From Octopus vulgaris (Eukaryota), in the NCBI GenBank assembly GCA_951406725.2, contig OX597820.1, forward strand, positions 83,204,001-83,268,000: 64,000 nt of DNA. Direction: 5' to 3'. A program made the position numbers and the translations under genes. Positions within the stretch are counted from its first letter, which is position 1, and each line of letters starts with the position of its first letter. This document shows positions 1 to 64,000 of the stretch, one piece after another. The notes below the pieces were generated by a model that was not told the DNA's origin, ran no database searches, and was given only the letters and a program-made list of their open reading frames with translations.

Positions 1-411
1 TCACTCTATGTGGTTAACCAGATCTGGATTATATTAGTGTGCTAATAAGTTACCTGGTATGATTCCAAATCACTATTTCCTTACACACACACAGACGCAC
101 ACACACAAACACACACAAACACACAGCCACAGGTACGCACACATACACACACACACACGTTAATATAATCTTATGCAAATTTTGAAGCTCTTTCTCAAGC
201 ATTTCTTCGATTATCGGCCAACCATATGCAACCATAACTTGAGACAGTCACTGGATATACGTATGAAAATCCGAAAATATCCAAAGAGAATATACAAAAA
301 AATTAAAATCAGAAAATGGATTGAATAGGCTATATTACAAATCACTACAAGTGTTTCAACGGCCTATTGTCAGCGCTCCATTGTTGAATATTAGAAATAC
401 ATTTTTTAAAA

Positions 412-914
412 ATTTTATTTTATTTAGTTTCAGCTCACAAGCCGTGGTCATGCTGGGGCACCGTCATTTGGTGTTGCTACATGATTTTACTTCACGAATG
501 CTTTTTAGCAAATACCATCAGGTGCATGAGAGAGTTCGATGCAGCTACCCTCATCTGCACCTCCTGCCGTGAAGTTGGTTCATCTGGGACACCTGACAAG
601 AAGAGATCCAGTTTCATTTTACAGACATCTGCATCCACCCCATGCAGATCTCTTAGGTTCTTCGGGAGGATATTGAAGAGCTGTGGGCCTCGGAAGCCCA
701 GGCTATCACAGTATCTTGTCCTACATCTTGATGACAAATTTGGAGTCCTTGTCACAATGCAGTAGCGCCCAGTTCTGGCATTTGTGTAACTCTCGATGCC
801 AAAGTTTGGGACAAGTCCTTCTAGGATCTTCCAGATGTATATTTTGGTATAACTTTCTCGCAAGTATCTATCTATACTTGCAACAAAATTTGTTTTAATC
901 CCGAATGCCAACAT
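412..914 (-). mobile_element. 5'-truncated CR1/L2-group LINE 3' end (ORF2 C-terminus, short 3'UTR, (TAAAA)n tail)
   Basis: ORF 492-914(-) contains YTKIYIWKILEGLVPN and GPQLFNILPKNLR..KMKLDLFLSGVPDEP, typical of the post-RT C-terminus of CR1/L2-group ORF2. The 3'UTR ends ...gctgaaactaaataaaataaaa. Confidence 0.75.
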
Positions 915-1140
915 TATGTAATGGGCTATTAGCCCCTTACATAATTCAGGATGAAAACAAATTCACTGCAACACAATTTCTATTCCTCAACAAGTAATGC
1001 TCTATTTAAAATTTTCCCAACGGAGATCAAAGGAAAATATTTCATCACCTTCAAGCGAAACCTGGAAAATTCCTTCAAGGGATACCAGATATCCACCTAT
1101 ACCTGGATACAACTCAGCCAACAACAACTCTCTACATGAG
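900..1140 (+). mobile_element. Degraded CR1/L2-group LINE 3' fragment
   Basis: ORF 951-1139 (HNFYSSTSNALFKIFPTEIK..FITFKRNLENSF) resembles the same C-terminal motif class (LFN.LP..I....FK..L..FL). Confidence 0.45.
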
Positions 1141-1284
1141 TAGGATATGATACCACAAAGCTTGATTTAGAAATAACTTAACAGATCTAATTTGATGTTG
1201 CTATTAAGTTAGACATGACATGGACCAAACTTTGACTGCAAATATCTTCTGAATATCCATTGAATAAGATTTGAGTATACTCTG

Positions 1285-1369
1285 ATATAAATATATATAT
1301 ATATACATGTATGTATATATGTATGTATATATGTATGTATATATATATATATACTTATATATATATATA

Positions 1370-1427
<58 letters not shown>

Positions 1428-1458
1428 TACACATAAATATATATTTATATATATATAT
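1285..1458. repeat. (TA)n/(TATG)n microsatellite
   Basis: Directly visible; flanks the 3' end of SINE family A. Confidence 0.95.
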
Positions 1459-1849
1459 CTCTTTTACTCTTTTACTCTTTTACTTGTTTCAATCATTTGA
1501 TTGCGGCCATGCTTGAGCACCGCATTTAGTCGACCAAATCGACCCCAGGAGTTATTCTTTGTAAGCCCACTACTTATTCTATCGGTCTCATTTGCCGAAC
1601 CACTAGGTGACGGGGGCGTAAACACACCAGAATTGGTTGTCAAGCAATGCTAGTGGGACAAACACACAAACACATACACACACATACATATATATATATA
1701 CATATATACAACAGGCTTCTTTCAGTTTCCGTCTACCAAATCCACTCACAAGGCATTGGTCGGCCAGAGGCTATAGCAGAAGACACTTGTCCAAGATGCC
1801 ATGCAGTGGGACTGGACCCGGAACAATGTGGTTGGTTAGCAAGCTACTT
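1459..1849 (-). mobile_element. tRNA-derived SINE family A (CORE-like), B-box half, body and tail; split by the Tx1 insertion
   Basis: Minus strand: B-box-like GGTCCAGTCCC, CORE-like atcttggacaagtgtcttc, internal (TA)/(TG) tract, tail cggtgctcaagcatggccgcaatcaaatgattgaaacaa(gtaaaaga)3. Homologous copies at about 61985-62400, 62410-62610 and 63125-63430. Confidence 0.85.
1834..1849. repeat. Left target-site duplication of the Tx1 LINE (ggttagcaagctactt)
   Basis: Identical 16-mer at 7249-7264. Confidence 0.95.
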
Positions 1850-2077
1850 CATTTCATATAATTTGCCATTTAGGCATTTACAAAGAGGGGACAAACAAGG
1901 ACAGACAAATATAAAGAGTGAAGTAGCTTAACACAGTTACAATTTTCGAATGAAATTACGGATAAGATTATAAACAATGAATTTTACGAAGGCAATGTTT
2001 AAAAATATTAATGATCATGTCGAAGGACGGACACACAGCCATCCGGGTAGAACCTTTACTTTCTGATCCGGTCACAC

Positions 2078-5000
2078 TTACCTGGTGCCAAACATACCCA
2101 TCTTGTATGCCACAGGCTTCCATCTTTTCACAAACATATCTCGTGACATACACCTCTTCTCCAGCCTGATTTTGCTACTGAGGTGGTAACTAAAAAAGTT
2201 AATCAACCCCTGGCCGGAGACAAAGGTGCCTGTCACTATACCTTTCATACGCGTCTTCCATACTGTTTCTTTCAGTATGGCTACTACACAGAAAAAACAA
2301 GCCTTTCTTTCCCTGTTAAGGAAAGGGGGCGGCACAATCTCGATGATAGACTCAGCTGATAGCTGTACTCTTCCCATCACTGACAACAGTTGTTCAACAA
2401 AAGCTATCAGTCCCGATAACTCCGGACACTCCACGAATGCGTGCAAGACGGTTTCCCTATCCTGCTCACATCGCGGGCATGTCGGCGAGACGGCACTACC
2501 GTGCCTTGACAGCTTGTCGCGAACAGGTAAAGCCGCACGGAAACACTGCCAGGCCAGGGATTTCTGGTAATTATCCAGATACCCCGGCCCGAACGTCCTC
2601 CGGAACAGGTTGACCAACTGATTTTCATCGTAGCCCAGGGCTCCCCCAAGGCGTCTTCGGACTTAATCTCCACTAACCCGCTATAGAAATCCGTGGTGGA
2701 ACTCCTGTTGCCGGCGTTGCCCACCCGAGATAGTAGCTGGAGCGCCTGACGGGACTCCAAATGCCATTCACTCAGTTTAGGTCTCCGCTTGATCCATGCA
2801 CCGATGTCCGTTAGGGATGTTAACTGGGGAAGGTAGAACCGGACGTGCGGTGACCACACCTGCTCTCCATCCAGGTAAAGCCAGAGGTGCCTCAACCTTA
2901 AAGCGAGTTTTCGCATCCTCAGCCAAGGCATCCCTAGCCCACCCTTTAGCGGTTTCTGGCAGCAGACAGAGCGCTTTACAAGTGGTTTTCCTCCTTTCCA
3001 CAAAAATCGGAAAAGGATTCTCTCTAACTTGTTCAGCCACAAATCAGGGCAAGGCACCACGGTCAGACGGTAGGTGATTACTGATGCTATAAACATCTGC
3101 ACCACCTCCACCTTCCCTAGCAGGGATAACGCCCGCCCAGACCAGGTCTGGGTTAGAGCGGTCACCTTGTTGGCCACCTCACTCCAATTTTTCTCAATCT
3201 GGAGGTCTGGCCCGAACCAGACTCCGAGCAGCTTAACAGGACCTTCCGTCCAACGCCCTACGACGTTATTGGACGGCATCGGCTTGCCCCTCCAGGTGCC
3301 GAGTTGCAAACCGACCGACTTGTCCTTGTTAACCTTTGCTCCTGCCACCGCCTCGTAGCTTTTGATGGCCTCTTCCACCACTGGAAGCTGGCCTTCGTCT
3401 GCCACGATGATGGAGGTCATCCGCATACGCCGTAGCTCCTCTTCCACACCATAGATCATGCGGCGCGCCCCCTAGTGCCTCCAACTTCCGCAGCAAAGGC
3501 TCAAGAGCCAATACGTATAGGAGCGAGGACAGGGGACACCCTTGACGAACTGAACGCTCGATCCTGAACGGCTTCGAAAAGGAACCGTTCACCTTGACTA
3601 CAGACTCGATGTCGCTATACAAAGCAGCGATCCAACCTCGAAAGGTCGGGCCTAGGCCAGCCTCTCCGAGGACCGCCGCCAGGTACCGATGGTCGACCCT
3701 ATCAAATGCTTTGGACTGGTCTAAATGTACCAGTGCTCCCCCTGCGCCAGAAAGCTTCCCCACCCTCTCTAAGGAGTAGCGTATAAGGTGGAGATTGTCG
3801 TGGATCGTTCTGCCGGGGATAGCGCACGTTTGCGCTTCCCCGACAAGTTTGTCCACGACCCGCGCCAACCTTTTTGCTAGCACCTTGGCCAGAATCTTTA
3901 ACTCTGTGTTTAACAGAGTTAATGGCCTGAAGTTCCCTATCTCGTCCCCCTTGTTCGGGTCCTTCCTGATCAACGTCACCGCCCCCGGCTCGCAGACTTG
4001 GGAATTCTCCCATTCTGCTGCCAGTTGGCGTAGACGCTAGCCAGCAGGTGCTCGAACAAGTCTGGCATACTTCTATAAAATTCATAGGGCAGACCATCGA
4101 GACCCGGCGACTTCTCCCCGGGGCACTTGCCCAACACCTCGATTACTTCCTCGGCTGTGATTGGCCCTTCACAGCACTCAGCCTCTCGTGTCGAGAGGCG
4201 CGGGCCACCAGACAGGAAGTCCCTAAGGGCCTCACCATGATCCAGCGTCCCGCACCTCCCGAACAACTCGGCGAAGTGTTTGTGAAGTGCCTCACACATC
4301 TCGTCCCGGTTCTTGATCGTGCATCCGTTTTCATCAACAAGAGACCCAATTGTGGCATCGTTTCCACGCTGTGTTTCTATCGTACGGGCCCATCCGGCAA
4401 CATTAATTCCCTCACGGCCCAATGCTCGTACTTTAGCCCGGACTCTACATCCCTCATGTTTGGTTTTGAGGTGACGGTCTAATGCCGTTCTCGCCGCTAA
4501 AATGTGAGATGCAGAGCCCAACCTCAACGCCTCCTCTAAGTTCTTAACTAGTTGCCCTTCTACTCTAGCCCTATCTAGTCTTAGTTGTTTACTAAATCTA
4601 ATGGACTCGAATCGAATGGCTCTTTTGAGGGTGAACCACCACCGGTTATTAACCACGGCTCCGGTTAACGCCCTCTGCACTAACACCTTAATCCGGCTAC
4701 GGTATGCCTCGCGTGTCAAAATAGACTTGTTCAGCTTCCAGTAGCCGGTTCCTATCTTAAGTGTACTATCTATGTCCAGTCTACACGTGACCATTCTATG
4801 GTCAGTATAGGGCACCTGGACGAGCTGTGGACAACTAAAACTAGACTTATCTCTAGTTCTTATCACTATCCTGTCTAGATAAGACTTGAACCTTCCGTCG
4901 CCACTCATCCAGGTCCACTCTGGGACGTTCGGATGGTCAAGTCTGTAACGATCTGCTAGCTGCAACCGCTTAAGCAGATCCACGAGACGTGAGTTCACTT

Positions 5001-5441
5001 TCCTATAGATCGAGCCAACGCTATCGATGTGTACGTCAACGATAGCATTAAAGTCCCCTAATATCACTAAAGTCTTCGACGTCACGAGAAAGCCCTCTAG
5101 GCGCCGATAAAAATCAGTTTGGAAACCTCTAGCACAAGGTGCATAGAGTCCGATCAACCTGAAGGCCTTACTGCTGTATGTCACATCAAGGACGACCAGC
5201 CCACCTTCTGGGTCTACATAGATTGTACTTGTCTGTAGAGCCAAGTCTTTACGGATCAGTACCACTACGCACCCTCGCCCTCCGGTCTGGCCAGGAGACA
5301 TGATTTTCTCGTAGCCAGCTTGGTCTCTGTAGCAACCATCACATGTATATCATGTGATCTGAGGTCGTCGAGGAAACAAGCCTGCTTCCACTTCGAACTC
5401 AGACCACGCACATTTAAACAACCAAGGTTAAGCGAAGCCAT
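2078..5441 (-). pseudogene. Tx1 ORF2 (APE endonuclease, reverse transcriptase, C-terminal CCHC zinc finger), split by about 4 frameshifts
   Basis: ATG at 5441 gives MASLNLGCLNVRGL..ATETKL. EN motifs ILGDFN, SYLDRI, TDH, GYWKLN. RT motifs KSPGLDG, NFRPLTLLN, LDQSKAFDRV, VRQGCPLS, YADD. Zinc finger CPRCEQDRETVLHAFVEC. Frame changes near 5310, 3978, 3415 and 2630 (track pieces 3976-5301, 3329-3979, 2407-3459, 2078-2617). Confidence 0.93.
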
Positions 5442-5458
5442 TACAAAAAGTAAAAGTT

Positions 5459-6859
5459 CTACTTACATTTCGTTGGAGAGGTGGGGGCCGACCTCACCTC
5501 ACGTTTGTGGGCCCCTTCTTTCTCCTCTTTCTTCAGATAGTCCGGCAAGTTCGCGATATGCCGGATGGCGTTTGGGTGTCTGTCTTTTAATTGTTTGAAC
5601 GTTGTTTCCGCAATCCACGCGTGTCTATTTCGATCTTTGTATTTGTTGTACAGTCTTGCTGACTGATGCTGAACCACAATATCGTTTATGTATTTGTCTT
5701 GTGTGTCGAATTCAATTAATATGAGTTCATTTTCTTTTTTGTCTTCTTTTTCTGGGCCAGTTGAGCGGGATTTTTTTTCCGTGTCTGTGGTGTGTCTTTG
5801 TTTTTATTAATTTTTGTAGGGGATGTGGACGGGGATGCTGCACGAATTCTTTTACGAACTGGTGTAAATCCCCCTCTGATACCTCCATGGTATCGTCTGG
5901 GGTAGCAATAGTTTGTTCGGTAGGCGCCGCAGTTTTTAGGAGGTGGGAGGTTTTAATAGTGTAGGGGTTTGTGAGTGCGAGGGCTGGGTTTTTTCTTCAG
6001 TCTGTTTTGGGGTTGGCACCGTAACAGCAGGAGTGGGATTTTTTGTTTTTGTAGGGGTAGGTGTGTTTGCAAGGGTAGGGACTTTTTTATTATCTGAGGG
6101 GCCTGGTGTCTGCGGTTTCTTTTGCTTGTCTGGACAGTCTACACGAATGTGGCCCTTTTTGCCGCAGGCGTAACAGGTGGGTTTTCGGCCTTCGACCTGT
6201 ACCCTGAGGGCTACGTTCTCGCCCACGAGCACCCTCTCAGGAAGGAGCTGCAGGTCCTCCGCTGTTCCTTGAATTAATATATTAATGTTACGCCCGAGCC
6301 AAAATAGAGGGGTAGAGCATGTTACTTCTAGTATTTTTATTTTGTCCGCCCTTTTATATAACAGGGCGGCCACTACCTCTACCGGATCTACTTCCGGCGG
6401 GGCTTCTACAATCCTGACCCGGGACGTCCTGCGTCCCCTATAGCTTGGGAAAAGTACCACCTCCTTGGTTTTTAGGGGGTTCACAGAATGCCCGCGGGCC
6501 ATTTCTTCCCCCGGGAAGCGGACATCCATAGTGCCATATGCCCGTCCCCTGGCGACGTACACGATGTCCTTCCAAATCGGGGACAGGCATTTCTCGATGG
6601 TGCTTTTTTCAAAGTGTTTGAACCTTCTGCTTTGTGGACAGAAAGTTTTAAACACTACGGTCCGCTTCTCGGTCTCCACGATACTGGCGGAGGGTGATAT
6701 TTTAACATCACCACCCTCCTCTTGCATTCTTTTAAATAGCTCGACGAGCTGATTGACATCGATGTCAATGTTCTCGGTAGCCACTGCGGCTACCGCAGAA
6801 CATTTTTTAACATTGCTCTCCTCGAGAGCACTACTTTCGTGAATAATTTCAACAGGCAT
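5459..6859 (-). pseudogene. Tx1 ORF1 (gag-like nucleic-acid-binding protein: RRM-like region, zinc knuckle, Pro/Thr/Lys-rich tail), probably frameshifted after about 5940
   Basis: ORF 5936-6883 (first ATG at 6859) contains CYACGKKGHIRVDC (CX2CX4HX4C). Coding-like sequence continues through ORF 5459-5677 to a stop 17 nt upstream of the ORF2 ATG. Confidence 0.8.
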
Positions 6860-7248
6860 TATTCTGTTGAAATTAGACAACACAAAAATTACGAATATTG
6901 GTTTCCCACAAAACTGGGAAACCTATAGAAAGTTTTTCTTCCAAAGTAGTTCAAAAAAGCAGTTCAAAAATTTCAATTCCCACCCCCATTCGGGGGAGGG
7001 GCACGAAAATAGTCTGGCAGGACTATATATAGTCACGTAAATAAAAAGCCACAATGGCTAACAGTTCAACGGTAAGAAATTATTCAATTATTTCCCGGTA
7101 AAACCGGAGAACAAGACAGTTCAGCAACGTTTAAAGGCAAATTTTCAGTAGTAGGAATTCAACAATTAACAACACAGCAAAACTCTTACCGGGAAGAAAA
7201 CGCGTCCAAACCGTAGTACGGTAAGCAAAGTCACTCTTCTGTCGGTGA

Positions 7249-7286
7249 GGTTAGCAAGCTACTTACCACACAGCCACTCCTGCGCC
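7249..7286 (-). mobile_element. Right TSD plus the 5' (A-box) half of the interrupted SINE family A head
   Basis: Minus strand ggcgcaggagTGGCTGTGTGGTaagtagcttgctaacc joins seamlessly to 1833 (aaccacattgttccgggtccagtccc) once the LINE and one TSD copy are removed. Confidence 0.9.
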
Positions 7287-7292
7287 TATATA

Positions 7293-7353
<61 letters not shown>

Positions 7354-7373
7354 ATATACACATATATACATAC

Positions 7374-7430
<57 letters not shown>

Positions 7431-7444
7431 CATATACATATATA

Positions 7445-7497
<53 letters not shown>

Positions 7498-7507
7498 ATA
7501 TACATAT

Positions 7508-7554
<47 letters not shown>

Positions 7555-7568
7555 CATATACATATATA

Positions 7569-7639
<71 letters not shown>

Positions 7640-7715
7640 ACACATATATATATATACAAATATACATATATACATATGCATATACATACACACACAGGTA
7701 CTCACATACACATAT
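7287..7715. repeat. Compound (TA)n/(TACA) microsatellite with an internal higher-order duplication
   Basis: Directly visible; the interruption pattern at about 7340-7450 recurs at about 7485-7575. Confidence 0.9.
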
Positions 7716-8168
7716 CTATTCCACGGGAAAAGCTGAGTATTTATGTGACCTAAAAAATGTTTGTTTAATTATTAAAACCCATCATTTTTGTCTGGGGTTT
7801 GCAGATACAAAGATGTGGACGGAAGCCTTATTGCAAGTACAGAAGTCATTATCTGAATGTTTCCCTATCTCTCTCTCTCTCTCTCATGGTATATAAATAT
7901 ATGTGCGTGTCTGTGTGTATATGTGTGTGTGTGAAGTATATGTGCAGATATCTTAAGTTGCTTTAATATTCCTTCTCTCGACTCAATTATATGCCCCTAG
8001 GTGCGATTCTGACAAAAGAAACTAAAGGATACGTGAATGACAGATGTATTTAATTTTATAGAATTTGTGAATACATGTCTGACATACAAACATACGTACA
8101 TGCATATATACATACATACATATATACATTCACATATATTTTACATATATAAATACACACACACATAC

Positions 8169-8200
<32 letters not shown>

Positions 8201-9038
8201 TCACACATATATATATATATTGACTTTTAAACATTACTGTAATCTTTAGTTGTGTCTATTTTAAAATTTCTATCTCAAAATAAGTTGCATTTTTCATTTC
8301 TTCTCTTTAATTCCAGTCAAGAAATCTCATTACCCTCCCCAACGACCTTTCAATTTACACATACACATACACATACACTCACATACACACATAATCACAC
8401 ACATCTTCTTGTATGTATATATATATATACATACACACACGTACATATATGTATACATATGTATATTCTTATATACATGGATATATATGTCTATATATAA
8501 GCTTATATATATATACGCATATGATGGTATACATATGCATACACATATAGCCATATATATACATATATATATACACACGCTCCCCCACACACATATATAT
8601 ACATATTTACAGAGAGAGATAGAGAGAGAGAGAGAAGGAGAGAGAGAATGAGAGAGTGGTCTTTGGTGTGGGGAAGGAGTCTTGTTGGTGGGTATGCTAC
8701 GAAGAAATGAAAAATGTAACTATTATTTTGAGGAACAATTTAAAAATTATGGAAAGGAATAGACACAACTAAAGATTAGAGAAATTAAATAACGTCAAAA
8801 ACTATTGGCAGAATAAAGTGGAATGGTGAAAACTATTTTCTAATCATGATAAGAACTTCGTGTGAGAAAAATTGATAGATTCTAAATTAATACAATTGGA
8901 TGAAAATTAGTAACAGATAACGAGAAAGAGACGGTGAAGTACAGATATATTACGATAAAACTCGCAGCTTTAAGAGAGTAATTTATGTCTATATATGCAA
9001 TTATATACTCATATATATTTTTATGCATAGATGCATAC

Positions 9039-9104
<66 letters not shown>

Positions 9105-9809
9105 GTATCTAAATGCAATGATAGCCGATGTGGCACATGCCAATTCATACATACCGGTCAATATATAAACACAAAAACCGGGAAAATATTCACAAACGCG
9201 AATATGAACTGCAAAAGCAGAAATTTAATTTACTGCATCAAATGCCCAAATTGTGAAGAAATATATGTAGGTCAGACGGGAAACGCACTATTAGAACGCT
9301 CACGTGTACACCGGCAACAGATTAGAGACCCAGAGGTCCGTCAGATACCTTTGAGTAACCACCTAGCAACATGTGGTCGGAAAATATATATAATATTTCC
9401 ATTCTACAAATTACACAGCCCAAGTGAAATCGAGAGGAAAATCAGAGAAAAGAATTTTATTGATAAATTCGAACCCAAGCTAAATAAGCAATAATAATAA
9501 TACTTAGAGGTATTACTTCCACTGCTACGACCATGACCACTAACAACAACAACAATACTAAAGGTGATCAAGACGAAGATAGCAGGAAAATTATCTTATT
9601 TAGGGTTAAAAGTTCTATTGCCACCACCATCACCACTAGCAACAATAATTAAGGTGCTGACAATGATGATGATGACAATTGAAATATAAAAATATAAAAA
9701 TCTCTGACAAAGGATATTTACAACATTTCTAAAAATAACCCAACAATTGCTGCTTCGGCCAGGGTCAAGATACAGGACTCTTGACCTGTCCAACAAAGCG
9801 TGATGCCTA

Positions 9810-9926
9810 AACCAATCAGCTCAACCAACCAATCAGCTTAAGTAATTGAGTGATACTACACATTGATTGGTCAGAATACAGTTTGCAAAACCTAGCACTC
9901 TGGAGCCTACCCAGCTGTATTTATAG
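9810..9926 (+). promoter_or_regulatory. Putative Pol II promoter of the Penelope pseudo-LTR
   Basis: CCAAT at 9812 and 9829, inverted ATTGG at 9866, TATA-like TATTTATA at 9918, about 65 nt upstream of the hammerhead fold. Confidence 0.4.
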
Positions 9927-9988
9927 CACAGAATCACTCATCTTGCTACAGTCAAAAATTGTGAAGCATGACTGTCAACACTACTACA

Positions 9989-10033
9989 TGAACCCGAAGA
10001 TTGCAGAATTCAATGCATGAAAGTACTAGTTCA
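9989..10033 (+). ncRNA. Minimal type I hammerhead ribozyme fold with variant core CCGAAGA
   Basis: tgaac-CCGAAGA-t-tgca(gaattcaa)tgca-t-GAAA-gtac-TA-gttca: stem I tgaac/gttca, stem II tgca/tgca, palindromic AGTACT stem III. Confidence 0.7.
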
Positions 10034-10195
10034 ATCAGAATGAATATTTAACATTCTACTATTTCATTTTATTTTATTCAATTATAATATATTATCTTAT
10101 AATATATCATTATAAGATTGTAAATAAAACGTGAAAATCAGACAAGGTTGGAATTCTTTTTATTAATATATTCTTCTATACACAATCACACACAC

Positions 10196-10275
<80 letters not shown>

Positions 10276-12194
10276 TTATATGTATATGTATATATATGTA
10301 TATACATATGTACATATATATATACATACAAACTTGCACACAATCGTATGCACAACTAGATACATCACTAAGTACAGACACGTTCAAACACACATACATA
10401 GTCACACACATGTGTATATATATTTATACACGTATATATATTTATACACGTAGTTTTATATGCATACATGCAAATGGGCGTGTGTTTGTTTGTGTGTGTG
10501 TGAGTTCGTTGTGTATGTATGTGTATAACTAAATATAATACGTAATTTCAACTTTTCTCTTGTCTGTAAATTATCAGATTATTATAGACGCAGTGATTCT
10601 CGCACAAATACTTGGTGATACTTGCCGTCAACATTACTGTACAAGCGTAGATTGACAAATATATTTTTAAAACAATCATTCATAGTTAGACAGTTGAGTA
10701 GATCTATGGAACTAGCTGTCATCGAGCCATATATCCTGCTTTACTAGTTGCTGGATAACCATACTATATGATTAGTCAGATAGCAGTCAGAATGGAACAG
10801 AAAATTAATTATTTTATTTAGTACATGAATGTTCCATTACTCCGGCTCCGAATTAATTCCATTAAATACACATTGGGGGGAAGACTGGAAATATATCCGC
10901 CGGCTTTAGTGTTTCAACATACGAATATAATTGCAGATATCCATTATGTAGTAATTGTTGTTTTTTTTGTTTCTCTTGACTAGCAACAATATCTCTATTA
11001 CAATAACCTTATTTTGACCAGGTACGAATTCTCTATACGGTTGGTTACGGAGAGTATTGTACTTGGTATCCTTCGTAACGTTTCCATAAGAATTATGATT
11101 ATTCAATTGTCAGAAATAGATTTGAAACGAAGCAACATTCACCAAGGGATTACTACTTAGAGCGAGGTGTTTGTTTCTATTTAGTAATACTTTTATAGGA
11201 GTCAAATCAGGTGGATTGCGTGGCTTGTCATTGACGCGATTTGTGTCATGTACTGCTTCTTTGTATTAAGAGCTTATAATTGGAAAAAGCTGATATAGAA
11301 ATAACAGGCGTTCTATTAACTTACAGTTGTTTCTTGAAACCATAAAATGTTAATGAGAAATTAGCATCGGACTACATTTTCTTGCTCAAAAATGCGCAAC
11401 ACGAATATGGAGTAATCTATTGTGGCTAAATCACTCATGAATATTATAAATCTAATCATCGAGGAACAGTCGCTGTTCGAGCTCATTATTTAAACCTCGG
11501 GGAAATAATAACAGTAAAATAATATGCTAATATATACAGGATTTGAACATAAGGATTATTGTTTTCTAGTCCAAAGTTTATGTTATTAAACGACTAGTGA
11601 TTCTTAATAATGAGTAAAGTTAAATTGATGTAAACAATTCAACAAATGTAAACCCCTCTGGATGTAGAAGATTTTCATTCCCTACAATTAATTCCAGCGT
11701 CTCCAGTGTCAGACACCAAACTTTATGCTATTGGGGATCACTCTAATTGGCAATATTCACGGTGGAGTATCTAATTGCTGGCAAACTGTCTGTAAATAAA
11801 GCCTATATCGCGTACATCTGAAACTAAGAACCAAGACTCTAAATAATCTTTCATAGTTTAGATATACCAATACAGCATACAAGTAGGATTCTTAGAACGT
11901 TGCCCAATATATACGTGGTATTTATGTACGACTGTCTAACTTTTAGGTTCAATTCTCAACGAAATCAGCTATGCTTTTCGCTTTTCATAGGTTCAAAAAT
12001 TTATTTTTAAAAACCATTGAAATACTAAGATTATTTTCATATTAACCAATTACATTTTTATATACGAATGAAATTCGAATAGAAGCCAGACGAACTTGGT
12101 TAAACAATATCAGCAAGACGAGGACAACAACAAACACAACAAGGACAATGACTTGAACAACAACAATAACTGCGATGACAAATATTCCACATTT

Positions 12195-12258
12195 GAAAAT
12201 TCTTCTATAAGAAAGAAAATTCTTCTATAAGAAAGAAAATTCTTCTATAAGAAAGAAA
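12195..12258. repeat. Three copies of a 20-bp tandem repeat (gaaaattcttctataagaaa)
   Basis: Three exact copies visible. Confidence 0.95.
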
Positions 12259-13515
12259 AAAAACACGAAATGAAAGCAAATAACAATGGATATGATGGCA
12301 TTTCTATATTTAATCTTGTATTCTTAAATCCGAAACTAATCTTATTCGAAAATCAGCAAAAGGATTTTAATGGATTCTCTGAAATGATTTGGCTTCTATT
12401 CGTATTAGCAATGTATATAAAAATAATTGATCAAATCGTACATACATATACACACACTTATATAACTATATTAATTTAAGAAAAAAAAAACTTACACTAG
12501 GTATTCAATTTCTTGTGAAAGATTTTTAATGTTGATGCTTATATACAAGTGGATGTACATACACACTCAGCGTGTGTATATTGTAGTGTGCTTTTACGCT
12601 AAACATATACATGGACATTAGCATTTTCTTGTTTGTAACTACATTTCATCTAGCAATATAGTTATGTGTTGTTGTCAATAAGAAATATACTTTAGAAAAA
12701 ATATGTAAACTCATATACTTAAAATATATTATACACACATCTGTATGCAAGCGTAGGCGTACAAACAAACACATGATATTAAAGTCATTGAGACCAGTTA
12801 TTTTCAATACTGAGACAACAATGTGGTATTTATTTTCAATTTCTGCTATTTTGTGTATACGTAGTATCAAAATGAAAATATATCTGCTACGTAATAAAGC
12901 AAAAACACAAAGCGCCATCAAAATAATTTCGTACGTTTATCCTCTGCTCATTGTAACATACATACTTTTCATGTCAATTCATATTAGCAAAGTCTCTTAC
13001 TTCCACTTTACCTACATTTTAACGAACTATGTTTCTCAGTAGCAACATCTAAATAACAGCTTCTTACCTCTTTCATCTGCGCCATCGTTCCCATCACTTA
13101 TCTAATGCTTCCATTTTTTAGATTCTAGCAAAATCTTACATATTACACGAAAAGACGTAGATTCCAATCAAAATACATTTTTTAGGAAGAAAAAATATTG
13201 AGATCAGCGAGCGATGTTGAATATCATAAATATTTGATCTAAATTGAGACTTAAAATTCGCCGCTGTCATAACATCTTTCATCAAAATTTACATATTTGA
13301 ACTTATTTAATCCAATGTCTTCATTAAAAAAAAAAACACACAGCCAATATATATTTCATGTAGTGCGTTTAATACATAAGGTTATGTAAGAGAAAACAAA
13401 TTTGAATTAATGCATAAATTTCGGTCTTGACATATATTTTCAAACTCCTGATACCCTTTTGTAAATCTTCAATAAACAGAGCTCATACCAATCTTCATTA
13501 CACAGAGCTTATATA

Positions 13516-14798
13516 TCAGGTCATCCCATAAGTTCTGTCCGAATTTGGAATAAAGAAAACAAGTGATCAAATGTTATATTTAATCAAAATTTAATCAGCA
13601 ATGCACTTTCCCTAACTATCTATGACTTCCTTCCATCTATTTAAAAGCTTTTTAATCCCATCAATGTAAAACTCGTTTGGTTTCAAAGCGATGAACTCTG
13701 AAATGTCAGTTTCGACCTCCTCCTGGCTTGCGAAAGTTATGTCCCCAAAATGATTCTGTAAATTACGAAACAAATGGTAGTCTGAAAGAGCAAGATCGGG
13801 AGAGTAAGGTGGATGAGGAATATTTTCCCAACCAAGCTCTTCGATCTTCTGTGATGTGATCTTTGCAGTGTGGGGCCGCGCATTGTCCTGATGAAACATA
13901 ACTCCATTTCGATTCACTAAAGCGGGCATTTTTTCTTCAAAACTTGGTTCAAGCGCTCTAACTGCTGATAGTAGACTTGAGCATTGATTGCCGCATTAGG
14001 TAGTAACAATTCAAAGAGAATTACTCCTTTGCAATCCCACCAGATAGAAAGAAGAACACTTTTTCCATGAACTTCCGTTCTCAATTGTGGTTGAGCTTTT
14101 TCTCTTTTACCAAGCCACTGTTTACGACGTTTAATATTTCGATAGATGATCCATTTTTCCTCACCAGTCATGAGACTATCCAAAAAGGGTGAAATGAGTT
14201 TGCGAGAATGGAAAGAAGAGCAGATGACAACTCGAGATTTGTGGGTGCTTTCGAACAATTCATGAGGCACCCATTTTCCAAGTTTAGGAACCTTTCCAAG
14301 TTGTTGAAGATGATGATGAACAGTTGTATAATTTGAACTAAGAGTTATTGCCAATTATTCAAATGATAACGCAGGATTTTCTTCAAGTAATACCTCAAGA
14401 AGCTTATCATCAAACTCAAATGGACATCCTGTTCGATCTTCGTCTTCAAGGCTGAAATCTCCACTTCTGAATTTTGCAAACTATCTTCTGCAAGTGCTTG
14501 CCTTCAAGCATTCTTTCCCATAATCTGAGTGTATGTTACGAGTGGCTTCGGCTGCCGAATTTCCTATTTTGTACTCATAAATCATTATGTGCCTTAAATA
14601 CTATTTGGGTAATTCCATGTGTGAAAGGGTTTTAACACAAGAAATTTTAATTCCATTATTCTGTAAATTAATATTTAGTTAGTTCAAATGTACACAAATG
14701 CATAAAAAATTATAATTACATTAGACATTCTAAAATACTATTAAGTTTCATTCAATTTTAAAAAGGTAAAGTCGGACTGAACTTATGGGATGACCGGA
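13516..14798 (-). mobile_element. Complete but defective mariner transposon, about 1283 bp
   Basis: TIRs tcaggtcatcccataagttctgtccga / tcggactgaacttatgggatgaccgga with TA flanks. Transposase pseudogene from the ATG at 14618 has WVPHEL, HQDNARPH and YSPDLALSDY, plus stops and a frameshift near 13925. Confidence 0.95.
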
Positions 14799-15284
14799 TA
14801 TATAATAATAAAGAACTGCGGCATTTAACCCCTTTTCGTTTCAGTACTTCAACTATGATTGAGATAACTACTCCTAAAGTTGTTCTTATTCATACCAGGA
14901 TAATTGTTATTATAATCCTAATTATAATATTTGCACCAATTCTATTATTTAATTCACACTATCATTGTGGACTTTAACATTAACTGTAAATAACTCATTC
15001 CTCAGTTTCTATGGAGTATCATGTAGTCTACAATTAGCGAATGTATTGTGATAGAATGCACTTTACATCAGTGATGCAAATGTAACTTTAATATTGTTCA
15101 TATGAAATATTTTGTCTTATATATGGTCAGTAGATATGATTTACAAATAAAGACTAAAGTTGAGTTATCAATATTAGCCTAAACGGTTATTCAGGTACCT
15201 TAAAATATTTACTAGGTGGATGTAAATAATGCGCCAAATTGTATGCACGAATTTGATAACGGTAAGAAACATGTGTAAGGCATT

Positions 15285-15430
15285 GACCTGGAAGAACTGT
15301 TAACACGCCGGACAAAACACTTAGCGGCATTCCGTTTGAATGTTATCATTTCAGATTCTGCCATGGTCGATTTTGGCTTTCTTTCTCTCGAGGTCGATAA
15401 AACAACCACCAGTTTAGTATTGGGGCCTTT
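15285..15430 (+). mobile_element. Degraded SINE family B copy
   Basis: ttaacacgccggacaaaacacttagcggcattc...gaggtcgataaaa matches the 50194 copy. Confidence 0.65.
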
Positions 15431-16907
15431 TCTCGAAATGGCTAGCCTTCTGTCAAAATGTGAAACAATGAGAAAAAGTTACTTTATTTTAGAATATATC
15501 AGAAATTATTTTATTGTAAATAAATTTTCAAATGCAATAGTCTTGGTTTACTATATATACATAATTTGTCTATTTACTAGATATATATTCCTAAAAAATG
15601 TATGATTATATCTAAAAATGATAAAAAGATAATAATGTCCATAGTCGTAGATATGATAGTTTGACGGATAATCTCCTTCTTTTGAGTCATTATTTATTTG
15701 CAAAACGTACCTAGATGCTGGTGCATCTTACAGTGCATCATATTTCACTATTTACTCAATATATGACGCGCAAAATATGATATTCAATTATACCTAAGTA
15801 TGTATTTGAAATATTACACCCATTTCAACGCCCTTGCATACTTTACACATACAAGAAAAGTGTCATTAATAATATTTTAAATAGAGGCAGACTATTTTCA
15901 AATAGTAATGATCTCATGCATTGCATGGTGATTTCATTCTGATTAGCCGTTATATAAAACTGAATAATTAATCAAACTCCAAGAATAAATATCTCGCCTG
16001 TTTTCATTCGATTGCGAAACACGTTATATATTATGTTCTGGCAGATGCCCTTTGAAAGTACGACTAGAAAAACAGCAATGCTTTAAATCCTTCTCAGACA
16101 TATATTTTCTCAGTTGGTACAGATATGATATTAGTTTGCTTTGTTTAATGTACCCTGAAATGTGTAACATGCCCTGTGTTGGACAGACAGACTCAAGATT
16201 GAAAATATTATTCAAATCTATTTTGGTTCCTTTCATTGCACCTACTTTCATATTTTGCGAGTTCAATGAAATTTTCTTGAAGATAAAAGAACATACATTT
16301 TGCCTATTTGTTTTTCTCTGAGTCTCCTTATCTGTTACAGTTATTATAAACATTTCTACATGAATTATACATTTCCATATTGGAAGCAATTTTGTAAATC
16401 CGGTTTGTTAAGACGATATCTTTCCAGTGCATAGCTTTCTATAGTGTTTAAGCTTTAGAATTCATTCATCCACCATGTGAAATATCTGGCTAGGCAATCC
16501 CAGTATAGTATATCAGAAAATACATTTTATGCCTTGAAACTCGATGCTTTAATATCATATTTGTTTGTTCTGAGACTATGTTGAAAATTACAACACTCCA
16601 CTAGATATCTATGACACCAAAATTTTAGTTGTAATTCCAGCACCGAGATTTTCCTCCTTCCTTGAAAAGCTTTCATATAAAGAAATATAATATATTTTCA
16701 CAGTTAGCAATCCATATCCTTATTTTAGCATACGCGCAAAACAGACCATTACTAGTCTGATTACCAATAACAGTTTTATCAACTATTATTGTGCGACTTA
16801 ATGTGTTATATTCCCAAAAATACGTATCCAATCATTTTGAAGATATTCAGTCAGTATGAAATATATTCTTTCTCTTTCTCTCTCACAATCTTTCTGTTTC
16901 TCTCTCC

Positions 16908-16960
<53 letters not shown>

Positions 16961-17567
16961 CATATCCCACTTTTATTCATATGTACGAACTTATAAATAC
17001 ACACACGTATATTCGCATATATATTCATAGACAAATCTTTTATGCGGGGCATCTGTAATATATGAAAATATGGAAGTATATTCAAAAGTAGGAATACATA
17101 TGTACATTTACACTAATAAGTTCACCAAAGAATCTTTCGAGTCACTGCCAATGAAAGAATAATAATAAAAAGAAGAATATGTATGCAGTGTATTAGTGTT
17201 TCAGAGATCGAATTCGGTTAAAATGTTGAACTTGATGAACTACAATAAAATTGCAGGAATAGAGCATTCTGATGAGTGACACGAATAGTTGAAAGCTACT
17301 CATTTTTACCCCTCGCATTTAATTAGAAAAATACATTCTTTATAGTGCTTTTCCATGGTTTTCATTTCAACTCATGTTCTGCCTTCATCAAATATAATTT
17401 TTCCGTATTTTCATGAATAAAGATACACTTCATTATGTATAAAAATTACAGTAGTTTTCATATTAATCACTCGATTATCACATATTTAATATGTTTCTTT
17501 CCATTCTATTATTTGTAATATATCTCTATTCTTCTAAATCAAAATTATTGTTGCTGTTGTGGCTGGC

Positions 17568-17585
17568 AAAATAATAATAATAAAG

Positions 17586-17657
<72 letters not shown>

Positions 17658-17658
17658 T
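17568..17658. repeat. (AAT)n microsatellite (left flank of the Dong element)
   Basis: Directly visible. Confidence 0.95.
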
Positions 17659-20600
17659 TAACGTACGAAGATACATTCTCAACGCAAAAAAAATCAGAAA
17701 TAGAAATAGAACATCTAAAAGAAAAAATACATCAGGAAAATATAGATAGAAGCCACACAACAATGCCCAATAATATAAACACTGAAACAGTAAAACACGA
17801 AGACAAACGTAACATTCCCAACAAACACGATGTAAACGAAAAACAACAAACCCAGACCGTAAGGATGCATAATAATACACGACAAACAGCAAAACACGAC
17901 AAACAAACATACGAACGTAAAAAAAAGTGACACAAATGTAAAACCTGGAAAGAACGAAGGGGAGTCTAATGATTATGATACTATAAAAAGTAGAATAATC
18001 AAAGAACTGAAAAACACAGACCTCAAGATGGACCACCGACCATACCTCCCAAAAATCAAAATAGACGAAACAACAACATCAATTGTAAACAGCATAAACC
18101 TAGCCGTCACGGAACTAATAGCCACTGAAACAAAAAGCGATATCACTGAGCTAAATGACTTAGTATACGCAGCAGCCACTGCAGCCAGAAAAGAAGCTGG
18201 ATACTCACTCAAACCCATCCAAACAGAAGTACCGCCACCCAAACAAACCCTGTGGATAAATAAAATCCAAAACAAAATACAAAAACTGAGAAAAGATTTG
18301 TCGAGTTTTAATGAAATCAGTAGACAATCAACGCTACTGAGCAACAAAAAGAAAACAAAGATACTCCGCAAATACAACATCACAGAAAAACATTTACCTG
18401 AGATAAAAGAAAACTAAAGCAAGATATCCTTGCCAAAGCACAAAGGATCCGCCGGTACGAGAAACGCCAGCGCTTCTTTGAACAAAATAAGTTCAACTCC
18501 AAGACCAAAAAGTTCTACCAAGAATTTGGCAAAAATAAAATAGAAATCACTGCAGCACCAACGGCAGGGGAAGTGGAAGAATTCTGGAGAGAAATATGGT
18601 CGGCGAACGAACAACCAAAAAACGGAGTATTAAAACAACAAACTCAGCATCTCAGCAACTTTGGACCCCATAACAACTGAAGAGGTCACTGCAAAGACTA
18701 AGCAACTGGAAGGCACCTGGGCATGACAAAATCCCCAACTTCTGGTTGAAATATCTAACAGGAATGCACAAAAAGCTGGCTGAAAACTTTAACAACATAC
18801 TAGCAGAGCCAGAGACAATGCCTGAATGGCTCACGAAGGGGAAAAACCATCTTAATTCCCAAATCAAAGGAGACAGCAAAACCAGAATGCTACCAACCAA
18901 TAACCCGTCTCCCTACAATGTACAAGGCATTTACTGCAGTGATATCGCAAAGGTTGAACAAGCACCTGGACGAAAACAACCTGTTTCCAGAAGAGCAGAA
19001 AGGATGCCGCAAAGGCTCATATGGCTGTAAAGATCAACTAATGATTAATAAAGCCATAACTGAAGAAGGCCACAGAAAGAAGAAAGGCCTCAGTATGGCC
19101 TGGATCGACTACAAAAAGGCGTTTGATAGCACCCCCCACACATGGATCCTCGAAACACTAGCCATTAACAAAGTAGCACCAACAATTATGAAATTTATAG
19201 GACACACTATGAATAAATGGCAAACAGTGCCACAGCTCCAAACAAAAGAGGGACTCATGAAAACCAAAGCCATCCCCATTAGAAGAGGAATATTCCAGGG
19301 AGACACGCTCTCTCCACTCCTTTTCTGATTGGCACTGTCACCTCAATCTGATATGCTAAATAGAACTGGATGCGGATATAAATGTTACGTTAAAACGATC
19401 AGCCACATTTTATATATGGATGACCTAAAACTATACGCTGCAAATGACAAACAGCTGGAAACACTATTAAAGACAGTTCATGGATTTACCAAAGAAAGAG
19501 ATATGAAATTTGGATTAGAAAAATGCGCCAAAGTAACCCTGAAAAGAGGAAAACTAGTTAAGAGTAGCAACATCATACTAGATAAAACCAATGAAATAAA
19601 AGAATTAGACCAAAGCCAAACTTAAAAATACTTAGGAAACCATGAACCAGATAAGACACAACACACACAAATGAAAGAGAAAATAAAAAAAATATATTAT
19701 AGACGAGTTACATCAATACTAAAAACAGAGCTCAATGCTAAAAACAAGATAATAGGTATTAACACTTTAGCTCTCCCAGTTATAAGTTACAGCTACAATA
19801 TCCTTAACTGGACACTAAATGAACTGATCAAAATAGATAGGAAAACAAGAAAAATAATGACAGGACCTAGGGTGCATCACCCAAAATCTGACATAAAAAG
19901 ACTATATATACAACGTATAGAAGGTGGTAGAGGCCTTATACAGCTGGAAAACTACTATAAAATAACCACCATAGGACTGCAAAAATATCTACTTCAGAAG
20001 GAAGGAAAACCGATACAAATAGCGGCAAAACACAAGCAAAACAAAAAACTGTTCTCAGTATTTAAGGAAGCTGACAAATACAAACAAGAAATCATACCAC
20101 CTAACAAATATGAAGAAGAAGAAGATGAAGAAACAACGAAAGCTATAAAACAAATAAAATCCAAACTAAATCTAGAACAGCAAAGAACCATGATAAAACG
20201 ATGGCAAGAAAAGCCCCTTCATGGTAAATACTGGACTAAACTAAATGCAAAAGAAATAGACAAAGAAATATCCCAGCAATGGTTGAGAAGCTCAGGACTC
20301 AAAGCAGAGACAGAGGGATTTTTAATTGCAGCACAAGACCAAAGCCTCCCCACCAGAAATTACCAAAAACATGTAATGAAAAGAAATATAACAAGTAACT
20401 GCAGAATATGTGGAGATGGACAAGAAACAATAAATCATATTATCTCTGGCTGCCCAGTCCTGGCTAAGAAGGAATATATTCACAGACATGACAGAGTTGG
20501 AACCTACATACACTGGAAGCTATGCCAACATTATGGAATAACAACAGAAAAAAGATGGTATAGGCACACACCAGAAAAGGTCACAGAAAACGAGAAAGCA

Positions 20601-20940
20601 ACGTGTCTCTAAAAGAAATGGAGAAACTTTCAAAATACAAAGACCTGGAAATAGAGGTAACCAGAATGTGGAATCTAAAAACAGAAACAATCACTATCAT
20701 AGTAGGTGCATTAGGCATGATGAAAAAAATATTCAGACAAATACATAACAAAAACACCAGGACTTACAAACACATATAACATACAGAAAATTGCACTACT
20801 AGGCACTACACACATCCTACGCAGAACACTTTCCATACAATAACCATCAGAGTATCACAACAAATCACAGCACATACCCAAGGCACACAGAGCTGCGCTC
20901 GGTAGTGACGTGAAAGCACGCTATAAAAATAAAACTACTA
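17659..20940 (+). mobile_element. R4/Dong-clade RLE-type LINE, near full length, pseudogenised, inserted in (AAT)n
   Basis: WKAPGHDKIPNFWLK, EQKGCRKGSYGCKDQL, WIDYKKAFDS, GIFQGDTLSPLLF, HILYMDDLKLY, CRICGDGQETINHIISGC..RHD, KYKDLEIE..GALG; stop at 20843. (AAT)n on both sides. Confidence 0.92.
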
Positions 20941-21005
<65 letters not shown>

Positions 21006-21012
21006 TAATAAT

Positions 21013-21716
21013 ACACAAAAGAAGCTGGATACTCCCTCAAGCTTATCCAAACAGGATTACCACCACCAAAGCAAACCCTGTGGATAAACAACATCCAAAA
21101 AATACAAAAAAAAGAGAAAAGATCTGTCGATTCTTAACGAAATCAGTAGACAATCAACGCTACAAAGCAACAAGATGACAACAAAAATACTGTGCAAATA
21201 CAACATCGCAGAAAAAGATTAACCTAAAATAAAGGAAAAGCCAAAGCAAGATATCATTGCCAAAGCACAAATGCTCCGCCGGTATGAGAAACGCCAACGT
21301 TTCTTTGAACAAAACAAGCAGTACAACTCCAGCGCCAAAAAGTTCTACCAAGAACTTGACAAAAATAAAATAGATATCACTGCAACACCAACGGCAGAAG
21401 AAGTGGAAGAATTTTGGAAAGAAATATGATCGGTGAATGAACAACCACAGCAAAGGACTATTAAAACAACAAATTTTGCACCTGAGCAACTCTGGACCCC
21501 CATAACAACTGAAGAGGTCACCCAGGCACTGCAAAGACTAAGCAACTGGAAGGCACCTGGGAACGACAAGATTCCCAACTTTTGGCTGAAATATCTGGCA
21601 GGAATGCACAAAAAGCTGGCTGAAAACTTTAACAACATACTGGCAGAGCCAGAGACAATGCCTGATTGGCTCACGTAAGGGAAAACCATCCTAATTCCCA
21701 AAACCAATGAAACGTG
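21013..21716 (+). mobile_element. Second Dong fragment (diverged copy of about 18190-18870)
   Basis: Clear nucleotide similarity to the first element; ORF 21433-21678 contains WKAPGNDKIPNFWLKYL. Confidence 0.88.
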
Positions 21717-21784
21717 TATCTAATAACGAAAAGATTATCATCATTATCATTATCCTCCTCTCCTTCTCCTCCTCCTCCTCCTCC

Positions 21785-21815
<31 letters not shown>

Positions 21816-21843
21816 TATTGTTAATGCTATAATAATAATAATA

Positions 21844-21893
<50 letters not shown>

Positions 21894-21899
21894 TATTAT

Positions 21900-22530
21900 A
21901 CACACGAGAGATTAGACTGTTGGAAAAGAAACATTCTAACATCGGGCTACAGGAAGTACCCTTAGATACCAAGAAACCTCCTAAGTATTCTAGCTGTACC
22001 GAAGTACCCTTAGATACCAAGAAACCTTCTAAGTATTCTAGCTGTTCCGAAGAACACTTTTTTTCTTGAGCTGTACTAAACTGGTTTTTATGTCTATTTC
22101 CTCTATCCATCTGTTCAAATCTTTAGAGATAGTTCCCAATGCACTTATAAGTACTGGGGTACATTTTACCCTCACTTTCCATAGCCTCTATAATTCAATG
22201 GCGAGGTGCTGGTACTTTGCTATTTTTTCTATACTTCTGATCTTTGTTTTTTCATTTGGGACTGTAACTCAATTATCTGGCATTTTCTATACTCTATCTA
22301 CTAGTACTAAATCATGCCTTCTAGCTTTTCTTACTCTGTCAGTCTGAAGTCCCACAAAATATTGTATTTCTTACGTTCTAATATTTTTCTGGGTTCCTGT
22401 TCATACCATTTATCAGTATATTCAAATCATAGCTTTCTACATAACTCCCGGTAGATTACTCTCCCTAGGTTGTCATGTCTTTTCTTGTATTGTATTCTTT
22501 CTGTGGCAGCATGATACATTCAATTACCAA
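21900..22530 (-). mobile_element. Degraded R4/Dong 3' fragment with a 48-bp tandem duplication (21953-22048)
   Basis: Minus strand reads KYQHLAIEL.RLWKV...SALGT..., ending FGTARILRRFLGI* twice. Flanked by (TTA)n. Confidence 0.7.
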
Positions 22531-22556
22531 CACTTACTATGTTGTTGTTGTTGTTG

Positions 22557-22630
<74 letters not shown>

Positions 22631-24979
22631 GTTGTTGTTGTTGTTGTTGGCAATAGCAGTAGTTGTAGAACTAATAGTAGTAATATCTTATGTGACATTT
22701 ATTTTTCTTTCGTTATTGTTATCAGCTTAGTTCGGTTTATAAATCTTTAGTCTAACTATTGTTTCTGTAATCTATAACTGACCTACAACATCCGGTCATC
22801 CGTTCATATTGCCTAAGCGGATTCTTTTTCCTTTCATAATACACACAAGTAGACCACCTTTTGGATTTAACATAATACAATGTATGTCTTTTCGTTTCAA
22901 TGCTCCGTACATTCAGCCTTCTGTCTGATTGTTTCTTTTGTGAATTTTCTTATCTACTTTATTTTTATTTTAACATTCTATTAGTTTATTTATTTCATTG
23001 TGATTTGTGATGGTTATTGTGTATATATAATCCCCCTGTGGAGTTAATCCGATTTTACCTAACTGTTTCTCAAGATTTAGATTTGATATCCCCTCTCTCC
23101 CATACAACTGCGAATATACCATTGCACTGTATTATGTGCGTACGTGCATAATCTGGTTTTGTCTTGTGTATACGTCTATGTGTGAATCTATGATTTGGTG
23201 TTGGTGAATCGCTATACGTGTATGTATAATCTATAAATTTATCCAAGATCTGAACAATATCTTTTAATATTACATAAACATAACATGCCAGTTAAGCTAT
23301 GCTTTAGGCGGAAGTGCGATGTTTATATATTGAGGTATTAGATTCGCCTGGGCCAAATTATGGAAAACTACTTCGTCTCAGTTTTAGGGTCATTGATCGA
23401 TCTTTACTATAGTTGATCACTCAATGCAAAGTAAACTGCAATTTTACATATGTTGTAGCACGAGTTCTGTATGTGTGTGTGTCATTATTTAGTTTTGAGA
23501 TTTGGTTTTTATCGTTTGTATATTTAGATATATGGAGAAGTTTGAGATGGATGTTTTTTACAACATTCATCTGTATATTTAACAGCATATCTCCAGTAAC
23601 TTATTTAAACCCAACCAAACTACAGCGACTTTCCTCATCGACACCTCAAATTATTTTCCCGATGTTGTATTTGTTTCTAGTCCTTAGTTACAAATTATCT
23701 GGGTATCAAAGAGACGCCTGTTAAGAATGAAGGATATTTAAGTCAGGAGTTAAGAAAAGAAAAATAAATTTCTTTGTTTTACAGTATGACAGAGGCATCG
23801 TCTGTTCTGTATAGGCCCTATAACACGTAGTCTTGTCGGAGCCAATAGCAACTAAATCTGGTGAAGTTGTGTTTTTTTTAAATGCTTGTCTCACAATGTA
23901 GCTCTCGGATTGTACTCTGCTCAAGATCTATACATCAATGTTGATTGGAAGCGCGATGGAGTATCATCCACTCGTGTGGTGGCAATGGTGTGGTGACAAC
24001 ATGACTCGTCTTTTCAAGAGAAGCTGTTGGCGTCTTTTTTCACGAATCACTTGAAGGTGAAGATGAGAGGGCGGTGTGAGATACTCTTCTTTAATAAAAT
24101 AATTGAAACTTATTGTTTGTTACTGCATATGTTTTCTTTCATAATACCTGCTCGCTAAAAGAGTGGTGATCTCTACCCTGGCCATATTTAACTGTACAAG
24201 GTTGCCAGATCAATGCCAGTTGGAAAATAAACATAGACAAAAGGTAAACACAGAAGAATCAGCTCGAAAAATGTGTTTAAACTAAGAAAGAAGCGATAAA
24301 GTTTTAGGGAATACAGCATCTATTAGCCCCTAAATCGCTTTCGGACTCACAGGTCACTGCAAATGAGAGGAGGAATTGATGTTGGAACTAAACTACGAAC
24401 ATTTTAGCTGAATGCCATTGTAGATCAGAAAAGACAATATAGAACAAGAGATATACAGAAAACTAGGGAAAATAATGGAGATTCCTGAAACAAACTTTAC
24501 GCTAGGCATCTACCAAAACGCAGGCAACTCTTTGCTTCATTTGACTCCAGTAATTCTCACTAAGAGATGTTGAGAGGATGTGATCAAAGTTCTTGCGAAA
24601 CTCATCCAATACAAGACACTCACTCGTTCGTACACACATTCCACCAGTTGTTTCTCCTTTTTTAAGATAAAGTACGTGTTTCTTTTTAAGATCATATTTC
24701 CATTTTTTTAAACCCTGCCTCATGTTCTATGCATACAAGCTCTGTCATATACTGATATTCTTGCCAAACTCTGAAGAAAAACGATCTATTTTGTGGTGTA
24801 GGGAGAATATAACAAAAGCTTCTTTTCGCTTCTGCCATTTTACTTTGCAAGGCCTCTGCTCTCCTGAGCTTACTTTATACTTATTTAAATCTTGGGCATG
24901 ATGATTAGTTCACGTGATATCATGACATGTTCTAATAACGGTAGACTTCTTTCCGTCATGTCTCGCAACCAGCTCTGCC

Positions 24980-26550
24980 CCATTTCTGTACATTTTGGCG
25001 AAAGTATCAGCTACTAGTTGAATCACTACTGGGAACCTTGGCTTGTACTCCAGGTTACTTTGTGTTTTACTTTTCTTAAGATTTGTACAGCAATGTTTCT
25101 TAGCAACCTTGCATTTTCAGGATTTCAAGCCTGTTTCAAATTGGCCATAGAACGTACTGTGAATGCAAGGCCTAACCATTTAAAAAAAAATCTTTGTGTG
25201 TTCAACCCCACATTGAGGTTATCTCTATTTTCATATTTTTATATTTGGATACTTTGTATATCTATTTTAGGGATACATTATCATCTCTTGTGACTGATAC
25301 CTCAATTAGAAAGCATTTGTTTTCCAAGTAGCCCTTGACAACAATATCTTATCGATTAGCCTTGATCTTCCTATGTGTGTGTATTGACATACCTCAAGCA
25401 CATGCTTGCTTTGCCTCTCTCGGAGACCATTTTCGATGTATGTCTATATATCTCTTCCCCATTGTCATTTTGTAATACTGGCATAACTTCCAGTTTATGT
25501 ACACCTCAACTCTGTGGTGATTGTGGATTTAACATTCTGAGTTAAGAAAATAATTTATTAATTTTCCCCCGTCTCCACATATTCTGCGATTACGGTATTC
25601 TATTTTATTATACGACGTTGGTGAATTCTGGTTGAGAAATTACAGTTTCTACTACTTTGGATCGTGACCTTCTCAGCCAGTGTCATAATTAAAAAAAAAT
25701 TATTCATCTTTTTGCGGTATTCGCCATGTACAAACTTTTCTTGCCTTCATTTTATTATTGCATTCTGAATTCGAATTTTAGTGGAGATTTTTGCGGTTTC
25801 ACAATTTCTGTAATCGTCCCTCTACTTTCTTCATTGTTATCTGTTATTACACCCTCTCTTGGGTATTTGCTAGCTTCCTTGAAGATGGAACTTTTATTTT
25901 GTTCATTTTAGTAGCTCTTTCTAACATTTTTCCATATTTGTGTGCTAGATAATTTTGTAGCTCTACGGCTCCTGTAATAGTTTCCTTATTCTATATAAGC
26001 ACCTGCTGCCTTATAGTTGTGGTAAATATCGTCTTTCAATGCCAGATTTTTTTTTGGAGGAGGATGCTACTTTAAATGCTAGCATAATTTTCAACGTTTT
26101 CCTGTTTCGTCTAGCTAGATCATTTAGTGCCAAGTAAAGATTATTAAAATTGCATCTTTTTACTTACACAGTGTGATTATGACAATTATTACATTATATT
26201 TTGCATTTAGCTTTGATTAATTTAGTAATCCGATTTATTTTTAATATTCTTTGGTAATATTTTCTTCCATTTCTGTGTATTCCACTGTTTAGTTCATTGA
26301 TTCCTACGTAAGTAATGGTATGTGCTTTTTCTAATACTCATATTTCAAAGTCTTTATCGTGTATGATATTAGTGATTTTAATTAATTTTCCTGTCGTCAA
26401 GATCAGTGGGCGCAATTTCCCAACCGCTCCTCATAATAATTTTTGGAGTAACCCTGGTATTGTCGACATCAATATTTTGAACTTTTATGGCATATGGCTT
26501 GTAGTAATCCCCATACAGGAGATGATTAATGCTCGTAACCAAACCATTTG
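24980..26550 (-). mobile_element. Old, internally deleted R4/Dong LINE remnant
   Basis: Minus-strand translation near 25270-25395 gives MSIHTHRKIKANR*DIVVKGYLENKCFLIEVSV..DDNVSLK, an RLE PD-(D/E)xK region. The upstream boundary is uncertain. Confidence 0.65.
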
Positions 26551-26639
26551 TATATATAAAATATGGTAAGAGTTAGAAGCTTTATACACAGAAGCTTCTA
26601 GATTGCAAAAAGGCCCGTAGCATGGAGGCATCGGAGATA

Positions 26640-27900
26640 TAGTGTCACCTACTCAACTAGGTCTGTGACCAGAGGTTCCAAAATGCTAACGTTTCTGCTC
26701 TTTCTGGATGACTACGTGGTTTATACTTCTCGTGGTCAGTTTCGATAAAGCGGTTTGGCAGTGCTCCTGCAGAAGTCCTAGATGTAATGGTGATTAGAAT
26801 TCTCCTTGAACAGTATGCTGATAGTTTTGAACGTGAGCAGCAATGAAACTACCGGTAGAACATTCAGGTTAGTGGCTGTCTACGAACCAAAATGAAATAG
26901 CCGACCGGATGTCTTTCCATGGAATATCTCGCTTATTAGTGCTTGTGGACAATTGGAAAGGGGTCTTGGGTACAGGCATAGATTATATGGAAGTAACTGT
27001 TTGGAGACTGTGGTACAAAAACGTGGTAAATCTTTTCAAGGATTTCCAAATCTCTGACGGCTGTCGCTTTGAGTTCACTAACATAGTGATGTAAACCATG
27101 TCCAATAAATAACAGTGGTCCATCCAGTCATACTTATATAGGGTGTTTATTAGGTTAGCGGATAGGAATAATATAAGATCTTCATAGTTTCACATAATAA
27201 GATACCCAAACCAAACCTTAGTGACTTTTACTGTTAACCTAGGAAAGAGAATAGACAGAGCCGGTTATTGCAAAATGAATGCGTCATTCCCGCAGCGGAA
27301 CGATTTCAAAGATCGAATTAGTATACTAGTAAGCAGGAATTAATGAAAGCTAACATCAACAATAATGGCGAGTTCATTAATATCAAATATCAGAGAAGCA
27401 TCAATTAGTTTACCAAAGAGTTTGCGCAAGAAAACAACAGCATAGAAAATATATTTAGCAGCTTAGAACCGCATAGAAAAGGTATTGAAAACTTCTTATT
27501 GCTGGACTATTTCTTCGACGTGAAACGAGAAAATCATATTTTCCTAACTAGGGTACATGCATCGGAATATGAACATGCAAAAGCTGTTAGTTGGGTCCAC
27601 GTATGATAAAAAAAGAAATTGCTATGTGGCTAACCACAGCTAGTGTGTTTTCTCCGCTTCTCACCAGATGAATACGCTATTTCGGCCATACATCTAGCTG
27701 TCTTTGAGGAGCTGTCATAATGATTTTAGATGACAGGCTTTCAGGTCTCTCCCGACAGTTTGCCTCAACTATCGGAGAGGGAGATTCAGTTTTTTGAGAA
27801 GCCAATTACAGTTGATAAAATGGTATATGTGCCGAGGCGCTGTGTAGAGCGCAAACTGCCTCGGTTAGATGGTCTCCCAGGTTGATGAACCTCGAGAAAT
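26640..27900 (+). mobile_element. Old Tx1 ORF2 remnant (endonuclease to start of RT)
   Basis: TFRLVAVYEP (cf. AFRLIGLYAP), SYL.R, GYCKMN (cf. GYWKLN) and tctcccaggttgatg (cf. SPGLDG) occur in the same order as in the 1850-7248 element. Confidence 0.65.
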
Positions 27901-30399
27901 TACTGCGATGGTGCCAACAACGACGACGAAAATGAGGGAAGTATATTTGATGATTAATAGCGTTGAAGAAATCGTTGAAGGAAAAGAAGCAAAAGTGGAC
28001 ACGAGAGAGATGTAATATGTAATAGAAGAAAAAGAAAACTATTAAAAAATGCAAGAATGCTGACGACAACGGGAAATAAAATTTGTATTTATTACGATAT
28101 AGCAAACGATTATTTGTTTTTGACTTTGCTTTTACTCAGCATATTTCCAAGAGAATGGGTCTTAATTAAACAGATCGCAGTATTTTAGCCTTAATCGTTT
28201 CAACAAAGAGTCATTTACCATACTTAGAAAATGCACACTGTTAAGAAAAATACAGTGGCTTATATCGCTAGTAGACTTACAATTCTGGCGCGTGTATATT
28301 TTCTTGAATGAATTGTAACGATGTAAATAATACAGCAGAATTACTACTACTACTACTACTACTACTACTACAAACACTCCTGCTTGATCTGCTAGAAATA
28401 ACGCGACAATGTCTCACCGTAATGGTCATGACGCGGTTTGAGTAAGGAAAGTGAAGGAAGTGGGTAAAAAAAAAGGACAAGATTAGAAAAGAATACTTCC
28501 AAAAGCACTACCACAAATATCAATATTACCATCACCTCAACTACCACTATCTAAACCAGCTAGAAATAGCAGTTTATCCCCATCGGGTATAAATACCGTC
28601 TTACAAAATTAGACACACATTATTAAAGGTCACCCCAAATATCTTCTGTGGACGAAGAACTCAGAGTGGAATGACCATAATAATGCCAGGTCATGCTTTA
28701 TCTGGCATTAAGCAATAACAACAAGACAAACATCAAATAATTTTAAAGAGAAGTACTACGGAAAGGACGTTTCAACTTCAGTAGTATTGAGTGATAATTA
28801 ATGATTAAATTAGACTGGATAATTAGCAGGGATCATACAAGTTGATTAAATGAATATTGTCAACTGTGTTTAGTTTAATAGTTGTGGGAATTAATGTAAC
28901 TGACATTTTATAGCGGCAATACATCTTGTTATTGCAGTTGTTGTGCTGTTGCTACAATCGGTGTTGCTTTTGGCGTTGCAGTTTGGTAGTGCCATTATTG
29001 CATTGTTTGCTAATGTTGTTTTGACGTTGTTTAGTATCGTTTCTCCCGCTGCCTTTGTTAATTCTACCGTGTTTTTGATTTGCGGTTGTTGTTGTTGTTG
29101 TTGTTGTTATGTTGTGGTTTTGTTGTAGCTGTTGTTGTGGTTGCTGTTGTTGCTGTTGTTTTAGTGGAGTTTATTTTTGTTGTTGGGGATGTTGTAGGGT
29201 ATTTTATTATTTTTGGTTTTCTTTTCAGTTTGACAATTTTCAACGACAATCGCATTGAAATACCCTAGGCGAGAAGATTGTTTTTTCCTTAATTTTCGTA
29301 TTTTAAGAACCATGCTATTAACTCAAATTGCCTTTCCCGAATAAGTACAGTGTGTGATTTTATCAAAAATATACCTGCATTTCTAGTAGTCTGATTGACC
29401 ACAGGCAATTCCAGTGTGGGTGGGAGACATAGCAGATGATTTTGAAATGTCTATTGCTGCTTAAGTATAGAACAACTCTGAAGGTGTAGCTCTATAATCA
29501 GACATTTCAACTGTGATCATCCCATCTACCGTGTCCCGCATTTTCCACGTAGACAACGTGGAATCTATAGGAGATGTAGTTACTCTTTCCAGCAGTTGAA
29601 ACGAGCATGTAGAGGCTCTCGTTGACAATTGTAATAAAATGATGATGCTCATAATGATGATGGGGATTATGTTGATGATGACGAAAACAATGATGGTGAT
29701 GATGATGATGCACATGACAACGACGACGACGATGATGAACATTTATATATATCAAGATGATCCTATGTGTCGTAAATTTTAAGAAATAATGGTGTGTTTT
29801 CAAGAAGATAGTGGTGTGACTTTTGGCATACAGAGCAACAATAAAAGGTTTGTTATTGGTTTGGAATGACGTATGAATTACTGGTGGTAATGTTGATGGC
29901 AATGTTGATGACGAAGGTGTTGACGAAAATGCTGATATTTATTTCAATATTATAATGAAGAGGGTGTATATGACACTGATTTTATGCTGAAGATGTTTCA
30001 TCATGAAGACCAACCCGGTGACAAAGGTGCAGAAAGGAAAGACAAGGAGAAGATAAAGAACAAGGGGAGCCAGAGGAAGAAACTGGAGATGCAATTGAAA
30101 ACGACAATATGATAAATGGATTGAATTTATTCCGAAGTTGCTAATTTGGAATATCATTAAATTCATAATCCTGTGCTTTCGTCTGTTATTAGTTAACACA
30201 GTAGGAGAGTATTATATTTACCAACTTTTCAGATTTTCATTGATAAGATTTGGTAACTTCTATCTACATGTAAAATCATTAATTTACTACATCTTGTTAC
30301 CTAATCGATACTGGATATTTTATTCTTTATTCTTATACACAACCTTTAGACATTAATTGTTTAGTCTTATTTTACAGCTTTCATAACGAATGATAAAAA

Positions 30400-30790
30400 A
30401 AGTTGCAAATAGAGCCATTTACGATGCCTGTACAGAAACGGACTGAGTGCACTGGCAATAACAAAAGTCAATGATGCGGAAAACCCAAGAACTATCAACA
30501 AATCCGTGCCACAAAACTGGTTCAGACGTTTTAAGGAAGTTTACAACAGCATCGAGGCGAAACCAAGGTCAGAGATATCTACTATTATGGAAGACGATGC
30601 CTTGCTTGAAATGGCAAAAACGCTAATCTTTATGCTCAAAAACTGCAACAGGTATATGATATCTTGAACGCCCACTACCCGATATTAGGCTGTAAAATAC
30701 GCGTATTCCTACATGACAATGCTCCAGCACAAGCTGCCAATGTGACCTTGCACAAACTTGACGGACTGGAACTGCTGTCTCACCGTACCT
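30400..30790 (+). mobile_element. Degraded, internally deleted mariner fragment
   Basis: NWFRRFKE..SIEAKPRS and FLHDNAPA..ANVT..KL..LELLSH. Confidence 0.65.
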
Positions 30791-31250
30791 ACAACATCCA
30801 TCAGACCCAGCCCTAAAGTATTCCAGAACTGACTTGGCAGTTGATAATCAAGCACGCCCAACGCCTCCTTTGGAATATCCTCGTCCGTTATTAACCCTCT
30901 ATAGAACGTCAAAGTGGAACGTTGCATGACTGGGCACTTGTCTAGCTTTACTTGACCCAAGACTGCAGTTGCTCAGCGAATGTTCACAGCAAATGAAAAG
31001 TTACATCAGTAGAACCCGACTCTTTCAAAAAGGTCCAAAAGCAAGGAAGTATACTATTGCGTGTCCTATCAGCACACCGTGAATATCTACCGAGACGGAC
31101 ACTGAAATTTCGAAGTGAATAGGAGCAGTTAAATAATTTGTTTTAAGGAGCGCTGGAGAACACTTTACATGCCAGTCTCTTAAATTGCACTGACCAAGCT
31201 GCGTTCTTATACGCAACTGAGAAATGCTCTATTACGAAGCAGAAAGAACA
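30790..31250 (-). mobile_element. Old Tx1 ORF2 C-terminal remnant
   Basis: STLTFYRGLI..EALG..TLGLGLMD aligns with STTDFYSGLV..DALG..TFGPGYLD of the full-length Tx1. Confidence 0.6.
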
Positions 31251-31693
31251 TCGATTGTCTACAACACTAATTTCTATGCATATATATTTATGCTAGAAAT
31301 ATCATTCGAAATAGAATATATGAGAAATATATAAAATATTTTGATAATGCGGCGGAATAGCGTGATGGTATAACACCGAAAGCAAACTTCCAATGAACTG
31401 GACATTTCTCAATGTTCAAAAACAGCAGGTAGCCCCATGTAGTTTCACAGTAGTATCTTATGAATTAATAAAAAACAAACAAAAAACACCACAACAATCG
31501 GAAGGCCTCCGAAACAATCGGAAAACGCGTTACTTCAACGGTCTGGGGTAAGATGGAATATCAAGAAAGAATTAGAAATGCATCATGACCAGTGTGTATA
31601 ATATACGATAACCTGGCGGATACAGATGATACATGGGTACGTATATTATACATACATACAATCATATAAATGTATATATATATATATATACAT

Positions 31694-31728
<35 letters not shown>

Positions 31729-31738
31729 CATACATATA

Positions 31739-32941
31739 CGAGGGGGTACCCAAAAGAAACCGGAATTTTGCAATATTTTATTCATTTAGTTTTACATGTT
31801 TACACATTTATCACCTTCAAAGTATTCTCTGTTTGAAGCAATGCGTCGGTCCAGAAGCGTTTTCCTCTGTTCGAAGTAGTCCTAGAACTCTTGCGAAGTG
31901 AGTCATTCTAACGCCTCCGTAAGATTTTTCTTCACCTCTTCCGCATCTGCAAAATGTTTTCCTCTCTAGACATTTTCATCAGGTGGGACAAAAAAAAAAA
32001 ATTTGCTGAGAGCAAAGAAGAGTGAAAAGGGAGGTGGGTAGACGGGGTAATGCCATTTTGGGTAAAAAAAAAGTGTCTCATGTCGAAGGCGGTGTGCGAA
32101 GGGGCATTGTCGCGATGAAATTGCCACTCTACAAGTTACCACTGGTCTGGGCGTTTTTGTCTCACCTTGTCTCGCAAACGCCACAGAGCTGGCGAGTAAA
32201 ATATCTGGTTAACAGTTAGACCAGCAGGAGTAAATAATGTGTGAATAATTCCTTTCGTATCGATGAAACAATTCAGCATCGTCTTGACATTGGACTTCAC
32301 TTGATGCACTTTTTACTGGGTGTGGTGACATGGAATGCTTCCATTTATTTTTTTGTTGCTTCACTTCCAAGTCGTAGCCGTGGCACCAGCTTTCATCACT
32401 TGTGATGACCTTAAAACAAAAATGGGTTGGATCAACTTCCAACTGTTCTTTCAGTTCACGACACGCATTCAGTCGTAACTGCTTTTGATCATTCGTGAGC
32501 AAATGAGACCAAACTTTGCTGCAACTCTTTTCATTCAAAATTCCTCGCTTAAAATTCGTTGGGTGGAGCTCCAAACACACACCGGCCATAGCAAACGGTA
32601 ACGGTCTTCCAAAATACGTTCATCAATTTTCGAGATGTTTGTATTCGTTAAGGATGATGGCGGTCGCCCTACTGTTTCGGTTGCCGTTTCCCTCAGCAAA
32701 AAACACAATTTCACGGGAGTACGCTGTCCCTTTCTTTTCAGACATTGTAAAAATCGACGCAGAGAGGAGAAGCACTACAAAAATATAAACGCACCACCTG
32801 GTAGTAGGACTCCATACAACGATGCCGGTCGGCAGACTGATGGATGAAGGTCGCATCAAGTGGCTTTTATCGGTGGAAGCCTGAACTGCGACTGTGTTGT
32901 TCAACAGAGAACTTTTACGGTTACTTATGGGTATCCCCTCG
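31739..32941 (-). mobile_element. Defective mariner (irritans-like TIRs), about 1.2 kb
   Basis: TIRs cgagggggtacccaaaagaaaccggaa / ttacggttacttatgggtatcccctcg with TA flanks. ORF 32209-32589 has LTNDQKQLRLNACREL..KVITSDESWCHGYD. Confidence 0.9.
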
Positions 32942-33042
32942 TATATATATGTGTGTGTTCGCGCGTGTATATACTTGTGTATGTGCGTGTGCATATGTGT
33001 GTGAGTGTGTATGAGTGCTTTTCTTTGCTGTCATGTCTCAGG

Positions 33043-33859
33043 AGTGAACCTTTTTTGGACTGAATAGTTCTTTTTATAAATATCAAGCCTCTAAGACAAT
33101 GGGTAGGGAAAGGAGAAATCGGCACCCCAGAACTCGATGAGGATGTCCTGCAAACCCTGGTGAAACAAAATCTCATCATAACTGTTGAGGAACTAGCAGA
33201 GAAGCTTGGATTTGGTCATTCAACAGTTCATCGACACCTGCGTGTCATTGGAAAAGTTAGCAAATTGGGTCGATGGATTCCTTACAAACTTTCTGAATCT
33301 AATCACAGGCAGAGAGTGAAAGTGTGCTATTCTTTGCTTGGACATTTCATGAATAAACCTTTTATGAACCGGATAGTGACCGGTGACAAAAAATGGGTTC
33401 TGTATCAAAATGTCAAGCGCCAAAGACAGTGTGTAGGGAAAGGAGAAACACTGGCACCCCAGGCTAAAGGTATTCACCCACGTCAGGTTTTGTTAACTGT
33501 TTGGTAGGATATGAAAGGTTTAGTCCACTTTGAACTTTTAAACCCAAACCAAAAGGTAACAAAGGAGATCTACTGCGAGAAGCTTGAGCGGTTTAAGTCA
33601 GCGATAGACGTAAAACGAGCATCTTTGGTCTCAAAACGAAAGGTGTTCTTCTATCAGGATAATGCTCAGCCACATACAGCGAGGATAACATGTCAAAGGC
33701 TGGAGCAGTTTGAATGGTAAACGATGCTCCAACCACCATATTCACCGGACATTGCTCTATCTGATTATAATTTATTCCGCAATCTTCAAAATCATTTGAA
33801 TCTTAATCTTGAAAAATAAAGAAATATAAAAAAACCGCATTATTTGTGGGATGACCCAA
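33043..33859 (+). mobile_element. 5'-deleted, rearranged mariner related to the 13516 family
   Basis: WIPYKL, RIVTGDKKW, FYQDNAQPH, PYSPDIALSDY. Right TIR ...ttatttgtgggatgacccaa followed by TA. Confidence 0.88.
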
Positions 33860-35108
33860 TATTTATAACAGTTTGATTCATCTCCATGCGAGTTATTGTT
33901 TGCAGGTTTGTAACAGAAATCGTCTCGCTTTGGTTTAGCTAAAAATAAAGCTAAATATACTTAAGGTTAGAGAAATACAAAACGTGTTATTCAAGTTGTG
34001 TATATTAATAGAAACGTGACACAGTTTGATCTAATTACTGGGCTTGAATCACGGCGAGAGTTTTCCAGAATATACCATCTTTCTCTGCAATCTTTGTGTT
34101 TTCTCAATCAAATCTACTTTGAATCTCACGAAAGAATATTCCACGAAGGAAATGTTGATCTTTGTGGTTAAATAACGGGAGAATATTTGTGAAAATGGCA
34201 AAAAATGACCAATAATATCAACGTAATTTCATTGCAGGTAATTATGTTATTGACAACAAAAATTACAAAGTGAATCAGATAAGAGTGCTAGCTGCTTTTC
34301 CAACATTTATATATAAGGTAAATATTGCTGTTTAACACAAGAATAAGGCCACATAAGTCTGGCATCAATATTTGACACGTACGAATTTTATAGAATATTT
34401 AGCTTCTATAAAATGAAAGGTAATAGCTACCAGGGCCCTATTTGAACTCAGCATGCACAAAATCATTAAATAAATAATTTAATAAAATTTTCTCATAATC
34501 GACAGTTGCAGAACTCTCTTCCCACAAGCAAATCGAAATATTGATTTACTTGTCTAGAAGAGAAGAAAGTTTTGCTTCGTAGATAGCACTGTCATTCAAA
34601 TTGATTAGAGTCGATTCCCTTGAGTCTAAACAGTTAATCAGATACTAGATAGCCTAAAGAATTCTAAAATTGGATTTTAAGAATGACAAATTCTTGCCAC
34701 CAAATTAAATATATTGAGAATTTATCCAAGAATGTTACCGACGGCAATCAAATTTATTTTTGAAATTGGTATTGAGTGTCCCTATCTACATAGATATGAA
34801 ATATTTCTGAATTTATCTTATAGATCAAATTTAACGTCAACGAAATTGTGTTGGTGGGACATTACACGTGATTTTCTCTGAAATATTAAGAAAAGCGATG
34901 ATATGGCTTTGGAAGATAGGGCTGGAAGAAGATGAATTACTGGAAGCTTACAAAATCATTGACGGTACAGTGATTTTAGTTTGTAAACAAGAACGGAAAC
35001 ATCATCAAAAAGCCAAGAAGTGTCCAGTTGTACATGATTCTTCAGTAACTAAACACAAGTTTTTAGAAGGTTGACAAATACCGATTCTCTCACTGGGTTA
35101 AGAATATA

Positions 35109-35650
35109 CAGGGTGCGTAAGGTATTTGAGGTTATACTTTTAGGGGACATTGCTGCATTTTTTGCTAATTCTATATAATCTTTCTTTCAGAAAATAATTA
35201 TGGCAGACGCTCAGCTTACTCAAGAAATAAAGAGGTATGCTTATAAAGGCCGAGCATACCAATTTAGAAATATCCCGATTGTAAAAGTTGCCAGATCTTT
35301 CGTCTACAAAGTTTGTAAGGAAAATGAAAACGTATCACCAGTATCAAAGAATTCTAAACTCTCTGAGATCATAAGAACACTGGAATTTATCCAGCAAATT
35401 CAACAGACCTTTGATTACAACCCCAGAATATTCATGAGGTCATTTACAAAAGATCTCCCTATCCCAGAAGGAACAGTCAGAAATGTTGTTAACGAAGACA
35501 TCAAATACTAGTCTTATATGATGAGGAAAGCTCAATTTGTCATAAAAAGTAAAAGAAAATCACTACATCAGATCTAAAAGGCTCTTAATCAAACGGAAAA
35601 ATCCAGCAGAAAAATTGATTTGTTTTTTCTCAAACGAGAAGAATTGACAG
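35109..35650 (+). mobile_element. Tc1/mariner-superfamily (maT/DD37D-like) 5' fragment
   Basis: TA-CAGGGTG left end. ORF 35200-35511 has KVARSFVYKV..IRTLEFIQQIQQTFDYNPRIFMRSFTKDL..SEGTVRNVV-like HTH region. Confidence 0.65.
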
Positions 35651-35890
35651 ATAGTTATCTGCAGACGCTTATGAGTACCACTACCTCGTTCCTTTCGTAC
35701 AGTGATTGCCCGAGGCCTACTGGACGAAATTGACTGAACCCTGATCATAGTTATTTCTTTCCAGTTCAGAGGAATAAGCCTTGTCCCCTCATTGTTTAAA
35801 GACATAAATCCCGCATATTTGATGTTTATGTACGCGTCCGGGTGTTGGTTGCATAAACTTTATAATTATTATTGATGTATAAGTGATAAA

Positions 35891-35999
<109 letters not shown>

Positions 36000-36044
36000 T
36001 ATAATTATAATAATACTATTATTATTATTATTATTATTACTTAA

Positions 36045-36145
36045 TAAATATTTGACTTTTGCTTTGTATTTGTACAAGTTCAATCTAAGTCTCACATAGA
36101 GATCTCAAGAGAACAATTTGAAAGTTCCAGTTAGTGTTATGTCTA
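36045..36145 (-). mobile_element. Dong 3'UTR-only fragment
   Basis: tttgacttttgctttgtatttgtacaag..gtctcac matches 37209-37300 and 39167-39260. Confidence 0.75.
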
Positions 36146-36238
36146 CGATGTCATATATATGGTTTTGCACAGACTATTGTTCGAGAAAAGTAATTTGATT
36201 TTAAGATGATAATATGATGTTAAAATCTTCTTCTTCTT

Positions 36239-36307
<69 letters not shown>

Positions 36308-36309
36308 TT

Positions 36310-37000
36310 CATTAGCGTCTGCTTTCAATTCTGTTTCCATTTCTTGCCGCGTGTCCTCCTGACACCCAGGGCAGAAAAGCTTATTGTATATGTAGGTAGG
36401 CCATTAAAACAAGCACGCTAGATTGTGCCTTTTCTGAGTCATGAGGTAGAGAAAAAGGGGAAGATAGACAGAAAGAAGAAAAATACAAAAATAGAAAAGT
36501 AAACAAATAAAATATAGTGGGAAAAGGAAGAAAATTAACAGCAACAACGGTCTTCTCAATGGTGTACCATTTAAGACAATATTTTGCACTTCCTGCAAGG
36601 ATGGTAAGCCAGGAATAATTTTAAAATAAATTTCAGTTCCTTTTTTTTATCATTCTGAGTGTTCCCAAAGTGACTGGTATTGTAACATATTTCCTAGTTA
36701 GCAGACCTTTACATTTTCTGTGCTTAACAAATTCTTTTGTCGAGATATTAAGGTCATACGGTATTCTCATGTCAATCAGAAAAACATACTTTATTGTTCT
36801 TGCCTTTCACAACAATATCTTCTTTATTTGCCTTGACGACCCGCTCTGTACATACTGGGAAGTCCCAAAGAATAGTTACATTTTCCCCATTAGTTACAGC
36901 CTTAGGCTTGTACCATTTGTCAGCACTTTTGATATAATAATGCCGACACATGATGGCCGACTCAGTCATGTCTTGATCTGTACTCTACAAGTGCTAAAGC
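36310..37000 (-). mobile_element. Degraded R4/Dong 3' fragment (different subfamily)
   Basis: KWYKPKAVTNGENVTILWDFPVCTERVVKANKEDIVVK and QEVQNIVLNGT.LRR. Flanked by (TTA)n. Confidence 0.75.
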
Positions 37001-37038
37001 CTTACATTCAGAGATTAGATGGACCTCTGTTTCTATTC

Positions 37039-37117
<79 letters not shown>

Positions 37118-37133
37118 GTTATTACTATTACTA

Positions 37134-37203
<70 letters not shown>

Positions 37204-37205
<2 letters not shown>

Positions 37206-39000
37206 TATGTTTGACTTTTGCTTTATGTCTGTACAAGTTGGCTCCAAGTCTCACCCAGAGACCTCAAGAGACAACAGGTTGGAAGTTCACGTTGTTGTTT
37301 TGCCTAGTGTGCCATATATTTGTTTTTTTATTTGGTGTTGTACTAGTGAATGTCTAATACATAAATAAATAAAAATAAAGTTTGATTTAAATCTTGGGAT
37401 TACATTGAGAGTATTTTGCGTAGGATATGAGCAGTTCCCATGAGCACTATCTTTTTAATTTCTGCCATTTTGGGGTTCCATGGTATCTGAGTTAGGTAGC
37501 AATCAGCCCCTTTCGCTATCATTCCCAGGGCACCTATGACAACAGGTATTGTTTTAGTCTTTAAGTTCCACATTTTGCTGATTTCTATTTCAAGATCTTT
37601 ATATTTGCTCAGTATTTGGTAGGTCTTGACAGAAACATTTATATCGATTGGGACAGTCATCAATGAGGAGGCCTGTTGTTTGTCTGAAGTCTTTCAATAT
37701 GATGTCTGGCCTATTTTCATTTATCTTTCTGTCAGTTTGAATGGTGAAGTTCCAGAGGAGTGAGATGTAGTCATTTTCAAGCACTGGAGGTGGATTGTGT
37801 TCCCACCAGTTTTTTTCATGGGGCAAATCCAGGTTTTTGCAAATTACCCAGTGAATATATTGTGCAGCTCTATCATGCCTGTTGAGGTAATCTGTAGGCG
37901 CTAGAAGACTGCATTTGGAGACAACATGATCAATGGTTTCATTTTGTTGGCGGCATACACGACGTGTTGGGCTACTGCCGTTCTTTAATATGTTGGCCTG
38001 GTAGTTTCTTGTTGGTAGGCATTGATCTTGAGCTGCTATGATAAACCCTTCTGTTTCAGATTTTAATCCAGAGGCCATTAGCTATTGATGGGTCAGGGCT
38101 TTGTCAATATCTGCATTATTCGCTCTCTTTGGGTATTTGCCATAGAGAGCTTTTTCTTGCCATTTATTATTCAGAATATCTAAGGCCGCAGTTTTGGCAC
38201 GGGTTTTCATGCGCCTAGCTTTTTCTGTGCTTGTTTCTTGTATGTCTATCTCTAATTCCGAAATTTGTTGTATTCGGAATTCACTTAGATATTCCTTTGC
38301 CTGTTTTATTACTGAGTATGATGCTTTCTTGTTTTCATGTTTTGAGACAAGTTTTAACATCCAGACTTTTTTCAGGTAGGTGTCTAGGCCAACTGTAGCA
38401 ATCTTCATTGTTATTGCCAGTTGCAAAAGACCACGGCCTCCCTCTTTTCTTGGCAGATAAAGTCGTTCTGTATCTGCCTTAGGGTGGTGCATTCTATGCA
38501 TTGTCAACAATTTCCTTATTTTTCTGTCGAGCTGACATATTTCAGTATTTGACCAGTTAACGATATTGAAACTGTAAGTCACGACTGGTATGGCTAATGC
38601 GTTGATCGCTTCGATCCTGTTTCTTGCATTCAGCTCTGTCTTGAGTATTGCTCTCACTCTTCGATAACATTCTCTTCTGATCCTTTCCTTCATCTCTGAA
38701 TGCCTTATTCCGTTCCCTTCAATTACCCCTAGATACTTGTAGCTCTCCGCTGGGTCTAGTTCTTTTATGACATTCTGCTGGTCAAGGTTAACGTTAGATG
38801 TTTCTGTCATCTTTCCTTTGATAAAGGTAGCTTTTGCACATTTATCGAGGCCGAATTGCATTCGTCACTGAATTGTCGTCACTGAATTGTTTGACTATCG
38901 CTAGTAAGCCATTGAGTTGTTGGTCAATTTTTGCAAAAAGCTTTAAATCATCCATGTAAATGAGATGATTTATATTTTTATCAAACATGTTATACCCGTA
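37204..39000 (-). mobile_element. 5'-truncated R4/Dong LINE (RT C-terminal half, zinc finger, RLE, 3'UTR) in (TTA)n
   Basis: HLIYMDDLKLF, FGLDKCAK, AAQDQCLPTRNY, ETIDHVVSKC..RHD, RPDIILKD..LID, KYKDLEIE, ILRKILSM*. (TTA)n at 37040-37203 and 39001-39161. Confidence 0.92.
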
Positions 39001-39024
39001 TTATTATTATTATTATTATTATTA

Positions 39025-39552
<528 letters not shown>

Positions 39553-39553
39553 A

Positions 39554-39584
<31 letters not shown>

Positions 39585-39610
39585 ATTATTATTATTATTA
39601 TCATTATTGT

Positions 39611-39649
<39 letters not shown>

Positions 39650-39650
<1 letters not shown>

Positions 39651-40670
39651 ATGCGATAGCTATTACCTTCTAATTAACTTAGTAGAGGTATCATTCTGAG
39701 GTTTGGTTACAGGTCTTCTAAATTGATAAGAATCTTTCTGAGAATTCTGTTAGAGTACAGGCTATTCCTTTTCTGTGCAGATCAACAATGTGTATTCTCT
39801 ATTCCAATATACTTGAGATACTTGAGAACAAGTTTCTCCCTTGTGTTCCACAAACTCTTTATCTCTCTGGTAAACGCCTGATGTTTCTCATTTTATCAAC
39901 TTATTTGATGTCCACTCTACGATCGCATGTTACTACCGAGTTAATAATCTTACACTGTTCGCTTTTCCTATCATCTACCATTCTATTCCCATTAGTTTCC
40001 TTTCTTCAATAGTATGATCATCAGTCTGCATGGAGGAATACCATAAAATCCTGTAATTACCATTCATCAGCACAACCTCTAGCTCGTATTTATACCACTT
40101 TTCGTTACTTCGAATCTAAAAAAAAATAGTTTAACATTCCACTATACCATTTTACCAACACATTCATGATTGTATTTATAACCCTTTCGCTAAGGAGATG
40201 GTTAATTTCTCTTATAGTGTGTATTTGCTCTGCGACTAGATTTTATCGATCCTTCCTCACTTTCTAATTTTGTCCTACTTATGGAGAAACTATCATTCCA
40301 AAAACTCTATTGAGCAGTTCAGCTTGATGCTTAAGCCCCAAACTTCTACCATAGGTCTTTGCTCCTTTTCTTTCTTGCTTGAATTTTAATTCTGAAGAAT
40401 CTCTACTGCTAAAGCAGCAGTGCAGAATATGTGGCCACTTACATCTTTTATGTTTTCTTAACTTTGATTTTCATTAATAGTTTATTCAGTCTCTTTACTA
40501 AATGATTCAATTTCGATTCCTCTCAAATCTTGCTTGTTTTCTCGTTCTAGACCCAAATCTCTCTTATTTAATCATCGAAATAAACTAAAGTTACTCCTCT
40601 GTAATATAGTTTCCTTCTGTTAAGTAATATTCGTCGTTTTCAGTCTAAATGCTACGTCATTGCTTCAGAT
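39650..40670 (-). mobile_element. Old R4/Dong remnant (N-terminal to RT)
   Basis: Weak minus-strand similarity (ENTL...QKG-like) and position directly beside the (TTA)/(TTG) tract of the cluster. Confidence 0.45.
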
Positions 40671-40850
40671 GATTCATTGGTCTTTCTGATGCTGCTTGTT
40701 CAATTTTCTCTCCTACTTAGGCACGTTATTTATCGTTCAATCATTTGGAAGATCAGTTCCAACTCCAAGTGCGGTAGAAAGTTATTTCATGATCCAGAAA
40801 TTCTTTTTTTCTGTAAGAAGGGAAATGGTTTTCTATATTTTATGCATGGC

Positions 40851-40912
<62 letters not shown>

Positions 40913-40955
40913 TAATAATAATAATGAAATAATATTAATAATAATAATAATAATG

Positions 40956-40986
<31 letters not shown>

Positions 40987-41029
40987 TGATGATGATGATG
41001 ATGATGATTATGTGATGACATCAGGATGC

Positions 41030-42029
41030 AATTTGGCATCAATAAATGTGCAAAACTGACTTTATCAAGGCTTACAGGGGACAAGTTACCAAATTAGTTA
41101 AGCAGACGTTGTCGGGTGGGGGGATCGGCAGCAACAGGTGGTGTGCGGCTCTCAAAATTGAGATTAGAGTAATAAAGATAGGGTTTAGCGAAGAAATACG
41201 TTAGGAAATATAGAAAGGGAGGGGGTTAGTAGCTAAACTAGACGAGACTATTTGTGGTGATATTGCAACCGACGTACTAGCAGTGAGAATGACATTAGAC
41301 CAATTCTTCAATGCGAAACTCAAAGGTTGCATTCAGAGCTAAGGCCCATGCTCTAGGAAACGTGGGGGATCAAAGCTGTTCGATGGGAACACGTGTGCCT
41401 CCTCTTCAAATTCATGTAGAGCTGACAGGTTCTATTGGTGAGGCGGTCCATCTGCTGTCAACACCTTCTACGCGGAGAGCTGGGAATGCCGTGGCTAATG
41501 AAGTGCAGACATGAGCTGAGGCTGCTGCATCTCCAGATATTCTGTCTAAACGGTGAACCAGTGTGGTTGCCATTTGTCAAACAGGCCTTTTCCCAGCTCG
41601 TCCCCTTGAGTGAGCTGCAGTCTTGGGTCAACCACTTATCAACTTTTTCAAATTTCATTTGGAAAGGAAGATGAAGGTGGAAAAAGAAGTGCTGCCTCCC
41701 AGTACATTTGCGAAAAGATGGATGAATGTAGCGAAGATAACCCGTATGAGTGAACCTGCTCTAATAATTTGTCTGTAGGCTAGGGAATTTGAGAGGGAGA
41801 ATGGAGCCCTTCCCTGATGACCTCGAAGCGACGAGTGGTTCAGGTTTGGTTGATACCTGAGACAACTCGAGGTGGTTAACTCCTTATTGGGGAACTTTCA
41901 TTGTTATAATCTTTTTGTTTGATATTATTATTATTGTTTTTATTGTGTATTCGTATTTTGTGTAAAATCCCCACTGTCCTTGTCTGCTGTATTGTCCCGT
42001 ATATATCGACCCTAGTGACCAATAAATGA

Positions 42030-42030
<1 letters not shown>
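41030..42030 (+). mobile_element. Internally deleted Tx1 derivative, about 1 kb, RT absent
   Basis: Collinear pieces: AYRGQVTKLVKQTL..W (post-EN), VRRSICCQHLLRGELGMPWL..LRLLHL..GEPVW (post-RT), KMKVEKEVL..FAKRW (C-terminus), and a 3'UTR ending tgtccttgt..gtccc..caataaatgaa before (CTA)n. Confidence 0.75.
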
Positions 42031-42090
<60 letters not shown>

Positions 42091-42122
42091 ATAATAATAA
42101 TAATAATAATGATAATAATAAT

Positions 42123-42158
<36 letters not shown>

Positions 42159-43409
42159 GATAATAATAATGAAGATGATGATAATAATAATGATTATTAT
42201 TATTATTATTATTATTATCATTATTATTATTATTGTTGTTGTTGTTATTGTTGCTACTGCTGTTGTTGTATGTTTCTCTTTCATACCAGAGCATGTATTT
42301 CTAAAACCTAAACTTTTCATCTTGTATACACATCTGCAGGTTGTTAACAACTCATAACATCGCAGCTCTTTGAATTCCTTCACTGTAAGGTGAGTTAGAC
42401 ACTTCTGTGTTTCTGTTTCCAAATTATACTTATAACTAACTTTCATCTTACGATTGTGAAGAAAATTTTCATTAGTACCAATATTTTCATTGAAATGGTG
42501 TTTCATACATGTTTATCGAAATGTCATTATTTGCGAACGATATATAAATTAGTTTACAGGTCCTGAGTCATTTATCTTTTATACGTATCTTGTCGGTCTG
42601 CTTTAAACACCTTGTGTGTATGTAGTTATATATCCCAGAGAATCGCACCAGTTTCAGTTCAATTACAAATTCTTGGACATTATTGAGCTCTGCAATATTT
42701 AAAGTGAAGCATGCAAGATATATAATATATTAGTATATAAGAAAAAATAAAATATAACTATTGACAAAATTTATGCTACATCACTGAAAATCTGACACGC
42801 TTTGTATGAATGTCTTTATGCAGAATAGAGGAAAATATTTTTGCAGCGTGAGATGGTATGTAAAACAAGTGCAATTGCATTAGACACTTAAGTACAGAAA
42901 AAATAAAGAAGGAAATTCTAACACCTTCATAGCTGCTAAGTATGAAAAAACAAACGAATGTATATAGTCAATACATCTGAAGCATGGCAATTTTTTTCCA
43001 GAAATAGATGCTCTATCCACATAATCAGAAATACACTTAACATTAACCATACAGAGCACGGCAGAAATAACATGTACAACAAAATAATAGTACCCAGATG
43101 ATGTTTTAGAGCTTAGAAAAAATTTCAACGCCATAAACCTTTGGCAGAATAGAGAGCAGGTTATGGATGATGTCTATTCCAAAAGGTTAATCCACTAGTA
43201 TTGTCCGTTTTAGATTTGTTTGTTCCGTATTTAATGCAACCCTGTTTCCCTTACGTTGTAGAGCGTGTCGTTTGCTTTTGCGAATACATTCTGCTGTGAC
43301 GAGATCACTGTTTCATGGAATACTCTGGCGGGTTACTAGTAATTTTCTTCGTTTTAATGCTTCTCTTTCCACTTAAGATGTTGAACTTGCAAAATCGTCT
43401 GTCTATAGG

Positions 43410-43530
43410 CTTTGAACTCAAATTCCGCCGAGTTTGTCTCTGCCTTTCATCCTTGCGGGGTCGATAAATTAAGTATCAGTTGAGCACTGGGGTCGATGTA
43501 ATTTGACCTTCAGCCGAAATTTGAAACAAA
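43410..43530 (+). mobile_element. SINE family B fragment
   Basis: aactcaaattccgccgag..gcctttcatccttgcggggtcgataaattaagtatcagttgagcactggggtcgatgtaat. Confidence 0.8.
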
Positions 43531-43986
43531 TATTTCTGTTTCAATATTTTTGATATAATTATAGATTTTGTTTGTTTAATTCTTAAAATATATTTGTAGG
43601 ACATAGGTTTAAACTGTTCAATTACAGGTAAATCCTGTTTTGCCCTTTCAATATATTTGCTAAATTGACTTTGAAATATTATCTGAGTGCATCAACTAAA
43701 TGACTAATTTTTGTTTTAAACCTAACAGTACAGGTGGATATTATGCTGAGTATATTAATATGCAGTCTAGCCAAATTACATCTGTTTCTATAAATTCTAA
43801 TGGTCAGTAGATTTTCCAAACGAGGAGTAGAATAAAATTCTACTCCCGTGTACAGCGTCCTTATTTTCCCAAACTATCTACATTATTTTAGAGTTTAGAT
43901 TTCAGATAGAGGTGTGTTTTCTGTTAGAGTCATGATTAAAGTTAGTTATTAATCAAATACTTTCAACTCACATTCGTCTCACTGGA

Positions 43987-43989
<3 letters not shown>

Positions 43990-44080
<91 letters not shown>

Positions 44081-44095
44081 TGTGTGCGTGTGTAT
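43990..44095. repeat. (TC)n(TA)n(TG)n microsatellite
   Basis: Directly visible. Confidence 0.95.
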
Positions 44096-44139
44096 CAATA
44101 AATAATAATTGAGCTTTTACTCTTGCTGATCTACTTAAA

Positions 44140-44365
44140 TTGCATTGGGTATCAACAAAGTCGACATTGATCCTTTCGTGGTTGATGAAATAAATATCAG
44201 TTGACGCGCCTCTAATTTCCGGGCTTTTGCATAAAGTCCAGCAGATTATTAAGGAGGCGAGCTGGTTGGACTGTGAGTACGTAGGACAAAATGCTTAACA
44301 AGATTTCTTCTAGCTCTTTATGATCTGAGTTTAATTTTCACGCAGGTCGACTTTGCATTTCTCAT
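44140..44365 (+). mobile_element. Two degraded SINE family B pieces
   Basis: gtcgacattgatcctttcgtggttgatgaaa and a head aaggaggcgagctgg..aaatgcttaac..tctgagtt. Confidence 0.6.
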
Positions 44366-45983
44366 TTCAGCTTCGATAAAATAAGCACGCGTTTTTTGGT
44401 GATTTTCGGGAAGCAATAAATTGGAAAAAAAGTTTCATTAGTCGAATAACAAGCCACATAATCTTTATTCCAGTTGTTTATATTACAAGGACTATTCTGA
44501 CCACCGAGGTTAACGCTGCTTTTTACCCTTCCACAGTCAATAAAATAATGTCCCAATTAAGTAATAAATTCTATGTTTTCAATTAACTTCCTCCCCTTAA
44601 ATCTCAGGTCTTTCGTCTAAAGTGGAAGGTGTAGTTTTATAGTTATTGATTTTGTGGTTGCTTTCTTAGTTTTTGTCTATTGTAGTGCTGCATGATGTTT
44701 GTTTGCTTAAGTTTCCTTTCTCAACCGTTAGTTAGATTTGCTCAACCTTGTATGAAATATGAGGAGTACTGCTTCAATGTTATGTATTTCCTCTCCCTCT
44801 CCCTCTCTCTCTCTTAATTGTTATTTCTGACATGGTAGCAAAAATTTCCTCTAATATTTGTGTGTGGCAGTGGGAGTTGATAACAGAGTTTGTAATTGGA
44901 AATATGAATATTTGTGTACTGGAAACGAAACAATTTCGCAAATAGCAACTACTGTCCTAAAATGAAAACCAAAATCCATAGAGATATCTGTTGTAATCAA
45001 AGGAAGCAGCCAAAAAAAAAAATTGTTGGAGAAATAACAAATGTACAGCTACACGTTGATTCCAACATGATGGCTAAACAATGGAATTGGTACAGCTGTG
45101 CATACATAGAATTATTCATACAAAACCATTTTCTGAGGAATTGGCGAAGAAATACAATTATTTCTGAATGTATTTCCCTCAAGATAACTACAAAAGTTTG
45201 TTGGATATATTTTAAAAATATTCTTACATAATTCATACTACACATAATCGATCTCATGGAAGTTGCTGTTACGTTTTAGTGTCAAATCAGATATGATCAT
45301 GTAGTTGAACTATAACCTACACGCCTTTCCTTGGCGTCGCTTTCTTCCTCTATGTTGCCAGGGTGTGATTTGATGAGGCTTTGTCTCGGTCCCTGGTCAA
45401 ATAACAAACTGAGTCTTCTTAGAGATGAGGCCATATGGAGAGAAATATTTGGACTGGTGCCAACAAATGAACTGATATTGTGTTAACTGTGGACAAAAAA
45501 AAGAAAACAAAACAAAAACAGATAAGGAAAGGAAAGCATGGATATCTTAACATTTATAAAATAAAACAATGACGCTTTTCACCAAGGCTTGTTTATAAAT
45601 ATAGTTGTTTATTTTATTTGGATGTACTTTACAAAAATTAGATGTCAATATTTTCCATAGATACGAACGAATGAGGTACAAAGCAGTACTCTGCTGTAGA
45701 ATTCTTTGCCATAGTTTCATTCAATTTGATTTAAGCAAATGTGCTTGGCGCACTGCGTGTGGTATAAACAGTCAGGTATTGGTTTGCAGCGAGAAAATCA
45801 CTCTATTTGACTTTTTCATCCTTGAAAGTGGTCTTCGATTTTTTTTGTTTTCGTAATAAAAACCTAATAAAAACCAGGGAAACGAAATTTTGGCGAGTGG
45901 TTTTCGAGTTTAGATTTGTAGAACCTTGCGTCATATTTTGCTTCGATAATCGAGGAGCAATATTCTTTCCAAGTTTCCTCATC

Positions 45984-46130
45984 CTTCTTCTTCTTCTTCT
46001 TCTTCTTCTTCTTCTTCTTCTTCTTCTTCTTCTTCTTCTTCTTCTTCTTCTTCTTCTTCTTCTTCTTCTTCTTCTCCTCCTCCTGCTCCCCCTCCTTCTT
46101 CTTATCATTCTTCTTCTCCTCCTCCTGATT
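45984..46130. repeat. (CTT)n microsatellite
   Basis: Directly visible. Confidence 0.95.
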
Positions 46131-47839
46131 CATCTTCTTTTTTGCTTTGTCAACCAATTTTCTTATTTATTTCTTTATTTTCTTTTGTTGCTAAGATATA
46201 CCACTCCCACATTGATGCGTGAAAGGTTAATGTCTTGAAATTTACTGAATCGATTCTTTAACACCAAGGAATTTGTAAACGGTATTTTGCAGAATTGAAA
46301 ATGACAGTATACCGCAAATCCACTATCCAGCATGCAATTTCAACGTTTTCTCTCATCTAAATACTAGATGCAATGCTGTATTCTGCACTCCCATTACCAT
46401 CAATTTAACGACATTCACTTGCTAAATAAAGTAACTTTGTTCCTTCTTCGACAAATCCATATATGCATATACATACATGCAATTACTTATATATACATAC
46501 ACGCATACATGTACTCATGCCCCCCCCATACACACACTAATTTTCTTTTCCAACCTTGATTTTGCTATTTTAGTGTTACAGTGTTTTCTTTCTCAATTTT
46601 TCCAATTATGTACAGGAATGTGCATTTCACTTTCCTTTACATTTATTATAATATCTGGTCAGTGTGCTGCAATTATGTTGCCAATTTGCATTGAAAACTC
46701 ACCGGATATTGTGGTATTTATTTCTATTGACGTATTTTGGTTTACTTTTGCATTATTTTCATCAACGTTGAAACAAATTCAATACAATGCAAACCTCCAG
46801 TTTATCTACCTTCTATGTTTCCGCATCAAGATTTACATTTTCGTTTACTCAGCAATACATCTTAAATTCGTATGTATATTTAAAAAATATATGTATTTAT
46901 CTGTTATTATACGGCTTCACAATGACAAGTAGGTCTATTCACCTATTGCCAGAGAAACCAAGTTTTTTCATCTCACACTTGTTGTTTACACAACAAAACT
47001 TGCTTTCTTTCATTTTTATTTTTAATTATTCTTAACATTGCTGCTATTTCGAGAAATCCTTTTTGTATGCTTAATACTATATGCATGTCTAAATCATTCC
47101 ATTGTGAATTTCACTACAATTATGTGTTACAGTTTTATTATATGTGTTACAGTTTCTACGTTCGGGTTACTTCTACTCCTAAATTTTGATTCTTGTATAA
47201 TTTCTGCATTTAGTGTTACAGATATATTATCATTCTTTGATTCGATACACCAGTCAAGACATATTTTGATATATTTTCATTTATAGGTTTGCCGTAACAA
47301 AGAGTAAGCTTGATACAACAGAGACTAATTTGATAACACATTACCATAGGTTGTGGTGATTCATCGATATCTGTTAGCTGTCCTAAGTTCAGCCTGTGTC
47401 ACTTCTGGTCTTCTCTATGTTCTGTGAACTATATAAATGCTCGTTCATCAGAATGATTTGAAATTGCATCTGAAACCGTTTTCTGCGACTCATCCCATTA
47501 TTACTGTACGCAGATTTGTAGTTATTGAACCACATATTCGGACATTTGATGTGTTGAATCATTTAGCTCTGAATGAGACACAAGGATACATTTTATATAA
47601 TTGGACAAATTCATCGCTATACTGTCGGATATTTCAGAGAGCGAAACAATTTGTTAATTGTAGCCTACATTAAATTTGAAAAATATACAAAGTTGCGCGT
47701 CGGCACAAATACTGGTATAGCTATGCCAGTGAGTGTCTGTCACATGGGTGTGGTTAAGAGCTTCTTTATGTGGCCACGTGGATAAATATTTGATTGTTAT
47801 TTTGAGCAGATTGGCTAACTTCCACAAAGAAACAAAGAA

Positions 47840-48980
47840 TAGCTTAAGGGCCGAAACGTTTATGAGCCCAAAATTCATAACCAAAATAAAGTTTTGTCAA
47901 TATAGTTTCCCTTGCCACCACACCTTTCTTTCATCGGTGCCGCAGTACTTGGTTCACATTAGTGCAAAAGCTTTCATCCTGTTAGTAAAAGAAATCAACA
48001 GCAGATATGATGTCATCAACCCAATCAAGTGTTTTTTTCGTTTCGGGGAACAGATGTAAGTCAGATGTCGCCAATCAGCCGTACAGGTGTGCTGATCAAA
48101 CAGTTCAATGCCGCAGTCTGTACAGCGGCTATTGAAAGCAAAGACTTGTTTGTTGGTGCATCCTCCGTATAAACTAAGACACCTTTTTTCGGTTTTCCTG
48201 TGCTGATAGCCTTTCGTAACTGCCTCATCCACTTTCCCTACAGTTGAATTTGACCTTGCTTGGAGCATGTGAGGAGGTGTGCTTCTATTGCATGGATTGT
48301 AACTTTGTCCGTGGCTGAAAGTGATGAGACTTATACACAGGAAACGTTCAAGAAAAGCAACTGAATATATCTCATTGTCAGATTTTCCCATGATATGATC
48401 GAACTAGGGCGCTTTCGATAAGGCATCAGAAGATGTTGCACCCTCCTTTGTTATGACAAGTTCAATGTGCAGAAAATGCTCAACTCTCTCACGAGATATG
48501 CTAATGATATTGGCTGTTTGATTTATAGTCAATGGTATGCCAGCCACCACCATGTACTGAACACAATCAGTGTTTACCTTGGTGGTGGCACTTGAAGAGA
48601 ATCTAAGCTTTAGATCATCTTCATGATGAAATATCCCCCCTCTCCTAAATTCAGCAATCAGCTTTTGCACTGTTGATAAACTGGAGTATCATCCGTTAAA
48701 GTAGCAACCATGTCAGTATGAATATCAGTGGGCATAAAACACTCTATCTGAAGGTATTAATAACACCAAGATGCCAAATTTTCATGATTTTCAAAAGAAG
48801 TGGCCAGTAGTTCTTTTTGAAGTCCCCTTTAAAAAGTCATATGTCAGTTTACCCGAGAAAGAAAGCAAAAAAAGCAATTCGGTTATTAATAAGAATGGTT
48901 GAAATTAATGCGTGCACATTTCACAGATCTAACATCACTTTTTTATAGTCAGCCTATGAACATTTCAGCCCACTTTCATC
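47840..48980 (-). mobile_element. Highly degraded mariner (irritans-like)
   Basis: ORF 48404-48670 has QKLIAEFRRG..EDD..R.S.ATT..LTINQ.AN...ISRERVEH.LH.EL. Degenerate TIR agcctatgaacatttcagccca at about 48951-48973. Confidence 0.75.
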
Positions 48981-49486
48981 CTAGGAGCTTTGCATGTACT
49001 ATTAGTTAAAGATATGAAGAAAACAAATTGTCAACATTATACTTTATCTTATGATACTCAGCCCTTTTTGAAAATGTAACTTACGTATTTGTTGTGCCTA
49101 GTTTCTTACATCATACGAAGGGATTGTTCCGCATTTCATGAGTTTCAAACATCCTGCCACTGATGTCCTGCCAACACTGTATACTACGCCTTTTTCCAAT
49201 ACATAAAATTCTTCTCCTTTCACTATAGATACACATTTTAAATTTATATTTTCAGATGCGCACATTTCTTTCTATCACTTATACGCTTAAGTACATATAC
49301 GCACATGCGAACACATACAATAAGTGTATGCGTTCCATTTTTCATTTACACAGGTACATAAGCGTAAAAGCATTAAAAGATTTCTTACAATACACCAAGC
49401 GACATAAACAGCATAGATACAGCTACACAAGCACATATATATGCTTATATATATCTATATGCATACATACACACACACACACGCGC

Positions 49487-49547
<61 letters not shown>

Positions 49548-50193
49548 GTATGTATGTATATGTATACAGCACGATGTCTGAATGAGGAAAACGTAAATAA
49601 ATTTGTTAAAAGCTATCCGCAAGGGTTAAAGTATAGGAAGGGGAAAGAAAGAAAACATTTATATTATCCATGTGCGGAAGAAAAGAAAATGAACATATGA
49701 GTCCTGGATGTGTGCATCAGTAAGAAACTTATACGAAATCATGTTACTTTAGATATTTTTCTGAGATACGATGCTGTGTTGATGTGTGCAAAGCTGAACG
49801 TATTACCGTAAGATTGATGAGTTCCGAGAGTAAGTATTTTCCCTGACGCGTGATGTTAGACACAAACATGTTTAACAAAATTAACTGAAAGTTTGTTCGT
49901 TGGGTTGTATTTGTGAAACCACTTTTAAAGAAAATGAAATAATAGATTAAAAACAAGTAATAATATGGCAGACCCTAATCACTGACTGATTTGCGAAAAC
50001 ATAAATTAATGTTCCTTAACGTGCAGGACAGATATCACATCATAGTATACTGTTTAGAAAGCAGAATATGGTGTAATTATATATCATGACACAGACCCTA
50101 CATTATTTAATATATCTCCACCAACACAAATTATTTTTCAATAACTCAGTAGAATTTTGGGTATTTTTGTTTACACAATATTCAGTATTTCTA

Positions 50194-50425
50194 AGGCGGC
50201 AAGCTGGCAGAATCGTTAGCACGCCGGGCGAAATGCTTAGCAGTATTTCGTGTGACGCTACGTTCTGAGTTCAAATTCCGCCGAGGTTGACTTTGCTTTT
50301 CATCCTTTCGGGTTTGATTAAATGAGTACCAGTTACGCACTGGGGTCGAAATAATCGACTTAATCCGTTTGTCTGTCCTTCTTTGCTCCCTCTGTGTTTA
50401 GCCACTTCTGGGTAGTAAAGAAATA
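50194..50425 (+). mobile_element. SINE family B (tRNA head, Meta-like core) with Tx1-type tail, unit 1
   Basis: Head aggcggcaagcTGGCAGAATCG..GAGTTCAAATTCC; core ctttcatcctttcgggtttgattaaatgagtaccag; tail tttgtctgtccttctttgctccctct..aaagaaata. Confidence 0.9.
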
Positions 50426-50431
50426 GGAATA

Positions 50432-50615
50432 GGTATTTCGTCTGCCATTATGTTCTGAGTTCAAATTCCGCCGAGTTCAACTTAGCCTTTCATCCATTCA
50501 GGGTAGATAAATTAAGTACCAGTTACGTACTGGGGTCGATGCAATCGACTTAATCCCTTTGGCTATTCTTGTTTGTCCCTTCTATGTTTAGCCCCTTGTG
50601 AGCAATAAAGAAATA
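50432..50615 (+). mobile_element. SINE family B with Tx1-type tail, unit 2 (starts inside the head)
   Basis: Begins ggtatttcgtctgcc; ends gccccttgtgagcaataaagaaata. Confidence 0.88.
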
Positions 50616-50800
50616 AGAATCATTAGCACCTCGGGCGACAATGCTTAGCGGTATTCCGTCTGCCTTTACATTCTGAGTGCTAATTCCTCCGAGGTTCACT
50701 TTACCTTTCATCCTATCGGGGTCGATAGATTAAGTATCTTTTGCGTACTAGAGTTGATCTAATCGACTGGACCCCTCCCCCAACATTTCGAATAGAAAAT
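50616..50800 (+). mobile_element. SINE family B with alternative tail, unit 3 (starts at head position about 16)
   Basis: Begins agaatcattagcacc; tail gactggacccctcccccaacatttcg. Confidence 0.85.
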
Positions 50801-50880
50801 AATATTCATTATTTCTGTTGCCATTTCCTCTAGCAGAGTGTTAGTTACTCAGGAATCTAGTAATGATTTAAATATGAGCA

Positions 50881-51100
50881 AGGCGGCGAGTTGGCAAAAT
50901 CGTTAGCATACCGGGTGAAATGCTTAGCTGTATTTTATTCGTCTGCACGTTCTGAGCCCATATTCCGCCGAAGATGACTCTGCCCTTCATCCTTTCAGGG
51001 TCGATAAAATAAGTACCAGTTGAATCCTGGGATTGAGCCAATCGAGTAACCCCCCGCCCTCGAAATTACTGACCTTGTGCCAAGAAAGTAAAATTAATAT
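50881..51100 (+). mobile_element. SINE family B, full length, alternative tail
   Basis: aggcggcgagttggcaaaatcg...cccctcgaaattactgaccttgtgccaag-like end. Confidence 0.85.
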
Positions 51101-52654
51101 TTTAAGATTGGGTAACGAACCTCTTTTTCTATTGTATTTATTCTGTACCTCTGCAAGATTTTATAGCCAAAGCATGTATTACAGTATGCGAAAGCGATTC
51201 GCACCTTCCTATCATTCTCTCGTCCCAATCAGTTGTCTCACCAGTTCGCGATTTGTAATGTTAGTCTGTTTTCCACAGAAACTTTTCTCACAAGCCGCAT
51301 AAATTTGATTCTATATCTGTATCACATTAATAATATTTTAACTGGACTGTCACTTGCTCCCTCTTTACACACATATGCACATGTACTCTTTATTTTTTCA
51401 CTATTAAATTATACAAGTTTCCATTCTTGTCTCATATCTACTAATTCCTCTTAAATCCCTGTCTCCCTATTTTACCCACGAATTTGATACTTCCATATTA
51501 AGTGAAACTTTTTCCTTCTTCGAAACACCTTACATTAATTTTTCATTTGCTTACTCCACTTTTCTTCCACCGTTTAAATTGACGTCATCGCATATACTTT
51601 GAAGTTAATCTATTTCATGCAGTTCTCTTATGTATTTCACGCATTTCTCCTAATTTAAAAGTTACTAACCGATCTATCTAAAACATGCATAACTAATACA
51701 CTTTAATGAATTTACACTATAGTATAAGATGGCACCAGTAATATAAAAAAAAGAAAAAAGAAAGCTATATCACATTTCTTTCAATTACATATTACCCTCC
51801 ACACCACGTCGTGTTTTGATTTTCTATGCAATTTCCATAAATGTAACACTTATGATATCCTTTAGAACTAAGTACTTTAGAACAAACCAAATGTTTTGAG
51901 TGTTTCTTTCCACTGCTATCATCTCAACTTGATAGAATCGGTAGATCACATAATAAAATATCTTGTTCCATCTCATTACGTTATATGTTCCAATCTGTCT
52001 TGGTTAAGACACCATTTCAGTGATGTCAAATAAGAAGTAGCAGTCAATTAATAATGTTTATTAATAATGTCAAAGTGACATTTCTCTTCAGCGCGGTAAC
52101 ATTGGGTTAGGAGGATTTAGAATATATTTTGTGTCTTCTTATTTTTATTGAAGAGAGTCGGTGAGGTGTGGCAAAAAGATAGAACATAATGAAATATATT
52201 ATTTCCTTTTTCTTTCCTTAGATTTCATTACTCTCAGGTTTGTTCAGAGATGAAGTTTACTAACCATTCATGGCAACTTTTATGATTAAGATTCCTGACA
52301 TGTGAAGACTACGAAGATATGCCAAACCATTTTCAAATTTCTATTTAATAATTCCGGTGAAATATTATTTCTTCAAAAAAAAACAAAAAATAAACAAACA
52401 AGCGATGCGGATGACATGTAAACACCGTAGAAAAGCATTACAAATGTACACAATATTACCAGAATATATTTATGTTCCACTCGTATTAACAACAAAATAT
52501 ATTTAAATTTTTGTCTCCTTTGCAGATATTTTAAAGTAGTTTGAAAATCATGAACAACTCTTGGAAAACTTCGTTGTGAATCATTTGTCAAACAATATGA
52601 AAAATATATTTTGATAGCATATGGCCAAGCTATATAGTAGAGGACCTTATTAAA

Positions 52655-52870
52655 TGGTGGCGATCTAGCAGAATCGTTAGCACACCAGGTGAACTGCTTA
52701 ACGGCATTTCTTCCGTATTCACGTTCTCAGGTCAAATTCCGTCAGGATCAACTTTGCCTTTCATCCTATCCGCGTTGTTGAAGTAAATGCCAGTCGAGTC
52801 CTGGGGTCTTTCTAATCGACTTATACCATCCCTTGAAATTGCTGGCCGTGTTCCAAAATTTTAAGTCAAT
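52655..52870 (+). mobile_element. SINE family B, full length, alternative tail
   Basis: ggtggcgatctagcagaatcgttagcac...ttgaaattgctggccgtgttccaaaatttt. Confidence 0.82.
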
Positions 52871-53770
52871 ATATTTAAGTTGATTTTCATGATCAGGAGT
52901 CTAACTCTCAAAAATTCACCTCTCAAAAAATTCGAAATGTATTTGAAACAAAATTTACTCGTTAGAAATATTTCTCCCACTTAGATATAAAATTGTAACA
53001 AGCATTGAATTCTTGCAGGTGATATATTTTCCTCATTTGCAGTTGTTTTACATCACAGGAATATGATTTTTCGTACGAAAGCAGTAAAATGTCTCCACAT
53101 GGCGAAGAACGAAATCGCATTATAAGCTAGTTGCATACAGTGCATGTGTGTTTCATTAAAACAATATAGGATACATGTGGGCAGTGTGGAGAAAAAAATT
53201 CCCATTAATTTTAACACATTGCATATCTGGAGGTAAAGCATTGTATATTGGATTGTGTAGTGTATATGTTAAAAAAGCCGTAAAATTGACAGGTGTGAAA
53301 CATTGTACATATTGACAGGTCAAACGTTAATTCCACTTCCAACACACACACACAAATACACAAATTTTTCATCAGCAAAAAAGGTAGATTGATTATATTT
53401 TAGAACGGACCTGTTGAATACTGTAGCGACTAAGTAGCTACAAATTCTTATATAATAGAGCTTAATTGCAATTGGGATATATTAGACCCCCCATGCCTGC
53501 TCGTTTAAATGTAGATTTAGTCAAGCAACTTGATTAAGTAATATATATTTTAGAAATTCAGTCTATCCAAAACTAGCATGTTTCGGGCGTCTTCTGAAAA
53601 GTGAAATACAAGCAAGGTTATGTAATCTTAAGTGCAATCAGAGAAACCTATAAAGAATAGGGATATCAATTTCATCATGTATTCAAATATGGCCTCACGA
53701 AATTAGAGTTTTAATGTTTTCTAAGAACATCAATCAATGAATACATAGAATGCTACACTTCTTCGTGTTG

Positions 53771-53817
<47 letters not shown>

Positions 53818-53821
<4 letters not shown>

Positions 53822-54157
53822 AATGAAAGACGGAAGATGGAATATATTTAAATATATATGCGTGTGAGGGTGCATATATATATATATGTTGGCGAGGTAT
53901 ATGCAGCTAATGAAGACAAATTAAATATACGTTGCCAAACGTATTTTGAAGAGTCTGAAACCGGTATTGCATTATCCGTTTCTAGGTTTTTCATTTTCAG
54001 ATGTTCTTCCTAGAGGTAAGACAATTTTTTTCATGTTTGTTGCACACACGCATCTTTACTAGTACATACGCAGTGAAGCTATACATTAGCGTCGTATTTA
54101 TTACGTTCGCTATTTTCCAGTAAATATCGGTGCTTCGTTGTGCCATTTATTTACTTT

Positions 54158-54159
<2 letters not shown>
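53818..54159 (+). mobile_element. About 340-bp non-coding hammerhead-containing unit between two (TA)n tracts (solo Penelope pseudo-LTR or retrozyme-like)
   Basis: Sharp (TA)n boundaries at 53774-53817 and 54160-54190; contains the hammerhead fold listed next. Confidence 0.5.
53901..53972 (+). ncRNA. Type I hammerhead ribozyme fold with extended stem II and variant core CUAAUGA
   Basis: atgcag-CTAATGA-agac...gtct-GAAA-ccgg-TA-ttgcat. Stem I atgcag/ttgcat, stem II agac/gtct enclosing hairpin atacgtt/aacgtat, palindromic ACCGGT stem III. Confidence 0.7.
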
Positions 54160-54193
<34 letters not shown>

Positions 54194-54839
54194 TGATAAA
54201 TCTCAGAGAGAGTCATTCCGTAACAATTCTTTAGAATAAAGGCTATTTGCCAGCATAATGTGGCTATTATATTATATTATAACATATCATTTTGTTTCAC
54301 ATATACTATATATTATTCATGATAAGCAGAGTTGAAAAATCTACAGTTTTTAAAACGAGTTGAAATATGTTCCTATTATATTTGTCCTGTAAAAATACTA
54401 TTTTCGCTTCGGGTTGCTATGCGAAATTTCTCGCTTAGTCAATATATGTCTGAGCACCATCAGATATTTGGAGACGCATTCTGGTAGATTGATGAATTTA
54501 TTCCTTGATGGCTATCTATAATCAGTCGTAGGAACCACTCAAGTAAGATAAAACTGAGATGATATTGAAAGCTACAGTTTCCTATAAATAAAAGGACTAT
54601 AAATAAAAGGTATTTACCAACTACTTGTGATAAGCCGTCAGGTTCGACTTAATCATGTATTATACACATTGAGCAGTATTCTGAAATCACCATTATCTTT
54701 TCATCTGGTCGAGATTGCTGAGAAGTTTAAAACTCACCGATGTCTTGGGGAAGACGTTCAGTGTCTTTGCTGAATTGATCTACATATGTTGTGTACTGAT
54801 GATCTGCTCCGATGATCTGATCAGTATTATTGTTCGCTG

Positions 54840-55215
54840 ATATTTTAAAGGCTATTGATTCCATCCGTCGTGGTAAATTGGAAAAAAATACTATAGGCTA
54901 ATGGTATTCCTGGGGAAACAACAGCAGTAGTTATGATGCTCTATAACGTCACCCAATCAATGGTGAAGTCTCCAAACGATGTAACAAATTTCTTTGACGT
55001 CAAATCCAGAATTCTCAAAGGCAACGCACCGGCACCTTTTATATTTGTGATCAATCTGAATTATGTTCACAGAATATCACTTGACAATCTAAGCAATCTC
55101 TTCTTCAGATTCGTGAAAAGATATCGGTCCCCGAAAAAATGAGTAATGTAGAATATGTTGATGATTTAGCCTTGATCTCTGACACAATAACAAACTCCAC
55201 CAAATACTTCGTAGT
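54840..55215 (+). mobile_element. RTE-group LINE RT fragment, degraded
   Basis: FKAIDSIRRGKLEK..GIPGET..MMLYN..SMVKSP..TNFFD..G..PAPFIF..NYV, then EYVDDLALISD. Confidence 0.7.
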
Positions 55216-55876
55216 CTAGAACGGCTGCATATTATCTTGAACTACTTGTTCTGAAATCAGGTAACGTATCTAGTTGTCATATGTGACTTGTAAGGAGAGA
55301 CTTTTAATTTGCGGCTAGTCATGAAGGACATTCTCGATTTATGCAATAACGTGTCAAAACACCATTAGGCACTACGCAGTTCCTCTTGCGATATCGATAA
55401 ATGCATTTGTAGCTATTTGGCTATCATCAATCTGGGGTGCTGATGAATTCTAAACGATCTTTTACAGATCAAATATGGAAAAGATAAATGCATTTGAACT
55501 GATTTAATAATTTGTTTCTATGAGAAGCCTGCTGAACACGCAAAATATTTATTTGAACCTGGCGGCGGATCGCACTCATTCAGTAATGAGTGCTAAACGT
55601 TGTTCTATTTAGGAAGCTATATCTACAGTCATTTCTGTGTTCACGTTTTATATAAACCTCGGCAGGGAAGGTAGTCAACTACTAACAAATGAGTTTATCT
55701 GTCTACCAGAAGATGAACCTGGATGACTGCCGATGGTTTGACAATTGTCACCAAGGCCTAGAATTTTCACCGAAGCTAACTGTAGTGGATATAATATTTT
55801 TACTCAACAAATATTTTTGGACTAACTTATATACATACATACATATATACGTATACACACACACACAAACACCCAG

Positions 55877-55932
<56 letters not shown>

Positions 55933-56256
55933 ATATACTAAGAGTAAATAATATCTTTAATGGTTTTAAAAAAAAAAACAACAATTATTTACTGGTAGCT
56001 TTCGGCATGTAAATATAACTATTAACGGTAGGAACGTCTATAAAGTTCAGTATATATATATTGTATATAAATAAAAGAGGCAGGCAACAGGTTGCTTAGC
56101 CGCATACCGAAAAAATTAGAAATAGCAGTCAGAGATTGTTTATTTCTATTTTCTAGAAATGGGACTTCACATACGACATATCCCTGTAATTCAAATATGC
56201 AAGACAGAAGGAACAAATAACGAAAACAAAGTCTAACAAAGTTTTATATATATATT

Positions 56257-56300
<44 letters not shown>

Positions 56301-56558
56301 GAGAGATAGATAGATAAACCGATATACATATATATGCATATACGTATCTATATATTTGGCAATTTGTGTTTACTTTCTATACCTACACCACACAAAGTAC
56401 CCACCCTTGAATTGCACCTATGGCTTAGATTGTAGTTGGTACTTGCATATCTACGATATCCTACCAACACTTGGTATATTTAATGTTGTTTATTTCAATA
56501 TGAGCTTTGGCGTCTTATGAGTTTATATGCCTTGATTTCTTCGATCCAGGTAATAAAG

Positions 56559-56589
<31 letters not shown>

Positions 56590-56594
<5 letters not shown>

Positions 56595-56870
56595 AGGTTT
56601 GGAGATGATGTACAGGTATTATATATTAGAAGACATGGGGTACTCAGAAATCTGGATGGTTTTATATTTACAGATATTTATTAGTATGTTACGCTTTCGT
56701 CCACTCTAGTAGAGTTGTCAAATTGAACTTTTGCAGGAATTTTGTCTCTTTTTATAGTATTATTGGGCTGGGGAGAGATATAAAATAGTATAAGAGGGTG
56801 AGGAATCGGCAGAATGTGAGAGAGAGGGAGAGTGTTTGTGTGTTTTTTTTTGTATCTGAAAGAGTGTTTA

Positions 56871-56916
<46 letters not shown>

Positions 56917-57950
56917 ATATATGCATATCTGTGTATAGAGAGAAAGGAAGATAGACAGACGGATAGATAGATAGATAAATAGATAGATAGAAATAATATA
57001 CAAAGAGTTTTGGACAGCTGATGTAATATAATAGATATGTTCTATAAGTGCACATTTTGGTTTATCACTAAAACTTAATCTGGAAATGCATTTGAAAATT
57101 GTGGTGTTGGCACTGCCTATAGAAGGCAACTAGAAGTGACTTCTTCTTGACCGAATGAATACGGATTAAAATAAAAACAAATCGGAAAGCCAAATATTTG
57201 GATTCACTCAGAAAAACATTTAATTTAGATAGAAAATATAAACAGTCAGAGTCTCTTACCACTGTTTCGAGAATACCTAAGCATTTGGACCGCGACATTG
57301 TATGTGGAATTTCTTAAGCTAAATATACTGTCTTTGGAGAGAGAGAAGTCATAAAATTATAACAATGAAGAAATATCTGCTATCAATGGTATTAATACTT
57401 TCCTCTTTGTCCGAAGTGAGGAAGGATAAGAGCGAAATCGATATGGTACTTAGAGTGACGTGGGAAGTTAGAGTCTATTATTTGAAAAAATGTTTCGGCT
57501 AAGCCCTTAACGTTTAAGGCAAATGGGGTGTAAACCAGAAAGTCGGTATGCCGTTCCAAGGGTGAATATTTGATAATAAACCATGGCAAAGGATAATTGA
57601 AGTTACCAGTTTCATTTTTGAATAGAATGTGAGTTAGAATTGAGTAGGAATAATTTGCTAACGTTTGAAGGAAAGATGTAGATGCAGCTGAGTAGATATG
57701 CAATTGTCAGCGCATGTTTGTCTAAAGTGTTTAGGGGATGTATACACATAGAGAGAAGAGAAGTAGCAGATGTCTGATATTTTCATCCTATTGCTGACCA
57801 CCAGTGTTTGCCGTAGACTTTAGATGTCAAGGGTAGGAGAGAAGGGGTTAGGATGGTTATAAAGACGTCAAATTACTTGAGCGTGATAGACTAGAGGTGA
57901 AGGGAGTTTTAGGACTCACCTGGTTATAATAGTACTAGAAATATTAGAAT
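56590..57950 (-). mobile_element. Degraded Penelope-like element with pseudo-LTR remnant
   Basis: ORF 57392-57703 has PFALNVKGLAETFFQIIDSNFPRHSKYH (cf. PLE motif PFS.NV....FL.L.D.HFP...LH). A half-hammerhead (ggac-GAAA-gcg-ta) lies near 56688-56703 on the minus strand. (TA)n on the left. Confidence 0.55.
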
Positions 57951-60900
57951 ATTGAGTGAAATAATATTAAATGATATTTGTAGTGTAAATGAAAGTTTAT
58001 GGTCGTTGGGAACATGAAAAAAGTAATAAAAATTTAGAAATGATAAACAAAAAATAAAAGATATTTTAAGTAAATTCTAGTAGACTGAAAGTTCTATAAT
58101 TTCAAAATGTATTTCTATAACACCTCGTGATTAACACTGCTTGAACAGTATTCTTTCTGTGGCCAACGTTTTCGTGGAATAGTTTTTGTATCTAAGATAT
58201 TGGTTCCATCACCACAATCACAAATATGTTGCTGATGTTGTAATAGTCGTTCTTCGAGTGATTTCAAAGAAATATTCATTGCCAACCATTATGTGATTCA
58301 TGTTCTGTAAAAGAAAACTCGTTTTACAAAACTTTTTTTAATGCTATTTTCATTTTCAAATATGTCATCCAAATAAATGCTAATGGACAGAAAAAAGAAT
58401 ATCTTTAATATTAGAGTCGGCCAGAGCACATACTCATACAAAACCTCTATTTCTCAATATTTTCTAAACTGTTGGTCTGTGGAGTTGAAAACAAATGTAC
58501 CAATGAGCACTGTATATTACAGGTCAGAAAGTCAGAGGAGATGTACATATTTAGTGATGTAAACACACACACACACATACACACACACACATATATATAT
58601 ATTGTTTCCAATATTAAAAAAAACTGTCCTCAAAGGAGAAAAAGAAAATTGCTCCATTCAAAGTAAATTTTAATCTTATTTGTTAAAAAGATTTCTAACA
58701 ATATCACGTTGGATCCCTCAGAGTTCACATCAGAATGACCACCAAACATCGACAAATGGGGAAGTGGCAACTAATTAACCATCCACTGGTACTTAGCTCT
58801 CTTCACGTCCCACTAATGCCAACTGAAAATAAAATAAAGTTGGATCACGTGATAATTACCAACCAGTGCCAAGATGTAATGGCATTTAAAAAATCATTTT
58901 ATTGTCATACAGACTGCAGGACAATGCATACGCGCGATGTCCAAGCTGCAGTAAGTTGAATCGTCAGTGTTACATAAATGAATATATTTCCTTTTCTGCT
59001 TTTCACCACGGCTACACATGCGTGGGAAAGACTGGATGTCACTACAGTTGGTAGGATGTTTATAGGACAGATGTTATATATGAGTTGTTTGGGACATAAT
59101 TTCATATTACAACATATTTTAGTCTGAGTAAGTTAGAATATATAGAGATGTCATTTGTACTCTTCTATGAAAGCAAAGAGGAAAAAACCCCAAAAAGTAG
59201 TTTACTTTTTATTCTCAAAATTGATCAACTTGTCTTTTGTATTACAATCAAAATTACTGTGGCATAATTTAATCACTAAACATAATTGAACATCTTAACC
59301 ACTCTTACAATATATTTTTTAAAAAAGCATTTAGTTTTTCAATGTAAGTAGCACAATATCCAATATATTTCCGGTTAAGGTAACTTCCAATAAAGCTGAG
59401 AGTTATGTGAGTTATTGCATTAGATTGGAACTTATTTCAGGAAAAATACTTTCTTACAAAACTGAGAAAGCAACAGCAGAAGCCAAAAATTATTATTTTT
59501 AACCTGCCTCTCATATATGTGCAAAATGAGATGTAGCTAATAATTCTTTAGATCTACAAAAATACGCTTAATGAATCATTAAACCAAATATTAATTAGTC
59601 AAAACAACAGTTTTAGTGGCAAACTATTCTAGAAATATTATCCAAGAGGTCGACTGTAAATGTAAGACAAGCGAGACTTGCGTCATAATGGGAAGATAAA
59701 AAGATAATTAATAAACCTAATTATCAATAAAATAAGATCAAAATCTCCATCTAATGGGTAGCAGAAATAAAAGACACGCAATATGTATCAGGCGTATTAG
59801 TTAATGAGTTATGACATTGCATGTGTATACATAAATACATACATACAGACAGACAGACACCCATACACACTCACACATGTACGCTCACACACAGACATAT
59901 ACATACATAGACACATACTCACACATGCACGCACGCATACACACACACACAAACACACACACACATATATATAGATATATAAATTTTAAAAAAAGTAGTA
60001 TTATTACCGTTATTATTAATAATAATGAGGTAACTAGCAAGATTACACCTTTACAGGTGAAATATAAGCTACATTTATATTCAATACGGTGTTTAAATAC
60101 CACTTGGTATAATCGGAGGCATCGATAGAAAACCATTAGTAACTCACTATTAAAATACCCACCGGCAATGCAATGGACTTTGGAGAAACAGGATTACCTT
60201 GCGTGGAATACATAAGTAAGGAATGTATATTTCACTATCAATTGATTTCAACCTCTGTATGACTAACATACTCTGGTATCGTCAGTTGAAAATAAAATTC
60301 TTAGCATCTATTTCTGAAATATTCATCGCATTACCTCGTGTGCGTTCTTTACTTGAAACATCACCTCGACACTTAAAAGAAAACTATCACGAGCCAGTAT
60401 AAATTTAAATACAGAAGTATTATTACCGTTATTAATGATAGTAGAAAGGTAGGTAACATGTTTACAAATATACAGGGGAAATATCTGCTAAATTGAGATT
60501 CAGTAGACTCTAATTTCCCAAGTCACCATAAGTACCATTCAGTGGTAAACAGATTTATAATAAAATTACCCTACTCCCCGTTTAGGTACCTCTTCCAATA
60601 AACGTAAACTTAATTCCTAGTACCTAAGTACACATAACATAGATTAAAGCACCGAAAATTCTAATACCAACAATGATGGCAAACACTACACCCGCAAACC
60701 TAGCACTGCAACCAGAATTAACCACGATACAAACATCGACGCCTCCCATAAAGTTACAAGCGGAACTGAGGTGAGTGATAATATTAGTACCACCACTAAT
60801 ACTACTATTAATAACTTCAATACGACTGATACCACCACTACTATAAACGCTAGTGATATTTAGGACTGTTTTTTCATGAATTCTTAGGAATCTTGGGAAT

Positions 60901-61049
60901 TAGTAGAGGGTGAAAACTCTGAAGCTTAGAATTTTGTTATTGACGCAAATGCCCATGTATTGGCTGAATGCTATTTTTCTGTTTTGGGGAATTTTGATCC
61001 AATCTTTTACGTAGACTGTTTTTATTTGGCCTATGTATTGCTCTTGACA

Positions 61050-61780
61050 CCCATTGCAGGAGAGGGGACCTTCTCAAAGGCTTTATTTAGATCCCAGACG
61101 ATGAACATTGCAGGCTGCTGTTGTTCCTGATACTTCTCCTGGAGTTGAATGGCACGAAAGGTCATGGCGATTGTGCCTCGAGAAGGTCGGAAGCCACACT
61201 GGGACGCAGGGAGTATGTCTTCCGCGAGGATGAGGAGGTGATTGATTAGGATACTTGCAATAATCAGGAGTGAGATGCATCGGTAGTTGTTGCAATCGTC
61301 TCGATCTCCCTTCTTGTAGATGGGAAAGAAAGTTGCATCGCGAAAGTCGTTTAGTGGTGGGGGTCTTGCTTTCCCAGATCTTAAGGATAAGGAGTAACAG
61401 ATGATTTCTCTGCTCAGGTCCACCGTGCGTGAAACAATTAAAGGGAATGTTGTCTGGTCCTGGAATTCTCCCAGCTTCCAGCTTTCCAGGTCTGCCTCCG
61501 GTTCCTTCGATCCATCGTCATTGGGCTTTTTGAGACAGATTCGAAAGACGATCGCTGAGTAAATTCTTGGAGGTATCGTGGCTGTTGGAGGTGATCGCAC
61601 ACACGGGGCCAGGAACTACTCCACTTTGGCTCAAGAATTGAGACGTGCAGTCTTGATGAGGGTGGTTGTAGCGGACTGCTGGAGTCTATTCACCTTTATC
61701 ATTCCTGCCGGAGTTAATCCGTGGTGCTTGAGATAGCCCTCCACTTTTTACGCCGTTGAGGTCTTGATGCTGGTCATGAT
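61050..61780 (-). mobile_element. RTE (BovB-like) LINE fragment
   Basis: DFRDAT..IYKKGDRDDCNNYRCISLL..LPASQCGFRPSRGT..QLQEK.QEQQ..DLNKAF. Confidence 0.85.
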
Positions 61781-61796
61781 GAATGTTCATGTATAA

Positions 61797-61850
<54 letters not shown>

Positions 61851-61984
61851 TTATATGTATACATTTATATATATATATATATGTTCATATATACAAGTAC
61901 AAATCTATATCTATCTATTTCTCTCTTTGTCTCCCTCTGTTTTCTCTCTCCCTCTCTCCCTATATATATATATATGTATGTATA

Positions 61985-62400
61985 TTCTTTTATTCTTTCT
62001 TTTGATTATTTTAGTCATTAGACTGCGGCCATATTGGGACACTGCCTTGAAGAGTTTGAGTCCATTGATTCGACCCCATTACTTAATTTAATAAAAAATT
62101 ACTGAACCAGGCACTTAGTGTATCGGTCTCTTTTGCCAATTTAATAAGTTACAGAGACATAAACACACGAACACTAGTTGTCAATCGGGAGTTGGGAGAG
62201 CGAGGACACACAAAGACACACAGGAGGACACGCACACAAACACACACAGGCACACACATATGTTTTTCTGTTTCTGTCTACGAGAAGCACTCACATGGCT
62301 TTGCTCAGCCCGAGACTATGGTAGAAGACATTTTCTCAAGCTGCCATGCAGTTGGACTGAACCAAGAACAATGTGATTAGAAGATGGCTTCTTACCACTC
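61985..62400 (-). mobile_element. SINE family A copy
   Basis: Collinear with 1459-1850 (gtcattagactgcggccat..cccgagactatggtagaagaca..tgccatgcagttggactgaacc). Confidence 0.82.
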
Positions 62401-62409
62401 AAATTTGTA

Positions 62410-62610
62410 TATCTTTGTGTTTGTGTTCGTCCACTGCCTGACAACTAGTGTAGGTGGAATTAACCCCTGTTTCTAATCAGTTTAGCTAAAGAGGCCGACA
62501 GGCTAAGCATCAGGCTTTAAAATATAAAGCGCTGCTGTCGATTCGTTCGAGTAAGATTCTACAAGGCGATGTACCAGCATGGTCGCAGCCTGATAACTAA
62601 CATGAAAAGT
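62410..62610 (+). mobile_element. SINE family A 3' half, inverted relative to its neighbour
   Basis: gcctgacaac..gtcgattcgttcga..aaggcgatgtaccagcatggtcgcag. Confidence 0.65.
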
Positions 62611-63082
62611 GCATGAGATAATTCATTTACACGTGAATATTGATATTGTCTTACATCTATTGAAGAAAAACAATCTCCAGCAATATACAGTTAAGTTCAA
62701 TTCTATATGATGTCTCTGAAATCATTCTATCTTTCTAGAAATTTTCACAGCATTCATGAATATGTCCTGTCTTTAAAAGCTGAACTTACGTTCAGCTGCA
62801 TTGCTATTTTAACACATCTTCTGACAGCGCGATATTTCCTGCAAATAATATCTTATACAATGATACTGTAATGTGGTACTTTGGAAGTATATATATACTA
62901 ATTTGCTGACATTTTAGGCAGCTGTTTCCTGCGTAATTGATATATATGTATAAAATCTCAGGATTTTAGAAGCAAATTTGATAGGATATAAATCGTTTAT
63001 CAAAATTTAAATGTCACATACTGATTTTCCATTTCATAGATACATTACGCACGCACACACACACACACCCACACACACACAT

Positions 63083-63122
<40 letters not shown>

Positions 63123-63124
63123 GT

Positions 63125-63430
63125 CTTTTATCTTTTCTTTTTTATCTTTTACTTGTTTTAGTGATAAGTCTGCAGGCGTGTTAGTGTATCGCTTTGAAGA
63201 ATTCTCGTCGAATGCATCAATCCCGTATGGAATTTTTTAAAGCCTGTTACTTATTCAATTGGTATTTTGCAGAATCGCCGTGTTATGGAAGCGAAAACAC
63301 TACCAGCGGTTGTCAAGCGCTGGTGTTTGTGGGTGAACAAAGGCACAAAGACACACCCACACAATGGACATATATACGCCGGCTTATTTTAGTTTCCGTC
63401 TTCCAAATCAAGACTCTCAACTTGTCATAG
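63125..63430 (-). mobile_element. SINE family A copy, degraded
   Basis: ttttacttgttttagt..ccagcggttgtcaagcg..agtttccgtcttccaaatc. Confidence 0.7.
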
Positions 63431-63789
63431 AAGTAGTGTATAAAACAAGAGGGTTATTAATATTGCCTGCGTTAGTGAGTACAATAAAACGTAGATGTAA
63501 ATGTATGCCGTTGGCTAAAAATACGGTTAAAATGCAACTGCAAGTACAACTTAGACGTGTGATGTAATTTGGATGAATGAATATACTATAGTTTACAAAT
63601 AATTTGAAACCTAGGTTTTCCTATCGAAAATAGATAAACATAGATAGAGAAGATGATACACGCACATATACATATACATTCGGAATCTATTATATTGTAA
63701 TGTTGTAGAGTTAGATATGTGATGGTTTATGTAGATGTACATAACATTTATGTACATATAGTCGTCTGTATAGCTAGCTAGCTGAGCAG

Positions 63790-64000
63790 CTAAATGCATA
63801 TTTGAGAGGAATAATAGTTGCCCTAAGACAGTGCCTGTGGAACTTTACTTGCTATTCGTGCTTCCTTAGATGTGACTCCATTGGTCACCACTGCCTGACA
63901 TCTATCTCCAAGTTTTACACCTATGCCAAGGTCTCGCAGTTTATGGCATATCATACCATGGTCGACTTTGCCAGAAGCTTTTGCAATGTCGAGATACATC
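63790..64000 (-). mobile_element. CR1/L2-group RT fragment running off the window end
   Basis: Minus strand LDIAKASGKVDHGMICHKLRDLGIG followed by a VPQ-(G)TVLGQL-like motif. Confidence 0.75.

Follow-up and report, generated by a model that had tools for sequence, protein, structure and literature searches.

Strict site specificity has been described for several LINEs of the Tx1 clade, namely Keno (U2), Mutsu (5S rDNA), Dewa (the spacer of tRNA-Leu arrays) and Kibi and Koshi (microsatellites), according to the accessible text of PMC4494074 and PMC3706591. Other members prefer different interspersed repeats: Tx1L inserts into Tx1D in Xenopus, and Tx1-Mar, Tx1-8_Crp, Tx1-4_AMi and Tx1-9_AMi are the crocodilian examples, with piggyBac, Mariner, LTR and Harbinger elements serving as targets (PMC4494074, accessible text). 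That source takes the presence of one repeat type in >20% of flanks as its criterion for target specificity. Among DNA transposons, Dada elements insert into tRNA genes, close to the A box and to the anticodon (PMC8869645, accessible text), and arrays built from SINEs are described as tandem arrays in Scapharca and as SINE-derived satellites in squamates (PMC11481361 and PMC10702118, accessible text).

The locus presented here lies in a 64,000-nt stretch of Octopus vulgaris DNA (the window; Table 1), in which three Tx1-type 3' ends run into the interior of SINE heads. The initial annotation had attributed all three to a single Tx1 lineage that targets SINE heads and whose partner SINE inserts into its own kind. 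Both insertion patterns are borne out, and both are beyond chance; the three junctions nevertheless probably represent two separate targeting systems rather than one. The junctions had been read correctly, with small shifts in numbering: the LINE 3' end at 1850 enters SINE A on the minus strand (1849-1834), the tail ending at 50615 runs into SINE B head position 17 (annotated as about 16), and the tail ending at 50425 reaches, after 6 nt, head position 50 at 50432 (annotated as about 48), the head being numbered from 50193.

Table 1 Features of the two SINE-associated loci and of the Tx1-like remnant in the window.
Feature	Position	Strand	Remark
Remaining part of host SINE A, comprising B-box-like motif, body and a tail of short repeats	1459..1833	-	
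3'-junction target sequence, directly after the SINE A A-box-like motif	1834..1849	-	aagtagcttgctaacc
Tx1-like LINE, full-length, frameshifted copy	1850..7248	-	5,399 nt
ORF2 region (APE endonuclease, RT, zf-RVT), broken in the window copy	2078..5441	-	
ORF1 region with CCHC knuckle, broken in the window copy	5458..6859	-	467 aa in L073
Target sequence repeated at the 5' end: duplication of the target together with a leader borne by the element	7249..7264	-	
5' part of host SINE A head with A-box-like motif (by eye)	7265..7287	-	
Tx1-like remnant of another family, ending in (CTA)n	41399..42030	+	38-53% aa identity to ORF2
Outer target duplication of the trimer, left copy	50177..50192	+	15/16 nt match 50801-50816
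First SINE B unit, with complete head and a Tx1-type tail of the TAGT variant	50193..50425	+	
6 extra nt, repeat of the tail end	50426..50431	+	
SINE B unit 2, from head position 50, CAAT tail variant	50432..50615	+	
Unit 3, related SINE, same head from position 17, different C-type shortened tail	50616..50800	+	
Outer target duplication of the trimer, right copy	50801..50816	+	

The LINE of the window shares 98-99% identity with 29 further copies across the 3' 1.7 kb and carries 8 indels relative to the intact copy L073. An intact ORF2 of 1,133 aa is present in L073, L074 and L096; that of L073 matches the Pfam families Exo_endo_phos, RVT_1 and zf-RVT, all above cut-off, and its ORF1 matches zf-CCHC with an E value of 4e-4 and 20.7 bits, at a cut-off of 20.8. 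A CCHC-type (type I variant) ORF1 fits Tx1 (PMC5203782, accessible text). The reverse transcriptase is nearest to the L1 group, its best solved relative being human L1 ORF2p (E 8e-67, compared with 6e-20 for R2), and a protein search with the LINE returned 11 homologs, none carrying a clade label. From its architecture and the general features of the clade, we take the element to be a putative Tx1. Contigs from four sequencing runs with four organism labels span most of the LINE, and one of them bridges its 5' junction; they have no bearing on expression. The older Tx1 remnant ending at 42030 continues into (CTA)n, as had been noticed, and is outside the SINE-targeting system.

Exact LINE 3' ends number 111 in the genome. 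The matching copies numbered 107, of which 100 were listed. In 91 of these the sequence passes into SINE A at one and the same base, just 3' of the A-box-like motif; four show the target core followed by other sequence (for three copies, another element's 5' end), one has a SINE A head upstream together with an inversion, and four are off target, two of which still begin with AAGTAG. These classes were counted by eye; here and in the other samples of 100, copies were taken in coordinate order from the first place onward and do not amount to a random sample. From the 91,753 SINE A heads in the genome, the chance value was computed as ~5e-5. The SINE A body with its simple-repeat middle and tail continues in the flanks of 27 of 30 loci. 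Upstream of 28 on-target loci we found a SINE A head in 24, the 3' end of another element in three and neither in one, and the 5' flanks were all distinct (28/28). The site is not private to this family: at least 580 exact junctions occur at it, the 100 listed ones showing a wide variety of 3' ends, and several LINE families as well as ORF1-only elements occupy the same base, in places stacked in tandem as different elements. Its occupancy is below 1% by exact-match counts (580 versus 91,753). The AAGTAG variant was found at 50/50 occupied sites versus 33/41 empty ones, and one SINE A subfamily is enriched at the target (30/50 occupied versus 9/41 empty, p=3e-4); full-length and truncated LINE copies split by target subfamily 15:8 versus 2:6 as judged by eye (p=0.10). 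Measured by the >20% threshold introduced above, 91 of the 100 listed flanks fall into one repeat type. It is thus strongly supported that the LINE is strictly site-specific for the SINE A head in one orientation, and the classification of 3' flanks that had been proposed as a check shows strong enrichment for SINE heads in a single orientation.

At the 5' end, the 16 nt of the 3' junction (1849-1834) recur at 7264-7249, where they follow the SINE A head. In eight loci, however, one leader variant is constant at the 5' end of full-length copies and the downstream target variant differs, so duplication of the target does not account for all of the 16-nt repeat that flanks the LINE. Copies truncated at the 5' end use the same SINE A site with duplications of 0-16 nt, four of them with a SINE A head upstream. 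Site, orientation and independence of loci are shown for the LINE insertions.

Both SINE families are dispersed, with 91,753 exact motif matches for SINE A and 84,389 for SINE B, and target duplications were seen at 28 of 46 SINE B ends examined. The A- and B-box-like motifs in the heads were assigned by eye, and a tRNA origin of the heads is a candidate reading based on them; ARAGORN reported 0 tRNAs in the window, three SINE B loci compared with Rfam yielded no match to a tRNA, and a repeat search over the whole window returned simple repeats only.

That SINE B inserts into its own kind, as initially annotated, is supported by the tails and by nested cases with target duplications. Of 100 SINE B tails listed, 57 enter head position 50 and 43 lie in unique DNA, and about 47 of 100 listed tails of the CAAT variant enter position 17, in target heads of very different ages. 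Within 264 kb (the window plus 20 arbitrary 10-kb stretches), 13 elements have a B head, and 8 of them are multimers. A search for head-in-head arrangements gave 86 matches, 60 of which have lengths of 35-37, corresponding to ~15-nt duplications (hand tally; 52 of about 78 after tandem rows were collapsed). At 23 loci with ~15-nt duplications, the inserted SINE B leads back to position 50 in 21, and at least seven of the 23 have one non-consensus variant in common on the two sides. Local 65-nt duplications explain some of the head-in-head rows (L198, L206), and the 86 visible nested junctions are tiny in number compared with the tens of thousands of position-50 junctions. In unique DNA, the targets prefer RRTAT in register, and whether they start with GGT or AGA goes with the tail variant (6 and 4 of 28).

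The units within the arrays differ in age. Downstream C/D units diverge more than the preceding B unit (0.088 versus 0.050, n=20, p=0.036), although the downstream unit is the more diverged one in only 11 of 20 pairs, and their divergence resembles that of solitary C copies (0.088 versus 0.104, p=0.30). B-type heads occur in 12 of 17 B>C arrays versus 4 of 16 solitary C elements, which fits replacement of the head and also composite masters. Adjacent B units share at least one variant in 26 of 62 pairs (24% at random) and at least two in 18 of 62 (18% at random); some arrays therefore grew in place. This qualifies what can be said of the trimer in the window, which had been ascribed to nested self-insertion. 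Some multimers grew in place or moved as units, so that any exact history of the trimer is tentative. Unit 3 is likely the oldest. On the best reading, a CAAT-tailed SINE B would have struck this C-tailed SINE at position 17, and the TAGT-tailed unit at position 50 may have been added later or have been part of an incoming dimer. The 6 extra nt between units 1 and 2 likely reflect slippage at priming.

The part of the initial annotation that found no support is the assignment of one lineage with one specificity to all junctions, as none of the 100 listed LINE copies ends in a SINE B head. Conversely, no SINE B tail occurs among 100 listed of the 580 occupants of the SINE A site, none of 100 listed tails of the first tail set lies there, and only 2 of 100 listed CAAT tails do, both at the AAGAAG variant that the LINE avoids; the insertion site is thus not common to the two elements. 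Their 3' ends share an exact stretch of 26 nt and 33 of the last 50 nt, and the distal SINE B tail is closer to another family, which prefers (TATC)n (30-33 of 42 nt). The partner of SINE B may thus yet prove to be the lineage of the window or an ancestor of it. A pattern for the SINE B tail without the SINE core revealed no recurring LINE among 100 listed of 323 matches, which were indel variants and truncated tails, and a pattern for LINEs with the proximal tail returned only the window family and mutated SINE B (98 rows). L232 was rejected as a partner LINE, being a truncated SINE B beside a Tx1 fragment.

Three other explanations have to be weighed. For the LINE, an element without target specificity might have formed a composite with its host SINE that was then amplified as one unit, and the uniformity of SINE A at the junction and the over-representation of one subfamily are what it has in its favour. 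The host SINEs, however, vary in subfamily and carry private variants, 28 flanks are distinct, and different elements stand in tandem stacks at the site; truncated copies with an upstream head, together with the multiple families at the site, refute this explanation, and we give it next to no probability. Regarding SINE B, the multimers could stem mainly from a few composite masters and from unequal crossover, their fixed junctions being inherited. Arrays with a single head, heads of B type, outer duplications that enclose whole arrays, variants shared by neighbouring units in L057, L101 and L110, and a dimer between the two duplication copies of L196 all agree with such an origin, and the same array form in a bivalve is ascribed to unequal recombination (PMC11481361, accessible text). 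Yet the ~15-nt duplications in head-in-head cases fall at exactly position 50, the downstream units are older and come from at least three subfamilies, and several array C parts have a solitary copy as their nearest neighbour. In addition, pairwise differences across 15 arrays are 0.18 for the C parts versus 0.08 for the preceding B units, in a comparison in which pairs are not independent and the tail region is included. On balance we find composite masters a possible but rather doubtful main source.

Lower still we rate the idea that one Tx1 machinery does both, the ORF2 protein that targets SINE A also moving SINE B, with the RNA 3' ends setting the sites. The shared 26-nt stretch, an R-G-W-A motif in register at all three sites and the two CAAT tails at the SINE A site, where AAGAAG matches the end of that tail, point in its direction, as do SINEU-1 and -2, whose target preference is weaker than that of their Tx1-Mar partners (PMC4494074, accessible text). 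This unlikely arrangement is at odds with the absence of SINE B tails at the canonical site, both in the 100 occupants listed (of 580) and in the other listing (0/100), with 0 of 100 listed LINE copies in SINE B heads, with the different distal 30 nt of the two tails, and with the LINE family being younger (~2% between copies) than SINE B (4-5% from consensus).

Two overlapping systems, with a LINE site set by the enzyme and SINE B targeting itself, are in our judgement the best explanation and quite likely the correct one. For the LINE lineage, a single base of the SINE A head would be the insertion site, probably through recognition of that sequence by the endonuclease. SINE B would enter heads of its own superfamily at positions 17 and 50, and a different Tx1-like partner likely moves it; pairing of the SINE B RNA 3' end with the nicked target likely aids insertion, for which SART1Bm and R1Bm provide a precedent (PMC7265360, accessible text). 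From sequence alone, endonuclease and RNA pairing are inseparable as determinants of the site. Insertion presumably proceeds by target-primed reverse transcription, and in most nested SINE B insertions homology to the target head may settle the 5' end, so that a single head per array would remain. The arrays would afterwards move as units or expand by unequal exchange. SINE heads might serve the LINE lineage as a "safe haven", as had been proposed. More tentatively, a Tx1 radiation can be imagined in which the last letters of the RNA are read-through from an ancestral landing site, pair with matching nicked sites and thereby program the target. SINE B would then home to itself, its variants to positions 50 and 17, in a loop that nests more than half of ~100,000 tails, and the LINE lineage would be a hyperparasite that splits SINE A promoters.

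The comparison with described systems is limited to the accessible text of the sources cited above. A literature search found no SINE target for Tx1; Repbase and supplements, which lie outside that search, may describe these families. Like the Tx1L/Tx1-Mar group, the window LINE uses another interspersed repeat as its target; unlike that group, it inserts into a SINE head, at a single base between promoter-box-like motifs and with ~91% specificity, and shares this site with many families and ORF1-only elements. With Keno, Mutsu, Dewa, Kibi and Koshi it has in common strict specificity for a multicopy sequence, but, in contrast to Keno, Mutsu and Dewa, that sequence is a dispersed parasite with >90,000 copies and not a functional RNA gene. 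Dada elements differ in being DNA transposons that target real RNA genes, and the text of PMC8869645 does not mention SINEs. The target range of Tx1 is thus extended from RNA genes, microsatellites and other transposons to the promoter region of a SINE, and hundreds of insertions and the intact copies L073, L074 and L096 are open to assay. Sister families in the octopus genome use (TATC)n and (CTA)n, and such close families with different targets in one genome make endonuclease recognition and RNA-DNA pairing testable against each other. SINEU, tied to Tx1-Mar, resembles SINE B in its target preference and tandem insertions (PMC4494074), but SINEU shares the target of its partner, whereas SINE B is rarely found at the SINE A site and prefers its own head. 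For repeat annotation, nested events can be hidden inside single-head arrays. As in Scapharca and squamates, SINE B arrays combine one full head, head-truncated units and one outer duplication; those arrays involve 3% of SINEs and are ascribed to recombination, the usual explanation, whereas SINE B arrays, with more than half of the tails, mixed subfamilies and some insertion-type duplications, show at the level of sequence how dispersed SINEs can turn into tandem arrays via nested insertion.

In a 2.8-Gb genome of 227 contigs, we confirmed that the Tx1-like LINE of the window (G000:C7:83204001-83268000) has its 3′ end inside a SINE A copy and that the junctions of the SINE B trimer lie inside SINE heads, as the initial annotation had reported. 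We then tallied genomic 3′ ends by the repeat downstream, counting pattern matches by eye over the first 100 places in coordinate order. With the LINE 3′ end plus flank as pattern (107 matched, 100 listed), 91 of the 100 listed ends run on into SINE A at one identical base; landing within 1 nt of it has a probability of ~5e-5 by chance, there being 91,753 exact SINE A heads. Four others have the core of the target (which lies just 3′ of the A-box-like motif of SINE A) followed by other sequence, in three of these the 5′ end of other elements; one lies between an upstream SINE A head and a downstream SINE tail in inverted orientation; and four are off-target, with the AAGTAG start still present in two. 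The last 24 nt of the LINE match 111 places, and the four not matched with flank are two tandem copies, one copy stacked on an ORF1-only element and one starting with the target core. Each of the best 30 copies of the 3′-terminal 200 nt stops at the target core and is followed by the SINE A body (27), the next LINE copy (2) or another element (1). Amplification of one LINE-in-SINE composite is excluded, because the 5′ flank differs in each of 28 on-target loci and a SINE A head lies upstream in 24 of them (20 full-length, 4 truncated copies; the other four have another element's 3′ end in three cases and neither in one). The proposed site-specific landing is thereby shown, at genome scale, for a SINE-head-specific Tx1-like lineage.

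Features in the window and at the compared genomic loci (positions within the window unless a locus or contig is named)
Feature	Position	Strand	Remarks
Tx1-like LINE, 5,399 nt	7248-1850	minus	within one SINE A copy, identical 16 nt on either side
SINE trimer	50193-50800		single head; joined at head positions 50 and 17; outer 15/16 duplication
Third Tx1-like 3′ remnant	41399-42030		ends in (CTA)n
170-aa frame	8982-9494	plus	putative GIY-YIG-like motif (by eye) of the kind present in Penelope-like elements
RT-bearing LINE fragment	17863-20612	plus	flanked by (TAA)n; presumably resembles R4/Dong type
RT-bearing LINE fragment	37599-38864	minus	flanked by (TAA)n; presumably resembles R4/Dong type
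Similar segments	37034-37278 and 38991-39235		95% alike
Decayed elements, by eye	492-962; 61031-61615; about 30400-30800	minus; minus; plus	two LINE-like frames and a mariner-like fragment
Tandem LINE copies	G000:C9:2664556-2680900 (L017, L018, L072)		at least three full copies in one SINE A, target core between
Stacked elements at SINE A site	L070; L062-L064; L084, L089, L098		2000 nt downstream of LINE end; downstream; upstream
L144 element, second older Tx1-like family	L144:632-3877; copies L161-L190	minus	~60% aa identity
CAAT-tailed SINE B in SINE A body	C1:11646937, C1:21176719, C1:514525		at AGAAAC stretch matching its tail end

By architecture, the build of the window LINE appears to fit the Tx1 label. 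An intact relative (L073), from which it differs by 8 indels, encodes an ORF1 of 467 aa with a borderline match to a CCHC knuckle and an ORF2 of 1,133 aa with APE endonuclease, RT and zf-RVT domains, the nearest solved relative of which is L1 ORF2p. The SINE A site serves an entire lineage of elements, since many different 3′ ends occur among the 100 listed of its 580 exact junctions. ORF1-only elements and other families are stacked there head to tail; they have a Tx1-type 3′ end in common with the LINE, and some are ~2 kb long with only an ORF1-like frame, which we take to be of the half-LINE type. At the loci examined, the AAGTAG variant was found in 50/50 occupied SINE A sites versus 33/41 empty ones, and the window LINE family prefers one SINE A subfamily (30/50 occupied versus 9/41 empty, p=3e-4), with which two markers 40-60 nt off agree (p=0.01 and 0.05). 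The 5′ leader of full-length copies has the preferred subfamily's variant even with the other variant in the downstream target (8 loci), so the leader probably travels with the LINE RNA. A single locus (L074), with AAGAAG in the upstream and AAGTAG in the downstream target copy, would fit RNA-borne target letters. LINE insertion parts the A-box-like from the B-box-like motif of the host SINE A and would silence it.

The SINE B tail motif matches 84,389 places, and 57 of the 100 listed tails run into head position 50 (numbered from 50193) and 43 into other sequence. A second tail variant, CAAT, has 9,648 matches; among 100 listed, about 47 run into head position 17 (44 without three duplicated loci) and two into a variant SINE A site. 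The window and 20 arbitrary 10-kb stretches, 264 kb together, contain 13 B-headed elements, of which 8 are multimers, and 37 position-50 sites. In unique DNA, 28 of 46 SINE B ends have a duplication, and the targets favour RRTAT in register. Their starts split by tail variant, GGT occurring only with non-CAAT tails (6) and AGA only with CAAT tails (4), in agreement with each variant's hot spot in heads, which suggests that the SINE B RNA end may pair with the target. Head positions 35-63 (L133) form a predicted 13-bp hairpin, with position 50 at the 3′ side of its loop.

A search for a full head beginning just past position 50 of another gave 86 matches, of which 60 have one of three lengths that imply a ~15-nt duplication (with tandem rows collapsed, 52 of about 78). 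In all of 24 such loci (23 independent) the inserted element was SINE B, the sequence returned to position 50 after it in 21 of the 23, and at least seven (L194, L196, L200, L201, L208, L211, L213) had an identical non-consensus variant on either side of the insert; nesting at position 50 is therefore real. L198 and L206 resemble local duplications of a head rather than nested insertions. Most arrays have one head only, B-type in 12/17 arrays versus 4/16 solitary C elements. These B-type heads fit a 5′ joining by homology in which the inserting SINE B would replace the target head, and also an origin from composite masters. A join of the homology kind with a long duplication was seen in L132: an old D-type SINE there contains four SINE B units, ~75 nt of flank are duplicated, and the 5′ join falls within the shared core. 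Subfamilies B, C and D all occur among the downstream units; C/D units diverge by 0.088 versus 0.050 for the preceding B unit (p=0.036; 11/20 pairs in that direction), like solitary C (0.104), and pairwise difference is 0.18 for C parts versus 0.08 for preceding B units. Neighbouring units share variants in 26/62 pairs versus 24% at random (with strong sharing in L057, L101 and L110), and two or more in 18/62 versus 18%. Together with the head types and alongside the nested insertions, this sharing means that arrays arise by more than one route. Insertion of SINE B into its own kind, as initially claimed, thus stands for a subset, through the tails at position 50 and the head-in-head cases with ~15-nt duplications, and is likely for many arrays, by a mechanism that we infer.

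That a single Tx1 lineage drives both the LINE insertions and SINE B nesting is unproven and disfavoured. The SINE B tail is of Tx1 type, having 26 nt in common with the window LINE 3′ end (33 of the last 50 nt), but its distal part is better matched (30-33 of 42) by the second, older L144 family, with 3,261 candidates in the genome. In the 30 copies of that family compared, the 3′ terminus runs into CATATCT-like sequence, for the most part (TATC)n, and 0 of the 30 lie in SINE heads. Moreover, a loose R-G-W-A core is the most that the landing sites of the two systems have in common, 0 of the 100 listed SINE B tails run into the SINE A site, no SINE B tail occurs among the 100 listed of its 580 junctions, and no LINE with the exact SINE B tail was found among the matches listed in pattern searches of the genome. 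Because the sites differ and such a LINE was not found, we retain from the earlier interpretation the SINE-head-specific LINE and SINE B self-nesting, and not their attribution to one lineage.

An octopus repeat annotation describes 13 recently active L1-Tx1 families, the word "target" being absent from the part compared. In passages from a joint set of papers, the named Tx1 targets are transposons (Tx1D, Mariner, LTR and Harbinger elements) as well as U2, U5, 5S, satellites, microsatellites and a tRNA spacer (PMC4494074, PMC13282606, PMC4758252, PMC5786205, PMC10702118, PMC11481361, PMC8869645, PMC3706591, PMC7265360, PMC5203782); no SINE is named as a target in these passages, Repbase and supplements being outside this scope. 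RNA-target pairing, as suggested here for SINE B, has likewise been proposed for SART1Bm and R1Bm (PMC7265360). Whereas the known Tx1 elements in the passages compared target RNA genes, repeats and other transposons, the lineage of the window targets a SINE head.
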